A DNA stretch of 64,000 nucleotides from Abditibacterium sp. (GTDB lineage: Bacteria > Armatimonadota > Abditibacteriia > Abditibacteriales > Abditibacteriaceae), in assembly GCA_965246885.1 (NCBI GenBank), contig OZ251992.1:2848001-2912000 (forward strand). Reading direction: 5' to 3'. Below are positions 1-64,000 of the stretch, in pieces. Position 1 is the stretch's first letter, and the number at the start of each line of letters is the position of its first letter. Below the pieces are notes generated by a model. That model saw nothing but the letters and a program-made list of their open reading frames with translations, did no database searches and was not told the DNA's origin. The translations under genes and the position numbers were made by a program.

Positions 1-98
1 CATCCGGCTTCGCGAAGCGTCTTACCGGGCGCGCGACTTGCGCCTTGGAAAATCAAGGGTCAATACAGAGGCCAAAGGCGGGCTAAACTTCGTTCACC

Positions 99-707
99 AT
101 GACGGCACCACAAGAAGGTTTGGAGTGGGTTTCGCCCGCCGAGTATTTGGAGCGCGAGCGCCGCGCGGAACGGAAAAGCGAATACATCAACGGCACGATT
201 TACGCGATGGCGGGCGTCAATCGCTGGCATGTTACCATTTCGGGAAACGTTGCGGTCAGTTTTGGCAACCAACTCCTTGACAAAAGCTGCGAGCCGTTCG
301 CCCATAACTTGCGCGTGAAGGTGCCGCGCACGACGCTTTACACCTACCCCGACGTGCTGGTCGCGTGTCCACCGATGGAATGGGAAGACGACGAGTTCGA
401 CACGCTCCTCAACCCGACCGTCATCGTCGAAGTGTTGTCGCCTTCGACAAAACGCTACGACCGGGGCGACAAATGGGCGCACTATCAACGCTTGAACTCG
501 CTCTGCGATTACATCTTGGTCTCCCAAGACGAATGTCGCGTCGAACATTACACCCGTTTGCCGGACAATCGCTGGGAATTGGCGGCCTATGAAGACTTGG
601 CGGACGCCTTTCCCATCGAAAGCATCGGCTGCACCCTCGCGTTGCGCGACGTGTACGACCGCATCACCTTCGCTCCCCCTGCCGATAGTGACGGCGGCGC
701 CGTTTAG
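99..707 (+). CDS. Uma2 (DUF820) family PD-(D/E)XK endonuclease-like protein
   Basis: Typical Uma2 motifs: EYINGTIYAMAG, YPDVLV, IVEVLSPST, DRGDKW..YQ, YILVSQD. Confidence 0.92.
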   Translation: MTAPQEGLEWVSPAEYLERERRAERKSEYINGTIYAMAGVNRWHVTISGNVAVSFGNQLLDKSCEPFAHNLRVKVPRTTLYTYPDVLVACPPMEWEDDEFDTLLNPTVIVEVLSPSTKRYDRGDKWAHYQRLNSLCDYILVSQDECRVEHYTRLPDNRWELAAYEDLADAFPIESIGCTLALRDVYDRITFAPPADSDGGAV

Positions 708-1174
708 CACGCCCCTCGCGCTTCTTAGAAAGGATGCGCAAGGCCTTAGCGAACCTTTTGCGCTCCAAGTCGCGCCCGTATTGCCGTTTCTTTTAACAGC
801 CAACAAACGCGGAGAAACGCCGATGTTTTTTGGCTTCCCATCGGCGCCTATTGGCACTCCTCGGCGGGCAGAAATCACAGCGGTGGAGACACTCGGCGCG
901 CCCCTCGCCTCTCTTAGCACGTCGGCGGCCCTCTTTAGCGCGCCTTTCGCCCCTTGTAGCTTGCCTCTCGCCCTTTGTAGCGTGCCTCTCGCCCTTTGTA
1001 GCGTGCCTCTCGCCCTTTGTAGCGTGCCTCTCGCCCTTTGTAGCATGCCTCTCGCGTAATTTAGCTTGCCCCTCGCGTGTTGTTTCTTGCCCCTCGCTAT
1101 GTTTAGCTTGACGGTGGAGGTTTGTAGCTTGCCTCTCGCGGTATTGATCGAAGAAACAAAGGGCGAGAGGCAAG
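705..1174. repeat. Degenerate 21-bp tandem repeat tract (core TAGCGTGCCTCTCGCCCTTTG) with one inverted unit
   Basis: TAGC-type unit starts at 705, 726, 747, then 915, 936, 957, 978, 999, 1020, 1041, 1062, (1083), 1104, 1125. Bases 1156-1174 are the exact reverse complement of 960-978. Confidence 0.92.
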
Positions 1175-1449
1175 ATTAGCAGAGCGACATACCAGAAATT
1201 CACCGCCGCATGCGACCTTTTCACCCCCACAAGCGCCCTTTTTGCTCTCAGTTACGGAAATAGAATTGATTGCGGCAGCAGGCAACTGTTATTAGTCGCT
1301 CCCAACGCCTTGACCACGCATCGGAGAAGGTTAACGGTCTCGCTGAAAGTGACGCCCGTCGCGCGAACGATGGGCGCGGGCGGGTTTCTTTTATCCGCCG
1401 TCGCTCCCAATTGGCCCGCGCCCGCCAAACAGCGAAAGTCAGCACCTCC

Positions 1450-1611
1450 CAACACCCCCAAAGGGGCCGTTCCTACGACCGCATCCAAATCGTCCCCATC
1501 CGCGAACTCCTTTACGAAGACAAACGCCTCGACATCCCGATGAGCTTGGAAGTTTTAAAACGCGCCCAACTCGCGGAAAAGAAGGAGCAGTTGGGGATGT
1601 TTGAGGAGTGA
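1450..1611 (+). pseudogene. Orphan C-terminal remnant resembling a DNA methyltransferase/restriction-endonuclease fusion
   Basis: HPQRGRSYDRIQIVPIRELLYEDKRLDIPMSLEVLKRAQ...EQLGMF resembles the YxRIQIVTIxELL...KRLxxP tail of such proteins; upstream part of the frame does not look protein-like; left boundary approximate. Confidence 0.5.
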
Positions 1612-1619
1612 CGGGGAAA

Positions 1620-1807
1620 GAACCTCACCCCCGGCCCCTCTCCTTGCAGGAGAGGGGAGAAGTGGTTGCGGGTTGGCGGAATAGAGCGCGTCTCGCGTGT
1701 GTGGCTCCCCTCTCCAGCAGGAGAGGGGCTGGGGGTGAGGTCTTACTCAGCAATTTCCACCCCCAATCTCCCCTCTCCTGCAAGGAGAGGGGCCGGGGGT
1801 GAGGTTC
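1620..1807. repeat. Cluster of three REP-like palindromic units (CCCCTCTCC-N-GGAGAGGGG)
   Basis: 1620-1660 and 1767-1807 form a perfect 41-bp inverted repeat; third, slightly variant unit at about 1705-1741; each unit is itself a hairpin. Confidence 0.9.
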
Positions 1808-1881
1808 AACACGCCCCCATCAAACTGAATCATCACAGTGGCAATCCAAGTGCATCAGGCGGGTAGGAGAACATTTCTATC

Positions 1882-3027
1882 ATGCCGATTACCACATCAC
1901 CGAACTCGTATCTGCCGACGATGCAGAAGTTTGATCAGCACTGGGCGCAAGTGAACGCCCATTCTTCCGTGTCTTATGCCGTTGAAGGCGAGGGCGAAGG
2001 TTCTAAGGGCGCGGCGCCGCCCATGCCGTTCGTGTTGCCCAACGGGTATACGCAAGCGCAACTGGGCAACGACCGGCAAGCGTTGACGACGGCCATCGCC
2101 ATTGCGACGCAAAACGCGACGGCGGCGGGTAACGCGAGCCAAACCTATCAGAACGCGCGAACCGTTGTGCGCGGGCGTTTGCAGATGTTGCGCGACGCCG
2201 TGTTGTATTTGATCCCCACGTCGTCTTATGCCAAGACGTTTCCGACGATGCCCACCAACAGCAAGGATGACAACGCGCTTTTCAAGGCGCTCAACGCGAG
2301 CATTTATCTGTGGAACGCCATCTCCGACAATGCCACGTTGCCCGCTCCGGCGAGGAACCTCGTGTTGCGCGACGGCACGACGCGCGCTCAATACGCGCAG
2401 TCCATCATTGACCTGCGCCAGTTGCAAACCGCGAGTGTGAGCGCGACCAAAACCGCCAACGTCGCCATCGCTCAGCGCGACTCGTTGCTGCCCGCGATTC
2501 GCGCGAACTTGGTCTCGTATCGGCAAGGCATCCCCTCGACGCTTGGCCCCACCAACCCGCTCACGAAGTCGCTGCCTGCGCTGTATGCCAAAAAGGGCGC
2601 GACGCCGCCGCCGGTTGCCGTGACCGTTAGCTACGACGCCATCACCAAAGCGACGACCGTGACATGGACGGCTTCAACAGACCCGAACTTGGCGCGCTAC
2701 AAGGTGCGGATTTGCACCGGCGCGAAGTGGAAAGAAGCCAATGTGCGCGCAACCGTGAGCGTCGCTTCGAGCGTTTTGACGTGGAACACGACCGATTTGC
2801 AAGCGGGCCAAACCTATTGCGCCAAGGTTTACGTCGTCCTGCAAAACGGCCAACAACGCGGCTCAACCGCCATGCCCATCACGATTCCCACGCCCAAAGG
2901 TGCGGGCGCAGTGGCGTTGAGCGAGTTGCTTTCCTATACCAACGGCCACTCCGACGAACACACGAGCGAGTTGGTCGGGGTGAACGGAAGCGCGAACGGG
3001 AACGGACGGAAAAACGGGCGTTTGTAG
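1882..3027 (+). CDS. Hypothetical protein, helical N-terminus plus C-terminal fibronectin type III-like domain
   Basis: 381-aa ORF with AGGAG upstream; C-terminal VTWTAS...YKV...LQAGQTYCAKV pattern of FN3. Confidence 0.75.
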   Translation: MPITTSPNSYLPTMQKFDQHWAQVNAHSSVSYAVEGEGEGSKGAAPPMPFVLPNGYTQAQLGNDRQALTTAIAIATQNATAAGNASQTYQNARTVVRGRLQMLRDAVLYLIPTSSYAKTFPTMPTNSKDDNALFKALNASIYLWNAISDNATLPAPARNLVLRDGTTRAQYAQSIIDLRQLQTASVSATKTANVAIAQRDSLLPAIRANLVSYRQGIPSTLGPTNPLTKSLPALYAKKGATPPPVAVTVSYDAITKATTVTWTASTDPNLARYKVRICTGAKWKEANVRATVSVASSVLTWNTTDLQAGQTYCAKVYVVLQNGQQRGSTAMPITIPTPKGAGAVALSELLSYTNGHSDEHTSELVGVNGSANGNGRKNGRL

Positions 3028-3057
3028 CGCGTCCAGAGGACGCTTGGGCGCTTGCGC

Positions 3058-3125
3058 CCGGATGCCGGGGATTTTATATCCCCGATTAGACACACAATCG
3101 GGGATATAAAATCCCCGGCATCCGG
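3058..3125. repeat. Perfect 30-bp inverted repeat with 8-nt loop; arms are themselves palindromic (REP-doublet-like)
   Basis: CCGGATGCCGGGGATTTTATATCCCCGATT (3058-3087) pairs with 3096-3125. Confidence 0.93.
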
Positions 3126-3188
3126 CTTCGCCAAGTGTCCTGCCGGACACAACGCAAGGTTGAATCCAATTTGGTGCTTGACGGGACA

Positions 3189-3268
3189 TCACCCCATATG
3201 CGCGATGATGTTGTCGCCGAACTCCGAGCACTTGATTTCAGTCGCGCCGTCCATTTGGTGGGCGAAGT
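3189..3268 (-). pseudogene. Displaced duplicate of the icd 3' end (att-like scar)
   Basis: 3195-3268 matches 3951-4024 with 7 mismatches in 74 nt; encodes [25 protein letters not shown]. Confidence 0.9.
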
Positions 3269-4024
3269 TACGCTTAATTGGTGTTTCCTATCGTTTGAAC
3301 CTTTCAACCGTTAGGCATTGCGAAATCACGGGGTTGCGGCTTCTCCGCGTAGTATTTCCCCTTGAAGCGATGGTAAGTCATGCCATCCGGCCCTATTACC
3401 ACGAACTCACCTCTCGACGAAATGGATTGGTGTTCGGGATCGGAACGTTGTGCTTCTACGACAACTGAGTCCACAATTCTTCGCGGATTTCTGGTATCCC
3501 AAGGCGTAGCCCCCGAATCTACGTATTCACTGTCTTCTTCGGACGCAGCACTCAGGCGCCCCGCGCTGTCGGCTGCTCTAATCACATAAAAATACTCGCG
3601 CTGTTCTTGTAGCCCCTTGTCCACCCACAGCTTCATCGGGCTACATGGAAAACTGTCGGCGACAAAGCGCAGTTTGGCCAGGGGACGGGCCATGTCCTGC
3701 CTCTTTGAGCGGGAACTGCGGTAAATCCAGTAGCCTTTAGCGCCCGGAACAGTGTCCCAATAGAGCGCGAGCTTTCCTTTGCCGCACGCATGAACCTGCA
3801 ATCCTCCTGGCACTGCGATTTTTGGCAATGCAAAGGCCGCACTACATGAAGCGACGAGGCAACCGAGCAACAATGTGATGTGTTTCATGTGACCCTCCTG
3901 AAGATAAAGTTGGCTAAAGAGCGGCTGTCCGCACTTTCCGGCCCTTAACGCATATGCGCGATGATGTTATCCCCGAACGCCGAACACTTGATTTCAGTCG
4001 CGCCGTCCATGAGGCGGGCGAAGT
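3195..4024. mobile_element. Minimal integrase-less cassette inserted in the icd 3' end
   Basis: Direct repeat of icd terminus 756 bp apart, enclosing one AT-richer gene. Confidence 0.7.
3304..3888 (-). CDS. Secreted FN3-domain protein
   Basis: Signal peptide MKHITLLLGCLVASCSAAFA; LYWDTVPGAKGYWIYRS...GL...EYFYVIRA; AGGAGG upstream; paralogous to the middle of 31169..33730. Confidence 0.85.
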   Translation of the reverse strand: MKHITLLLGCLVASCSAAFALPKIAVPGGLQVHACGKGKLALYWDTVPGAKGYWIYRSSRSKRQDMARPLAKLRFVADSFPCSPMKLWVDKGLQEQREYFYVIRAADSAGRLSAASEEDSEYVDSGATPWDTRNPRRIVDSVVVEAQRSDPEHQSISSRGEFVVIGPDGMTYHRFKGKYYAEKPQPRDFAMPNG

Positions 4025-5237
4025 CGTAGGTGACGCGCTTGCTTGCGATGGCGCCGTCTATGCCTTGGATGATGAGGTCGGCGGCTTCGTTCCAGCCGAG
4101 GTAGCGCAGCATCATTTCGCCGCTCAGCACGACGGAGCCGGGGTTAACTTTGTCCAAACCGGCGTATTTGGGGGCGGTGCCGTGCGTGGCCTCGAAGATG
4201 GCGTGGCCGGTGATGTAATTGATATTGCCGCCGGGAGCGATGCCGATGCCGCCGACTTGGGCAGCGAGGGCGTCGGACAGGTAATCGCCGTTGAGGTTCA
4301 GGGTCGCAATCACGTCGAAATCTTCGGGGCGCGTCAGCACTTGTTGCAAAGTGATGTCGGCGATGGCGTCTTTGATGACGAGGCCCGCGCCGGGCTTGCC
4401 GTCGGGGATTTTGCACCAAGGCCCGCCGTCAATTTCGACCGCGCCGAAGGCGTCTTTAGCGAGTTCGTAGCCCCAGTCGCGGAAAGCGCCCTCGGTAAAC
4501 TTCATGATGTTGCCCTTGTGGACGAGGGTGACCGACTTTTCTTTGTGCTTGATGGCGTATTCGATGGCGGCGTAGACCAAACGCTGCGTACCAATCTTGG
4601 AAACGGGCTTGATGCCAATGCCGACTTGCACGGTCTCGCCACCCGCGCCGGAAGGCATGGAAGCGGCGGCGAAATCGCGGGTTTTTTGCTCGGTTCCAAA
4701 GCGCACTTTGGCGAAGTCTTTCGGGTAAGACTCTTCCAGAAAGCGGAGAATGGCGTTGGCGGCGGCGCTTCCGGCCTCGAAGTCAATGCCCGCGTAGATG
4801 TCCTCGGTGTTCTCGCGGAAGATGGTCATGTCCACCTTTTCCGGGTGCTTGATGGGCGAGGGCGTGCCCGCAAAGTAGCGCACGGGGCGCAGGCAAACGT
4901 AGAGGTCGAGCATTTGGCGTAGCGCGACGTTGAGCGAACGGATGCCGCCGCCAACGGGCGTGGTGAGCGGGCCTTTGATGCCAACCAAATACTCGTTGAA
5001 CGCCGCGACGGTCTCATCGGGAAGCCAGTTGCCGGTCTTGTCGTAGGCGGTTTGGCCCGCCAGAACTTCGTGCCACTCGATGCGGCGCTCGCCGCCGTAG
5101 GCTTTGTCAACCGCCGCGTCAAAAACGCGCACCGACGCCGCCCAAATGTCGGGGCCAGTGCCGTCGCCGGACACAAAGGGGATGGTGGGGTTATTGGGAA
5201 CTTGCAGAAGTCCGTCGTGAATAGAGATTTTCGCCAT
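3945..5237 (-). CDS. icd: NADP-dependent isocitrate dehydrogenase
   Basis: [70 protein letters not shown]. Confidence 0.98.
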
Positions 5238-5293
5238 GATATGGGTTTAACAGGTGGAAAAGGTGGGTGTAAGTTTGACAACTGGCTCGACAT

Positions 5294-5872
5294 TTAGTTC
5301 GCAGCCGAAGCGGGCGATGAAAAATACACGCGGACACGGTTCGTTGGACGGTCAACCATCATCACATAATCGCCAGTGTTGTGCATTCTGCTTTTCAGGG
5401 AATAGAATTTTGTTGAAGGCGAAGCTGAGGTATCAAACCAAGACGGTAAAAATTTCCAGTTTTGAGGGGCCGCGCCAAAAGGCACCCAGCCCGTCCCCGT
5501 CAGCTTGGTTACAACTTGAGGCGGGGCATTGAATTGAAGATAAATTGGCGACAGTTCATCGTCGTTTTTATATCCGCAAAGGTTGGAGACGTTGACGGGC
5601 GGCATTCCGAACACTTCGCGGTAAAGGACATCGGGCGAAGCCTCGGCTTTCCAGTCGCCGTAAACGATGCCACCTACCATAAGTGCGCCGATCAGCATCA
5701 CGGGCGACAGCGCAACCAAGGCCAATCCATTCTTTCCACGCCCCGACGCATTTGCCGCGCCCACCACTGAGGCGAGGCAAATTAACCCCGCGAATCCCAT
5801 AAAAAGCAGTCCCGCCAGAAGAAACACGGGGCGAGTATTACCGACTTCTGAGCACAAAAAAGAGAAAGGCAA
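5294..5872 (-). CDS. Hypothetical membrane protein
   Basis: Two N-terminal hydrophobic helices followed by a soluble domain; start uncertain. Confidence 0.65.
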   Translation of the reverse strand: MPFSFLCSEVGNTRPVFLLAGLLFMGFAGLICLASVVGAANASGRGKNGLALVALSPVMLIGALMVGGIVYGDWKAEASPDVLYREVFGMPPVNVSNLCGYKNDDELSPIYLQFNAPPQVVTKLTGTGWVPFGAAPQNWKFLPSWFDTSASPSTKFYSLKSRMHNTGDYVMMVDRPTNRVRVYFSSPASAAN

Positions 5873-5944
5873 GTAGGAGATGGCGCCCTTCCTGTATGGG
5901 AAAGCGGCGCACGCAACTCGCTTTCAGGCCATTCTCAACGGGAA

Positions 5945-6085
5945 CGCTTCGCCTAACCGCGCGACGGTTGCGCCTACCCAAACCGAAGCGTCGTTTGGGC
6001 AGGCGAAGGCTTGATTTGGGTAAATGAAGCTTTGGTTTGGATGGACAGGGGCTTGATTTAGGCGGGCGAGGCTTTGATTTGGCCC
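5945..6085. repeat. Degenerate 21-bp periodic tract
   Basis: TTTGG/TTTAG at 5994, 6015, 6036, 6057, 6078; CGCCTA at 5950 and 5971; 5971-5983 is near-complementary to 5993-6005. Confidence 0.75.
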
Positions 6086-6103
6086 GATCATTCGTTCGCC
6101 CGG

Positions 6104-6916
6104 TCACAGCGCGAAGATGGCGCCTTTCTTGGAGTCTTGCAGCAGAACGGCGACGACGGGTTCGAGCAAGCAAAAGGAGCGGATGATGAGGATGGCGTCG
6201 TCAATTCCGCCCGCCGATTTGCCGATGAAGTTGATGTTGTGGCGGATTTGGAAAGCGTGCCATGCGAGCGCCCCGCGATACTTTTCGCCGCCAAAGGGCG
6301 CTTCGGGGTCGAGCGGCTGGCCTTCGTCGTTGAGGGCGCGCACCGTCCATGCTTCGCGCTCGTCGGCTCCGACCAACCCGTTCAAGAAGGCGCTCGTATC
6401 GGTGAGGGTGTGTTCCATGCCTTCGCCGTAGGTGTCCTGCATCTCGCGCGACGAGCGCGACAAGAGACGGGTGAGCGCGCCGTTGGGCGTTTCGCCATTG
6501 CGCAGCAAACCGAAGCCGTGAAACTCGCGGCCCAGCAAGAACGGTGGCGAAAGGACGGCGCGGATTTGGTCGCGCTCGGATTCGAGCGGCGCGCGTTCTT
6601 CGTCGCCTTGGCAAAAGCGGGTAAACCCCGCCGCAAGATAGATGTGTTCAAAGGCTTCCCACAGCGTCAGGTAAGAGAGAAACAACTGCGCATTGCGAGA
6701 GACCGACGAAAACGGGCGGCCGGTTCCGCTCAGAGCATCGTAAAACGAGAGCGCCGCGCGGCGGTATTCTTCGGCGGTGCGCTGGTATTGAAAGCGCAGT
6801 TCGTGCGATGCGGTTGCGACCTCTTCGCCGCCGCCCTCCCCCATCCAGTGCCGCCGCGCGAGGTCGCGCACGCGGATTTTGGGCGCGCCGGGGGAAGTGA
6901 GTTGCGGTGTGGGCAT
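6104..6916 (-). CDS. Hypothetical protein with HEPN-like (ApeA-type) signature and a degenerate Rx4H motif
   Basis: LWEAFEHIY and FQIRHNINFIGKS....DD..LI resemble W.AF..Y and Y.VR.NLFHG.K.....D..L of HEPN proteins; the HEPN call is by eye. Confidence 0.6.
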   Translation of the reverse strand: MPTPQLTSPGAPKIRVRDLARRHWMGEGGGEEVATASHELRFQYQRTAEEYRRAALSFYDALSGTGRPFSSVSRNAQLFLSYLTLWEAFEHIYLAAGFTRFCQGDEERAPLESERDQIRAVLSPPFLLGREFHGFGLLRNGETPNGALTRLLSRSSREMQDTYGEGMEHTLTDTSAFLNGLVGADEREAWTVRALNDEGQPLDPEAPFGGEKYRGALAWHAFQIRHNINFIGKSAGGIDDAILIIRSFCLLEPVVAVLLQDSKKGAIFAL

Positions 6917-6964
6917 GATGGTTTGAGTTTGAGGGTTCGCGCGCAGTTTGCCGATGCCGCTCCT

Positions 6965-7987
6965 TTATCCGCCGTGATGCGCCAACTGCGCCAACACGCC
7001 GATGGACAAGAGCGCAACCAACGCGCCCAGAACAATGAGGACGACTTGCCACCACACGATGCCCGTGCCCTCGAAACCGGCGGCGGGTTTGACGCTCGCT
7101 TTGGCTTCGCCTTCCTCGCGCTCACGGGCAGCTTTGAGGGCGGCGGCATCCACCGTGTCGGGCGCTTCGAGGGCTTCGACAAAGGCTTGCATTGTCGGCC
7201 AGCGATGGGCGGCGTCGCGGCGGATGGCCTTCATCACCGTTTCTTCGAGGGCGGGCGGAACGGCGACAAACGTGGAAAGTGGCGGCGCGGGGATGGTGAC
7301 GTGTTGGCTCATAACGGCGAGCGAGTTGTCGCCCTCGTAGGGCATGCGACCGGCGGCCATTTCAAAGATCATCATGCCGAGCGCATAGACATCGGTGCGC
7401 GCGTCGCCGCGCTGTCCCTTGATTTGTTCGGGCGCCATGTAATCGGGCGTGCCGACTTGGGCGGACATCGAACCCCAAGTGATGCGCTTGGCGCCCTCGA
7501 CGAAAGCGATGCCGAAATCCATCACCTTGGCCACCCCGTCGTGGGTAATGATCACGTTTTCTGGCTTCATGTCGCGGTGAAAGACGCCCTTTTCGTGGGC
7601 GTAGGCGAGGGCGCGTCCGATTTGAAGGCCGAGCGACACGGCGCGTTCGACGCTGTTCCCGCCGAACTCTTCGCGCAGGGTGTGGCGCAGCGAGGAACCC
7701 GGAACGTATTCCAAGACCAAGTAAGGCACGCGCTGGAAGTGCGCGACTTGGTAGAGTTTCTGGATGTTCGGATGGTCGAGCAACCCGCCGATTTTGACTT
7801 CGCGCATGAAGCGCTCGTAGCTCGCCACGTCGCCCATCATGTCTTCGTGGGGGAACTTGAGCGTCACCTCGCGCGCGTGCCCGTCGTCGCGGGCGAGATA
7901 TACGTCGCTCATGCCGCCATGCCCAAGCGTCTTGAGAACGGTGTAGCCGTCCACGATTTCCCCGTCGTTGATGTGCGAAGTGTCCAT
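6965..7987 (-). CDS. Membrane-anchored Hanks-type Ser/Thr protein kinase
   Basis: LGHGGMSDVY, HRDMKPEN, DFGIA, GTPDYMAPEQ, DVYALG; C-terminal TM helix. Confidence 0.96.
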   Translation of the reverse strand: MDTSHINDGEIVDGYTVLKTLGHGGMSDVYLARDDGHAREVTLKFPHEDMMGDVASYERFMREVKIGGLLDHPNIQKLYQVAHFQRVPYLVLEYVPGSSLRHTLREEFGGNSVERAVSLGLQIGRALAYAHEKGVFHRDMKPENVIITHDGVAKVMDFGIAFVEGAKRITWGSMSAQVGTPDYMAPEQIKGQRGDARTDVYALGMMIFEMAAGRMPYEGDNSLAVMSQHVTIPAPPLSTFVAVPPALEETVMKAIRRDAAHRWPTMQAFVEALEAPDTVDAAALKAAREREEGEAKASVKPAAGFEGTGIVWWQVVLIVLGALVALLSIGVLAQLAHHGG

Positions 7988-7995
7988 TCCGTTGG

Positions 7996-8796
7996 TTAGC
8001 GTCCCAGCAAACGCCCCAGTAAACCGCGTTTCGGAGGAGCAGGCATGGCTTCTCCCGTCGCCACGACGCGCACCACTTGGGCAGAGAGATTATCCGAACT
8101 TCCGCCCTCGATGGCCAGACGTAATAACTCAGCGCACGCCGCTTGTGGCGGGTGCGCCGCCAAAACACCGGCCAGCACCGCGTCTTCTATGGGTTCCCAC
8201 ACGCCGTCGGTGAGAAGCAGGAAGGTGTCGCCCGCGACGACCTTCTCGACGCGAAAGTCCGCTTGAATCATCAGTTCGCCGCCGAGCGAGCGGGTGATGA
8301 TGTTGCGGCGCGGGTGGTGGCGCGCCTCGTCGGCGGAGATGATGCCCAAACGCACCAACTCCTGCACTTCGGAATGGTCGCGCGTCAGTTGCCGCAGTTC
8401 CCCATCGCGCAGCAGGTAGATGCGGGTATCTCCGACGTAGCCGATGTGCGCGCTTTCGCCCACGAGGAGCAGCGCCGCGAGCGTCGTCTTCATCTTGGAG
8501 CGGCGGTTGGCTTGCCCCAAGTCGAAGACGCGCATGTTGGCGACTTCAACGCCGCTTTTCAAAGCGCGGTCGGGCCGCGTCGAGGTGTCGGTTTGGTAGA
8601 ACGCGAGGAGTGTCTCGACGCACTCGCGCGACGCGACTTCGCCCGCCTCGCTGCCGCCCACGCCGTCGCACACCACGAATAGGCACCCTTTCTCCGCGCG
8701 CGTCGCCTCATCATCGGGGACGAAGTGCCCGATGAAGTCTTCGTTGTGCGCGCGCACCGGGCCAGTCTCGCTGACGGCGCCGAACTCGATGGTCAT
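7996..8796 (-). CDS. PP2C-family Ser/Thr phosphatase (Stp1/PrpC-like)
   Basis: RAHNED, VCDGVGG, VGDTRIY, LTRDHS, LLTDG, SDNLS. Confidence 0.96.
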   Translation of the reverse strand: MTIEFGAVSETGPVRAHNEDFIGHFVPDDEATRAEKGCLFVVCDGVGGSEAGEVASRECVETLLAFYQTDTSTRPDRALKSGVEVANMRVFDLGQANRRSKMKTTLAALLLVGESAHIGYVGDTRIYLLRDGELRQLTRDHSEVQELVRLGIISADEARHHPRRNIITRSLGGELMIQADFRVEKVVAGDTFLLLTDGVWEPIEDAVLAGVLAAHPPQAACAELLRLAIEGGSSDNLSAQVVRVVATGEAMPAPPKRGLLGRLLGR

Positions 8797-8844
8797 GGAG
8801 AAAGAGAAGTGTGAGGGGTTTTGCAGGGCGCCCTAAACGCCGCA

Positions 8845-8876
8845 AAGCGGCCAACTCCTGCCGAAGTTGGCCGCTT
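8845..8876. terminator. Intergenic hairpin between permease and phosphatase genes
   Basis: AAGCGGCCAACT...AGTTGGCCGCTT inverted repeat. Confidence 0.5.
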
Positions 8877-8891
8877 GCAAAGGGTGGCCGC

Positions 8892-10526
8892 TTACGAGCC
8901 GGTCGGGTGCGCCATCATGGAACGCCCTTGGCGGGAGTTGTTAACGACGACGTAGACGATGCTAACGATGCCCCACGCGACGGCGATGCCAACCGCGAGA
9001 TAAGCCGCCTTCTTCGTGTCGCCGCCCGACAAAGCGGCGGCATAAAGGATGGTGGCAATCATCAGCAGGTTGAGCAACAAGCCGACGAACGGGATGACTT
9101 TGTGCAGCAGGAAGTTGCTGGGGCGGTGCGAGAAAGCGACCATCGTCCACACGCAAATCAGCGCGTAGAGGATGAAGGTGCCCAGATTCGAGGCATACGC
9201 GATGCCCGTCAAACCGACGCTCGTGTTGTAGCAACCAATGCAAGCGATGATGCAAGAAACGGCGGTCAAGACCCACGTCGCGGCGGCGGGCGTGGCGAGC
9301 TTGCCGTGCATGAGGCCGAGAATTTCGGGCATCTCGTTGTCTTTGGCCATCGCGTAAGAAACGCGCACGGCGGTGTTGGTGCAAGCGAGCGTCGTTCCCA
9401 GAATGGCCAAGACGACGGTGAGCGCCATCGAGACGGTCAGCACTTTGCCCATGTTGTGCAAGAGCGAGTCGCCGAACAGCGTCATCATGTCGCCGATGGG
9501 CGCGCTCGATTTGCCCGCCGCGTCCATGCCCGTCACCAAATCTTTGCCCGTGCCGTTGGTCAGCTTGTCGGACAGCGCGTAGTTCGAGGCGAAGTAGCCG
9601 AAACCGTAAGCGAAGACGCCTTGGATGATGAGCGACAAGAGAACGCCCGTTGGCACGCTGCGTTTGGCATCCTTGGCTTCGGCGCCCAAAGCGGTGCAGG
9701 ACTCAAAGCCAACCAAGATAAGGATGGCCAAGCTCGCTTGGATTAACACGCCCGACGGGGTGTGCGGCCAGAGGATCGAGGAGACGCTTTTGTGGACGTA
9801 GACATCACCGGGGTGGCTGGAGCGGTAAGCGATGGCCATGATGCCAAAAGCCACAAGCGCCGTAAGTTGCACGATGTTGATGACGAGGTTGGTCATCGTC
9901 GAGCCGTTGATGCCGCGCGTCGAGATAAAGCCGCAGACGATGGCGAACAGGATGGCGACGATCATCTTTTGGGGAACGCTGAGGCCATCGCCATTGTTGT
10001 AGCCGAACAAGCCCGTCAAGTAGGAGACGATGGAAGCGAAGAATGCGACCATGACGCCGGGATAGACCCAGTAGAACAAGTGCGCCGCCCAGCCGGTGAC
10101 GAGCTTGGAGATGCGCGCCCACTTGTGGTATTTCTGGCCCTCTTCCTTGTCGAGGAAGGTCTTCTCGGCGAAGTAGTAGGCCGAGCCGTAACCGGCATCT
10201 GGGTAGATTTTCGCCATTTCGGAGTAGGCGACCGCTGTCAGGAACGCGACGAGAAGGGCGAAGGCGACGCCCTGCCACATGTCAATGCCGGTCGAAGTCT
10301 TACCGTCCGGCCCGACCTGCGCGGCTTGCAAGTTGTAGGTCAGCCACAAGAAGGCGCCGGGGGCGATGAGCGCCATCGCGTTGATGGTGACGCCCGTAGT
10401 GCTGAGGGTTTTCTTCGGCCCCTCGTCCACCGAAACAGGAGATGTGTTTGCTGTTGCCATAAAAGTCTCTCTTGCGCCCCCGGTGGCCACTCCGGTGATG
10501 GAGAAGCGGCCCCGTGCAGGCGACAT
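8892..10526 (-). CDS. APC-family amino acid/cation permease
   Basis: About 12 hydrophobic segments; IAPGAF, LVGFES, AYSEMAK motifs; start either 10526 (7 nt after TATAAT) or 10460. Confidence 0.92.
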   Translation of the reverse strand: MSPARGRFSITGVATGGARETFMATANTSPVSVDEGPKKTLSTTGVTINAMALIAPGAFLWLTYNLQAAQVGPDGKTSTGIDMWQGVAFALLVAFLTAVAYSEMAKIYPDAGYGSAYYFAEKTFLDKEEGQKYHKWARISKLVTGWAAHLFYWVYPGVMVAFFASIVSYLTGLFGYNNGDGLSVPQKMIVAILFAIVCGFISTRGINGSTMTNLVINIVQLTALVAFGIMAIAYRSSHPGDVYVHKSVSSILWPHTPSGVLIQASLAILILVGFESCTALGAEAKDAKRSVPTGVLLSLIIQGVFAYGFGYFASNYALSDKLTNGTGKDLVTGMDAAGKSSAPIGDMMTLFGDSLLHNMGKVLTVSMALTVVLAILGTTLACTNTAVRVSYAMAKDNEMPEILGLMHGKLATPAAATWVLTAVSCIIACIGCYNTSVGLTGIAYASNLGTFILYALICVWTMVAFSHRPSNFLLHKVIPFVGLLLNLLMIATILYAAALSGGDTKKAAYLAVGIAVAWGIVSIVYVVVNNSRQGRSMMAHPTGS

Positions 10527-10622
10527 GAGCGAGATTATAGAATCCCCAAGGCAACGGGAAATAACCGCCCTGTTTCTCTTTCATTTCGGAGCGTTAAGAA
10601 ATCGCTCACCATCTCCCGCGCT

Positions 10623-11306
10623 TTACTCTTGCTTGCCGGTGCGGTCGTCCTCTTGGAGCGAATCCATCAGGCGCAAGGCTTTGGGAACGCGCACGGTCTT
10701 CGTAGTCCCCTTGTCTTTGCCGGGTGGGGTGTCGGTGACGCGCTTGACGCCCGTGAGGAAGTTCGTGCTTTCGCTGCGAACGCTCCCCGTTGCGCGGTCG
10801 CGCACAAGGGTATCGAAGCCAATGAGCACCATGCCACGCGGCGCTTGCAAGCGGAAGCGGTGCGTGGTTTCTTCGACTTCGCGTGAGCCGTGTTCCATCC
10901 CCACAATTAAGACGCCGCGCCGGATGGACACCTCGACCGGCGCGGGCATCACCCCGTAAAACGCGCCGCCGTCGCCCGTGCCCATCAGCAACTGGTTAGA
11001 AAAGCCGACGCGCTTCCAGCCGCGCGCGTCTTTGACCGCCACGACCAACGCCCGCGAGCGTGGTGTCGCATAGCCGTCTTTGTCTTTAGCGGGCTTGTCC
11101 TCGATAAGCACGAGCGCCGCGTCGGGCACGCGGTCGCGGTTGAGGTCGCCCCGCGCGGTCTTCTCAATGACCCAGCCGCGCGGCGCAAAACCGCGCGTCG
11201 CCGCCGCATGGAGAGGTACATGCGAACCTTCCAAGTGGGGTTCATCCTGCGCGCGGGCAAGAGACAGCGAGAACGCGAGCGCGGCTAAGAGAAAGAACGG
11301 TTTCAT
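10623..11306 (-). CDS. Secreted hypothetical protein
   Basis: Signal peptide ending ARA-Q; GDLNRD motif. Confidence 0.8.
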   Translation of the reverse strand: MKPFFLLAALAFSLSLARAQDEPHLEGSHVPLHAAATRGFAPRGWVIEKTARGDLNRDRVPDAALVLIEDKPAKDKDGYATPRSRALVVAVKDARGWKRVGFSNQLLMGTGDGGAFYGVMPAPVEVSIRRGVLIVGMEHGSREVEETTHRFRLQAPRGMVLIGFDTLVRDRATGSVRSESTNFLTGVKRVTDTPPGKDKGTTKTVRVPKALRLMDSLQEDDRTGKQE

Positions 11307-11344
11307 CGGGCGCAGTTTGCCGCAAGCGCGCCCTCCCTGCCCGC

Positions 11345-11881
11345 TTACTTCTTCAGCCGCTCCGCGTATTGGTGGCGGAACTTGGCGACTTTGGGCGCGA
11401 CGACGAAGGAGCAGTAGCCTTGCGAGGGGTTTTGGGCGAAGTACTCTTGGTGGTAATCTTCGGCGGGGTAGAAGTTGGTGAACGCCGTGACTTCGGTCAC
11501 GATGGGGCGGGCATACAGCCGCTCGGCGTCCACTTCTTCGATGATGTCGCGCGCCGTCGCTTCCTGTTCGGGCGAGTGGAAGAGGATGGCGGAGCGGTAC
11601 GACTCGCCAACATCGTTGCCCTGCCGGTTGAGCGTGGTGGGGTCGTGGACAGTGAAAAAGACGCGCAAGAGGTCGGCGTAGGAGATAACCTCCGGGTCGA
11701 ACTTAATCTGCACCGCTTCGGCGTGCCCGGTTGTTTCGGAGCAAACCTGCTTGTAGGTGGGGTTGGCGAGGTGCCCGCCCGCGTAGCCGGACACGACATC
11801 CTCGACGCCGCGCAGTTCGTCAAACACCGCTTCCACGCACCAGAAGCATCCCGCCGCTAAAGTCGCAGTTTCCAATGGCAT
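11345..11881 (-). CDS. msrA: Peptide-methionine (S)-S-oxide reductase
   Basis: GCFWC, SGYAGG, TGHAEAVQ, HDPTTLNRQGNDVG, AEDYHQEY. Confidence 0.97.
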   Translation of the reverse strand: MPLETATLAAGCFWCVEAVFDELRGVEDVVSGYAGGHLANPTYKQVCSETTGHAEAVQIKFDPEVISYADLLRVFFTVHDPTTLNRQGNDVGESYRSAILFHSPEQEATARDIIEEVDAERLYARPIVTEVTAFTNFYPAEDYHQEYFAQNPSQGYCSFVVAPKVAKFRHQYAERLKK

Positions 11882-11986
11882 GCCCTTCCCGACGCGCCAA
11901 GCGCCGCCGCGCTTCCTGCAAACCGCCGCGCCAAGCGCCAAGAATCCCCCTTGACAACCCCCGCCGCACCCTCCACAATACCTAAT

Positions 11987-12889
11987 GTGAATTTAAAACA
12001 ATTGCAGCCCATCGGCCTCCTCTTGGCCGCTTCTCTATCCGCTTCGGCGGCGCGTGCCCAGAGCACACCACAAGGCGTCGGCGCCCTGCCACCCTACGCC
12101 GTGCCCGTCATCCAAATCCCGTCTGCGCCGCCGCTTCCGGCCAAGCCAGTTCCATCAGGCATCGCCGAAGTCCTCAAAGCGCGCTTCCCGCTGTCCATCG
12201 GCTTCGCCGACTTGGGCGCCGGATGGCGGGTCTTCGATTACGGCGGCTTGTACTTCACGCGCGGCGACACGCAGTTCTTGAACGGACAGGAATACGTCGT
12301 TGCTTATAAGCGCATCTTCGCCAACCCCGCCGACCTCTCGCCAGCCCAATACGCCCTCTTCGCCACGCGCAACGTATACCACGCCACCAAAGACGACCGC
12401 TACAAGATCACGCTGTTTCCGGCAGAAACACTGCAAAGGCTCGTAACCAACGGGCAAACCGAAGTGCGCTCCTTCGACGCCAACGACTTCAAGGTCACGG
12501 CGGCGCTGCCCACTTCCGATGCGTTCCGGCAGAACCTCTCGCTCGTGTATCTGCGCAAAATCCGCGAGGCGGTTTCCGCTTATAGTCGGGCCAACTTGGG
12601 CGTGTTGCCGCCGCTCGACTCCTCGGCGGGCGTGGGGCGCGAACTGGACGAGTTCGCCGAAAACCCGGCCATCTTCACCCAGCCCGGCACGACGCGGCCC
12701 TTCGCGTTTAATCCGCTCTTTTCCGCCCGCAAAGTCGCGCACCTCAAAGGCAAGGGCGTGTTGGTGCTCGCCTTTGAAGCCGAACCCGCGTCTGACGGCT
12801 CTCGCGCCATCCTGACCTACGGCGGGAGCGTCGCCCGCCTCAACCGCAAACAGTGGACGCGCCTCTTTGAAGCCTCGCAACTGGGCTAA
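11987..12889 (+). CDS. Secreted hypothetical protein with a degenerate DUF1559/H-X9-DG-like C-terminus
   Basis: Signal peptide ending ARA-Q; tail FAFNPLFS...VLAFEAEP..DGSRAILTYGGSV; GTG start inferred. Confidence 0.7.
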   Translation: MNLKQLQPIGLLLAASLSASAARAQSTPQGVGALPPYAVPVIQIPSAPPLPAKPVPSGIAEVLKARFPLSIGFADLGAGWRVFDYGGLYFTRGDTQFLNGQEYVVAYKRIFANPADLSPAQYALFATRNVYHATKDDRYKITLFPAETLQRLVTNGQTEVRSFDANDFKVTAALPTSDAFRQNLSLVYLRKIREAVSAYSRANLGVLPPLDSSAGVGRELDEFAENPAIFTQPGTTRPFAFNPLFSARKVAHLKGKGVLVLAFEAEPASDGSRAILTYGGSVARLNRKQWTRLFEASQLG

Positions 12890-13227
12890 GGCATCCCGTG
12901 TTTGGTTGCCCGCGCCCGCTTTGCGATGTTCGCGCGACGTCTCGCAGGCATCTTCGCGGCGCTGGGATACATCCACACGAGCAGAACGAACAGCATAAAC
13001 GCGGGGATGTTGATATCCAGCACGGTGTTCCCCTGCCCCGCGATGAACACGGCGCCCGCCACAAAGCCCAACAGGAGGCCCACCGCGACGGCAGCAAAAG
13101 GCGACAGTAAGTCCGGCACTGAGGCGACGTACACCATGCGCGCCACGAGCAGAACATCCAGTGTCGGGAGCGCGAGCGCCAACGCCGTCCATCCACACGA
13201 GCGCAAAGAGGCGGTCTGTTTCTTCAT
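12886..13227 (-). CDS. Small membrane protein
   Basis: Three hydrophobic segments; directly downstream of purK. Confidence 0.65.
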   Translation of the reverse strand: MKKQTASLRSCGWTALALALPTLDVLLVARMVYVASVPDLLSPFAAVAVGLLLGFVAGAVFIAGQGNTVLDINIPAFMLFVLLVWMYPSAAKMPARRRANIAKRARATKHGMP

Positions 13228-13233
13228 CGGCGT

Positions 13234-14343
13234 TTACTCCGCTAACAACTCCTGCACTTGGCCCACGCGCGCCCGCAAGTCACCGTCCGCCGCAAGGGTA
13301 ACGTGGGCCACCTTGCGACCCGGCCTCACCTCCTTCCCGTAGAAGTGCGGGTGCGCGCCTTCGATGGCAAGTAGCGCCGCCAATTCCGGCAGTTCGCCGA
13401 CGAGGTTGACCATCGCCGCACTCTTCGTCCTCATATCCGTCGCGCCGAGGGGCAAGCCCGCGACGGCGCGGATGTGGTTCTCGAATTGGCTGGTCGCGCT
13501 GCCCTCGATTGTCCAATGCCCCGAATTGTGGACGCGCGGCGCCATCTCGTTGGCGAGGAGCGTATCCCCAACTTGGAACAGTTCCAGCGCCAAGACGCCG
13601 ACGTATTGCAACGCTTCTAAGGCCACCCGCGCGTACTCTTGCGCCGCCCTCTGCAACTCCTCTCCCGCATCTGGCGCGGGCGCGAGGGACAGCCGCAGGA
13701 TGCCGCCGGAATGATGGTTCTCGACGAGCGGCCAAAAGCGAACGTCGCCGTCCCGCCCGCGCACCGACAAGATGGACAGTTCCCGCTCGAACGGCACCCA
13801 CGCTTCCAAGATGAGCGCTGTGCCGCCCAGATTGGCCCACGCGGTCGGGACATCGGCGGACGCGCGCAGCACCATCTGTCCCTTGCCATCGTAGCCGCCG
13901 CGCCGCGTTTTGAGGACGCACGGAAAACCCGCCTCCCCCGTTGCCGCAGCTAATTCTTCGAGGGAATTAACTGCCCAGAAGTCCGGCGTGCGCACGCCTA
14001 AGGCGCGCAGGAACTGTTTCTCGACCCATCGGTCGCCCGCGACTTCCAAAGCATGTAACGGAGGAAAAACGGGGGTTCGCGCTTCCAAGAAACGGATGGT
14101 TGCAAGCGGCACGTTCTCCCACTCATACGTCACAACATCCAAGCCGTCCGCCCAGTGCGCAAGCGCGACCTCGTCCTCAATGTTCCCGCTCGTCAGAGGC
14201 GCGACTGCCCCCGCAACGGCGTCGGGCGAGGGGTCGAAGCACCGAAAGCGCAGCCCCAACGGAAGCCCCGCGAGCGCCAGCATCTGTCCCAACTGTCCCC
14301 CGCCCAAAATCCCAATGGTCATTGGCGGGGAAGTTTGCGGCAT
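13234..14343 (-). CDS. purK: N5-carboxyaminoimidazole ribonucleotide synthase
   Basis: IGILGGGQLGQM, KTRRGGYDGKGQ, NEMAPRVHNSGH, SQFENHIRA. Confidence 0.97.
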   Translation of the reverse strand: MPQTSPPMTIGILGGGQLGQMLALAGLPLGLRFRCFDPSPDAVAGAVAPLTSGNIEDEVALAHWADGLDVVTYEWENVPLATIRFLEARTPVFPPLHALEVAGDRWVEKQFLRALGVRTPDFWAVNSLEELAAATGEAGFPCVLKTRRGGYDGKGQMVLRASADVPTAWANLGGTALILEAWVPFERELSILSVRGRDGDVRFWPLVENHHSGGILRLSLAPAPDAGEELQRAAQEYARVALEALQYVGVLALELFQVGDTLLANEMAPRVHNSGHWTIEGSATSQFENHIRAVAGLPLGATDMRTKSAAMVNLVGELPELAALLAIEGAHPHFYGKEVRPGRKVAHVTLAADGDLRARVGQVQELLAE

Positions 14344-14416
14344 CGGCGACGGCGCGGCGCAAAGGTCACAAGTTTCTCTTATAATGAGCGGGGCTTAGAA
14401 CGACACAACACACACC

Positions 14417-15358
14417 ATGAAGACTTTCCTGTGCGCCTTGGGCGCGGTTGGGCTACTGATGGGCGCGGCGCGGGCCGACCTGAAATGGACGGAAACAACC
14501 TCCGTTGGCGCCGCCGAGGGCACGGAGAGTGCCGGTTTCGCCATTAAAAGCACGCACTACATGAACGCCGAAGCGGGCCGCACCGACACCGAAGCCAAAA
14601 TCGGGCCGATGGCCATGACCTCGCGCGAAATCAGCCTGTGCCCCAAAAAGCTGTCCCTCTCGCTTTTGGACAGCGCCAAGCTGTATTCCGAAGCCCCGCT
14701 TGCCGATGGAGGCGGGATGATGTCCATGCCCAAAATGCCCGCAATGGGCGGGATGATAGGCGGCATGGACGCTGCCCCCAAAGCCAAGGGCGTCAAAAAG
14801 ACGGGCACGCAAACCATCAGCTTCTCGCTGCGCGACTTGGGAACGGAGAAAATCTTGGACATCCCCACCCGCCACATGGCGCTCGACTCGACCGTCACCT
14901 CGACCGGTTGCGCCGGAACGGGCACCACCAAAACCAAGATGGAAGTGTGGACGGCCAACTTCCCGATGCCCGCTCCTTGCTTGGCGACCACATTCGACGG
15001 AACAGTGAAAAGCGTCGCCAACATCGAAAGCGACTGCGACGTGAAGACCACTTACAAAGGCAACCCCACCGCCGCAGTCAGCAAACTCTTCGGCGGCTTC
15101 ATCATGCGCATGAAAGTCGGCATGGGCCAAAGTTCTTTCACCCGCGAAGTCACCATGATCTCGCGCGCCAAGCTCGCACCGGACACTTTCCAAGTGCCCG
15201 CCGACTACCGCAAAGTTACGCCCGAAGAGTTCGACAAAGCCCGCCAAAGCGCCATGATGAAATCCCTAATGGGCGGCGGCAAGGCGGGCGGTGGCGATGG
15301 CGACACCCCCCAAATCGAGAATCCCCCGCTTCCCGTTCCAATGCCGGATAACAACTAA
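14417..15358 (+). CDS. Secreted protein, DUF4412-like
   Basis: Signal peptide; LGTEKILDIPTRH and FQVPADYRKV motifs. Confidence 0.75.
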   Translation: MKTFLCALGAVGLLMGAARADLKWTETTSVGAAEGTESAGFAIKSTHYMNAEAGRTDTEAKIGPMAMTSREISLCPKKLSLSLLDSAKLYSEAPLADGGGMMSMPKMPAMGGMIGGMDAAPKAKGVKKTGTQTISFSLRDLGTEKILDIPTRHMALDSTVTSTGCAGTGTTKTKMEVWTANFPMPAPCLATTFDGTVKSVANIESDCDVKTTYKGNPTAAVSKLFGGFIMRMKVGMGQSSFTREVTMISRAKLAPDTFQVPADYRKVTPEEFDKARQSAMMKSLMGGGKAGGGDGDTPQIENPPLPVPMPDNN

Positions 15359-15557
15359 GGGAAAATCGCTCCTGCTCCCAGCGCCCCTGCTTTGGTGGGG
15401 CGTTGGGCGCCACGCGCCCACATCTTCCCAGCCGAAGGCGGCCCAAGGAAAAGCTGCGCCCGCGCATTTCGGGGGACTGCGCGCGGGTGCGATACTTCTA
15501 TTCTTCGTGACCGCTTCCAAATCCACCCGCCAAGCCCACAACCCGGCCCGCCATCAA

Positions 15558-16745
15558 CTGACAAAGGACTGGCCCACCCTTCCGCCGCTTTCCCCGCTCA
15601 CCTATTACCGCCGCAACATTTGGCGCGTCCTGCCCGTCGCGGGCGCCATCATCATCTCCGTCTTCCTTATCGCGGCCATCGTCACCCTGCTCAACTCGGT
15701 TGACCGCTCTATCCAAGTCGAATACGGCTCGATGCGCAACTACTCGATCCTTGCGCCCCGTTTAGAGCGCGACGTGCCCACACCCGTTCTCCAAGCCGCC
15801 GCCAAAATCCCCGAAGTCCGCGATGTCGTGCTGACCATCCCCTACTTCGTGTTCCTCAAAACCGTGTTCGGCAAAATGCCCGTCCCCATCTATGGCTTCG
15901 ACCCCCAAGACTCGGCGAAGATCGTTGCCGTCACGGGCAACAAGGTCGTCGCAGGGCGCTTGCCGCGCCTCAATCAGCCGGAAATCGCCATCTCGCGCGC
16001 GTGGTCGCACAACTTCAAAGTCGGATTGGGCGGCAAATACCTGCCTTTCGATGAGCAGTTGCCAACGCTCGCCGAGCCGCAGACCGTCGTGGGCATCCTC
16101 GACGGCGGGGACAACATCGCCATTGCCGACAAGACCTACCTGCAACTTACGCTCAACGACGTCGTGCAACGCCCCTCCTATTTCTACCTGCCCCGCACGC
16201 CCAAAGAGCTACCGGCGATGTCCGCCAAGTTGGAGTCCATCGTGGGCCACCCCCAGAAGTTAGGCTTCGGGGCCGACTTGTCCAAGCGATTGAAAGTCTT
16301 CACTTTCGACGGCCTCGTGAACGACTTGCGGCGCAATCTGGGCTTCCTTTACACCTTCTTGGGCATCGCCGACGCCCTCGTGATTGGCACCGTCGCTCTC
16401 CTGTCGGGCTTCTTGGCGAACATCTACTTCGAGCAACGCTTAGGAGAGTTCGGCCTGCTGTCCGCTCTGGGATTCCGGCGCGAGCGGCTGGCCAAGCGCT
16501 TGATAATTGAAACCGGCAGCTTGGTCATGCTGGCATGGGTCGGCGGGCTGGGATTCACCGCCATCGCCATTAAGATACTCGACGTCCTCTACATGACGCC
16601 GCACGGCTTGGTCTTGGCGCCCATCGCGCGCGACGCGCTGCTTTATACCCTTCCAACGCCGATACTGGTCGGCTTCGCGTCGCTGGGCACTGTCTTGACG
16701 CGCTTGTATCGCCTCGACCCAATTGAAATCATGGAGCGCCGCTAA
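15558..16745 (+). CDS. FtsX/MacB-like ABC transporter permease
   Basis: GRLP...EIAIS, VVGIL, QRLGEFGLLSALGF, DPIEIMERR; start uncertain (no ATG near the N-terminus). Confidence 0.88.
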   Translation: MTKDWPTLPPLSPLTYYRRNIWRVLPVAGAIIISVFLIAAIVTLLNSVDRSIQVEYGSMRNYSILAPRLERDVPTPVLQAAAKIPEVRDVVLTIPYFVFLKTVFGKMPVPIYGFDPQDSAKIVAVTGNKVVAGRLPRLNQPEIAISRAWSHNFKVGLGGKYLPFDEQLPTLAEPQTVVGILDGGDNIAIADKTYLQLTLNDVVQRPSYFYLPRTPKELPAMSAKLESIVGHPQKLGFGADLSKRLKVFTFDGLVNDLRRNLGFLYTFLGIADALVIGTVALLSGFLANIYFEQRLGEFGLLSALGFRRERLAKRLIIETGSLVMLAWVGGLGFTAIAIKILDVLYMTPHGLVLAPIARDALLYTLPTPILVGFASLGTVLTRLYRLDPIEIMERR

Positions 16746-16753
16746 GCACCGCC

Positions 16754-17482
16754 ATGAGCGAAATCCACCTGACGCCCGATTTGGAGCGCGCCGCGCACGC
16801 CGACCTGCGCGCCGAGCACCTCACGCTTACCTACGTGACGCCGCGCTCCACCACCTACGCCGTGAGCGACATCTCGCTTCGCGTCGGGCCGCGCGAGTTT
16901 GCGGGGATAGTTGGCCCATCGGGAAGCGGCAAGTCGTCCCTGCTTTATCTCATGTCGGGCATGCGCACCGCCACATCGGGCGACGTGTGGTTCGGCGACT
17001 TCCACTACTCCGCCGCCTCGCCCAGCGAGAAGCTCGACTTCCGCCGCGCCTCGTTCGGCTTCATCTTCCAGCAGCCGCACCTCATCTCGTATCTGAGCGT
17101 GTTGGAAAACGTCCTCGTGCCCATCGAGAACCCGACGCCCAGCGACAAAGCGCGCGCCTTGGATTTGCTCGACTCTCTCGGCATTGAGGAACTGGCGCCC
17201 AAGTTCCCCAACGAGTGCTCCGGCGGCGAGCGCGTGCGCGCTTCGATGGCGCGCGGCCTCGTCCACCGCCCCGCGTGGCTGTGGGTGGACGAACCCACCG
17301 CCTCGCTCGACTCCCAAACGGGCAAGATGGTCATGGACGTGCTCCGGGGCCAAACCGATCACGGCGCCTTGATTGTCATCACGCACGACCTCGACATCCT
17401 CGACGACGCCGACATCGTCTTCCGCATGCGCGACGGCGCCCTCACCGAAACCTTCACCCCGCGCGCGGCCAAGCCGGGGTAA
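16754..17482 (+). CDS. ABC transporter ATP-binding protein (LolD/MacB-like)
   Basis: GPSGSGKS, CSGGERVR, DEPTASLD, ITHD. Confidence 0.95.
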   Translation: MSEIHLTPDLERAAHADLRAEHLTLTYVTPRSTTYAVSDISLRVGPREFAGIVGPSGSGKSSLLYLMSGMRTATSGDVWFGDFHYSAASPSEKLDFRRASFGFIFQQPHLISYLSVLENVLVPIENPTPSDKARALDLLDSLGIEELAPKFPNECSGGERVRASMARGLVHRPAWLWVDEPTASLDSQTGKMVMDVLRGQTDHGALIVITHDLDILDDADIVFRMRDGALTETFTPRAAKPG

Positions 17483-17518
17483 GCCGCGCACCCCGGCAAC
17501 GCCTACACTCCGTGCACC

Positions 17519-18463
17519 ATGAAAATCTTTCCCCTGCTCGCCGCAGGCGTGATGCTCCTGCTTTGCGTTCCGGTCAACGCCGCGCCCAGTTCGGGGGATG
17601 AGCCGCCCACACTCGCGCCGCAAAAGGGTGTTAAGTGGAGCCTGAGCGTCGCTTTCGCCCGCGTCGCCATCGGCGGCATCCCCAGCGAAGCGCATCAAAC
17701 CCCGTTCACACTCCGCGCGAGCGACGCCAAGGGCAAACCGCTCGCGGGCGTTCTGGCCGCGCTTCCCCAAATTCGCAACTCGCTGGGGCACATGGAGCCA
17801 GACAAGGAACGCGGTATCGTCTCGGCGCGCGTTGCGTGGCTTGGCACTACCCCAATACCCGTCACCGACGCCAAAGGCGAGATTCGCGGCTTGTTCACTT
17901 CCGGCGGAGTCGAGGAAACCGTCACGCTTCTGGTGCCGAGTGCTAAGGGCGTGGACATCGAACAAGTTTGGAATGATGTTGAAGACCCAAATGGCGACGG
18001 TGTTTTCTCTATCCCAGAGGGAACAACTCCAGTGGACTTCTCGATGGGCCTTAAGCGGGGCGACAAAATGCTGCCAATCGTGGGGCATCACCTAAACCTT
18101 GAGATTGATGCCATCACCTTCACGGCGATCCGGCGCACTGGCAAAGTGGATGAGCAAGGCATCCCAGAAACAGAGGAGAACAGCTTCGACTGGAAAATCA
18201 AAAACCCCGGTGATGAAGGCTCGGCCCTCGACAAAGCGCGCTGGGAGTTTGTCAAGCAGTTCGTGACCTCCGCCGCCACGACCGAGGGAGCGCCGGGGCA
18301 ATACCACAGTTGGTACACCACCTCTTTCCCTTCAAGTGACGCCCCCGGTGCGGGCGTTGTATTAGAAAACTGCCTGCTGACCGGGGTCAGCGATGTAGAC
18401 TCCGCGACATCTGATAACGACGCGCACGACAGTGAAATCGCCCCCCGCAACCCGCACCCATAA
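17519..18463 (+). CDS. Secreted hypothetical protein
   Basis: Signal peptide; 314-aa ORF; TACACT 9 nt upstream. Confidence 0.75.
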   Translation: MKIFPLLAAGVMLLLCVPVNAAPSSGDEPPTLAPQKGVKWSLSVAFARVAIGGIPSEAHQTPFTLRASDAKGKPLAGVLAALPQIRNSLGHMEPDKERGIVSARVAWLGTTPIPVTDAKGEIRGLFTSGGVEETVTLLVPSAKGVDIEQVWNDVEDPNGDGVFSIPEGTTPVDFSMGLKRGDKMLPIVGHHLNLEIDAITFTAIRRTGKVDEQGIPETEENSFDWKIKNPGDEGSALDKARWEFVKQFVTSAATTEGAPGQYHSWYTTSFPSSDAPGAGVVLENCLLTGVSDVDSATSDNDAHDSEIAPRNPHP

Positions 18464-18474
18464 AGCGGGCGCGC

Positions 18475-19560
18475 TTAGAAACTGCCCGTTTCAATGAGGT
18501 TGCCGTGCGAGTCGCGGGGATGAGCGCGCGGCGCCGGGGCGGACGCGAAGGTCTTCTCGATGTGCGGCAGGTGCCCGATGAGGTGCGTGGCCGCTCCCGT
18601 TACGCTTTGGGCATCCAGCGCGTGCGAGCGGAACCACAAGGGCGCCCACTGGCCGCACGCCTCGCCTTTGTGCGCCCATGTCTCGCCCACGCCCAAGACA
18701 ATCGCATACGGCAGCAACCTCTCGAAGAGTGCCGCGTCTCTGGTGAGCATCGCTCCCAGAGACACGGGGTTCACCGCCCGCACCCACGCGATGAAGCGGC
18801 GCGACTGATCGGCTTTGAGCGTTCCCACTACAGTTCGAGAGGGCATCCAAGGCGCCACTAAAAACCACAGTGCGCCCGACAGCGCAAGGCCAAGGGGGAA
18901 CATGACCAACGTCGCGCTTCCGCCCGCATTGGCCGTTAGCGTCGCCACCGCCAAAAAGCCGAACAGCAAGAGGAACCCCACCACAGCGAAGAACTCGCGC
19001 GTTGCTTTCGGGTCGGCGTGGTAGAAGCCCTCCCGTTTCAGGCTCTCATAAATCTCCGCTTCGAGAGGGGGCAAGTGGCGATAGAACTTGTTGTGCAAGA
19101 GCGACAGCGCGGTTTCGTTCCAAGGTTGCTCCGACGGGTTAATGTTTGCCGGACGCCTTCCCCTTTCAATGTCGGGCGGTTGCGAATCGAACAGCGCCGA
19201 GAGAAACATCCGCTCGTGCTTTTTCAGACGCTCAATGGGCGGGGCACCCTCGCAGCGCACGAAGCGCAGGTCGTCCGACTCCACCAGCCACTCACCCGGC
19301 GCGGCTTCTTCTATGGACAGGAAGCCGCGCGCCGCCAAGTCCACGAGCGTCGCCACGATGTCGAGCGGGTCGCACGAGTTGTCAATCAGCGTCGCCACTT
19401 GCGCGGGCGACAGGTCGAGCGGCGGCAGGGAGTGATCTGGCAAGCGCACCCGCGCCCGGTCATCCCGCCCCCGCCACAACCAAACTCCCAACAACCCCAA
19501 CGCAGTGAGGAGGGGAAACACCCAAAGCGGCCAGAAATGCGAAGCGAAAAGAAGAGTCAC
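18475..19560 (-). CDS. DUF2207-family membrane protein (C-terminal portion type)
   Basis: LSPAQVATLID, IVATLVDLAARGFL, FERLLPYAIVLGVGETW. Confidence 0.85.
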   Translation of the reverse strand: MTLLFASHFWPLWVFPLLTALGLLGVWLWRGRDDRARVRLPDHSLPPLDLSPAQVATLIDNSCDPLDIVATLVDLAARGFLSIEEAAPGEWLVESDDLRFVRCEGAPPIERLKKHERMFLSALFDSQPPDIERGRRPANINPSEQPWNETALSLLHNKFYRHLPPLEAEIYESLKREGFYHADPKATREFFAVVGFLLLFGFLAVATLTANAGGSATLVMFPLGLALSGALWFLVAPWMPSRTVVGTLKADQSRRFIAWVRAVNPVSLGAMLTRDAALFERLLPYAIVLGVGETWAHKGEACGQWAPLWFRSHALDAQSVTGAATHLIGHLPHIEKTFASAPAPRAHPRDSHGNLIETGSF

Positions 19561-19640
19561 GGGCGTAGTGTGACTTGCCAGTGTCTGACGTGCGAGGGGA
19601 ACCAGCGTTCTCCCTTCAGCCTGAGAAGTGCAGGGAAGCG

Positions 19641-19707
19641 GATTGGAAGGGTGCGGTAGCCCCGCTTCTTACTTTGTCGGGAGCGGGGCTACCGCACCCT
19701 TCCAATC
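19641..19707. repeat. Perfect 26-bp inverted repeat (terminator or REP-like)
   Basis: GATTGGAAGGGTGCGGTAGCCCCGCT (19641-19666) pairs with 19682-19707. Confidence 0.88.
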
Positions 19708-19752
19708 ATCAAGCCACTCGACGCAACTTTGACTTGGAGTTCCCATCCGCCC

Positions 19753-21273
19753 CTACCCTGCCAGCGCGCGCAGCAATTCCCGCAGAATCGCCCAATTGCG
19801 CGCGACGCTTGGAATCGAAACCCACTCGGCGGGCGTATGAGCGCCCCTGATGGTGGGGCCAAACGACACGGCATCCAAACCGGGGAGTTTCTCGCTGAGC
19901 AACCCGCACTCCAAGCCCGCATGCACCACTTCGACACGCGGCAGGTGTCCGCTCACGTTGGCAAAGGCGGCGGCGGTTTGGTCACGCAGGGGCGAGTCCG
20001 CGCGCGGCTCCCAGCCGGGATAGCCGTCGCGTTCTTCGATGCGCGCGCCCGCCGCTTCGCCCATCTCGCGGCACTTCGCCTGCATCCGCGCGATGTCGCC
20101 CGCCACAAAGGAGCGGTTCGAGACGTGCATCTCGACTTCCCCGGCGCTTGTCGCGACTTGCGCGAGGTTGGAAGAGGTCTGCACTTTCCCCTCCCAGCGC
20201 GCGCTCATCGTTTGCACTCCGTGCGGCAGGTCACGGATTAGACTGAGCACCTGCCGCGTCGCGGCAGGGGACATTGGCGCCGCCATGTCGCCCCGCTCGT
20301 TTGCGACTTGAATCGTCAGCCCCGGTTCATCGGCGAGCCAGTGGCTTGTGAGGGCGTCCGCCGCTCTTGTAAGCGGGGCCGCCACCCTTGCGACCGCCGC
20401 TCTTGTAAGCGGGGCCGCCACCCTTGCGACCGCCGCTTCAAGCGATTCGCCGCCCGGCGTGGGGACGGCGACTATCGCCACGCAGTCGCGGGGGATAGCG
20501 TTGTGCGCGGTGCCGCCGTCAAGGGCGACGAGGCGCATTTCGGGCAAAGCGTCGAGAAGTTGCCCTGTCATTTTCAGGGCGTTGCCCAACTTCTCCCCAA
20601 TCTGTATCCCCGAATGGCCGCCCGCCAAGCCCGATACGGAGACGCGGTAGAGCTTCCCATCACCTTGCAACGGCTCGCGCTTGATGGGCAAGTGGAGCGT
20701 CACGCCCGCGCCGCCCGCGCAACCGATGGTGATTTCGTCGTCCTCCTCGGAGTCGAGATTAATCAGGCGCCGCGCGCTCACCAGAGCGGGGTCAAGCAAG
20801 GCGGCGCCATACAGCCCGCTTTCTTCTTCGACGGTGAACAGTAGTTCGAGCGGCGGGTGCGTGGGCGCATCGCCTTCCAAAAGGGCGAGCATGAACGCGA
20901 CGCCGATGCCGTTGTCGGCGCCCAATGTTGTGCCGGTCGCGTAAACATGGTCGCCCTCGCGTCGGGGGATAATGGCATCGCGCTCGAAGTCGAAAGGGGT
21001 ATCGGGCGTCTTCTGGCAAACCATGTCGAGGTGCGCTTGAATGGCGACAGTTGGGGCATCGGGCGCCGCGTTTTTGGAGGGAACGCGCACGACCAAGTTG
21101 CCGCGTTCGTCGCGGGTGTGGGAAACGCCGCGCGCGTCGGCGAGGCTTTCGATGGCGGTGCGCAAAGCTTCTTCTTGCCCCGAAGGGCGCGGGGTGGCGT
21201 TGAGCAGGGCGAAGGCGCGCCACACGGAAGCGGGTTCGAGGTCTTGGTAAGCGGATGGAAGCGGGATATTCAT
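19753..21273 (-). CDS. pepD: Aminoacyl-histidine (beta-Ala-His) dipeptidase, M20 family
   Basis: PRPSGQE, QAHLDMV, TTLGADNGIG, FTVEEE, NLDSE, GGHSG, HAGLECG. Confidence 0.95.
   Translation of the reverse strand: MNIPLPSAYQDLEPASVWRAFALLNATPRPSGQEEALRTAIESLADARGVSHTRDERGNLVVRVPSKNAAPDAPTVAIQAHLDMVCQKTPDTPFDFERDAIIPRREGDHVYATGTTLGADNGIGVAFMLALLEGDAPTHPPLELLFTVEEESGLYGAALLDPALVSARRLINLDSEEDDEITIGCAGGAGVTLHLPIKREPLQGDGKLYRVSVSGLAGGHSGIQIGEKLGNALKMTGQLLDALPEMRLVALDGGTAHNAIPRDCVAIVAVPTPGGESLEAAVARVAAPLTRAAVARVAAPLTRAADALTSHWLADEPGLTIQVANERGDMAAPMSPAATRQVLSLIRDLPHGVQTMSARWEGKVQTSSNLAQVATSAGEVEMHVSNRSFVAGDIARMQAKCREMGEAAGARIEERDGYPGWEPRADSPLRDQTAAAFANVSGHLPRVEVVHAGLECGLLSEKLPGLDAVSFGPTIRGAHTPAEWVSIPSVARNWAILRELLRALAG
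20358..20437. repeat. 36-bp in-frame tandem duplication inside pepD
   Basis: CCGCCGCTCTTGTAAGCGGGGCCGCCACCCTTGCGA x2; protein AAVARVAAPLTR x2. Confidence 0.95.
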
Positions 21274-21307
21274 CACTTCTCCAGTTTGCCCGCACACTGA
21301 GGGGAAG

Positions 21308-21826
21308 ATGGAGCAGTGGCACGACTTCTGGGTGGTGGCGGGCACGGCGGCGGCAACGCTGCTGGGCTTGCTGTTTGTGGCGTTGTCGGTCAACAAAGAC
21401 CCCATCGCGGCGCGACCCTTATTGCGCTCGCTCGCGCGCCAGACATTTCTGTCATTGGGGATTATTCTGCTGCTCGCCGTGACGAGCTTGGTGCCTTCGC
21501 GCGCCCTATCGCCGCACGCGGTGGGCGGTTACTTCATCTTTGGCGCGGTGGCGACGCTGGTGTTATCGGGCACGGTGCACCTGCGAACGCTACGCGAGAA
21601 CCGGCGACGGCGGCAGGAAGGCGCACGGGCACGGGCGTTCCACGAGGGCGAGTATCTGGCGCGCGTGGCGGTGTATAACCTCGGACTGTTGTGTATTTTG
21701 GCGGCGGGGCGGGCGCTGTGGCGCGGCGACGTAGATGGCGCGCGCTTTCTGCTACCTGCCGTTGTCCTGCTGGGAGCGCTGGCGCTGGGCAACTCGTGGG
21801 GGTTGGTGCTGCGCGTAGAGGAGTAA
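21308..21826 (+). CDS. Hypothetical integral membrane protein
   Basis: WHDFWVVAGTAAATLLGLLFVALS N-terminus; about 5 TM segments. Confidence 0.85.
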   Translation: MEQWHDFWVVAGTAAATLLGLLFVALSVNKDPIAARPLLRSLARQTFLSLGIILLLAVTSLVPSRALSPHAVGGYFIFGAVATLVLSGTVHLRTLRENRRRRQEGARARAFHEGEYLARVAVYNLGLLCILAAGRALWRGDVDGARFLLPAVVLLGALALGNSWGLVLRVEE

Positions 21827-21834
21827 TTCGGGCA

Positions 21835-22020
21835 CTGACGGACATCTGCCAACGGACGGCGCGCGTCTGTCGCGCTTCCGCCGATGTCTGCCATTGGTTG
21901 ACGCGCATCTGCCAACCGGCGGCGCACATGCGCCAACGACTGACAGAGTGTGGCGGAGGTCGGCCCCATGTCTGTCGCTCGTTGACAGACATGGGCGACT
22001 CGAAGAATTACGTCCGCGCG
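21835..22020. repeat. Degenerate 21-bp periodic tract between convergent genes
   Basis: TCTG at 21845, 21866, 21887, 21908, 21971 with variants at 21929, 21992, 22013; 12-bp hairpin 21965-21995. Confidence 0.8.
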
Positions 22021-22026
22021 GGGCGC

Positions 22027-23370
22027 CTACACCCCGGCGGCGCGGGGCAGAACCACGCGGAAGCGGGTGCCGCTTGCGGGAGCGGCAATGCCGTTGGAGC
22101 CGGGGGCGGAGGTAGGCGCGTCGGCGTTGGAATGGACTTCGACGTGACCGCCGTGCGTTTCGACGATGTGCTTCACGATGGCAAGGCCAAGTCCGGTGCC
22201 ACCTTCGGCGCGCGAGCGGGCTTTGTCCACACGGTAGAACCGCTCGAAAACGCGCGGCAAGTCATCCGCCGGGATGCCGATGCCGTTGTCCTCGACTTCA
22301 AACCACGCGCCGCTCGCGTCTTCGCCCACGCCAAGCGAGACGCGCCCGCCCGACGGGGTGTAGGAGAGCGCGTTGTCGAGCAAATTGAAGGCGACCTGTT
22401 CGAGCGCGGGCGCATCGCCTTCGACGCGGGGGCTACTGCCGGTTTCTTCCCAATGGAGCGCGATGTCGCGGCGAGCGGCTTTATCGCGCAAACGCGCGAT
22501 AGCGTTATCTACAATCGGGCGCAGTTCGACGGGCGAGAACGGCGACACGCTGGCTCCTTCGGCGCGCGCCAGATCAAGCAAGTCCGACACGAGGCGCGAC
22601 AACCGCTCGGCTTCGGTGATGAGCGGCGGTAAAAAGCGCTCGGCGGCGCCGGGTTCGTCGCCCACGCTTTGCAAGGTTTCGGCGAGGGCGCGCACCGTTG
22701 CGATGGGGGTGCGCAGTTCGTGCGAAGCGTTGGACACGAAATCGCGCCGCACGCGTTCCAAGCGGCGCAGTTCAGTTAAGTCTTGCACGATGGCGACGGC
22801 ACCGGTGTGCGCTCCGGCCCCCGAAAAGACGGGCGCGACGCGCAAAAACACCTCGCGCGGGCGGGGGGAATACAGTTGCAATTCCTGCTCGCTGGAGTGA
22901 CCGTCGCGTAGCGCGTCGCGCATGGCCGAATCGAGGCCAAACGAGGGGAGCGCCTCGACGAGGTTGGCACCCAATACGTCCTGAATTTGTAAGTCGAACA
23001 AGCGTAGCGCGGCGGCGTTGACAAAGCGTAGCCGCGCTTCGTCGTCTACGACCAGCACGGCGTCTTGCAGCGAGGCGAGCACGTCTTCGAGTTCGCGGCG
23101 CGCGCGCGCTTCTTCGGCAGCGCTTTCTTCCAAGGCGGTGCGCACGGTCAGGAGGCGGCGCCACAGCCGCTCTTCTTCAGTGCCCAGTTGTTCGACTAAG
23201 TGCAGGGCCGCCACCTCGTTGCGCGCGGCGTAGGCCGAGGCCAAATCGGCACGCCAACGCTCGCGGCGCGCTCTGGCCGCTCCAAGCGCCAACAAGAGCA
23301 ACGCCAAAATCCCCGCCACAATCCAGCCCGACCACAAAATCATCGTGTTTTTCATCCACCTCCCGCCCAT
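22027..23370 (-). CDS. PhoR-like PAS sensor histidine kinase
   Basis: RRDFVSNASHELRTP, NLLDNALSY, DNGIGIP, FERFYRVDKARSR, GGTGLGLAIVKH; PAS domain; one TM. Confidence 0.95.
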   Translation of the reverse strand: MGGRWMKNTMILWSGWIVAGILALLLLALGAARARRERWRADLASAYAARNEVAALHLVEQLGTEEERLWRRLLTVRTALEESAAEEARARRELEDVLASLQDAVLVVDDEARLRFVNAAALRLFDLQIQDVLGANLVEALPSFGLDSAMRDALRDGHSSEQELQLYSPRPREVFLRVAPVFSGAGAHTGAVAIVQDLTELRRLERVRRDFVSNASHELRTPIATVRALAETLQSVGDEPGAAERFLPPLITEAERLSRLVSDLLDLARAEGASVSPFSPVELRPIVDNAIARLRDKAARRDIALHWEETGSSPRVEGDAPALEQVAFNLLDNALSYTPSGGRVSLGVGEDASGAWFEVEDNGIGIPADDLPRVFERFYRVDKARSRAEGGTGLGLAIVKHIVETHGGHVEVHSNADAPTSAPGSNGIAAPASGTRFRVVLPRAAGV

Positions 23371-23584
23371 TGCGCCCCTTTCAATTTCGCGCGCCCTTAA
23401 TTTAGCGCCTTGGCGCCGGAGCGAGAGTAAGAATTTAACAGTCGCGCAGACATAGGCACAGAGGGCACCCTTACAGGGCCGCTCAACCCCTGCCAGCCTT
23501 CCAGCAACGCTACCTCCACTCCCCGCGCATCGCGCCTTAAATTTTTAGTGGGCACCACCCGGCATATCCGGTCACACTTGCGCT

Positions 23585-24181
23585 ATGCGTTTGCCCGCTG
23601 TTCCTTCCGACAACCGGTTCCGGATTCTGATAGCCGAGGATGACCCGGCCATCTCACGCCTCGTCGCCGTTCATCTCAAGATGGCCGGGTTCGACTCGAT
23701 AGAAGCGCCCGACGGGGTGCAGGCGTGGAGCCAGTTTCCAACTTTCAACCCGCACCTGCTGCTGACGGATATCCACATGCCGGGGATGTCGGGGCACGAG
23801 TTGGTCGAGAAAGTGCGCTCCGGGTCGGCGATTCCGATTCTGATGATGACCGCCGTTGACACCGACGAAGCGCAAATGCGCGGGTTCAAGGTAGGCGCCG
23901 ATGACTACATTCCCAAGCCGTTCAACCCCAAGTTGCTCGTGGCGCGCGTCATTGCCAACCTGCGCCGCGTCTATCGCTACGACGGCCCCGCCGGGCCATC
24001 GGCCACCGTTCCAGAAGTCAATCGCGTTCCGGCGGCTCTCGCCGATGGCTCGTTGCACTGCGACTCTTGCGGTTACATCGGCCCCGTATGGAAATTCAAC
24101 GGGCGCGACACCACGACCGGAGAAAAAGCCGTCATGTGTCCCAACTGCGGCAACAAGCACATCACCTTCGAGGTCGGGTAG
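23585..24181 (+). CDS. Response regulator: receiver domain plus C-terminal C4 zinc ribbon
   Basis: IAEDD, LTDIHMPG, GADDYIPKPF; CDSC...CPNC at C-terminus. Confidence 0.9.
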   Translation: MRLPAVPSDNRFRILIAEDDPAISRLVAVHLKMAGFDSIEAPDGVQAWSQFPTFNPHLLLTDIHMPGMSGHELVEKVRSGSAIPILMMTAVDTDEAQMRGFKVGADDYIPKPFNPKLLVARVIANLRRVYRYDGPAGPSATVPEVNRVPAALADGSLHCDSCGYIGPVWKFNGRDTTTGEKAVMCPNCGNKHITFEVG

Positions 24182-24205
24182 CCCCTCTCCCGCATACTGA
24201 CGCCG

Positions 24206-25078
24206 ATGACAACACAACTTCCCCCCGGCTGGACGCTGTCGGCGTTTTCCGACGAAGCAGGAACGACACTGGATGCCCAAATTGAGGCGGCTAAGCGCGC
24301 TCAGTTGAAGTTCGTGGACTTGCGCTCGCTCGACGGGCACAACATCGCCGCGTTCCCTCTTGAAGATGCGCCCACCGCCAAAGCCAAGCTCGACGCGGCG
24401 GGGCTCAGGGTGCAAATGTTTGGCTCGCCTATTGGCAAAACCGACATAGCGGACGACTTCGCCCCAGAACTCGAAAAGCTGCGCCACCTCGCGCGTCTTG
24501 CGCCGGTCTTCGATTGCACGGCGATACGCATCTTTTCGTTTTACAACGCGCACGGCGCGGCCAAAGCCGAATGGGAAGCCATCGCCCTCGACCGTCTGGC
24601 CCAACTGCGCGACGAAGCGCAGGCGCTGGGATTGGTGCTTTATCACGAGAACGAGCGGCACATCTTCGGCGACTTGGGCGCCGATGTTCTCAAAATCGCG
24701 GAGTTGCGCGACGCCCACTTCCGCACCATCTTCGACTTCGACAACTACAACCAAAGCGGCGAAGACGTGTGGGCGGTCTGGGAACGCCTGCGCGATGCGA
24801 CGGACGCGATTCACCTGAAGGACTCAACGACAGAGAATCAGCACGTGCCGGTGGGGATGGGCAACGGCCAAGTCGAGCGCATCTTACGAGACGCCGCCAC
24901 TCGCGGCTGGCGTGGCCCGCTCGCGGTCGAGCCGCATCTCACTCATTCGGGCGCCGTCGCCCTGACTGGCCCCGGCGGAACGCCGGACGAAGTGTACTCG
25001 GACATGGCGCCCGCCGATTCGTTCCACCTCGCCGTCGAAGCCGCGCAAACGTTACTGGCGCGCATGGTCGCGGCCTAA
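24206..25078 (+). CDS. Sugar phosphate isomerase/epimerase (TIM barrel, AP endonuclease 2 family)
   Basis: SAFSDEA, GSPIGK, IRIFSFY, HENE, IHLKD, EPHL. Confidence 0.9.
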   Translation: MTTQLPPGWTLSAFSDEAGTTLDAQIEAAKRAQLKFVDLRSLDGHNIAAFPLEDAPTAKAKLDAAGLRVQMFGSPIGKTDIADDFAPELEKLRHLARLAPVFDCTAIRIFSFYNAHGAAKAEWEAIALDRLAQLRDEAQALGLVLYHENERHIFGDLGADVLKIAELRDAHFRTIFDFDNYNQSGEDVWAVWERLRDATDAIHLKDSTTENQHVPVGMGNGQVERILRDAATRGWRGPLAVEPHLTHSGAVALTGPGGTPDEVYSDMAPADSFHLAVEAAQTLLARMVAA

Positions 25079-25092
25079 CGGGAGGCGCCCGG

Positions 25093-26808
25093 TTACAGCT
25101 TTTGGGCGAATCTGGCGGCGCGCTCGGCGGCCAGTTCGGTCGCGTTGTCACCGATGTTGACGCCCTTGGCGCGCAGTGCGTCTTGGAGTTCGCCGACTTT
25201 TTGCGAGTCGGCGACGAAGTCGTGCGGGGAGATAGCGTCCTGCGCGCACATGGCGGCGCACAACCCCGCCGCTTGGCCCGCCGCCATCGTGACGGGAATC
25301 ACGCGCGCCGCGCCCGCCGCCATCCACGTTGCGGACAAGGAGCGCGACGCCACGAACAATCCATCCACCCGCTTGGGGATAAGCGCCGACAGCGGCATGG
25401 TGAACACCCAAGGGTGCGTCGCAGAGGGCGGCTCGCCGCGTTTGTAGGGGTGCAGGTCAATGGAGTATGAGCACAGTGCGATGCGGTCGGGGAAGACAGT
25501 TGAGTCTTTCACGTCCTTAGTGGTGAGGGTAGTCAGCCCCGATATGTGGCGCGTTTCGCGGATGTATAGTTCTGGCGCCGCGCTCAGCAGTTGCGCTCGC
25601 TCGAAGCCGGGCATCCGCCCGCGCAAAAAGGGCACCAAATACTTCAATTCCTCGACCGCTTCTTTGCGGCCCGCGACGCGCGACTCCTTTTCCAAGCCGT
25701 TGACGCCCAAGATATTGAGCGTGTTGAGCACGACCTCATTGCGTGTGGCTTGGCCGAAGTTGATGCTCATCACTTCGATGTTCGGCCCGTGCGGGCGGTA
25801 GCCCTTGACGATATCGCCGCGCTCCCACGCGTATGAGCCGACGCCCCCGCCCAAAAGAATGACGATTTGGTCGCCGCGCAGTTTGGCGTCGCTCGACTTG
25901 AGGATCGTCGGCTTGAGCGCGAGGGCAACGGCCAGAGGCAAGCGGCGCAGTTTGTGGGTGTAGGCGCGCACTTCATCCCAGTTCACGGGGCCGATGCGAA
26001 AAAACAACCCCGCCGATTGCATCGCGCGGTCGGCGTTGGCTTGCTCGCGGCCCAAAGTGAAGCCGCTTCCGGCAGTCGCCGCTACGTCGCCGTCGTTGCT
26101 CGCGTCCACCCACGCCGGGGCATTGAGGCGCACCCACTTTCCGTTCTGATGGAGCAACACGCTGCGCAAGCGCCCGTTGTCGAGGTTGAGATGCTCAATG
26201 CTCGTGCTCGTCATCACGCGGATGTTCGGCTCGGCGGCGATTTTCTGCTCGACCAAAACGCGCGCCCGTTCGGGAGCGAAGGCGAGGCCCAGCTTATGAT
26301 AGAACTCGCCAAAGATGCCGTAGTCAATGTCCGAGCGCGCGGAGTGGATGCCTTGAACGGGCACGTCGAACTGGTTAATCCAAGCGTAGGTGAGGTCGCC
26401 GCCAAGCAAGGGGCGCGGCTCGACAAGCACGACCTTGGCGCCCGCGCGCGCCGCCGCAATCGCCGCCGCGACGCCCGACGGCGTGCCACCCAAAACCGCG
26501 ACATCGCAGTTGTCAACGACCGCCACCCGTTCCGCCTCCGCGATGCGCGGGTTGGGCGGCGGGAGGGTGCCAACGAGGGGAGTTTTTTCTTCCCGGCGGC
26601 TCCACGCGACTAAGCAGGTAGCGGACAGTACGGCGACGGCGCCCGCGACCATGCTGACCCGGATCATCTGGCGGCGACGGCGAAGCGCGCGGTTGCGCGC
26701 TTTGGCCGCCGGGGACAAGGAGCGCGGCGCGGCACCGGAAGCAGAGCCGGATTGGACGCGATTTTGCGGCGAGGGCGAAGAAGAGGACGCGGGGCGGCGG
26801 GAGGACAT
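25093..26808 (-). CDS. FAD-dependent oxidoreductase, membrane-anchored
   Basis: VLGGTPSGVAAAIAAAR, VDASNDGD, LYIRETRH, YSIDLH, GQAAG; start uncertain. Confidence 0.9.
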   Translation of the reverse strand: MSSRRPASSSSPSPQNRVQSGSASGAAPRSLSPAAKARNRALRRRRQMIRVSMVAGAVAVLSATCLVAWSRREEKTPLVGTLPPPNPRIAEAERVAVVDNCDVAVLGGTPSGVAAAIAAARAGAKVVLVEPRPLLGGDLTYAWINQFDVPVQGIHSARSDIDYGIFGEFYHKLGLAFAPERARVLVEQKIAAEPNIRVMTSTSIEHLNLDNGRLRSVLLHQNGKWVRLNAPAWVDASNDGDVAATAGSGFTLGREQANADRAMQSAGLFFRIGPVNWDEVRAYTHKLRRLPLAVALALKPTILKSSDAKLRGDQIVILLGGGVGSYAWERGDIVKGYRPHGPNIEVMSINFGQATRNEVVLNTLNILGVNGLEKESRVAGRKEAVEELKYLVPFLRGRMPGFERAQLLSAAPELYIRETRHISGLTTLTTKDVKDSTVFPDRIALCSYSIDLHPYKRGEPPSATHPWVFTMPLSALIPKRVDGLFVASRSLSATWMAAGAARVIPVTMAAGQAAGLCAAMCAQDAISPHDFVADSQKVGELQDALRAKGVNIGDNATELAAERAARFAQKL

Positions 26809-26928
26809 CGAAAAGGGCGCACAAAGCGCGCGGAACATATTAGCAATTTTTAGAGTGTGCGGAGCGAAGGGAGTGGCAAGAAAAGCCACTTTCTTCTGTC
26901 TACCCGGTTTGCTCGTCCTCTTCCTACC

Positions 26929-27267
26929 ATGTTTGAACTCGATCATACCGCCGTTCCGTCCCGTGACATCACCGCGAGCGTCGCTTTTTACGTCGAGAGT
27001 TTCGGCGCCACCGTTCTTTACCAAGATGCGACGTGGGCCTTTCTCAAGTTGGGCGCGGGCAAACTCGCGCTCGTTACTCCCACACAGCACCCGCCTCACA
27101 CCGCGCTTCGCGTGGACGAATCGACACTCTCCGCCGCTGCACAACGGGCGGGCAAAGCCGTAGACAGCCACCGCGACGGCACCAAGGGCATTTATATCTC
27201 CGACCCCGACGGCAACGCCGTCGAACTTATTTGCTACCCGCCCGGTGAAACGCTCTACGAAAAGTAA
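26929..27267 (+). CDS. VOC/glyoxalase family protein
   Basis: LDHTAVPSRD...FY, HTAL, YISDPDGNAVEL. Confidence 0.9.
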   Translation: MFELDHTAVPSRDITASVAFYVESFGATVLYQDATWAFLKLGAGKLALVTPTQHPPHTALRVDESTLSAAAQRAGKAVDSHRDGTKGIYISDPDGNAVELICYPPGETLYEK

Positions 27268-27279
27268 AGCGCGCCCGGT

Positions 27280-27747
27280 TCAACCCTTCCACTTGGCGCG
27301 GCTTTGTTCGAGAAACTGCGCGAACTCGTCGGGAGCACCGTAGCCCTCAAAGCGGGCAACGGGCTGGCCGTTGGCGTTGATAAGGAACTGGTCGGGAAAC
27401 GCTTGCACGCCGTAGGAGCCAAGCAGGTCAGTGCGGGCGTCGCCGTCCACTTTGACGGGAATTAGGCCGCGCGTTTGGGCCTGCACGCGCGCGTCGCGCC
27501 ACGTGGTGACGTCCATTTTTTTGCAATAAGTGCAATTCTTGGACTCGAACACAACCAAAACGGGCTTATGCTGCTCGCGCGCGGCGCGTAATGCGGATTC
27601 AAAGCCGGTCTGCCACGCGATTTGGCCCTTGGCCACCTGAACGCGCACCGGCGCTTCGGGGCGCCCACTCAAGGCGGCAAAGGCGACGGCGCCCACGAGT
27701 GTCCAAACGAATAAAGTCGGCAAAATCCAGCGTTTCATGGCGTTCAT
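27280..27747 (-). CDS. Exported thioredoxin-fold protein
   Basis: KPVLVVF..KNCTYCKKM, VKVDGD, YGVQAFP. Confidence 0.9.
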   Translation of the reverse strand: MNAMKRWILPTLFVWTLVGAVAFAALSGRPEAPVRVQVAKGQIAWQTGFESALRAAREQHKPVLVVFESKNCTYCKKMDVTTWRDARVQAQTRGLIPVKVDGDARTDLLGSYGVQAFPDQFLINANGQPVARFEGYGAPDEFAQFLEQSRAKWKG

Positions 27748-28248
27748 TCAACGAGGCGCCGCCCCACCCGTTCCCGCCGCCAATACAAGGGCCGCGTGTC
27801 CTTCGGGAGACACATCCTCCCACACGCGGCGCAGGGTGCCCTCGACATCTACGAGGAACGTCGTGCGGCGCACCTTAGTAACGGGCTTGCCATACATTTG
27901 TGCGTTGGTAATCAAGCCGTGCGCTCCGAGCCACGCGCCACCTTTGTCGCTGAGAAGCGGAAACGGCAACGCTTGGGCGCCGCAAAAGCGCGCGTGCGAG
28001 CCGAGCGTATCGCGCGACACGCCCAACACTTCCACCCCAAGCGCCCGGAACTGCGCGTAAAGCGTGGCGAATTCGCGCGCTTCGAGGGTGCAACCGGAAG
28101 TCGCGTCTTTGGGGTAGACCCACAACACGAACGGCACCCCGCGCAGAGTTTCGTTGGAGACGCTCCCCTCGACTTTCTGCCCATTGCGGAGCGCGACGCA
28201 GGGGAACTCGAACGCGGGGAAAGGGGCGCCCGCTTGGAAGTGCTCCAC
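27748..28248 (-). CDS. bcp: Peroxiredoxin (BCP/PrxQ)
   Basis: YPKDATSGCTLEA, GVSRD, FPLLSD, RTTFLVD. Confidence 0.92.
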   Translation of the reverse strand: MEHFQAGAPFPAFEFPCVALRNGQKVEGSVSNETLRGVPFVLWVYPKDATSGCTLEAREFATLYAQFRALGVEVLGVSRDTLGSHARFCGAQALPFPLLSDKGGAWLGAHGLITNAQMYGKPVTKVRRTTFLVDVEGTLRRVWEDVSPEGHAALVLAAGTGGAAPR

Positions 28249-29631
28249 TTAGGCGCCAAGTCCTTTGGTCTTCTTTTTCGGCGCCGGGTAAACGGTGGGG
28301 CGACCGATGGAGTGATAAGTAAATCCCTTGTCGTGCATGGTTTCTAATTCATACACGTTGCGCCCATCGAAGATGATCGGCTCGCGCAGCATCTCGCGCA
28401 GGAAGGGGAAGTCCGGCTCGCGGAACTTGGGCCACTCGGTCACGATGATGAGCGCGTCGGCGCCCTCGCACACGTCGTAGTGGCGCTTCCCGAAGCGCAG
28501 CTTGTCGCCGAACTGCGCGCCGTGATGCTTCTCGACGGCTTCCATCGCTTCGGGGTCGTAGGCTACAATGGTCGCACCTCGCGCCACGAGTTCCTCAATG
28601 AGCACCAAAGCGGGCGCTTCGCGGATGTCGTCGGTGTTGGGCTTGAACGCCAAACCCCACATCGCCAACGTTTTGCCGCTCAAATCGCCGCCAAAGTGCG
28701 CTTCGATGCGCGGCAACAGCGTCTTCTTTTGGCGCTGATTGATGGCTTCGGTCGCTTCGAGCAACGACTGCGGCGCGCCGAATTCGCGCCCCGTAGCGAC
28801 CAAAGCCTGCACGTCCTTGGGAAAGCAGGAGCCGCCGTAGCCGGTGCCCGCGAACAAAAAGCGCTTGCCGATGCGGGAATCGAGACCCACGCCCAAGCGC
28901 ACTTTGTCCACGTCGGCGCCGCAGCGTTCGCACAGCGTGGCGATGTCGTTCATGAAGCTGATGCGCAGCGCGAGCATGGAGTTGGCGGCGTATTTCGTGA
29001 GTTCCGCCGAACGCGCGTCCATAACGAGCAAGGGGTTGCCGCTCATCAGGAACGGGTGGTAGAGGTCGCGCATTAAACGTTCGGCGCGGTGCGGGTCGGT
29101 CGAGCCGTCGTTGATGCCAATCACCACGCGCTCCGGCTTGAGGAAGTCGTCAACGGCCACGCCTTCGCGCAGGAATTCGGGGTTGGACACGACATCGAAC
29201 TCGCCTTTGGCGTGCTCCGAGACCGCCGCGCGCACTTTGTCGGCGGTGCCAACGGGCACGGTGGACTTGGTGACGACGACTTTGTAGCCCGAATCGCGCG
29301 TGAGCAGTTTGCCGATGTCGTGCGAAGCGCCCAACACGTATTTGAGGTCGGCGGCGCCATCGGCACCGGGCGGCGTGGGAAGCGCGAGGAAGATAATCTC
29401 GGCGTCTTTGATGGCACCCGCGAGGTCGTGGGTGAACAAGAGGCGCTCTTCGCGGCTGTTGCGCTTGAACAAGTGTTCCAGCCCCGGCTCGTAGATGGGC
29501 AGTTCGCCCGCGCGCAAGCGTTCGAGCTTTTCGAGGTTGACATCCACGCAAGTCACGTCGTTGCCCGCCTCGGCGAAGCAAACGCCCGCGACAAGGCCGA
29601 CATATCCGGTTCCAATGACAGCTAATTTCAT
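28249..29631 (-). CDS. ugd: UDP-glucose 6-dehydrogenase
   Basis: IGTGYVGLV, KSTVPVGT, SNPEFLREG, GYGGSCFPKD, GLAFKPNTDDIRE. Confidence 0.97.
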   Translation of the reverse strand: MKLAVIGTGYVGLVAGVCFAEAGNDVTCVDVNLEKLERLRAGELPIYEPGLEHLFKRNSREERLLFTHDLAGAIKDAEIIFLALPTPPGADGAADLKYVLGASHDIGKLLTRDSGYKVVVTKSTVPVGTADKVRAAVSEHAKGEFDVVSNPEFLREGVAVDDFLKPERVVIGINDGSTDPHRAERLMRDLYHPFLMSGNPLLVMDARSAELTKYAANSMLALRISFMNDIATLCERCGADVDKVRLGVGLDSRIGKRFLFAGTGYGGSCFPKDVQALVATGREFGAPQSLLEATEAINQRQKKTLLPRIEAHFGGDLSGKTLAMWGLAFKPNTDDIREAPALVLIEELVARGATIVAYDPEAMEAVEKHHGAQFGDKLRFGKRHYDVCEGADALIIVTEWPKFREPDFPFLREMLREPIIFDGRNVYELETMHDKGFTYHSIGRPTVYPAPKKKTKGLGA

Positions 29632-29726
29632 ACGAAAGCTTCGGGCGCCGCCCGAAGAGATGCACGCAGTATGAACCCGTTTGGCCTTTGACCGCCGCCC
29701 CAAACGCCTATGCACCCCTCATAGCG

Positions 29727-30040
29727 TCATTTGCCAGCTACACCTTGGCGCCAGAAGTAGAAGTACTTCACGCCGTTAATGGTCGCGTTGGCGCCCGTCT
29801 AGTCGGCAATGTCGCAGGTGTGCTTCATCCACTTGGTGTGAGCGTCAGCGAAAAGATAGTTCGCGCCTTCGAGATGGTGCTGAGTGAGTCCGAGCGTGGC
29901 ATCGTATGACGCAGCAGAATTAGTCGGGTCGGCGGTGCCGGAGCCTTGCTGCAAGTAGGCGTCAGAAAGAGGGAACACTGGGTCTGAGGTACCAACTCGT
30001 TCGGGAACGGCGATAGTCTCTGTTTGCACCGAGTTTTCTA
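29727..30040 (-). pseudogene. C-terminal remnant of a DUF1559 / H-X9-DG prepilin-type protein
   Basis: HLEGANYLFADAHTKW (DG changed to DA); internal TAG at 29799-29801 with frame continuing TGANATINGVKYFYFWRQGVAGK*; N-terminus missing. Confidence 0.75.
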
Positions 30041-30042
30041 AA

Positions 30043-31146
30043 CTACTTAATGCGCCATAGCGCTATGGTGCCGTCTTTATAACCACTTGAAAGCGTGTTG
30101 CCGTCGGGCGACCACGCGAGTGCGGTGACTGACCCGTTATGCAGTGTTAGCGTTCTTTGCTTCTTTCCTGTAATCCTATTCCACACCATAACTGCACCAG
30201 CATCGTTTCCACTTGCAAGCGTTTGTGAATTAGGCGAAATTGCAAGCTCTGTCAACGATTGCCGTGTATCAATAGTCTTGGTAATTTGGCCAGTCTTCAC
30301 GTTCCAGAAGCAGATGACACTACTCCTGACGCTAAATCGCTGATGTACGCTTATAATCATCTGTAAGTTGGGTGAGAGGGCAACGGTATTGACGCTATTC
30401 TCTGGAGCTGCAGAAGTAAAATTAAACTGTCGCACCATTTTCCCACTTTGCAGACTCCAGAGTTTTAGCAAACCACCCCGCAGACCCACTACGACCATGC
30501 TATTATCAGCCGAGAACCTCAGCACTTGCACTTTATCAGAGTTTTTAACCAAAAGCGTCGGATGCCGGACGTTCGTCAAGCGCCACAGAGACCAAGAGCC
30601 GTAATCGCTGCCCCCACCTGCACCGCAACCGTCTGCCGCCGCCGCTAATACGTCCCCCTGAGGCGAAAACTCGATATTCCCTAACGGGCAATCAGGATTC
30701 ATCCACAAGCGTTTCCCGTTTTTGGCGTCCCGTAGTTCCAGATAATAATCTGGCGAGTAAAGACCATGATGCTGATTATCATCGATATTACCGCCCGCGA
30801 CGGCAGCAATCCGATAGTCAGGCGAGAAAGAAGCACCATCCTTCGAGTAGGCCAACTGCTGCTCCAAAGCGAAAGAATGAGCGTTTATCAGAAGCGTTTG
30901 TTCGTCCTGATCCTGTTTCCACCCGGTTGCCGTGAGGTGCTGGCCGTTCTTTGAAAAGGCGAGACGTAGAACCGCGCTGCCGAAAAGTTTACGGGAGCGT
31001 GGTCGCCAAGATACCTGCGCAACTAATAACCATGTCAAGAGGGCGAGCATCGTTGAAAGCAAGACTCCTTTTTTGCAAGTTGAGATGATGTGTCTTTTCA
31101 TGCGGGCATCCTTCGCAGGTAAATTAGCAGAGTCATTTGATGACAA
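30043..31146 (-). CDS. WD40-repeat beta-propeller protein, exported or membrane-anchored
   Basis: Repeated LAFS/FSP.G..LAS...DG.I.LW units; N-terminal hydrophobic helix; AT-richer than flanks. Confidence 0.9.
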   Translation of the reverse strand: MSSNDSANLPAKDARMKRHIISTCKKGVLLSTMLALLTWLLVAQVSWRPRSRKLFGSAVLRLAFSKNGQHLTATGWKQDQDEQTLLINAHSFALEQQLAYSKDGASFSPDYRIAAVAGGNIDDNQHHGLYSPDYYLELRDAKNGKRLWMNPDCPLGNIEFSPQGDVLAAAADGCGAGGGSDYGSWSLWRLTNVRHPTLLVKNSDKVQVLRFSADNSMVVVGLRGGLLKLWSLQSGKMVRQFNFTSAAPENSVNTVALSPNLQMIISVHQRFSVRSSVICFWNVKTGQITKTIDTRQSLTELAISPNSQTLASGNDAGAVMVWNRITGKKQRTLTLHNGSVTALAWSPDGNTLSSGYKDGTIALWRIK

Positions 31147-31168
31147 TGTTGATATACCTATGAATTAG

Positions 31169-33730
31169 TCATTTCAGAGGCCCAATGTAAATGCCCTGCT
31201 CCTTCCACCATGCAATAACGGTGGTGGAGGTGGGGGAACTAACCGGAGCATCAAAAGGCTGAGATGAAGGATTAGAACCGTAAGTTTGAGGAAGATCGTT
31301 TGGAAGTCTCTGGCCCCACAGGTGGGGTTGTCGATCTCCAACGCCCCATAATCGGCACAGATCCCAACCGAAACCTGTCATGTAAGAACCCGTACGTAGC
31401 CACCCTTTTCCGGGAGCTTGCCCGATTTGCATGAAGCGCGTCAGACGCACATCGCCGGATACATCATGCCCTTTGATTGGTGCGCCAAATGCGGCAGCAA
31501 ATTCGCCCCCATCCGTGATGGATGAAGTCCTCATCATGGAAAGACGCTTGCGCGATTTCACGGTGCTGCCCGTGTTTTGTATCCAGTAATGAAGCCGCAC
31601 CTGATCACCAGAGCTATAAGTCATGCGATCTCCATAAAAAACGCGAATTGGGCGATCTGGCTTTCCACCATTCTTGCCTGGAAGCGCAGAGCCTTCAGGA
31701 TGCATTTCAAGGTATGGACGCCATCTGCCATTGCTCCCAGGCCCGTAGATCAAACCAAAGTCAGCGTTACCAACTCGGTCTTTTCTAGTGGAACTTGTAT
31801 TGAGGGGATCGTTGTCGCTGTTGATGCAGGCAAACGCGTTTTCAGAGGTTTTTATGGCTCGACGTTTCGGGTCTACAAAATTCTTGATGTTGCCTGTTAT
31901 GACGGTGTTGCCGAGTATGACGTCGCAGGAGGCTTCACGGTATCCTGGCCCAGTAGTCGTCCCATGATAAGGGCCACCGGAGAGAAAACGGGGGAACTGC
32001 CGAGGATGAATAGTCCCCGGATGAACACTCCTCAGCGCCAGTGATGCGCTTGAGCTACCCGAAGTATCTGGATCAGAGGCTGACGGCCCTGCCAAAGCGA
32101 TAGAAGTTCCGTCTCGGAGAGTGAAATTGCCACTTTGATCCAACGTTCCTGACGGCAATAGTTGCTGCGAGCTTCCGTTTTCGTAGAGTGCTCCATCAGG
32201 TCCCATGATAGTGAAATCATCGGTTGGCTGAATTGGGTCATCGTCCAGATAATTGGATGCGTCAGCGATAGTTCTGGCTACCCCTAAAATTTGTGCGGGG
32301 TCGCGGCTATCCCAAGGAATCGCATTGGGGTCAACAATGTCGCTGTCTTCGTCCGAAGGGACACTTTGCGTGTTGTCTGTTGCCACCGTCTTAACGGTGT
32401 AAAAATATTCCGTTCCGTTCGTTAGGCCAGTATCCGTGAACATGAGCGTGACGCTGCCAGAATAACTTGGCGTGCCCGCTACGAGTGTGCTATTGAGGGG
32501 ACGGGCGTAATCTTCACCTCCAGAACTGGTGCTGCGATAAACATTGTAGCCTTTTGCACCCAGCACCTTTTCCCAATAAAGCGTAATTTTACCGCTCCCC
32601 GTTGAGACAATATAGAGACCTATCGGCGTCGGCGGTGGTGGCAGCACTTCGGCGTCCACGACGACGCGGTAGTTTCCTTCGGAGACGATGCCAAACAGGA
32701 ACTCCACGTTGATACTGGCCCCCGGAGCCAGACCGCCCGTAGGCAAAGGCGCCGTCCACGAAGAACCCAAGCCGCCGCCGTTGCCGCGTGTGCCACTGGT
32801 GGCAGTGAGGGGGACTTCGGTGGGGGTAGTGGGGGCGTCTATAGTCATGCCAACGGCGGCTTGTTGGATGACGTTGTTCGCGTCGTAGTAGCGCACGCCG
32901 CCCGACGAGATGGCACGCAGGTTGGCGATGCCGCTCGTGGTGCTGTTCCCGGTCGTGCCTGCCACGATGCGAAAGCGTAGCAGTGTCGCGGTGGTGCCCG
33001 TGTTGTTCGTGATGGTGCGGCGGATGGTGACGCGCCCGGTTGTGTCAATGGTGCTTCCTTTGCTGGCGTAGCGTGCAATGGGGTAAACGCCGGGGATGTT
33101 CATCGCCGTGTTGGGCAAACCCGTGTTGTTTTGGATCGGGCTGAGGCTGTTTTGTGGCCCCGGTGCCCCTAAGCGGGCGCCCGTAAGCGGCCCAACGCCC
33201 GTGCCGTCCACCGTGCTTTGCGTGCCACTGGTGTCCACCAAGTTGAAGTCGGCGACGTCGTTGCCTGTGTGGGCGGGATAACCCAACTCCAAGCGGCGCG
33301 TATAGCTGTATTGGTTCGTGGGGCTGGAGGGCGCGGCGGTGAGGGACAGGTTGCTGACCGTATCAACCACTGCCCCAGCCGCGTTCTTGAGCGTGAGCGT
33401 CGAGCCAAGGGCGATGTCGCCAGTGTAAGTTATGTCCCCAGTTGCGGAAGCGTTCAGCGAGTAGCCACCCGCATTGGTCAGCAGTAGATGCCCGCCCGCC
33501 GGGATGATTTTGCCACTGAAGTTGATACCCGCCAAAGGCGCCGTGACAGTGCCCGCCACAAGCGTGTAGCCCGTCATATCCACCGACGCAGTTCCCGGAT
33601 TCGCCAATTCGATGAACTCGTCTTGCGCTCCGCCGGGGCCACCGAAGCGAAACTCTGATATCACTACACCGGTGGGCGCGCTTTGCGCTTTGGCCCGCGA
33701 AGTTCCTACACCCAACAGGGAAATCATCAA
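31169..33730 (-). CDS. Modular secreted protein: lamin-tail domain, Ig-like module, FN3, unique C-terminal domain
   Basis: VVISEFRFGG...DEFIELAN (LTD); LAPGASINVEFLFG; LYWEKVLGAKGYNVYRS...GLTNGTEYFY (FN3). Confidence 0.85.
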   Translation of the reverse strand: MMISLLGVGTSRAKAQSAPTGVVISEFRFGGPGGAQDEFIELANPGTASVDMTGYTLVAGTVTAPLAGINFSGKIIPAGGHLLLTNAGGYSLNASATGDITYTGDIALGSTLTLKNAAGAVVDTVSNLSLTAAPSSPTNQYSYTRRLELGYPAHTGNDVADFNLVDTSGTQSTVDGTGVGPLTGARLGAPGPQNSLSPIQNNTGLPNTAMNIPGVYPIARYASKGSTIDTTGRVTIRRTITNNTGTTATLLRFRIVAGTTGNSTTSGIANLRAISSGGVRYYDANNVIQQAAVGMTIDAPTTPTEVPLTATSGTRGNGGGLGSSWTAPLPTGGLAPGASINVEFLFGIVSEGNYRVVVDAEVLPPPPTPIGLYIVSTGSGKITLYWEKVLGAKGYNVYRSTSSGGEDYARPLNSTLVAGTPSYSGSVTLMFTDTGLTNGTEYFYTVKTVATDNTQSVPSDEDSDIVDPNAIPWDSRDPAQILGVARTIADASNYLDDDPIQPTDDFTIMGPDGALYENGSSQQLLPSGTLDQSGNFTLRDGTSIALAGPSASDPDTSGSSSASLALRSVHPGTIHPRQFPRFLSGGPYHGTTTGPGYREASCDVILGNTVITGNIKNFVDPKRRAIKTSENAFACINSDNDPLNTSSTRKDRVGNADFGLIYGPGSNGRWRPYLEMHPEGSALPGKNGGKPDRPIRVFYGDRMTYSSGDQVRLHYWIQNTGSTVKSRKRLSMMRTSSITDGGEFAAAFGAPIKGHDVSGDVRLTRFMQIGQAPGKGWLRTGSYMTGFGWDLCRLWGVGDRQPHLWGQRLPNDLPQTYGSNPSSQPFDAPVSSPTSTTVIAWWKEQGIYIGPLK

Positions 33731-33750
33731 GAATCCACAAAAGAGGGCGC

Positions 33751-33779
33751 CCGGCGCCTTCTCTTAGAGAAGGCGCCGG
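33751..33779. repeat. Perfect 13-bp inverted repeat just upstream of the LTD gene
   Basis: CCGGCGCCTTCTC-TTA-GAGAAGGCGCCGG. Confidence 0.8.
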
Positions 33780-34027
33780 AGTGCGCGGGATTGGGAAGTG
33801 CGTTCGCGGGGCTGAATCGGGTGCATGAGAATGGGCCAATGGCGCGTTTTTCCGCGCGACACCTCAACTTTCTCACAACCACGCGGATGACGCAAGGGCA
33901 GAAAGATTAAATTTTCGATTTATTTTCGGAGCGCGGGGACTTGTCACCGCTTTGGCCCAGCCGACTTGTCGGCATCCTTTCGAGAAATAGAACGTTTCAC
34001 GCGGCAAATGGCGAAGATGGAAGCGTA

Positions 34028-34198
34028 GCAGACGTCGTTTGCGCGTTGATTGTCGTCGGTGGCGTCTTAACTGACGTCGTTTGCGCGTTGATTGTCGTCG
34101 GTGGCGCCTTAACTGACGTCGTTTGCGTCTTGATTAACGTCGTTGCTGCCTTAACTGACGTCGTTTGCGTCTTGATTAACGTCGTTTGTCTGTCAACT
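34028..34198. repeat. 21-bp periodic tandem repeat with 42-bp higher-order unit
   Basis: CGTCG at 34033, 34054, 34075, 34096, 34117, 34138, 34159, 34180. Confidence 0.93.
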
Positions 34199-34322
34199 CA
34201 TTAAGGAAAAAGCGGGAAGGGCGCGCTTTGCGCATTGGACAAGGCACTCGCTGACGCTTCGCGTTCTTGGTTTTCGGTCTCCGATACCCTTAGCTGGCTC
34301 AACACCCCAAACTGTTCTCCTG

Positions 34323-36566
34323 ATGCCTGCCGCCACTTCTCCCCGCAAACGTCCTGCACTCGCTTCGCCGTCTCCTGCTGATTTTGACGCCAAGATTTTA
34401 GAGCGCGTGTTTGCGCCGGGCGGGGCGCTTGAACTCCAGATGAAAGCGCTGGGGCGTGAGTTCGAGGCGCGGCCCGAACAGTTGGAGATGGCGCGCGCGG
34501 TTTCGAGTAGCGCGCGCGACGGGGCGCATTTGCTGGTCGAGGCGGGCACGGGCGTGGGCAAATCGTATGCGTATCTCGTGCCCCTGCTCATCTGGGCGCT
34601 CGACAATAAGAAGCGCGTGTTGGTCGCAACCGGAACTAAAGCTCTGCAAGGGCAACTCGTCGAGCGCGACTTGCCCTTCTTGCGGCAGATGTTTTTGCAG
34701 AACTTCAACCGCGACTTCGCGTTCGCGCTGTGCTTGGGCACCAGCAACTACATTTGCCCGCGCCGCTTGGCTAAAGCGCAGGTCGCGGGCTTGTTTGCGT
34801 CCGATAAGGAAGTCGAGGCGCTCGCCAAAATCCAAGAGTTTGCCGCCCGCACCAAAACGGGACGCGGCACGGATTTAAAAATCGAGCCGCCTGCCGCGTT
34901 GTGGGCGCAGGTCAACCGCGAGTCGGACTTGTGCATGGGGCGCGCTTGCAACTTGTATGACCAGTCGTTCTTTTTCAAGGCGCGGCGCGAAGCCGAGAAA
35001 GCGCAGGTGCTCGTGGCGAACCACCATCTCCTTTTCGCGCACCTTGCGGCAGGCGGCAACGCGGGTGGGGTGATGCCGCCCTTTGATGCCGTCGTGATAG
35101 ACGAAGCGCACGGCGTCGAGGATGTCGCCTCTTCCTACTTGGGCGCGGAAGTTTCCAACTTGGGCGCCGCCAAACTCATCGAGATGATCGCTTCGCGCCG
35201 GTCGGGGCGCACGCTCATCTCCACCGCCAAATTCCCCGACAAAGCGCTGCATGAGCGCGCACTCACCGAAGCCGCGCAAGTCGCGCGTGAAGCCGTCGGG
35301 CAGTTCTTCGAGGAGTTGCAATTGGCCGTGAAGTTGGAGCCTAACCGTAGTTCCAACGTGCGCATGACGCGCGCGAACCTCTTGGAGAACCGCTTGGAAG
35401 AGCCGCTCAAAGTGCTGGAAGACGTGCTCAACCGCGCGCGCACGATGGCGGATGTGTCGGGCGACGAGCCGCTCGCCAAAGAGTTGGAAGGCTTCGCGGG
35501 GCGTAGCGCCGAGATGCGCCGCGCCGCGAAACTCATCGTTTCGCAGTCGGAAGCGGGCTACGTGTATTGGGCGAGCGCCGCGCCGCGTTTGGGGGACGGC
35601 ATCGGAAGCGCCGCGCGCGTGCCAAGGTTGTCGGTGCATGGCGCGCCCATTGAGGTGTCCGAAGCCCTACGCGAGGGGCTGTTCGGGAAGTTCAAGCCGG
35701 TCATCTTAACCAGCGCCACGCTTACAACGGGCGCCTCGTTCGACTTCCTCATTGACCGCTTGGGCCTGAACGCCGCGCCCGAAGAAGAAGGGGACAAAGC
35801 GATAACCGCCGTCGCGCCCATCTTCCGCGCCAAGCAAACCGAGAAGCTGCAAGGCGCCACGCCGGAAGAACTCGCCGCGAGTGCCAAACCCATCGAGCCG
35901 CCCCGCACCCTCACGCTCGGTAGCCCGTTCGATTACCCGAAGAACGCGCTCGTTTACGTCGCGGCGGACTTACCCTCGCCCAAAAACAATGTCTCGATGT
36001 GGGAAGAAGCGGCGGTCAAACGCTGCGCGGAAGTCGTCAAGCGCACCGAGGGCCGCGCCTTTGTGCTGTGCACCAGTTTCCGCTTGGTAGATCAAGTCGC
36101 CGCTTTTTTGGAGCGCGTGTTGGGGCGGCAAATTCGCATCTTGCGCCAAGGTGAAATGGCGCGTGGCGCGTTGTTGGATGAGTTCCGCCGCGACGTGCAC
36201 TCGGTGTTGGTGGGCACAACGAGCTTCTGGCAGGGCGTGGATGTGCCGGGCGAGAGCTTGTCGTGCGTGGTCATTATGAAGCTGCCCTTCGCCGTGCCCG
36301 ACGAGCCGATGATTCAAGCGCGCGTCGAGGAAATCAAGGCGCGCGGCGGTGACGCCTTCGGCTCCTACCAAGTCCCCCAAGCCGTGATGCTGTTTCGCCA
36401 AGGCTTCGGGCGCCTCATCCGCACCGCGAGCGACAAGGGCGTCGTCGCCATCCTCGACCCGCGCGTCAAAAGCGAGCGCTACGGCCAAACATTCCTCGAC
36501 TCGCTCCCGCCGTGCGAGGTCACGAACCAGATTGAAAGGCTGTCGCTGTTTTGCGCGGGGATGTGA
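34323..36566 (+). CDS. dinG: DinG/YoaA-family ATP-dependent helicase
   Basis: EAGTGVGKS, NYICPRR, VANHHL, IDEAH, LTSATL, SFWQGVDVPG, QGFGRLIR. Confidence 0.93.
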   Translation: MPAATSPRKRPALASPSPADFDAKILERVFAPGGALELQMKALGREFEARPEQLEMARAVSSSARDGAHLLVEAGTGVGKSYAYLVPLLIWALDNKKRVLVATGTKALQGQLVERDLPFLRQMFLQNFNRDFAFALCLGTSNYICPRRLAKAQVAGLFASDKEVEALAKIQEFAARTKTGRGTDLKIEPPAALWAQVNRESDLCMGRACNLYDQSFFFKARREAEKAQVLVANHHLLFAHLAAGGNAGGVMPPFDAVVIDEAHGVEDVASSYLGAEVSNLGAAKLIEMIASRRSGRTLISTAKFPDKALHERALTEAAQVAREAVGQFFEELQLAVKLEPNRSSNVRMTRANLLENRLEEPLKVLEDVLNRARTMADVSGDEPLAKELEGFAGRSAEMRRAAKLIVSQSEAGYVYWASAAPRLGDGIGSAARVPRLSVHGAPIEVSEALREGLFGKFKPVILTSATLTTGASFDFLIDRLGLNAAPEEEGDKAITAVAPIFRAKQTEKLQGATPEELAASAKPIEPPRTLTLGSPFDYPKNALVYVAADLPSPKNNVSMWEEAAVKRCAEVVKRTEGRAFVLCTSFRLVDQVAAFLERVLGRQIRILRQGEMARGALLDEFRRDVHSVLVGTTSFWQGVDVPGESLSCVVIMKLPFAVPDEPMIQARVEEIKARGGDAFGSYQVPQAVMLFRQGFGRLIRTASDKGVVAILDPRVKSERYGQTFLDSLPPCEVTNQIERLSLFCAGM

Positions 36567-36578
36567 CGCCTACCGCCC

Positions 36579-37280
36579 ATGCTCATCCAAGTCCTCCTTT
36601 TCGCATCGCTCAAAGACGCGCTCGGCACCGACCAACTGGCGCTCGAACTGCCCGCAGGCGCGCGCGTTGCCGATGTTTTGCACGCCTTGGCCGAGCGCGA
36701 GCCGAAGATAACGCCTTGGCTCCAACACGTGCGCGTCGCGCGCAACTTGGACTACGCGGCAGCAGACGAAGAAGTGCGGCAAGGCGACGAAATCGCGCTC
36801 ATTCCACCGGTGTCGGGCGGAAGCAGTTCCATCTTGCCCAATGGTTACGCCCCGTTCGTCGCGGTGCGGACGGAGGAGATTTCCTTAGAGGAGGTCGCGC
36901 GCTGGGTAGAAGAGCAGACGCGCGGGAGGGCGGGCGCGGTCTGCACCTTCGCGGGTTATGCGCGCTCAACTTCGCGCGACCCCGACGGCGCTTGGCACGA
37001 TGACATCGAGTTCTTGGACTACGAAGCCTACATCCCGATGGCCGAAGCCAAGCTGCGCGAGATAGCGCTCGAAGTTGCAGGGAAGTGGGATGCGGCGTGC
37101 GCCGTCACGCACCGCATCGGGCGCCTTTCGGTCGGGGAGCCGAGCGTGTTCATCGCCGTTGCGAGCGCGCACCGCGCCGCCAGTTTCGAGGCGTGCCGCT
37201 TCGTCATTGAGGAAATCAAAGTCCGCGTGCCCATTTGGAAGCGCGAACAAGCGCGCGACGGCGCGTGGTGGAAGGAGTAA
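36579..37280 (+). CDS. Fused molybdopterin synthase (MoaD-MoaE, MoaX-like)
   Basis: VLLFASLKD...IALIPPVSGG followed by LDYEAY, HRIGRL, HRAASF, VPIWKRE. Confidence 0.93.
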   Translation: MLIQVLLFASLKDALGTDQLALELPAGARVADVLHALAEREPKITPWLQHVRVARNLDYAAADEEVRQGDEIALIPPVSGGSSSILPNGYAPFVAVRTEEISLEEVARWVEEQTRGRAGAVCTFAGYARSTSRDPDGAWHDDIEFLDYEAYIPMAEAKLREIALEVAGKWDAACAVTHRIGRLSVGEPSVFIAVASAHRAASFEACRFVIEEIKVRVPIWKREQARDGAWWKE

Positions 37281-37307
37281 GACGCTGCTCCTTCCACCAT
37301 TCGAGGC

Positions 37308-39374
37308 TTAGAAAGTCGGGCCGATGGCGAAGTGCGTCACGCTGCCGCCGCTTTTGCCAAAGCCGACATCCAAGCGCACCGGGCCAATCGGGGTGTTCAA
37401 GCGCACGCCAAATCCTGCGCTGTAAAGCAACTTCGCGCTGCTACTGTTGGTGAACGTGCCGCCAAAAGCCGAACCCGCGTCGGAGAACAAGACGCCTTGG
37501 ATTTGGCGGTTGAAGCGGTAGCGCAACTCCAAGTTGCCGAAGTATTGGTTGTCGCCAAACTGCTCGTCGGTTTGGTAGCCGCGCACTGTGTCGGGGCCAC
37601 CGATGAAGTACTGCTCGAAGGCGGGTAGTTGGTTGAGGCTGCGGCCCAACACGACACGGCCCGCGAGGACGACTTTGGGCAGTTCCGTCGCCGATTTGGG
37701 ATGGGACAAAGGAAAGTAGCGGCGCAAGTCCACGTCGAGCTTGGTGAAGGAGTTCGAGCCGCCCGCGAACTTGACCCCTTGTTCGACCGTAATTTGTTCG
37801 CGGCTCCCGCGCGTGGCATCGAGGCGCGAGTCGCGCTTGTCGCGCAAAAAGCCGAACGAGGGCGCGAGGATGGTGCCCGACCCTTGGAACGGCTTGCCGT
37901 TGACCAAGACGGCGCCCGCCGCGCCAGTGACGAGATTGCCCGCCGAGTCGTACTGGCGCAGCTTGGCTTTCTCGTCGCGGATGCCAAAAATGTAGTTGCG
38001 CGTCCTCTCGTTGTCTATGGGCAACACAAAGTTGATTCGCCCGCCGGTGCGCTGCTCTTGGAAAGAGTTGCTGATGTTGGTGGTGTTGGTGCTTTGGAAG
38101 ATGCGCGGCTCGCGGTAGATGGAGCGCGAATAAATGGAAGCGTCGTAGGAAGCGTTCTTCGGGCCGACAAAGGGGTTGCCGTAGGAAAGTTCGTAGTTGC
38201 GTTGCGAGCCGGTTTCGACCGAAGCGGCGATGCGCGTGCCATGCCCGCGAAAGTTGTTATCGCCGATATTGACGAAGCCCGACACCTTGGAGCGCGAATC
38301 GAAGCCAAGGCCGCCCCCCAACTGTCCAGTGCGCTTTTCTTTGAGCAAGAAGGTGGCAATGACGCCGCCGGGTGTGTTGGGGTCGTCGTCTATTTTGAAG
38401 GTCGCGTCCTCGAAAAATGTTGTGTCGTAAAGGCGCGACAAGTCGCGCCTGAGTTTAGCGGCGTCGAACGGGCCGCCGATGGGCGTGACGATGAGCTTGC
38501 GCACCAGCTTCGGGCTGGTCTTTCTGAGGCCCGACAGCTTAACATCGGTTAACTTGGCTTCAAGCAGGGTGAAGGCGATAGTGCCGGAGTCGTCCTGCGC
38601 AGCGTTTTGCACGAGAACGGCAAAGCCTTTGTCGGAGTAAACCTTTTGGATGGCCGCCACGTCCGCCGCGATGGTTTGGCGATTGAGGACGACGCCGACC
38701 TTGGAGGAAAGCGCCTTTTGCAAATCCTCGGACTTGATGACGGTATTACCAAAGAACTTAAACCCCGTTACGACGCGGTTCTCGACGACGATGTAGGTGA
38801 CGACGACCTTTTCGGGGTCGGCGACATCGGGCGCGACTTGGGCTTGGACGGACGCGAAGAAGCCCAACTGGTCAATGCGGGCGCGGTCTAAATCGACTTG
38901 GCGCGACGCGAAGGCCGAAGCGCGCTGGGTGCGCACCTGCGTGAGGATGGTCGCGGCGGGCACGACGCGGTTGCCCACGACACGCACCTCAGTAATCTCG
39001 CGCCCTTCTGCCGCCGCCACATCGCCGATGATAGGCGAAGTATCGCCCGCTCCCGGAGCGGTGACACTGGGCGGCATTTGCGTCCCGTTCACGACTGAGG
39101 AGTTGTCTTGCGCGTCCCCGTTTTTGCCGTTGGGCGATGGGCCAACGGTGGGGCCGGTGGGCAATTGCAAGCCGCGCGGCTTGTCTTCGGGCGCGGCGGC
39201 GGGGGCGTTACGGTTCTCTTTGAGTTGCGCCAAGCGCACGCCATCCGCATGGGCGCACGCCAACGGCGCGCCAAGGGGCAGGGCAAGCAGAGACAAAACG
39301 GCGGATGATGGGCGTGGCGCGCGGCGCGAAGGAAACGAGCGATAGGTGGTGCGGCGAAAGGGTGAAACGTTCAT
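37308..39374 (-). CDS. bamA: BamA/Omp85-family outer membrane assembly factor
   Basis: POTRA repeats; IGGPDTVRGY; GFGVRLNTPIGPVRLD; C-terminal F. Confidence 0.9.
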   Translation of the reverse strand: MNVSPFRRTTYRSFPSRRAPRPSSAVLSLLALPLGAPLACAHADGVRLAQLKENRNAPAAAPEDKPRGLQLPTGPTVGPSPNGKNGDAQDNSSVVNGTQMPPSVTAPGAGDTSPIIGDVAAAEGREITEVRVVGNRVVPAATILTQVRTQRASAFASRQVDLDRARIDQLGFFASVQAQVAPDVADPEKVVVTYIVVENRVVTGFKFFGNTVIKSEDLQKALSSKVGVVLNRQTIAADVAAIQKVYSDKGFAVLVQNAAQDDSGTIAFTLLEAKLTDVKLSGLRKTSPKLVRKLIVTPIGGPFDAAKLRRDLSRLYDTTFFEDATFKIDDDPNTPGGVIATFLLKEKRTGQLGGGLGFDSRSKVSGFVNIGDNNFRGHGTRIAASVETGSQRNYELSYGNPFVGPKNASYDASIYSRSIYREPRIFQSTNTTNISNSFQEQRTGGRINFVLPIDNERTRNYIFGIRDEKAKLRQYDSAGNLVTGAAGAVLVNGKPFQGSGTILAPSFGFLRDKRDSRLDATRGSREQITVEQGVKFAGGSNSFTKLDVDLRRYFPLSHPKSATELPKVVLAGRVVLGRSLNQLPAFEQYFIGGPDTVRGYQTDEQFGDNQYFGNLELRYRFNRQIQGVLFSDAGSAFGGTFTNSSSAKLLYSAGFGVRLNTPIGPVRLDVGFGKSGGSVTHFAIGPTF

Positions 39375-39569
39375 GGATGAGAAGGCGCTTGGGAACGCGC
39401 AACAGGGCGAGGCGCGCGAAATCGCGCGCAGTTTAGCCCAAGGTGCTTCGCCTTCCCGAAAAACACTTCATTCCAAACTCCCGCGATCGGGCGCTTATCC
39501 CGTTGGGAGAGGTTGGACGCCCTTTGTCAGTCCGTTGTTGCGGGGTGAGACGCTTTCCGCCCAAACAAA

Positions 39570-39599
39570 AACGCCCACTTCCCGAAGGAAGGGGGCGTT
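39570..39599 (-). terminator. Intrinsic terminator after the small lipoprotein gene
   Basis: AACGCCC.CTTCC/GGAAG.GGGCGTT hairpin followed by a T run on the minus strand. Confidence 0.7.
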
Positions 39600-39623
39600 A
39601 TAGATTACGGCTTGAGCGCCAAG

Positions 39624-39776
39624 TTATGGCGTAGCGGGGTCGGTCTTGGCCGGTTTGTTGGCCGGGGCAGCCGCGCTGTTGTCTTCTGCGTTGTTACCGC
39701 CGCAGCCGACGAGAACAACCGAGGACAAGATGGCGCCGAGAACGGCGAAGATGGCGATGCGAGACATCCAGTTCAT
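39624..39776 (-). CDS. 50-aa lipoprotein (below the ORF-track cutoff)
   Basis: MNWMSRIAIFAVLGAILSSVVLVGCGGNNAEDNSAAAPANKPAKTDPATP*; lipobox LVGC; AGGAGG RBS; own terminator. Confidence 0.85.
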   Translation of the reverse strand: MNWMSRIAIFAVLGAILSSVVLVGCGGNNAEDNSAAAPANKPAKTDPATP

Positions 39777-39896
39777 TGTGTGTATTAACCTCCTTGCGAA
39801 AGCGTTAGATGCAAAAGCGGGCGCAGTTTAGCGCCGCGCGCGAATTCTGCAAGAACGGAACCGAGATTTCTCTCTCGATTCTTTTCCGGCGAATTT

Positions 39897-42278
39897 CTAA
39901 AAAGAGTGTCCAATTTCAAGGGAAAAGGTGGTGTTCTTGCGCGGGGCTTCGCCCACAGTGAAGTTAGGCTGGTCGGTGGAGACATACGTCGCGCGGCCTG
40001 TCAGCACCAAATTGCGGCGCAAATCATAGGCGAGCGCGAAGCGCCCGACTTGCTGGCGGGAAAAGCCGCGCCCACCCACGACGGCACTCGCTTCGTCTTG
40101 CGAGTTGATGTCGGCGAACTGAATACTGCCAAAAGCAGTGAGCTTGGGCATCAAGCGGAAATAGCCATCGGCGCGCAACGATTCGGCGCCGCCGAAGTTA
40201 GTCGGGAAGCGCGGCGCGATGGGCAAGCCAAGCGGCGCCCCGCGCTGGTAGTAGAAATAGTCAGCGTCGCGCACGCCTTGCAAATAGGCGAGGTACGAAA
40301 TCGAGTTGAGGCGCGAGTATTCCAGCGTCAGGCCCGCGCGCTTGGGGTCGGAGGGCGTGAACAGTTGCACGCCGATGGTGCTCCCGTTGCGGTTTTCGAT
40401 GTTGTTCTTGGCGTTGGTGGCGAGGTCATCGAGCACGATTTCGCCGTAGGTGCGCACGCCGCGCGCAACACCAGTTTCAGCGTAAGCCGAAACGACCGCG
40501 TTGGTGCCGCTTTCGGCGGCGGTGAGCGTGGGACGGTCAATCAAATACAGCGAAACAGGCGTGAAAGCGCCAAAGAAGTCTTTGGCCTTGAAGCCCGACT
40601 TGGGGGCAAGCAGGGTGTTGGCGACGCCCACGCGCGTGGTGTTGCCGATCTTCACGCTCAAGTTTTGGCCGTAAAGCGAACGCTGGCCGCCCACAGGCCC
40701 GCGACCCAAGCGCGCGTACAAACTCTCGAAGCGATACGAGCCGCGCTCGAACTTGGCCGAGAACCCATCCAAGCCGCCCGCCGCGTCGCCCAACAGCGAG
40801 GTGCCAAAACTGCCCACGCCCCAATAATACTCTTTGCGCCCGATGTCGAAACTCAGGCCGCGCACGAACTTTCCGGCGTCGTAGGATAAATACGCTTTGC
40901 GAAACGTGGACTGACTTCCGCCGCCTTGCACTAACTTGGTGCCGGTGTCAACCGAGCCGTAGAAGTTGAGACTGCTACCGACCGTGCCGAACACGTTGAG
41001 ACGCGAGTCAACGCCCGACTTGAGGCGTCCGGCGCCGTATTGCTCCTCGAACGGAAGCAAGGTGTTCGCCTTGACGCCGCCCTCGGCGCGGGCGCGGGTG
41101 AAACCGGACACGCCGACGGAAAACTTGCCGCTTGCGCCCGCCTCATCGAGGCGGCTGTCTTCAACGCCTAATTTTTGCAAGTCGCGCCGGAAGTCGCGCG
41201 TCAAAATCGCCAAGCCCGCCGACGAGCGACCGCGTTCGTCCTCGTCAGCGTTGTCGAGCGCCTCGCGGATAAAGCCCGCGATTTGGGCGCGCGACAGGAT
41301 AATGTCTTCGGCATAGCGATGGCGACGCGCGCCATCGTCTTGAAAGGTGCTGGCAGGCTGCGACTTGATTAGTCCCCGCGCCGCGAGGGACGCCAGCAGT
41401 TCGTAGGTGCGGTCGGCCTTGGGGACGGACGTATTGGAAGCGCCGGTTTCAAACGGAACAGCGACTCCGGTGGACGAACCAACTGCCCCGGTGGACAATT
41501 GACCTGTATGCGCCGACGGTTGACCTGTACGCGCCGACGGTTGGCCTGTACGCGCCGACGGTTGGCCTGTACGCGCCGACGATCCATTTATGTCGGTGAG
41601 CGCCGTAACTACATCGGCGGTTGAAAGAACTGTACCGCTCTCCGAGTAAACGAGGTTGCCCGTCGCGCGATTTGCCTCCACAATGCCGAGCTTGACGAGC
41701 GCCACGATGTCGGCGCCGCGCAGAACGGGAAGCGTTTGGCCCGCTTGCAACCCTTGGGCGCTTCCCGCTCCGACCGAAACGACGGCCCCGTTGATGGCGG
41801 TGATGGGCACCGTCGCGCCGCCCGATGCAACGGGCGCGGGCGCTAACATTTCAGGAGTCCGCGTGTCGGTCGGGTTTGTCGCAGTGCTGTCCAATGGCCC
41901 CGATGGAGCGGGCACTGTTGGCGCGGGCGGCAGGGCTTCGACATCCACAAAGCGCACGGTTTCGCCCAACACGGTCGCGCCCGGAGCGAGCGAGATCACG
42001 CGGCAAAGGGAGTCGTCCGTCCGCACTTGGATGATTTGCGCGCGCAACACTTCGGCGCCGTTTTGCGAAAGCGCGTAAATCGTCCCGATGATGGCGCCGT
42101 CCTTTTGCCCGATGGCAAGGGTGGCGCTTTGCGCGCTGATTTGTGAAACGACCGCAGTTTTGGGCGCCGTTGCCGCTTCTTGCGCGCGCACGGCGCAAAC
42201 CAACGGGGGCGCCGCAACGAGTAATGGCAGCGTTAGTAAGAAGGGCAGGAAGCGCCGCGAGGAACAATGGAAGGTCAT
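39897..42278 (-). CDS. Outer-membrane beta-barrel protein with internal SLH-like domain (OmpM/SlpA- or Wzi-like)
   Basis: Signal peptide; YELLASLAARGLI...LSRAQIA...LTRDFRRDLQKLGV; amphipathic beta strands; C-terminal F. Confidence 0.8.
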   Translation of the reverse strand: MTFHCSSRRFLPFLLTLPLLVAAPPLVCAVRAQEAATAPKTAVVSQISAQSATLAIGQKDGAIIGTIYALSQNGAEVLRAQIIQVRTDDSLCRVISLAPGATVLGETVRFVDVEALPPAPTVPAPSGPLDSTATNPTDTRTPEMLAPAPVASGGATVPITAINGAVVSVGAGSAQGLQAGQTLPVLRGADIVALVKLGIVEANRATGNLVYSESGTVLSTADVVTALTDINGSSARTGQPSARTGQPSARTGQPSAHTGQLSTGAVGSSTGVAVPFETGASNTSVPKADRTYELLASLAARGLIKSQPASTFQDDGARRHRYAEDIILSRAQIAGFIREALDNADEDERGRSSAGLAILTRDFRRDLQKLGVEDSRLDEAGASGKFSVGVSGFTRARAEGGVKANTLLPFEEQYGAGRLKSGVDSRLNVFGTVGSSLNFYGSVDTGTKLVQGGGSQSTFRKAYLSYDAGKFVRGLSFDIGRKEYYWGVGSFGTSLLGDAAGGLDGFSAKFERGSYRFESLYARLGRGPVGGQRSLYGQNLSVKIGNTTRVGVANTLLAPKSGFKAKDFFGAFTPVSLYLIDRPTLTAAESGTNAVVSAYAETGVARGVRTYGEIVLDDLATNAKNNIENRNGSTIGVQLFTPSDPKRAGLTLEYSRLNSISYLAYLQGVRDADYFYYQRGAPLGLPIAPRFPTNFGGAESLRADGYFRLMPKLTAFGSIQFADINSQDEASAVVGGRGFSRQQVGRFALAYDLRRNLVLTGRATYVSTDQPNFTVGEAPRKNTTFSLEIGHSF
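41495..41582. repeat. 21-bp in-frame tandem repeat in the OMP linker
   Basis: TTGRCCTGTAYGCGCCGACGG about x4; protein (SARTGQP)n. Confidence 0.93.
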
Positions 42279-42385
42279 AGGTGGACAAAGAGGCGTTTCT
42301 CGGATGGCTTTCCGAAACGCAAATTCGCGCGCGAGTTTGGCAAAACGGGCGGGTGTCGGCAAAACCGGTGTTTGTTTCAGCACTT

Positions 42386-42736
42386 TTAGGCGCTGGCCGC
42401 ATCCACTTCCACTTCCAACGCCCGGTATTCATCCAATAACTCCCAAAACAGCGCGAGCGCCGCCGCTTCGTCGCCGTCCGTGTGCTTCAAAATCGTGTGC
42501 GAGTAACCCCAATTGGCATTGCCGTAACCCAGCTTGCGCGTTACCCATGCATGAAAAGACGGCAACTCACGCGAGTGTTCGCGCCAAAGCCCAACGCGCT
42601 CGACTTCAATGTTGTGAACGGCGAGAGCCACATCGAAGCCCGTAAAAAAGTGCTGTAAGCCCGTGAGCGTCGGCACGCCCAAATACATTCCGGGTTTTGC
42701 GCGCAGGGTTTCGAGAAGTTCGTCTGTTTTCGACAC
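42386..42736 (-). CDS. Hypothetical protein
   Basis: 116-aa ORF, LRAKPGMYLG...L..FFTGF...FWELLDEY. Confidence 0.75.
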   Translation of the reverse strand: MSKTDELLETLRAKPGMYLGVPTLTGLQHFFTGFDVALAVHNIEVERVGLWREHSRELPSFHAWVTRKLGYGNANWGYSHTILKHTDGDEAAALALFWELLDEYRALEVEVDAASA

Positions 42737-42774
42737 GCCGAGGGGTCTACCACAACGCCGTCAAACTTCCTCTC

Positions 42775-43308
42775 ATGTCACCCCGTCTCCAAGCCGACGC
42801 TTGCGCGCTTCTCATCGTGGATGTTCAGACCCGCCTGTTGCCCGAAATGTGGGAAGCGCAGCGCATCGAGCGCAACATCGGGATGCTCGCGCGCATGGCG
42901 CGGCGGCTTGCGATTCCGGTCGTCGTGTCGGAGCAGAACCCCGACAAATTGGGGCACACAGTCGCGTCCTTGGCGGACGCGATAGGGGAGTTTACGGCGC
43001 TCGCCAAGATGAAATTTTCAGCGTTCGAGGCAGTTGAGGCGCAACTGGAGCGGCCTCAGGTGCTGCTGTGCGGCTTAGAAGCGCATATCTGCGTCAGTCA
43101 GACCGCGCTTGATTTGCTCGATGCGGGCAAGACCGTCTTCGCGGTTTACGATGCCATCTCGTCGCGGCAGGACTGGAACCGCGCGGTGGGGTGGCAACGG
43201 ATGATGGGCGCGGGCGCGCTTCCGACTTCGACGGAAGCGGCGCTTTATGAGTTGGTCGGCGAAGCCGGAAACGACGACTTCCGCGCGCTGCTTGCGCTCG
43301 TGAAGTAG
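42775..43308 (+). CDS. Isochorismatase-family hydrolase
   Basis: LLIVDVQ, SEQNP, KMKFSA, GLEAHICVSQT. Confidence 0.92.
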   Translation: MSPRLQADACALLIVDVQTRLLPEMWEAQRIERNIGMLARMARRLAIPVVVSEQNPDKLGHTVASLADAIGEFTALAKMKFSAFEAVEAQLERPQVLLCGLEAHICVSQTALDLLDAGKTVFAVYDAISSRQDWNRAVGWQRMMGAGALPTSTEAALYELVGEAGNDDFRALLALVK

Positions 43309-43398
43309 ATTCTCTTCTTCTCATCGCAAGCGGGCGCGCGGGTGGAACCATCCGAAAATCTTTGCACCCGTCCGAGGCCGCTTGCGGTCACTTCTTCC

Positions 43399-45033
43399 AT
43401 GACACCACTTCTGCCCCTTGACCTGTCGCGCCTACCAGTGCGCGATTTCGATTTTCTAATTGTCGGCTCCGGCGTCGCGGGGCTGTCGTGCGCTTTGGAG
43501 TTGTCCGAGCATGGCAGCGTGGCCGTCCTCACCAAGGAGGATATAAAGAACGGCTCGACGCAGTGGGCGCAGGGCGGCATCGCGGCGGTTTTAGCGCCTG
43601 AACCGCTCGATTCGCCCGCGATGCACCAAGCGGACACTGAGTTCGCGGGCGCGGGATTGAGCGATCCGGGCGCCGTGTCCGTCTTGGTCAGCGAAGGGCC
43701 AAAGCGTATCCGAGAGTTGATTGCGCGCGGGGCGCACTTCGATACGGAGCCGTCGGGCGAGTTGAAACTGACGCGCGAAGCCGCGCACGGCGCGCGGCGC
43801 ATCGTGCATGCGCAAGGCGACTCGACGGGGCGCGAAGTGCAGCGCTCCCTGTCCCAGTTGGCGTTCGACGACCCGCAGATTTCGGTCTTGGAGAACCATC
43901 TCACGGTGGACTTTTGGATACAGGACGGGCGCTGCTGCGGGGCTGTCGCGCTCGATGAACGGGGCAAGCCGACGCTCTTTCGCGCGCGCGCGACCATTGC
44001 CGCGACCGGGGGCATCGGCGCGCTGTATAAAGTGACGACTAACCCGCCCGTGTTGACGGGCGACGGGATGGCGATGGCGTTTCGCGCGGGCGCTGGGCTG
44101 ATGGACATGGAGTTCGTGCAATTCCACCCGACAGCCTTCGCGCTTGGCCCGTCCAACCCGAAGTTCCTCATCAGCGAGGCGGTGCGCGGCGAGGGCGCGC
44201 TGCTGATTAACGCGCGGGGCGAGCGCTTCATGCCGCGCTATCACGAGTTAGCAGAACTGGCGCCGCGCGATGTCGTGGCCCGCGCCATAGCGAGCGAGAT
44301 TCTGGACGGCGAGGCCGATTGCGTGTTTTTGGACTTGCGCGCCCAGACTGCGCAGGAGATAGCCGCACGCTTCCCGACCATTTATTCGACATGCGTGTCG
44401 TATGGCATTGACCCCGCGACGCAGCCCATCCCCGTTTCCCCGGCGGAGCACTACATGATGGGCGGCATCCGCACCGATATGGACGGCGCCACGAACGTTC
44501 CGGGGTTGCTGGCGTGCGGCGAGTGCGCTTGCACCGGTGTGCACGGCGCGAACCGGCTGGCGTCCAACTCGATGCTCGAAGGTCTCGTCTTTGGCATCCG
44601 CACCGTGAGCGCGGCCATCCGCAACCTCAGCCAAAGCGCCGCCCTGCCCACCCCGGCCAAGACCGAACAGCCCACACCCTTGGGGGCCGACTTCGAGAGG
44701 GAAACCCTCCAAGCCGCGCGCGAGCAACTGCAAGAGGCGATGTGGAAAGGCGTGGGCTTGGTGCGCGACGAAGCGGGGCTGTCTAAAACCCTGCGCCTCT
44801 TGAACGAACTCTACGCCCGCTTTGGGCACCCCGCCCTCAACCGCGACGCCATCGAACTGGCCAACACCATCGAGTGCGCGTGGCTCGTCATCCGCGCCGC
44901 CCTCGCGCGCAAGGAAAGCCGGGGCGCCCACTTCCGCCGCGATTACCCGGCTTTGGACGAGGCATGGCGGCACCATCTTCTATTGAGCGGCGAGCGGGAC
45001 GACCTAAAAGTAACGGCGGTGGAGGTGAAGTGA
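43399..45033 (+). CDS. nadB: L-aspartate oxidase
   Basis: IVGSGVAG, WAQGGIA, EFVQFHPT, ISEAVRGEG, ELAPRDVVAR, GVHGANRLASNS, ESRGAH. Confidence 0.97.
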   Translation: MTPLLPLDLSRLPVRDFDFLIVGSGVAGLSCALELSEHGSVAVLTKEDIKNGSTQWAQGGIAAVLAPEPLDSPAMHQADTEFAGAGLSDPGAVSVLVSEGPKRIRELIARGAHFDTEPSGELKLTREAAHGARRIVHAQGDSTGREVQRSLSQLAFDDPQISVLENHLTVDFWIQDGRCCGAVALDERGKPTLFRARATIAATGGIGALYKVTTNPPVLTGDGMAMAFRAGAGLMDMEFVQFHPTAFALGPSNPKFLISEAVRGEGALLINARGERFMPRYHELAELAPRDVVARAIASEILDGEADCVFLDLRAQTAQEIAARFPTIYSTCVSYGIDPATQPIPVSPAEHYMMGGIRTDMDGATNVPGLLACGECACTGVHGANRLASNSMLEGLVFGIRTVSAAIRNLSQSAALPTPAKTEQPTPLGADFERETLQAAREQLQEAMWKGVGLVRDEAGLSKTLRLLNELYARFGHPALNRDAIELANTIECAWLVIRAALARKESRGAHFRRDYPALDEAWRHHLLLSGERDDLKVTAVEVK

Positions 45034-45314
45034 AACGGTTTCTATCGCGGGTCGTGAACGGTTGGACGGGCGCTTTAGTGGGCGCCCTTTTTAGCCGCGT
45101 GATGATCTGGTGGACATGGATGGGCGGAGAATACGGCGAGGGAGGCGAGCCATTCAGCAGCCAACTCCGCGTCTTCTGGCGGTTTGAAAGTTGGCTGTTG
45201 CCCGCAAGCGCGGCAATCATTGGCATCTGCGCTCTCCTTTTCCGCTACGTTGGCGTTTGCTTGCGCTCACCCGAAGAGAACCAACGCGAGCCGCCGCCCA
45301 TCGCCGCGCCGTGA
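45030..45314 (+). CDS. Small membrane protein
   Basis: GTG start overlaps the nadB stop; two hydrophobic segments. Confidence 0.6.
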   Translation: MKRFLSRVVNGWTGALVGALFSRVMIWWTWMGGEYGEGGEPFSSQLRVFWRFESWLLPASAAIIGICALLFRYVGVCLRSPEENQREPPPIAAP

Positions 45315-45336
45315 GAGGCATACACTGAGGGGCACG

Positions 45337-45915
45337 ATGACATCTGTTGTAACCCTGCTGGAGCGCCGCAAAACGTGGACGGTCGAGGAGATCGAGCGGC
45401 TGACGGACTTGGGCGCGTTCGGCGACGCGAAGTTCGAGCTAATCGAAGGGGACTTAATTGAAACCATGCCGCAAAACCAACCGCACTTCAACGCCCTTTT
45501 GCTGATGCAATACAAGCTGCTTTCTTTGTTTGGCCAAGGCTTTTTGGTAATGGCGCAACTGCCGATACAAACCGCCAACTCCAAGCCCGAACCTGACCTG
45601 TGCGTGGTCGAGGGCGTGCCGCGCGGTCGCATCGAAATCCCGACGACCGCTCTGCTTGTCGTCGAAGTCGCCGACACGACGCTGGCGGGCGACCGCGACG
45701 TGAAATCCCACCTCTACGCCCGCGCGCTGGTGCCGGAGTATTGGATTGTTAATCTGAACGCGCGCCAAATCGAGGTGCGGCGCGACCCGCGCGCGGACGA
45801 ATCGGCGCCCCTTGGTTGGACGTATGGCGCGTTGCAAACCCTTGACGCGACGGACTCCATCGCGGCTTTGGCGCGGCCCGATGCGCCGTTTGCCGTCGCC
45901 GACGTGCTGCCTTAA
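45337..45915 (+). CDS. Uma2 (DUF820) family endonuclease-like protein
   Basis: ELIEG, PEPDLCV, LVVEVAD, K..LYARA.VPEYWIVNL. Confidence 0.92.
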   Translation: MTSVVTLLERRKTWTVEEIERLTDLGAFGDAKFELIEGDLIETMPQNQPHFNALLLMQYKLLSLFGQGFLVMAQLPIQTANSKPEPDLCVVEGVPRGRIEIPTTALLVVEVADTTLAGDRDVKSHLYARALVPEYWIVNLNARQIEVRRDPRADESAPLGWTYGALQTLDATDSIAALARPDAPFAVADVLP

Positions 45916-45984
45916 CGCACCTTTTCGGAAACCGTAAACCGCCAAAGGGGAGCCGCGTTGTAAAATTCCCTCGTCCCAAACACT

Positions 45985-47259
45985 ATGTCCACTACCGTAT
46001 CCGTCCAACACGACGTAAAAGACCTGAGCCTCGCTGACCAAGGGCGCGACGCCATCGAATGGGCCGACAAGCAAATGCCCGTCCTCGCGCTTATCCGCGA
46101 GCGCTTCGAGCGCGAAAAGCCGCTCGCGGGCGTCACGCTCGCCGCTTGCTTGCACGTCACGACCGAGACCGCCGGACTGATGCGCACCCTCAAAGCGGGC
46201 GGCGCCGAGGTTTTCTTGGCCGCGTCCAACCCACTTTCCACGCAGGACACCACCGCCGCCGCGCTCGTGCAGCATTACGGCATCCACACCTTCGCCATTT
46301 GCGGCGAGGGCAACGACTCCTACTATTCGCACATCAAAGCTATTTGCGATGCCAAGCCTCTCATGACGATGGACGATGGCGCCGACGTTGTTTCGTATCT
46401 CCACAAAGAGCGCCAAGACGTGCTTGAAGGCATCATCGGCGGCACCGAGGAAACCACGACCGGCGTCATTCGCTTGCGCGCGATGGAAGCGGACAATGTG
46501 CTCAAATACCCCATCGTGGCCGTCAACGACGCTTCGACCAAGCACCTCTTCGACAACCGCTACGGCACCGGCCAATCGGTGATGGACGCCATCATGCGCG
46601 CCACCAACCTGCTCATTGCGGGCAAAGTCTTCGTCGTCGCGGGCTACGGCTGGTGCGGCAAGGGTGTCGCGTCGCGCGCGGCGGGCTTAGGCGCGAGCGT
46701 GATTGTCACCGAAGTCAACCCCATCGCCGCCCTCGAAGCGGTCATGGACGGCTTCCGCGTGATGACGATGATGGAAGCCGCGCCCTTGGCCGACATCGTA
46801 GTCACCGTGACCGGCGACACGACAGTGGTTTCGGGCGAAGTCTTTGGCGCCCTGAAAGACGGGGCGATTGTTGCCAACGCAGGCCACTTCAACGTTGAAC
46901 TCGACCTGACGGCGCTCGAAGCGCAAACCACCGCGCGCAAGCTCATTCGCGGCTTTATCGAGGAATTCAAACTGCGCAACGGGCGCGCGGTGTATATTCT
47001 GGGCGAGGGCCGCTTGGTCAACCTCGCTGCCGCCGAAGGGCACCCGCCCGCCGTGATGGACATGAGTTTCGCCAATCAAGCCTTGTGCGCCGAATACATG
47101 ATGCATAACGCCAAGACGCTCGAAAAGAAGGTCTACTCGGTGCCCCTGCCCATTGACCAAGAGATTGCGCGTTTGAAACTGGTCTCGATGGGCGTTTCGA
47201 TTGACAAGCTAACCGCCAAGCAAGAGAAGTATCTGGCCTCGTGGGAAGAAGGGACGTGA
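45985..47259 (+). CDS. ahcY: Adenosylhomocysteinase
   Basis: [55 protein letters not shown]. Confidence 0.98.
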
Positions 47260-47319
47260 GCGACTGGTGCGGGGCAAGCATTGCCCTGTCCCGCATCCCT
47301 TTTCCTACATTGACTTTCC

Positions 47320-49263
47320 ATGATTCTCACGGTGTTGCTGGCGGCGGCAGTTCTGAGCGCGTTCGGGTTTGCGGCGGCGGCGCCTTTTCGCAGCAGGGTC
47401 GGGCTTCGTCCCGATGGGGCCGCGTTCGTGGGCGCGGTGCTGTTGCCTCTTGTAGTAGCGTGGTGGTTCGCGCAGTATGGAGCACCGGGGAGTATCAGCG
47501 ACGCCTCGTCTCCCGATGCCCTCACGAATCAGTCGCTTTGGACGCCGGAACTCATCATCGGCTGGAAGTTCGCGCTCCTCACGCTGGGCGTATATGTGCT
47601 TTCGGTGCTACGGGTCATCGGGCGTTTTCCAGTTTGGGTGGCTGACGTATTGGTACTGGGCGCGGCGTGGGCGGCGGTAAAAGCGGCGCCGGACACGCTC
47701 TTATCACTGCGCTCCAGTTCGTTGGGCGACGCGCCCCCTTTGCTGCTTGTCCTTGGCAGGCACGATTTCACGCCGCTTTTGGCGGTAGTATGGGTGTGGG
47801 CGGTGGCGCGCATGAGCGCGTCGTTGTCGCGGCTTCCGGCGGTGCCGTCGGGCTATATAGGCTTAGTCGCTGGTCTGGTGCTGTTGCTGGCGGGCGGTCT
47901 GCGGGCCGGAAACGCATCGTTCGCACCGTTCGCGTGCGCGGGATTGTACGGCGCGGGGCTGACGATTTTCGTCCTCGCGCTCAAGCAACCGACCGCGCGC
48001 GTGGGATGGGCAGCGAGTTTGGCTGGCGGGTTTCTGCTGGGCATTGCGTCGGCGCAAGGTGCGCTCAACACCACTCTACCCGCCGCGCTGTGCTTTGCAG
48101 CTTTGGCTCTGGGGCTACCGATCGTCAACTTCTTCATCGTTGGCCTGCGCTATCGCATCCGAGGCAAGGCGCTCGAACCGGGCCGATCTTGGGTGCGGCT
48201 TGATTACGCCCTCTCGCGGCGCGGCGTGCCGCCCCGCAAAATCGCGAGCCTATTCTTTGGCATGAGCTTGTGGAGTTGCGCGCTCGCGTTCTTTGCGCTC
48301 CGATGGTTCTTTGGAAGCGATAGCGCAATATGGGGTCTGTTGCACGGCATCGTGTGGTTGCTTGCGCTGGGCGGCGGCGCGCTCGCGTTTTTCTCGCTTG
48401 CGCGCGTTCAAATGCGCCGCCGGATGGGGGAAGTTATCCCGCCGCGCCTCGAAGCGTTCGGCATCGAGATTTCGCCCGTTTCCATGCGCGAGGCGCTCGA
48501 CCAAATCGAAGACTTTATCGCGTCGGGGCGCCCACACCACGTCGTGACGAGCGATGCCAACGCGGTGCTGACTTCGCGCGACGACCCCGACTACACCCAG
48601 ATCGTGCGCCGCGCGGCGCTTGTCACCCCCGATGGTTTTGGCCTCGTGTGGGGCGCGCGCTTGCTCGGCCTCCCGATTTACGAGCGCGTAACGGGGGTGG
48701 ACATGGTGACTGGCATTTGCGAGCGCGCCGCCCGCAACGGACACCGCCTTTATATTCTGGGATCGGAAGACCCCATCGCGGAAACGGCGGCGCGCAAGTT
48801 GGCCGAGAAATACCCCGGCGCGACGTTTGTCGGCACCCATCACGGCTACTGGCGGCGCGAGGGGAAAGAACAGGGCCTTTCTGTTGAAGAAGCCGACGCG
48901 CGCATGGCCGACGAAATCCGCCGCGCCACTCCCGACGTGTTGTTCGTGGCAATGGGAATCCCAATGCAGGAGAAGTTCATCTCCGCGCAAATGGAACGCA
49001 TGAACGTCCCAGTATCTCTCGGCGTCGGTGGCTCGTTCGACGTTTACTCCGGCAAGTTCAACCGCGCGCCCGTCTTGGTGCAACGCATCGGCATGGAGTG
49101 GCTTTACCGGGTGTGGATAGACCCCTCGCGCTGGAAACGGATGGGCTACGTGCCCAAGTTCATGCTTATCGCCATTGGGACGTGGCTTACGCGCGGCAAG
49201 ACGACGCACCCGCTACATGCCGATGAGGTGCCACCAGTTCAGCACATACGGGAGAAAGAATAG
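47320..49263 (+). CDS. Fusion of a degenerate MraY/WecA-like membrane domain and a WecG/TagA/CpsF (GT26) glycosyltransferase
   Basis: C-terminal PDGFG, ERVTGVD, HHGY, VAMGIPMQE, GVGGSFD, EWLYR; N-terminal multi-TM domain. Confidence 0.88.
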   Translation: MILTVLLAAAVLSAFGFAAAAPFRSRVGLRPDGAAFVGAVLLPLVVAWWFAQYGAPGSISDASSPDALTNQSLWTPELIIGWKFALLTLGVYVLSVLRVIGRFPVWVADVLVLGAAWAAVKAAPDTLLSLRSSSLGDAPPLLLVLGRHDFTPLLAVVWVWAVARMSASLSRLPAVPSGYIGLVAGLVLLLAGGLRAGNASFAPFACAGLYGAGLTIFVLALKQPTARVGWAASLAGGFLLGIASAQGALNTTLPAALCFAALALGLPIVNFFIVGLRYRIRGKALEPGRSWVRLDYALSRRGVPPRKIASLFFGMSLWSCALAFFALRWFFGSDSAIWGLLHGIVWLLALGGGALAFFSLARVQMRRRMGEVIPPRLEAFGIEISPVSMREALDQIEDFIASGRPHHVVTSDANAVLTSRDDPDYTQIVRRAALVTPDGFGLVWGARLLGLPIYERVTGVDMVTGICERAARNGHRLYILGSEDPIAETAARKLAEKYPGATFVGTHHGYWRREGKEQGLSVEEADARMADEIRRATPDVLFVAMGIPMQEKFISAQMERMNVPVSLGVGGSFDVYSGKFNRAPVLVQRIGMEWLYRVWIDPSRWKRMGYVPKFMLIAIGTWLTRGKTTHPLHADEVPPVQHIREKE

Positions 49264-49416
49264 CACGATGCGAAACAGCGCGTAGGCGCCCAACACGCAC
49301 GCGGACGAGCCGATTGACCACGTAAGAACGAAATCAATGGCGGCCAGCACAGGATAACGGCGCTCGCGGTTCAGGTCGCGGCGCAGGCGTTGATGTTCAA
49401 GAAAGGGTGCGTTCAC
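49213..49416 (-). CDS. Small membrane protein
   Basis: 67-aa ORF with GGAG upstream and hydrophobic C-terminus; overlaps the 3' end of the convergent gene. Confidence 0.45.
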   Translation of the reverse strand: MNAPFLEHQRLRRDLNRERRYPVLAAIDFVLTWSIGSSACVLGAYALFRIVLFFLPYVLNWWHLIGM

Positions 49417-49506
49417 TTTTGCTCCTATAACTCTGTTTTTGCCATATTTAGGGCGCCGTTTTTTGGGTAAGCGCCCGCCTGCGCCACTTCTTCACACACC
49501 GCCGCC

Positions 49507-50475
49507 ATGTTCCTCTGCCTCACGCCTAACCCATGCCTTGAAAAGACTTTTCTCGTGCCCTCGTTCACGGCTGGCGGTTCCTATCGCATTGAGGTGGCCA
49601 ACATACGCGAGAACTTCGGCGGCAAGGGGATCAACGCCGCGCGTGTCGCGGCACGCTTTGGCAGTCAGAGCGTTGCCCTCGCGCCGCTTGGCCCCAATTT
49701 GCGCTCCCATTTACAAGCTCTCGCCCGCGCCGAAGGCTTTGAGCTACGCACTATCGAAGTCGAACTTCCTACGCGCACCTGCCACAACATCGTGAGCGAC
49801 ATCGGCTCCACCGAACTGCTCGAAGCCGGACACGCGCTTTCCCTGCGCGACGGCGCCGCCCTACTCGAAGCGTGGAAGACCGAACTGCCGCGCTGCGAGT
49901 TGGCCCTTCTTGGCGGCTCCTACCCGCCCTCGCCAGACGCGAATTGGCGCGAACACGCTGCCATCTTGTGTTCCCTCGCACGCGCCGCCGGTAAAAAGCT
50001 GATCTACGATGGCAAGGGTGAAGCCTTCCGACGCGCCGTGTTTTCCAAGACGCCGCCTTGGGCCATCAAACCCAACGCCGACGAAGCGCGCGAACTGCTG
50101 GGCCGCGCCCTTGACAGCCCCGCCGACGAGCGCAGTGCGGTGCGCGAGTTGCGGCGATGCGGCATTGGATTGGTGTTCCTCTCCTGCGGTGCGCGTGGTT
50201 GCTGGGTCGGCTATGGGAACGAGATCGAGTTTCTCCACGCTCCACCTGTCGAAACGGTTTCCGCCGTTGGAAGCGGCGATTCCCTCTGCGGCGCCTTCGC
50301 CGCCGTATTTCTTCAAACGGGAGACGTGTGGGAAGCAGCGGCGTGGGGCGTTGCTGCCGGGAGCGCCAACGCCGCCCGCTTGGAAGCCGCCGCGATTGGC
50401 CCGGCAGACGTCTCTCCTCTCGTGCCGGAAGTGCGCCGGGAGTTGGCGGAAGTCCGGTTGTGGAGCGGGGAATGA
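49507..50475 (+). CDS. PfkB-family hexose kinase (1-phosphofructokinase-like)
   Basis: TPNPCLE, GGKGINAAR, IKPN..E, AVGSGDS. Confidence 0.93.
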   Translation: MFLCLTPNPCLEKTFLVPSFTAGGSYRIEVANIRENFGGKGINAARVAARFGSQSVALAPLGPNLRSHLQALARAEGFELRTIEVELPTRTCHNIVSDIGSTELLEAGHALSLRDGAALLEAWKTELPRCELALLGGSYPPSPDANWREHAAILCSLARAAGKKLIYDGKGEAFRRAVFSKTPPWAIKPNADEARELLGRALDSPADERSAVRELRRCGIGLVFLSCGARGCWVGYGNEIEFLHAPPVETVSAVGSGDSLCGAFAAVFLQTGDVWEAAAWGVAAGSANAARLEAAAIGPADVSPLVPEVRRELAEVRLWSGE

Positions 50476-50714
50476 AACGCGCCCTTCTGGTGGCATTTTA
50501 TGGAGCGGCGTCCCTCCCGTTAGGCGCAGCGCTGTGGTTTTGCGTCGAACTACTGCGGGCCTACCGACCACCGGGCGCCTCCATCGTGATGACGCCTTTC
50601 CTCGACTGGAACGGACATCATCTTCCCTTCTGGCCCTGCCTCGCGGGTGTTGGAGCCGCCAGCGCTCTCGCACTTTACGGGTTGATGTGCGCCCTGTTCC
50701 GTATTTTCAAATGA
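50472..50714 (+). CDS. Small membrane protein
   Basis: ATGA overlaps with both neighbours; two TM segments. Confidence 0.65.
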   Translation: MKRALLVAFYGAASLPLGAALWFCVELLRAYRPPGASIVMTPFLDWNGHHLPFWPCLAGVGAASALALYGLMCALFRIFK

Positions 50715-51082
50715 ACAATCGCTTCTCCCGCGTGCTTCTCCCGCTTCTTTTCCTCGTCGCGGGCGTAGCCCACTTGCGAGCGCCCGAACCGTTCCTGCAA
50801 ATCATGCCGCCAATGCTGCCCTTTCCGCGCTTTTTAGTCGCGCTGTCGGGGGCCTGCGAGATCGCGGGCGGGGCGGGGTTACTCTTCCCGCGCACGCGCC
50901 GATGGGCGGCGTGGGGTTTGGTCGCTCTACTCATCGCGGTGTTTCCGGCGAACATTTACTGCGCGCTGCATGGGTTGCAGTTGAACGGCGCCGAAGTGCC
51001 ACGTTGGATGTTATGGGCGCGCTTGCCATTGCAACTGCCGCTCATTTGGTGGGCTTATGCGGAAGCGATGCGCGGGCCTTAG
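50711..51082 (+). CDS. DoxX-like membrane protein
   Basis: AGVAH, SGACEIAGG, AVFPANIY, ARLPLQ. Confidence 0.88.
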   Translation: MNNRFSRVLLPLLFLVAGVAHLRAPEPFLQIMPPMLPFPRFLVALSGACEIAGGAGLLFPRTRRWAAWGLVALLIAVFPANIYCALHGLQLNGAEVPRWMLWARLPLQLPLIWWAYAEAMRGP

Positions 51083-52332
51083 CCCCAGCTTCCTCGCGCC
51101 CGCATCGCTTCACTCACGCGGCCCACGCCCGCGATGTAGGCGGCCAAGCGGAAGTCCACCTTTTCGCGGACGGCGATAGTGGCGACTTCGTTGGTCGCGT
51201 TGACCATGATCTTTTCCAGCCGCGCGGCGACTTCATCGGCGCTCCAGAAATACTCGTCGCGGCCCTGCACCCACTCGAAATAAGAGACCGTCACGCCGCC
51301 CGCGTTGGCGAGGATGTCGGGCACAAGGATGACGCCATTATCGCGCAAGATGGGGTCAGCGTCGGGAGAAGTGGGGCCGTTGGCGGCTTCGATGAGCAGT
51401 TTGGGCCGGATGCGCGGCGCGTTTTGAGCGGAAATTTGGTTTTCGAGCGCGGCGGGGATGAGCACGTCGCACGGCAACTCCAATAATTCAGCATTAGAGA
51501 TGCGCCCCGCCGAGAAATCGAGGGGAAGCGCGCCGCCCACCGCGCTTCTTCGCGCCAACTCTTCGACATCCAACCCCTTGGCGTCGTACCAGCCGCCAAG
51601 GGCGTCCGAAACGGCGACGACGCGGCACCCGAATTCACGCGCCAGAATGAGCGCGGCGTTGCGGCCCACGTTGCCAAAACCTTGGATGGCCACGCTCGCG
51701 CCGGAAAGCGTGAGGCCAATGCGCCGCGCGACCTCGCGCGTGACGATGGCGACGCCGCGCCCGGTCGCTTCCTCGCGGCCCGCCGACCCGCCAATCGAAA
51801 GCGGTTTGCCGGTTACTACGCCGGGGACGGCGTAGCCCACGTTTTGCGAATACGCGTCCATCATCCACGCCATCGTTTGGGCGTTCGTGCCCATGTCGGG
51901 CGCGGGCACGTCCTTTTCGGGGCCGAGAATGGGCAGGATTTCCGTCGTGAAGCGGCGCGTGAGGCGCTCCAATTCGCCGTTCGATAGCGTTTTGGGGTCA
52001 ACCGTCACGCCGCCCTTGGCGCCGCCAAAGGGAATGGAAACGACGGCGCACTTCCACGTCATCCACATGGCGAGGGCGCGCACTTCGTCCAAGTCCACCC
52101 CCGGCGCGAAACGGATACCGCCTTTGGCTGGCCCCCGGTCGGTGTTGTGCTGGACGCGGAAGCCTTGGAAGACGCGCGTCGTGCCGTCGTCCATAACAAC
52201 GGGAACGGCCACTTCGAGGCTCCGCTTGGGCGCGCGCAAACGGGCGTGCAGCCCAGCGTCAAGGTCGATTCTCTCCGCCACGATGTCGAGTTGTTCGAGC
52301 GCGTTATGCCACGCGGATGGGGTTGTTTCCAC
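51079..52332 (-). CDS. gdhA: Glu/Leu/Phe/Val dehydrogenase (glutamate dehydrogenase)
   Basis: GPAKGGIRF, MTWK, GGAKGG, VPAPD, EATGRG, QGFGNVG, EAANGP, NAGGVTVSYFEW; GTG start inferred. Confidence 0.94.
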   Translation of the reverse strand: METTPSAWHNALEQLDIVAERIDLDAGLHARLRAPKRSLEVAVPVVMDDGTTRVFQGFRVQHNTDRGPAKGGIRFAPGVDLDEVRALAMWMTWKCAVVSIPFGGAKGGVTVDPKTLSNGELERLTRRFTTEILPILGPEKDVPAPDMGTNAQTMAWMMDAYSQNVGYAVPGVVTGKPLSIGGSAGREEATGRGVAIVTREVARRIGLTLSGASVAIQGFGNVGRNAALILAREFGCRVVAVSDALGGWYDAKGLDVEELARRSAVGGALPLDFSAGRISNAELLELPCDVLIPAALENQISAQNAPRIRPKLLIEAANGPTSPDADPILRDNGVILVPDILANAGGVTVSYFEWVQGRDEYFWSADEVAARLEKIMVNATNEVATIAVREKVDFRLAAYIAGVGRVSEAMRARGSWG

Positions 52333-52513
52333 CCCCAACAATTTACCGCGCCGTCCAGATGTGCGCCGCCTAATTCCCACCGACACAATGGCAGGGCCAC
52401 CAAAGAAGCGGTTAAAAGTAATTTTTCTCGGAATGTGGTATGAAAGTGCGTTTTACTACTGACTACCGAGGTTCACCGCTATCCATCTTCCATCGAAACG
52501 CCGCGTCGCGCCC

Positions 52514-55132
52514 TTGCCGTTTGTGCTCTCGGCGTTCGCGCTCCTTCCGCTTCCGGTTCTTATCACACCGAGATTATTGGGAGACAGCATCGTCGAGTTC
52601 AGTTGGGTATTGTGGCAGGCGCTCGCTTCGGTGTGGGCTTTCGCGTGCGCCTTGGGCACGGCGCGCTGGGCAGTCGGCGCGTTGGGAGCGGGGAGCGGAA
52701 GCGGAGCGAGCACGAATCAATCTCTGATGGGCGACGGGCGGGGGGCGCACATGTTCGGACTACGCGCCCTCGCTTTGGCGTGGGGTCTCAACGCTCTGGG
52801 CGATGCGCTGTTCTTTATCTGGCAAAGTCGCCTTGGCTCCGACGTTTTTCAAAGCGCCTCGCGGGTACCGTATCTGAGCGCCAACCTTGTTTTGTTTGTC
52901 GGATTGCTCGCCCTTTTACACGCCGACCAGTTGTACGACCGCGTGCGCGCGGCGCTCGACTCGCTACTGTTGACCGTGTGCGCGGGCCTGATGATGTGGC
53001 GCTTCGTGTTCGCTCCGGCGTTGCAAAGTGCGGCGGGCACGGCGGCACGCCCGATTCTGGTTATTTACACCGTGTTGGTATTGGGACTACTTTTCCTTTC
53101 TCTCTTTTCACTCGCGTCCAGCCGCACCACGCCCCAATCGCTACGCCCGCGCGCGATTTTGTGCGCAGCGTTTCTGCTGATTTGCGCGTCGAACACACTC
53201 CTTCTCGTGGGCGCCGCGCATAACAGCCAACGGACGCAGATTCTGGGCACGATATTGTGGAGCGCAGCCATGCTGGTGGCAGGGCTGTCGGCACTACAAT
53301 GCCGCGATCTCTTGCCCACCCCCGGAACGGAACCCATCTTCCGCCTCGCCCGCCTCGTGCCGTCCATCTTGCCTTACGGCTTTTTACTCATCGCCATCGC
53401 GCTCGCGGCGGACGTGCTCGACGAGTTGGACAGTCATGAGCGCACCAACATAACTGTCGCCATCATCATCCTCTCGTTGCTGGCGCTCCGGCAAATTTTG
53501 GTGGCGATTCAAAACGTGCGCTTGCAAAACCAGTTAGTACGCTTCTCGCTTGAATTGGACGACCTCGTCGCGCTCCGCACGCGCCAATTGGAAGCGCAAA
53601 ACCGCTTCTCAAGGCGCCTCAATGCCGCTCAGTTGACCCAAGAAAGCCTCGCGGCCCTGCTGGAGTTCGCGCCGATTCTCTTACCCAAGCACCCCTTCGC
53701 GCTGTGGCTAACGACCGACGGCGACGCCCTGAAGTTGGCGGGCACCAACGCGCCGCCGGAGTGGGCGGCGTGGCTCGCCGAACACGCGCCCACCGAAGGC
53801 GATTTCGCCACTAATCGCACCCCGCCCATGCTGCGCGTCGCGCCGCTCCGACGAGGTGAGAGCGTTTTGGGCTTTCTGGCCATCATCATCGAGCCGCAAG
53901 GCTTCGACCCGACCGAAGACGCCATTTTGAAGTTCATGGCGCGCGAGGGTGCCCTCGCTCTCCAAAACGCGCGGCTCTACGAACAGGCGCTTGTGGACGC
54001 CGAACACGACGACGTAACGGGCCTGCTCAACCATCGCGGCGTGCAAGAGCGCCTCGCCAAACTGGTCGCCGCCGCGCACCTGTCGGGCGAGCCGTTGGGC
54101 GTGGCGCTTATGGACTTGGACAGGTTCAAGCTGTTCAACGACACCTACACGCACGTTGTGGGCGACCTCGTTTTGAAACACGTCGCCGCCATTTTGTGCG
54201 CTGAAATGGGCGAGGGCGCCCTCTTTGGGCGCTTTGGCGGCGACGAGTTTTTGCTCATCTTCCCCGGCGCGCACCGCGAAGCGGTGTTACACCGCATCGA
54301 AGTGCTGGGCGATCTCCTCGCGTCGCGCGGCTTTCTCATCCCCGGTCAGGGCCAGCCCGTCCCTCTCGCCGTTTCGTTCGGTGTGGCGATGTTCCCCGAC
54401 GACGCGACCGGCCTGCAACGGCTGCTTTCGGTCGCCGACTCGCACCTCTTCGCCGCCAAGAATTCCGGCCTGAGCGTGCGCTCCTCGACCGAAATGGAGC
54501 GCACGCGCGCGCGCCTCCGCACCCACGACTCCTTTAGCGCCCTCGATGCCATCGTCGCCGCCATTGATTCCAAGGACTCTTACACCCGCGCCCACTCCGA
54601 GGATGTTACCGAGTTGGCGCTACAATTGGCGAGCGCACTCGGCTTGTCCGAAGAAACCCGCAAGATGCTGCGCACTGGCGCGCTCTTGCACGATGTCGGC
54701 AAAATCGCCGTTCCCGACGAGGTGCTGTGTAAACCCGGACAACTCACGCCCGAAGAGTTTGCCCAAATGAAGACCCACCCTTGGATCGGTGCCATCCTCG
54801 TTTCGGCCATGCCGGGGCTGGGCAACATCATCGAAATGGTGCGCAACCACCACGAGCGCTTCGACGGAACCGGCTACCCCGATCGCTTGGCGGGCGAGGC
54901 TATCCCGCCCTTGGGTCGCTTGCTCGCCGTCGCCGATGCATACTCGGCCATGACGCAACACCGCCCGTATCGCCGCGCCTTGTCCGAAGCCGAAGCGTTG
55001 GAGCGCATCGAAGCGGGCGCCGGCACGCAGTTCGACCCTCATATGGCCGCTACTTTTGTGCGCCTCAAACGCGCCGCACTCAACGGCACCCGCGCACAAG
55101 CCCACAACCCGGCGAGCGCAGAGGCGGCCTAA
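52514..55132 (+). CDS. Membrane GGDEF plus HD-GYP c-di-GMP signalling protein
   Basis: Multi-TM N-terminus; GRFGGDEF; LLHDVGKI; HHERFDGTGYP; start uncertain. Confidence 0.93.
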   Translation: MPFVLSAFALLPLPVLITPRLLGDSIVEFSWVLWQALASVWAFACALGTARWAVGALGAGSGSGASTNQSLMGDGRGAHMFGLRALALAWGLNALGDALFFIWQSRLGSDVFQSASRVPYLSANLVLFVGLLALLHADQLYDRVRAALDSLLLTVCAGLMMWRFVFAPALQSAAGTAARPILVIYTVLVLGLLFLSLFSLASSRTTPQSLRPRAILCAAFLLICASNTLLLVGAAHNSQRTQILGTILWSAAMLVAGLSALQCRDLLPTPGTEPIFRLARLVPSILPYGFLLIAIALAADVLDELDSHERTNITVAIIILSLLALRQILVAIQNVRLQNQLVRFSLELDDLVALRTRQLEAQNRFSRRLNAAQLTQESLAALLEFAPILLPKHPFALWLTTDGDALKLAGTNAPPEWAAWLAEHAPTEGDFATNRTPPMLRVAPLRRGESVLGFLAIIIEPQGFDPTEDAILKFMAREGALALQNARLYEQALVDAEHDDVTGLLNHRGVQERLAKLVAAAHLSGEPLGVALMDLDRFKLFNDTYTHVVGDLVLKHVAAILCAEMGEGALFGRFGGDEFLLIFPGAHREAVLHRIEVLGDLLASRGFLIPGQGQPVPLAVSFGVAMFPDDATGLQRLLSVADSHLFAAKNSGLSVRSSTEMERTRARLRTHDSFSALDAIVAAIDSKDSYTRAHSEDVTELALQLASALGLSEETRKMLRTGALLHDVGKIAVPDEVLCKPGQLTPEEFAQMKTHPWIGAILVSAMPGLGNIIEMVRNHHERFDGTGYPDRLAGEAIPPLGRLLAVADAYSAMTQHRPYRRALSEAEALERIEAGAGTQFDPHMAATFVRLKRAALNGTRAQAHNPASAEAA

Positions 55133-55157
55133 CCCCGCTTCGGCACCCGACTTGCAA

Positions 55158-55180
55158 TTTGTAGCCGCGCGGGTTACAGT
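55158..55180. promoter_or_regulatory. Putative Rrf2 operator 1
   Basis: TGTAGC-N7-GTTACA palindrome upstream of the Rrf2 gene. Confidence 0.7.
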
Positions 55181-55198
55181 TAATAGGTAGAGTTTCCG

Positions 55199-55630
55199 AT
55201 GGCCCAAAATTGTCGCTTTGCGTTCGCCGTTCACGTCTTGAGTTCCCTCGCCCTTCACCCCGAAGGCGCGATGAACTCCGATCAACTCGCGCAGACCGTC
55301 AATACTAACCCCGTCGTCATTCGCCGCTTGCTGCTTGACCTACGCGACGCGGGCCTCGTCGAAACCCAGCGCGGGCCGGGGGGAGGCGCCAAATTAGCCC
55401 GCGACGCCAAAGACATCTCGCTCGCGCAAATCTACACCGCCGCGTCGGGCGAGTTCTCGCTGTTTGGCGACCATCCCAACGAACCCGCGCAGTGTTGCCC
55501 CGTCGGGCGCGGCATCAAAGCCGTGCTCGAAGGCGTCGCGCAAAAAGCCGTCGCGTGCGTCAAAGAGCATTACGCCGCTATGTCGCTCGCCGATGTCGTC
55601 GCCCAACTCCAAGCCGAACCGCCCGCCTAA
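55199..55630 (+). CDS. Rrf2-family regulator (YwnA/HypR/SifR-like)
   Basis: RFAFAVHVL, VNTNPVVIRR, GPGGG, CPVG. Confidence 0.93.
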   Translation: MAQNCRFAFAVHVLSSLALHPEGAMNSDQLAQTVNTNPVVIRRLLLDLRDAGLVETQRGPGGGAKLARDAKDISLAQIYTAASGEFSLFGDHPNEPAQCCPVGRGIKAVLEGVAQKAVACVKEHYAAMSLADVVAQLQAEPPA

Positions 55631-55651
55631 GGCGCTTCACCGCGCCGCGCC

Positions 55652-55675
55652 GCCGCTTGAAAGAGCGGCTTTTTT
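55652..55675 (+). terminator. Intrinsic terminator after the Rrf2 gene
   Basis: GCCGCT-TGAAAG-AGCGGC followed by TTTTTT. Confidence 0.75.
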
Positions 55676-55684
55676 GGACTGACA

Positions 55685-55707
55685 TTTGTAACCAACTCAG
55701 TTACCAT
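55685..55707. promoter_or_regulatory. Putative Rrf2 operator 2
   Basis: TGTAAC-N7-GTTACC upstream of the azoreductase gene. Confidence 0.7.
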
Positions 55708-55711
55708 CGCC

Positions 55712-56338
55712 ATGACCATCTTACACCTCGATTCCTCGCCGCGCGCCGCGTCCCATTCGCGCGCCCTGTCCGCCGAAGCCGTCACCTCACTGCGCGCCCA
55801 CTTCCCCGAAGCGAAAGTCATCTACCACGACTTAGGCCGCCAGCCCTTGCCCGTCGTGAGCGAGGACTGGGTAAGCGCCGCCTTCTCCGACCCCGCGACG
55901 CACTCGCCCGAACTCAAGCAAGCCATCGCCCTGTCCAATACCCTCGTGGACGAGCTACTCGAAGCCGACATTCTCGTCGCGGGGGTGCCGATGTATAACT
56001 TCTCCATCCCCGCCGCTTTCAAGCTGTGGATAGACCAAGTCGTTCGCTTCGGGCGCACCTTCGCCATCGGCGCCACCGGCATCGCGGGCTTGGTGCCCGA
56101 CAAGCCCACCCTCTTCGTCACCTCGCGCGGCGGCGGCGGCTACGGGCCGGGCGAGTCGCGCGAAGCCGTCAACTTTGAAGGCCCGTATCTTAAGGCCGCA
56201 TTCTCCTTCATCGGCATCAAAAATACCCACTTTGCGCACCTCAACAACGCCAACGACGACGCGCTGCGCCCCGCCGAACTCGAAGCCGCGCGCACCGAGG
56301 TTGCGAAGTTCGTCGCGTCGGTCGGGGGTGCTTTGTGA
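55712..56338 (+). CDS. azoR: FMN-dependent NADH-azoreductase
   Basis: LHLDSSPR...[23 protein letters not shown]. Confidence 0.92.
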
Positions 56339-57075
56339 ACCTGCGCGGCAAAACATTCATAGTCACCGGCGCCACGTCCGGCATTGGCCGCGCGAGCGCC
56401 CTCAAATTGGGCAAGCACGGCGCCAACGTCATCTTGTCGGGCCGTAGCGTTGCCGAGGGAGAAAAGACACGCGCGGCGGTTGAAGAAGCGGGCGGTAAAG
56501 CCGCCTTCCTCGCGGGCGATTCGGCGCTGTTAGAAACGCACCGTGCCCTTGTCGAGGCCGCCAAGGAGCATTTCGGCGGGCTTGACGGCGCCTTCAACAA
56601 TGCGGGCTATGGGGAGTTCTTGCCGCTCGCTGAGGCCGATGGCGACTCCTATGAGCGACAGATGAGCGTCAACGTCAAGGGCGTTTTCTTCGCCCTGCAA
56701 GCACAACTGCTCGTCCTCAAAGCGGGCGGCTCCGTCGTGATAAACGCGAGCATCGCGGCGGGAGGCATGGCGGGCGCGGGGATATACGCGGCGACCAAAG
56801 GCGCAGTTATCTCTCTCGGTCGTAGTGCGGCGTTGGAAGTTGCGACACGCGGCGTGCGCGTCAACATCGTTAGCCCCGGCCCCATCCTCACCGAAGGCGC
56901 CTTGCACGTAATGGGGCCGGAGAACTTTGAAAAGCAAATGACGCCCCTCGTTCCGATGGGCCGCGTCGGACGTCCAGAAGAAATCGCTTCTGTCGTCGCC
57001 TTCCTGCTTTCCGACGGCGCCAGTTTCATCACCGGCCAAAATCTCAACGTGGATGGCGGCGTCACCATCCGCTAA
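56335..57075 (+). CDS. SDR-family oxidoreductase
   Basis: [27 protein letters not shown]. Confidence 0.93.
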
Positions 57076-57087
57076 TCAAAGCACGCT

Positions 57088-58161
57088 ATGTCCAACATCC
57101 TTCTTTCGCCCGTCCGCATGGGCGCGTTTCAGCTTCCCAACCGCGTCGTGATGGCGCCGCTCACGCGGTGCCGCGCCGACGCGGGGCGCGTTCCCTCCGA
57201 GGCCGCGCGACTTTATTACACCCAACGCGCGAGTGTTGGACTGATAATTACCGAAGCGACCTCGGTAGACCCGATGGGCGTTGGCTACCCGGACACACCG
57301 GGTATCTGGAACGCCGAACAGGTCGCGGGCTGGCGGCGCATCACCGACTCCGTTCACGAAGCGGGCGGGCAAATCGTTTTGCAACTCTGGCACGTCGGGC
57401 GCATTTCGCACCCGTCGTATCTCGGCGGCGCCCTGCCCGTCGCACCGTCCGCCATCGCTGCAAAGGGGCACGTGTCGCTTGTGCGGCCCCTTGCCGATTA
57501 TCCCACGCCGCGTGCCCTCAAAACTTCGGAACTCCCCGCCATCATCGAAGCCTATCGCTTGGGCGCGCAAAACGCCAAAGAAGCGGGCTTTGACGGCGTC
57601 GAAATTCATGGCGCCAACGGCTACTTGCTCGACCAGTTCTTGCAAGACTCCACCAATCACCGCACAGACCAATACGGCGGCTCCATCGAAAACCGCGCGC
57701 GCTTGGCGCTCGAAGTGACTGATGCCGTCGTTTCCGTCTGGGGCGCCAAGCGCGTCGGGTATCACATCTCGCCGCGCGCCGACGCGCACGACATGGGCGA
57801 CTGCGACTTGCCCGCGACTTTTGGGCACTTGGTGCGCGAACTGTCGAAGCGGCAAATCGCCTTCGTTTTTTCGCGCGCCGCCCGCGACGACGAGGCGTTG
57901 ACAGTCGGGTTGCGCCGCCAGTTCGCGGGCGCGTGGATCGCCAACCAAGGTTTTACGCCCGCAGAAGCCATCGCCACCTTGGAGCGCGGCGACGCCGATG
58001 CCGTTTCGTGGGGCCAGCAGATCATCGCCAACCCCGATTTGGCGCGCCGCCTCGAATTGAGTGCGCCGCTCAACCAGCCCAACCCCGCCACTTTCTACAC
58101 TTACCCCTCTGGCGACAAGAACGAGGGCTATACCGATTACCCGTTCCTCAACGAAAAGTAA
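57088..58161 (+). CDS. Old yellow enzyme / alkene reductase (NemA-like)
   Basis: MAPLTR, QLWHVGR, EIHGANGYLLDQF, YGGSIENR, GYTDYP. Confidence 0.95.
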   Translation: MSNILLSPVRMGAFQLPNRVVMAPLTRCRADAGRVPSEAARLYYTQRASVGLIITEATSVDPMGVGYPDTPGIWNAEQVAGWRRITDSVHEAGGQIVLQLWHVGRISHPSYLGGALPVAPSAIAAKGHVSLVRPLADYPTPRALKTSELPAIIEAYRLGAQNAKEAGFDGVEIHGANGYLLDQFLQDSTNHRTDQYGGSIENRARLALEVTDAVVSVWGAKRVGYHISPRADAHDMGDCDLPATFGHLVRELSKRQIAFVFSRAARDDEALTVGLRRQFAGAWIANQGFTPAEAIATLERGDADAVSWGQQIIANPDLARRLELSAPLNQPNPATFYTYPSGDKNEGYTDYPFLNEK

Positions 58162-58182
58162 ATCGGCCCCAAGGGAGCGCCG

Positions 58183-58340
58183 AAGTAGGTAAATCAACGG
58201 AAGATCTACCTATTTCGGACGGTGAAATAGGTAGATCGGCGTAAGATTTACCTATTCCAGCGAGCGATTAAGGTATTTTGCGGCTTGCGGGAGGTAAATC
58301 TTCCCGTGATCTACCTATTTCGCGGCTCGAACTACGTAGA
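58183..58340. repeat. 21-bp lattice of alternately oriented TAGGTA/TACCTA units
   Basis: TAGGTA 58186, TACCTA 58207, TAGGTA 58228, TACCTA 58249, AAGGTA 58270, GAGGTA 58291, TACCTA 58312, TACGTA 58333. Confidence 0.88.
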
Positions 58341-58434
58341 CGAACGCTTCCCAGAGGGGATTATCGAAGAGTTTTGGGCGCGGCTTCTCATGGCATTGTC
58401 CCAGCCGCGCTCCAGACAGCCACATTTCAAACCC

Positions 58435-58818
58435 ATGAAAACCGCGACACTTATCGCCCGCTTCTTGCTGGGCCTCGCCTTCGTCGTTTTTGGCCTCAAC
58501 TATTGGGGCCATTTCATCCCGCAACCGCCGCCCAACGCGGCGGGCGGCGCTTTTTTGGGCGCCATGATTCCTTCGGGCTATTTCGGCCTCGTCAAGGTAC
58601 TGGAAGTCGTGGGCGGACTCTTGATTCTCAGTGGCCGCTTTTTGCCGTTGGGGATTCTAATTCTTGGCCCGATTCTGGTCAACATCCTCGCCTACGACGT
58701 GTTCCTCGACCACAGCGCGCTTCCAGTCGGCATCGTCTTCGGCGCCTTGCTCCTGTTTTTGGCGTGGGCCAACCGCGCCGTTTTCCAACCGTTCTTCGCC
58801 GCGCCATCCGCCGCGTAA
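58435..58818 (+). CDS. DoxX-family membrane protein
   Basis: IARFLLGL.F..FGLN, SGY...VK.LE..GG, L.PI.VNI. Confidence 0.85.
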   Translation: MKTATLIARFLLGLAFVVFGLNYWGHFIPQPPPNAAGGAFLGAMIPSGYFGLVKVLEVVGGLLILSGRFLPLGILILGPILVNILAYDVFLDHSALPVGIVFGALLLFLAWANRAVFQPFFAAPSAA

Positions 58819-58830
58819 ATTTCTCACATC

Positions 58831-59556
58831 ATGCCTAAAGTAGCTTTAATTACCGGTGCCAACAAGGGCATCGGACTCGAAACCGCCCGCCAACTGGCGC
58901 GCGATCATGGCTTTACTGTTCTCATCGGCGCCCGCGACGAAGCGCGCGGAACCGAAGCGGCAGAGGGCCTCAAGGCGCAAGGGTTGGACGCGCAGTTCTT
59001 GCCCATTGACCCCACCGACCCGGCGTCGGTCGCCGCCGCCGTTGCGCGTGTGCAAGCGGATTTTGGGCGCTTGGACGTGCTGGTCAATAACGCGGGCACG
59101 CTTTCGCCACAGGACATGGCGGCGCCCGCGAGCATCCCGACCCAAATTCTGCGCGACACCTACGAGATCAACGTCTTCGCCCTCCACGAAGTCACCCGCG
59201 CGTTTTGGCCGTTGTTGGAAAAGTCGGACGCCGCGCGGCTGGTGAACGTGTCCAGCGTGTTGGGGTCGCTCACCATCCACCGCGATTTTGACGGGTCGCT
59301 CAAAGACTTCAAGCCGGTCGCGTATGATTCGAGCAAAGCCGCCGTTAACATGATAACCATCCACTACGCATCGCAGTGGAAGAACACGCCGCACAAGGCG
59401 AACGCGATTCATCCCGGTAGCGTCAAGACCGACTTGAACTCGTGGGGCGAGTTGACGGTAGAAGAGGGCGCGAAAACTTCGGTCGAAATGGCCACCATCA
59501 GCGCCGACGGGCCAAACGGGAGTTTCTCGCATTTGGGCCAGCCGTTGCCTTGGTAG
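58831..59556 (+). CDS. SDR-family oxidoreductase (carbonyl reductase-like)
   Basis: TGANKGIG, VNNAG, NVSS, YDSSK, HPGSVKTD. Confidence 0.93.
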   Translation: MPKVALITGANKGIGLETARQLARDHGFTVLIGARDEARGTEAAEGLKAQGLDAQFLPIDPTDPASVAAAVARVQADFGRLDVLVNNAGTLSPQDMAAPASIPTQILRDTYEINVFALHEVTRAFWPLLEKSDAARLVNVSSVLGSLTIHRDFDGSLKDFKPVAYDSSKAAVNMITIHYASQWKNTPHKANAIHPGSVKTDLNSWGELTVEEGAKTSVEMATISADGPNGSFSHLGQPLPW

Positions 59557-59575
59557 AACGGGGAAACACGAAATG

Positions 59576-59613
59576 CGCAAGGGGCGTTTTCTCGTGGGAA
59601 AACGCCCCTTGCG
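59576..59613. terminator. Bidirectional terminator between convergent genes
   Basis: CGCAAGGGGCGTTTT/AAAACGCCCCTTGCG inverted repeat. Confidence 0.8.
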
Positions 59614-59635
59614 TTTGATTGGGTGCCACAAGAGA

Positions 59636-60412
59636 CTATGGTTGTGGCGGAGCGTCCGTCATAGGCGGGTCGGTCGCCGGTGCCTCCGTCGCGGGCGCAT
59701 CGGGTTTAAGGCCGGTCAGTTCGCCGTTTGGCCCGATTTCCACTTGCGCGGGCGGGACGCCCACGAGAGTTTGGAAAAGTTGCGCCGACGTTTGGCGCAT
59801 GGTATCGGCGTCCTTGGTTTTCCCGGCTTTGACGAACTGCTTGGTCAGGGCGGTGTTGAGCGTGGTCGCCATAATCATGGACTCGTAGATTTGCTCTTTC
59901 TGGGCGGGTGGCAGGGTCTTGAACTTCGGCCCCCACACTTTGCCGATCACCGTCGAAAGCGTGCGCGCTGCCGCGAGCGAGGGGGCTTGGGGCGTGTCCA
60001 CTCCGACGGCGTTGTCGTGCAAGTCCAAGAAGACATACGCATAAGCGTTGCCCATATCGCGCGGCGCGAAGCCGAGCTTTTGAAACTGCGCTTCGATTTC
60101 CTTGAGGGCGCCGGGCATTCCGTCTTCGAGAGCTTTGAGCGGCGCACTGGGGCCGGTTTTGGCTTCGACCTTAACGCGCAGTTCGTGGCCTATGGCGCGC
60201 GCCGCTTCGCCGGGATGCACGCGCGGCACGGCGAGGCCCGACGAGAAGCCGCCTTTGGGGGGCGCGACGGCTTTGGGCGGGGGCGCGGCTTCGGCGGCTC
60301 CGGCGATGGCCCCGGCGAAGTCGGACAAGTCGGGCATCCCGCCGCCTTGGGCGCGGGCGGAGGTAACTAATAACAAGGTGCCAAAAGCGGCGAGTTTGGA
60401 TAGGTGTTGCAT
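59636..60412 (-). CDS. Secreted helical hypothetical protein
   Basis: Signal peptide ending ARA-Q; 258 aa. Confidence 0.8.
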   Translation of the reverse strand: MQHLSKLAAFGTLLLVTSARAQGGGMPDLSDFAGAIAGAAEAAPPPKAVAPPKGGFSSGLAVPRVHPGEAARAIGHELRVKVEAKTGPSAPLKALEDGMPGALKEIEAQFQKLGFAPRDMGNAYAYVFLDLHDNAVGVDTPQAPSLAAARTLSTVIGKVWGPKFKTLPPAQKEQIYESMIMATTLNTALTKQFVKAGKTKDADTMRQTSAQLFQTLVGVPPAQVEIGPNGELTGLKPDAPATEAPATDPPMTDAPPQP

Positions 60413-60430
60413 GAGTGTGTTTGTCCCGGC

Positions 60431-62122
60431 TTACTTGTCGTCGTCTTTGGACATCGTACTGCCCTCGAAGTAGAGCGACTTTTGCGTTGAATCGAGGAAG
60501 AAAAAGGGCAGGCGGGCTACCTTGCCGTTGTCGTAGCGCAGCGTCAAAACCCAGCCGTTCAAGGAGTAGTCACCCTCGCGCGCGCCGTTGGGGTTCTTGC
60601 GCTTGGTTTCCGAGCCGACGGCGAAGTTGGGGCCGGTGCCGCTTGCGAAGGAGCCGCTATCGTCGTAACCGGAGTTGACGTGCGTCGCATCGTCGCCAAA
60701 GCCGAAGGTGGAACTGGTGCCGCCGTGACTATCTTTGCTGAAACGCCCCGCGCGGTTGAACGACACGCCCCACAGCGCATATGAGGAAGTCATCCCAATG
60801 ACGCCCGAAGAACTGCCCGTGCCCCAACGACCTTGCAACTTCGTTTGCGCGGGCGCGGGCGCAACCCGAAAACCGGGCAGCTTTTCATAGGAGGCGCCGT
60901 TCCACGACACCAGATAGTCGCCTTTGACTCCCTTACGCCAACGGCCCCACTTGTCGGGTTCTTTCTGCTTGGAGCGTTGCACATCCAGTTCGTCGGGCGG
61001 GACGGGCAAGTCGGAGTAAACACTGCCATCCTTAAGCAGCAGGTAGGTGTCGGTTGTGGCGCTTTGCCCGTTGAACTGCGAGTTGCACAAGATGGCGGCA
61101 ATTTGCGCGTTTTGCACGCCCCGGCCCGGCGTGACCACCCACTTGAAGCGGTTTTTCTCGATCTCGGCGGCGGCTTTGACTTCTTTCTCCTGCGCTTTGC
61201 TGACGCGCTTGACGGCGGGGCCAATGTAGGTGAGCGAAGTGATGGCCACGTCAAAGCCCTTGTCTTCGCGCGCGTAGATGGCGGGCTTGCCTTGGGCGTC
61301 GCGGCCATAGTAACAAAAGTCTCCCTCGCCGTTAATGCTAATGCTGGAGTTGCTCATCGAGTACATGTAGCCCACCGCCAACTGCCCGGTGTTGCGGTTG
61401 TAGCCAACGGTGCCGGTTTCCTCGTCGAAGTAGCGGCGCGCCATGTCGCGGTCGTTTTGGTCGCACAAGCGGTATTCGCCGTTGGGGAAGATGTAGAGAT
61501 GGAAGCGGAAGCGTAATTCCTGCCCGACATATTGGTTGCCCGCGTAGACGCCGGGAACCAGTTCGCCGCCGGGGGTCAGGTGCTGAAGCACGCGCGGCGG
61601 CGTGGTGTGCAAGTTGTCGCCTGCTTCGGCTTTGGCGCGCGCGACGAGGGCGGACGTGAGGGCTTTCGATTCGGCGTCGTAGCGCTCGCCCAGCCCGTTT
61701 TGCCCCGACATAAGCGTGCGCATCATGTGGACATTGGCGCCGCCATCGAGCGAGACGCCAATAAAGATAGCGGCGAGTTGAACGCCGCGCGGCCCGTTGA
61801 AAATCCCGGCGCCGGACACGACTTGCCCCTGCGTGGTCTGAATCTTCATCGGCTCCGCGAGTTGCCCCACGCCCTTGCCGACAGGCCCGGCAAAGGCGCG
61901 CAAGTACTCCTCGAGCGTTTTACCGTCGAGGGCCGCCGAATCATAGACGGTAATGGAGTACTTCTCGCCCGCGCGCAAGTCCGGGGGAGAGAAAGCGTGC
62001 GCGCCGCCCGCTTTGGTTTGCTCGATCCACCCGGTGGGCGCCGGGATCGTTATCTGCGCGCGCGACGCGGGACAGCAAAGCGCCACACCGCCTAACACAG
62101 CGAGGAAAGGGATGATTCGCAT
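60431..62122 (-). CDS. Secreted hypothetical protein
   Basis: Signal peptide ending SRA-Q; long ORF with genome-typical codon usage. Confidence 0.82.
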   Translation of the reverse strand: MRIIPFLAVLGGVALCCPASRAQITIPAPTGWIEQTKAGGAHAFSPPDLRAGEKYSITVYDSAALDGKTLEEYLRAFAGPVGKGVGQLAEPMKIQTTQGQVVSGAGIFNGPRGVQLAAIFIGVSLDGGANVHMMRTLMSGQNGLGERYDAESKALTSALVARAKAEAGDNLHTTPPRVLQHLTPGGELVPGVYAGNQYVGQELRFRFHLYIFPNGEYRLCDQNDRDMARRYFDEETGTVGYNRNTGQLAVGYMYSMSNSSISINGEGDFCYYGRDAQGKPAIYAREDKGFDVAITSLTYIGPAVKRVSKAQEKEVKAAAEIEKNRFKWVVTPGRGVQNAQIAAILCNSQFNGQSATTDTYLLLKDGSVYSDLPVPPDELDVQRSKQKEPDKWGRWRKGVKGDYLVSWNGASYEKLPGFRVAPAPAQTKLQGRWGTGSSSGVIGMTSSYALWGVSFNRAGRFSKDSHGGTSSTFGFGDDATHVNSGYDDSGSFASGTGPNFAVGSETKRKNPNGAREGDYSLNGWVLTLRYDNGKVARLPFFFLDSTQKSLYFEGSTMSKDDDK

Positions 62123-62169
62123 AATCCGCTTTTTGAACGCCTTGGCAGTGTAAATGTTCCCCCCCAAAT

Positions 62170-63405
62170 TCAGCGCGCTTCGGGTACCCCGGCAAAGCCG
62201 CCGTCGAAGAAGCGGCGCGCGAACGCGAGCGCCGGGGCGATGGCGGTGATGTGGTTGAGTTTCGTGTTAAATTCGACAAAGGTGCGCACGTTATGCGAGC
62301 CGCGCTTGCCGAACTCGCCCGCCGCGACGCGGGCGTTGTTGGCGACGACGATGCCATCGGAATTGAGCGCCCAGAACACGGTCGGGTTTTTCGGCGCCCA
62401 CGCGAAAGCGTCGTTGCGACGCAGTTCAGCGACGAGCGGCTCGCGCGCGTCGGCGGTCTCCATCGCTCGGTAAAAGCCGGGAGTGAGCACGAGCGCCATC
62501 GAGTTCCGCGCGCGCAGGAGCAGCGCGGTTGCGGCCAAGCGCTTGAGAATGGCGTCGTCGGACAGCTTGCCGGTGAAGTCGCGGTTGACGGCGAAGGCGA
62601 AGCTGGGCTGGAAAAACTCGGTCAGCTTGCGCCTGTGATTCTTCGCCCACGAATAGACCAAGAAGGAGGTTAGATACAAATGGGCGATGAACTGCGCGTT
62701 GTCTGTGGGCAACTCCAATAGCGATTGGCGCGTCACGCCCGACAGATCGTATGGCCCCGACAAAAACGCCGACCGCGCCGCGCCCTGCCCGCGCTCTTGC
62801 AAGCGCCGCGCGCTCCACATCGCAACCGCGCCGCCTTCGGAGTAGCCGCTCACAAACGTCGGCGCGGCCACAACGACGCCCACTTTGCGCGCGACTTCCC
62901 GCGCGGGAGCGAGAAAATCGAGCGCCGCGCGCGAGTTGGTTTCCGAGAACGGATACGGATGCACGCCCGTTCCGGCGTCGTAACCCAAGTAGTCCGGCAT
63001 GGCGAGGGCGTAGCCGCCCGACGCGAACGCGAGCAACGCCGCTTCGGTTTCCGACGGCTTGGCACCCACCGCAAAGCGCGAAGGCACGCCCGCCGCGCTC
63101 ACCGTCGTGCCGTGATGCCACAACACCAACCCGCGCGGCGCCCCCCCACCCGGCAACGCGAGCAACCCAGACACCAGAACGCGCCGTCCGCGCAGATCGG
63201 GCGTGAAGTAGCGCACGCGAAACAGTCGTAGCGCAGCGCGGGGCAACGCCGGAGCCAGCGCGCCGAACACCTGCGGCATCTGCGCCTTCGCGTGCGCGAC
63301 CGAAAAAGTTCCGGCGCTCCCATAGCTGTCGAGGTTCTGCGCGCGGGCAACGGACACGGTGCCCAGCAGAGCGGCGTATATGGCGTATATAAGGAAGCGT
63401 TTCAT
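62170..63405 (-). CDS. Secreted alpha/beta hydrolase (secretory lipase-like)
   Basis: VSGLL..P, HHGT, PDYLG, nucleophile elbow GYSEGG, SGPYD. Confidence 0.88.
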   Translation of the reverse strand: MKRFLIYAIYAALLGTVSVARAQNLDSYGSAGTFSVAHAKAQMPQVFGALAPALPRAALRLFRVRYFTPDLRGRRVLVSGLLALPGGGAPRGLVLWHHGTTVSAAGVPSRFAVGAKPSETEAALLAFASGGYALAMPDYLGYDAGTGVHPYPFSETNSRAALDFLAPAREVARKVGVVVAAPTFVSGYSEGGAVAMWSARRLQERGQGAARSAFLSGPYDLSGVTRQSLLELPTDNAQFIAHLYLTSFLVYSWAKNHRRKLTEFFQPSFAFAVNRDFTGKLSDDAILKRLAATALLLRARNSMALVLTPGFYRAMETADAREPLVAELRRNDAFAWAPKNPTVFWALNSDGIVVANNARVAAGEFGKRGSHNVRTFVEFNTKLNHITAIAPALAFARRFFDGGFAGVPEAR

Positions 63406-63487
63406 CGGGGGAAGTATGTCGGGCTGCCACTTCATCCACGCACTCGTCGCAGGCGGTTCCCGATTTGCCCGCTTCGCGCGGCGCGCT

Positions 63488-63891
63488 ATGAAACCCTTTG
63501 ACACCCTACCCGACGAAGCCGCGCGCCAAATCGTTGTCGGCGGCCTCATAGCAACTAACAACGCGGCGCTCGGCGACAGCGCGCCCGACTTTCAACTGTT
63601 CGTCCGCGATGAAGAGGGCGCGGTGCGCAGGGGCGTGCTGGGCTTCTACGCGGGTGAGTGGGCTTTCATCGAGGTGATTTGGGTCGCGCCCGGACTGCGC
63701 GGGCAAGGCTACGGGTCGCGCCTCTCGCCGAACTGGAAGCGCAAGCACGCGCTCAGGGCTGCAAGGCGCTGTTTCTGGATACCTTCGCCTTTCAAGCGCC
63801 CGACTTCTACCGCAAGTGTGGCTTTGAAGTCGCCCTCGAATTGCCCAACACCGGCGACCTGACGCGCTACTTTCTGCGCAAACCACTATGA
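63488..63891 (+). pseudogene. GNAT acetyltransferase split by a single-base frameshift
   Basis: Frame 1 ends ...IWVAPGLRGQGYGSRL; continuation LAELEAQARAQGC..LFLDTFAFQAPDFYRKCGF is in another frame from about 63723. Confidence 0.8.
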
Positions 63892-64000
63892 GACAAACCA
63901 TCCTCGCCCCCGGCGCCGACTTTTCTCGCTTGCACACCCGCGAACTCGACGCGCCCGCGCCCGGTGTCGGCGAAGTCGCCATCCGCGTGCGCGCTGCCAG
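63888..64000 (+). CDS. N-terminus of a zinc-binding dehydrogenase/MDR-family protein (runs off the window)
   Basis: MRQTILAPGADFSRLHTRELDAPAPGVGEVAIRVRAA. Confidence 0.7.
   Translation, partial: MRQTILAPGADFSRLHTRELDAPAPGVGEVAIRVRAA

What the first reader, a model, noticed from the sequence alone, without database searches (positions are those of the whole stretch)
705..58340. Six sequence-unrelated tracts share an exact 21-nt lattice, often with inverted units: possible undescribed repeat-generating or DNA-structuring system
Seen: tracts at 705-1174, 5945-6085, 21835-22020, 34028-34198, 41495-41582 and 58183-58340 have different unit sequences. Each keeps a strict 21-nt register even where units are very degenerate, and at least four include reverse-complemented units or hairpins. 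Four begin within about 25 nt of a stop codon. Known: 21 bp is two B-DNA helical turns and also 7 codons. Inference: ordinary slippage would give varied periods, so a common period with unrelated sequence suggests one mechanism. Options are a templated or fold-back synthesis process with a 21-nt ruler, phased binding arrays for a nucleoid protein, or decayed heptad-repeat ORFs.
Basis: partly seen in the sequence, partly recalled or inferred. Interest (0 to 1): 0.8.

Follow-up and report, generated by a model that had tools for sequence, protein, structure and literature searches.

The report
Runaway 21-bp arrays from gene cassette
About 300 repeat arrays with a strict 21-base period are scattered through this bacterium's genome; they are likely escaped copies of an array that, across several phyla, sits just upstream of one unstudied gene family, whose protein is predicted to form a dimer that would span about two DNA turns.

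Summary
The 21-nt lattice is real and genome-wide: 134 intergenic loci at lag 21 against 0-2 at lags 19, 20, 22 and 23; about 300 arrays in at least 10 multi-copy families plus singletons. The six tracts fall into five families, not six, and one is an in-frame insertion in a conserved gene. Intergenic arrays show no codon bias, so they are not decayed heptad genes.

Following one family led to an unnamed ~220-aa protein family (helical hairpin plus FN3; 2,819 clusters). 44 of 56 of its loci have a 21/42-nt array just upstream, 1 of 56 downstream. The scan noted this gene-array link before on other DNA.

New here: the arrays escape. This genome holds two such genes and ~300 gene-less arrays. 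One gene-linked array has orphan kin, some inside genes, and an exact 169-nt duplicate brackets a four-gene insertion. Orphans also occur in some, not all, other gene-bearing genomes. Predicted antiparallel homodimer (0.70 against control 0.01).

Best reading: a phased protein-binding array reshuffled and spread by in-register recombination. Binding and the copying step are untested. It works like REP/RAYT but fails REP membership.

The parts
700..1367 (.). Composite 21-nt array (family f8), gene-less; strong core 889-1140, weak middle 763-868, inverted unit 1162-1179; starts at the stop of a Uma2 gene
   Evidence: 970-1367 recurs inverted at C1:1501704-1502101 (90%); kin at C1:1786316 and 1309743
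5945..6086 (.). Degenerate dyad-symmetric 21-nt array (f32), gene-less, ends 18 nt from the stop of ORF 6104-6916(-)
   Evidence: lag-21 identity 0.54, dyad p=0.005, 2 other loci
21810..22024 (.). Main-family mosaic dyad array between convergent genes
   Evidence: main-family matrix score 7.2; matrix scan locus
33996..34200 (.). 21/42-nt array without dyad (f11) upstream of a DinG-type helicase; no such array seen upstream of the orthologue in G003, G010 or G012
   Evidence: kin at C1:2110020 (82%)
41453..41583 (-). Main-family array inserted in frame in a variable linker of a conserved 764-aa protein; net about +17 codons against 5 orthologues
   Evidence: matrix score 7.7
39897..42191 (-). 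Host gene of the in-frame array; orthologues in 12 of 12 genus relatives
58178..58340 (.). Dyad 21/42-nt array (f12), 22 nt after the stop of a flavin oxidoreductase
   Evidence: kin at C1:1103763
1882..3027 (+). Helical-plus-FN3 gene 515 nt beyond the tract-1 block; possibly a distant relative of the array-linked family, not established
   Evidence: Pfam fn3 at its cut-off; hhalign to the family only 12% probability, E=0.0025; its paralogue at C1:1664364 has no array

Best explanation
The tracts are likely gene-less copies of the phased 21-bp array that sits directly upstream of an unnamed helical-hairpin-plus-FN3 gene family, whose predicted two-fold dimer would bind DNA once per two helical turns. 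SHOWN: the arrays, their families and fine-grained mosaic units; the gene-array link across phyla; two family genes in this genome, each with an array 41-75 nt upstream; orphan kin of gene-linked arrays here and in other genomes, with homology limited to the array; in-frame insertions; one exact array duplicate around an inserted four-gene block. PREDICTED: an antiparallel homodimer through the long helix (55 residues, about 80 A by standard helix rise, against 71 A for 21 bp). INFERRED: the dimer tiles the array and holds the period while sequence drifts. Units are reshuffled by in-register slippage and gene conversion in either orientation. Whole arrays of about 6-9 units are copied to new tolerant sites (just after stop codons, variable protein linkers) by host recombination, perhaps helped by the protein pairing two arrays. 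This lineage had a burst; the gene that seeded the main family is lost, unassembled or acts in trans.
For: Gene-array link: 26 of 38 loci in the own phylum have a 21/42 array in the 600 nt upstream, 4 more have period 22/23, 1 of 38 downstream; median gap 82 nt, 8.8 units, 16 of 26 dyad. 18 of 18 upstream and 0 of 18 downstream in two other phylum samples and one viral contig. A metagenome scan with the main-family core gave 7 of 10 hits in such arrays, 6 with the gene start directly behind; the 7th contig ends in the array. Own genome: C1:525622-526317 (hhalign 97.7%) and C1:1335829-1336473 (95.2%), each with an upstream array. Four f4 orphans and one main-family tract score 10.4-15.4 against the gene-linked f4 profile (control maximum 8.5); f4 copies lie in frame in urea carboxylase and at the start of LpxB. 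In G048 two orphans match gene-linked arrays over the array only; G223 has an orphan of its gene-linked family. Orphans: 6.5 per 100 kb here, 8 in 169 kb of G036 (9 gene hits), 3 in 196 kb of G048, against 3 calls (2 look like coding heptads) in 652 kb from 10 family genomes where the gene was not found. PrmA carries a net insert of 35 codons = 5x21 nt against 5 orthologues. The four genes between two 100% identical 169-nt arrays are absent at that site in G003, G010 and G012. Homodimer ipSAE 0.70, best control 0.01 (mark reached by 20 of 30 solved pairs and 1 of 23 single chains; runs agree in >=64% of contacts; pLDDT >=86). Conserved K69, R73, R81 (98%), Q88 and R98. Left and right half-units assort independently (3.69 against 3.73 pairs of 8), as half-sites would and selected hairpins would not.
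Against: DNA binding was not tested, and neither domain resembles a known DNA-binding or catalytic fold. K69 lies in the predicted dimer interface, so some conserved basic residues may be structural. The main family (about 200 of 279 arrays) has no linked gene in this genome; its tie to the gene rests on a 14-nt core that I chose as the search pattern. None of the six window tracts directly precedes a confirmed family gene. The gene is not sufficient: 0 orphans in 100 kb of G162 (8 copies), 0 in 60 kb each of G132 and G063, 0 in 120 kb of G003, and 0 in 20 kb each of G173, G274 and G187. 'Gene not found' is weak, since profiles A1 and A2 missed this genome's own two genes. G036 regions were partly chosen around known gene loci. 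Loci within one genome are not independent. Net insert sizes in UvrA, RecG, urea carboxylase and the window gene are not clean multiples of 7 codons. One host-derived 21-nt duplication exists at C1:3048342.
Confidence: 0.5

Rival explanations
1. The dispersed arrays are selected, functional sites: the family protein (or another protein) acts as a global regulator or nucleoid organiser, and the host keeps arrays where it needs them.
For: Even spread along the chromosome, 16-25 per 250-kb bin; 245 of 1,230 gaps >=100 nt hold one; several G036 orphans lie 5' of genes.
Against: No promoter enrichment: divergent gaps 52 of 228 (23%) against 384 of 1,681 (23%) background. Arrays sit nearer the upstream stop in 103 of 138 co-directional gaps. 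Species-specific: 0 of 26 family genomes hold the core 13-mer. In-frame copies lie in UvrA, PrmA, RecG, DnaX and FtsK linkers.
Confidence: 0.17
2. The array works as RNA: a leader of the gene's transcript that the protein binds, with orphans arising through an RNA intermediate.
For: Always 5' of the gene, 2-356 nt from the start; 3'-end bias of orphans; one reverse transcriptase gene in the genome.
Against: No orientation bias relative to flanking transcription (8 same/7 opposite, 10/13, 4/7); no within-unit pairing selection; no Rfam match in the window. The reverse transcriptase sits in an unrelated operon, 3 kb from the nearest array.
Confidence: 0.1
3. A sequence-blind replication or repair quirk of this lineage duplicates 21 nt of any DNA, and gene conversion then builds families.
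For: Many singleton units; a host-derived 21-nt duplication in a prepilin-type gene fragment; mild excess at lag 21 in coding DNA.
Against: Most arrays belong to families with kin far away. The same period marks one gene family across phyla. Isolated single units are scarce (18 against 4 control in intergenic DNA). No Argonaute was found.
Confidence: 0.1
4. They are REP/BIME-type elements moved by the genome's Y1 (RAYT/TIRYT) transposases.
For: Five Y1 matches in the genome; 3'-end bias and in-frame copies are REP-like (PMC3733652, passages); two Y1 genes lie 1.2 and 3 kb from an array.
Against: The Y1 genes are flanked by their own inverted repeats, and only 3 of their 61 dispersed loci lie near an array. 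Y1 genes occur in 24 of 26 family genomes, including those without arrays. GTAG-tagged hairpins in 0 of 220 arrays, CGTC-tagged in 11 of 220.
Confidence: 0.08
5. Decayed heptad-repeat ORFs.
For: 21 = 7 codons; coding tracts show a slightly higher third-position mismatch (0.40 against 0.31).
Against: No codon-phase bias in 210 intergenic arrays (p=0.87) or 26 gene-linked arrays (p=0.11); open frames 3.07 against 3.12 in permutations; the same family is read in different frames in different host proteins.
Confidence: 0.02

Closest known systems
REP/REPIN/BIME elements with RAYT or TIRYT (PMC3733652 and PMC3116915, passages read)
   Same: Species-specific families of short repeats, hundreds of copies, mostly intergenic near 3' ends, some in frame in genes; a cluster sits beside one partner gene and other copies are dispersed.
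   Different: The partner has no HUH transposase fold. There is no terminal tag or conserved hairpin. What is conserved is the period, not the sequence. The array lies only 5' of the gene, and whole tandem arrays are dispersed.
Small dispersed repeats (SDR) of Nostoc, 21-27 nt (recalled; named only in PMC3116915; the original paper was not held)
   Same: Size near 21 nt, dispersal, insertion among other repeats.
   Different: As recalled, SDRs are discrete conserved elements, often single or nested. Here units are degenerate mosaics in strict tandem phase, single units are rare, and a partner gene is linked.
Rickettsia palindromic elements (via PMC3733652 passage)
   Same: In-frame insertion into otherwise intact housekeeping genes.
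   Different: RPEs are single palindromes, not phased tandem arrays, and have no comparable gene.
Phased protein-binding arrays: AraC/XylS direct repeats, plasmid parC/iterons, Tn7-type transposase end arrays (all recalled, not tested against sequence)
   Same: Tandem sites spaced about two helical turns apart, next to the gene for the binding protein.
   Different: No HTH, RHH or DDE protein is linked (no rve match); unit sequence differs between close paralogues; arrays spread without the gene.
Heptamer STRR-type arrays that bracket four-helix-bundle genes (earlier scan notes; such heptamer arrays seen)
   Same: Small helical-protein gene with mosaic short-period arrays and orphan copies.
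   Different: Period 7 with arms on both sides, against period 21 on the 5' side only; period 7 is minor here; the genome's one PF05635 gene has no 21-nt array beside it in the tract list.

Membership tests
REP/REPIN (RAYT-associated) | Stem-loop tagged at one end by GTAG or CGTC | tested here: not met
   GTAG 0 of 220, CGTC 11 of 220 (permutation 1.5)
REP/REPIN (RAYT-associated) | Elements flank a Y1 tyrosine transposase gene | tested here: not met
   Four Y1 loci read: flanked by other inverted repeats, not 21-nt arrays
REP/REPIN (RAYT-associated) | Conserved hairpin pairing | tested here: not met
   Half-units assort independently, 3.69 against 3.73
REP/REPIN (RAYT-associated) | Many species-specific, mostly extragenic copies near 3' ends | tested here: met
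MITE | Terminal inverted repeats | tested here: not met
   Longest inverted end match 4-8 nt in most minor-family arrays; 11-16 nt in 6 of 44
MITE | Target-site duplication | tested here: inconclusive
   Relatives too distant for empty-site comparison at base level
Nostoc SDR | Discrete 21-27-nt element with conserved structure, found as single or nested insertions (recalled) | tested here: inconclusive
   Few isolated units, 18 against 4 control; source paper not held
CRISPR array | Constant repeat alternating with unique spacers | tested here: not met
   Head-to-tail mosaic units without spacers; true CRISPR spacing (64-67 nt) is a separate peak
Heptad-coding genes or remnants | Open frame with third-position substitution bias | tested here: not met
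AraC/XylS-type or partition/iteron binding arrays | Cognate HTH/RHH DNA-binding protein encoded beside the array | tested here: inconclusive
   Adjacent protein is helical hairpin plus FN3 (Z 11.3, rmsd 1.9, 89 aligned); N-domain best Z 6.8
AraC/XylS-type or partition/iteron binding arrays | Demonstrated sequence- or phase-specific DNA binding | not testable with these tools
   needs EMSA or ChIP

The most novel reading that the evidence does not exclude
A new kind of selfish or domesticated element. A non-catalytic helical-hairpin-FN3 dimer reads DNA phase rather than sequence, polymerises on 21-bp arrays and synapses them. This drives in-register shuffling, copying of arrays to new sites, and array-targeted integration of foreign gene blocks: a RAYT/REP-like partnership without a transposase, which in this lineage produced about 300 arrays and new repeat peptides in core proteins.
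Probability: 0.25. Interest if true: 0.9.

Novelty: categorically new. Interest (0 to 1): 0.74.

Why it matters
How short bacterial interspersed repeats arise and spread is a long-open question, with a candidate protein known only for REPs. Here a large unstudied protein family (2,819 clusters at 50% identity) is tied to arrays that conserve period but not sequence, and this genome shows those arrays spreading to about 1.2% of its DNA, into core proteins and around an acquired gene block. The pairing gives a direct bench test: one small protein, one defined DNA, a clear phase prediction. If it holds, it is a sequence-tolerant, phase-reading DNA binder and a route for repeat birth and gene acquisition.

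Tried and rejected
Generators sought in the own genome: Argonaute, none (0 in G000, 1 of 13 genus genomes); rve integrase, none; Y1 transposases present but tied to other repeats; one reverse transcriptase and Cas1, with no array link beyond one array inside a decayed cas operon; PF05635 in 10 of 13 genus genomes, so it does not track arrays.

No tRNA or Rfam match in the window. No RNA holder listed.

The family protein has no NCBIfam or PADLOC match and no convincing Pfam match: Maf_N in 2 and SoxE in 1 of 37 members, E>=0.016. It has no match in annotated phages or plasmids and 1 viral contig. No clear fold match for the N-domain; the Atlas gave only hypothetical clusters. A 10.5-nt AT periodicity was weak (power share 0.19 against 0.10 flat, no significance test). 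The second dyad axis 10.5 nt from the first is a mathematical consequence of period 21, not evidence.

Literature searches found no description: 219 papers hold 4 of 5 terms; one listed, none on this by title or abstract start; 0; 0; 0. The library lacks most subscription journals, and no supplements were read.

Rows dropped: L259 (same gene as L257) and L282 (own gene) before the count of 38; L411, L412 and L414 (fragments or duplicate) before the count of 18. 279 of 544 raw segments were kept after removing weak and 3-periodic coding hits, and some of the 51 'coding' tracts are ordinary heptad proteins or false small ORFs. Sampling of the Planctomycetota-side genomes was small (20 kb each of three), so orphan density there is open.


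Full report
OBSERVATION. The window is C1:2848001-2912000 of a 3.56-Mb, 62.5% GC genome, called Abditibacteriota in an earlier scan note (not tested separately). All six tracts have 21 and 42 as best lags, above every shuffle. Four carry inverted units on the lattice; four lie within 22 nt of a stop. Two claims need correction: 21835 and 41495 belong to one family, and 41495 is inside a conserved gene, in frame. The middle of tract 1 (763-868) is not demonstrably periodic. Short-read contigs from two runs reach into two tracts from both sides, which argues against artefact.

GENOME-WIDE. Period 21 dominates: 281 TRF rows of score >=60 against 5 at 20 and 3 at 22; 134 intergenic loci against 0-2 at neighbouring lags. 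I kept 279 tracts (228 intergenic, 51 coding); a matrix scan raised this to 307, 43 kb (0 hits in the reversed control). About 200 share one degenerate dyad matrix. The rest form nine small multi-copy families (one further cluster is ordinary coding heptads) and about twenty singletons. 117 of 279 show lattice-locked inversion. Units are fine mosaics: column linkage decays within a few bases, and left and right halves assort independently. There is no codon phase. Arrays lie nearer the upstream stop in 103 of 138 co-directional gaps, are not enriched in divergent gaps, and have no orientation bias. The core 13-mer is found in 0 of 26 family genomes. In-frame copies occupy variable linkers of UvrA, PrmA, RecG, DnaX, FtsK and urea carboxylase. 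In PrmA the net insert is exactly 105 nt; in the other four genes aligned the linker was partly replaced and sizes are not clean. Two 100% identical 169-nt arrays bracket four genes that are missing at that site in three relatives, the pattern expected from integration at an array (inference).

THE PARTNER GENE. A metagenome scan with the main-family core returned 10 stretches. Seven were 21-nt mosaic dyad arrays, and six showed the same ~227-aa gene starting directly behind, in varied neighbourhoods. The family is large (2,819 representatives at E<=0.001) and unnamed. The model shows a helical hairpin with a 55-residue helix and a C-terminal FN3 domain; the N-domain has no clear match. A homodimer is supported, not shown: 0.70 against 0.01, antiparallel about residue 60. 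In the own phylum 26 of 38 loci have a 21/42 array upstream, 4 have 22/23, and 1 has one downstream. In samples from two other phyla plus one viral contig it is 18 of 18 upstream and 0 downstream. Each gene copy has its own unit, and close paralogues can differ. Three earlier scan notes reported this gene-array link on other DNA; I found it before reading them and tested it here.

ORPHANS. This genome has two confirmed members (hhalign 97.7% and 95.2%), each with an array 41 or 75 nt upstream. The f4 array has orphan kin at distant sites, some in frame in genes. The main family has no linked gene here. In G048 and G223 orphans match gene-linked arrays, and in G048 homology stops at the array edges, so arrays move without the gene. 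Orphan density is 6.5 per 100 kb here, 8 in 169 kb of G036 and 3 in 196 kb of G048, but 0 in 100 kb of G162, which has 8 gene copies. It is at background in 652 kb from ten genomes where the gene was not found. The gene thus looks necessary in this small sample but not sufficient, and absence calls are weak because the profiles missed this genome's own genes.

MECHANISM. I commit, at 0.5, to a DNA-binding model. A two-fold dimer about two helical turns long tiles the array, which would explain why period and dyad persist while sequence drifts. In-register slippage and conversion make the mosaics. Host recombination copies 6-9-unit blocks into tolerant sites, possibly aided by protein-mediated pairing. 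Arrays, gene link, orphan kinship and insertions are shown; the dimer is predicted; binding, ruler and copying route are inferred. Rivals: selected regulatory or nucleoid sites (0.17), an RNA leader (0.10), a sequence-blind duplication quirk (0.10), RAYT-driven REPs (0.08), heptad remnants (0.02).

COMPARISON. It works like REP/RAYT, a partner gene with an adjacent repeat cluster and dispersed copies (PMC3733652 and PMC3116915; passages read). It fails the tag, hairpin and transposase tests, and Y1 genes occur in 24 of 26 relatives regardless of arrays. Nostoc SDRs, AraC-type sites and partition or transposon-end arrays are recalled resemblances only. Eight literature searches found no description, within a library that lacks most subscription journals.

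VERDICT. A real, surprising and directly testable feature: an undescribed gene-plus-phased-array cassette whose arrays have run away across one genome. Interest 0.74.

Noticed in passing
window 20348-20437: 36-nt tandem duplication (2.3 copies, 97%) in frame inside an M20 peptidase gene; not on the 21 lattice.
   Followed up: no
window 1620-1810 and 3028-3155: Hairpin repeats on both sides of the helical-FN3 gene; the downstream one belongs to the inverted-repeat family that flanks the Y1 gene at C1:1335092 (about 28 loci).
   Followed up: partly
G000 C1:1313165-1321563 (L048): 480-aa reverse transcriptase in an operon with three large genes, the last with a WGR/PARP-like start by eye; possibly a defence-type RT system.
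   Followed up: no
G000 C1:2529977-2550048 (L050): Long CRISPR-type array beside a decayed cas operon; a main-family 21-nt array sits between cas4 and cas1. An intact cas4-cas1-cas2 lies at C1:3124368-3126334.
   Followed up: partly
G000 C1:3048342-3048392: Host-derived 21-nt duplication in a prepilin-type N-terminal gene fragment, between natural 6-nt repeats 21 nt apart.
   Followed up: partly
G000 C1:1564571-1565617 and 2317084-2318103: Two paralogues with a doubled helical domain weakly like the family's N-domain (hhalign 19%), without upstream arrays.
   Followed up: partly
L237, L238, L286, L287: Family members whose upstream arrays have period 23 (three palindromic units) or 22/44: natural variants for testing a protein ruler.
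   Followed up: no
L071-L150: Heptamer arrays with the same central palindromic core as the main family, often with inverted arms, in many phyla; a possible ancestral link between period 7 and period 21.
   Followed up: no
G274 and G223: All 15 pattern hits in G274 are on the forward strand and all 16 in G223 on the reverse, across several contigs; unexplained.
   Followed up: no
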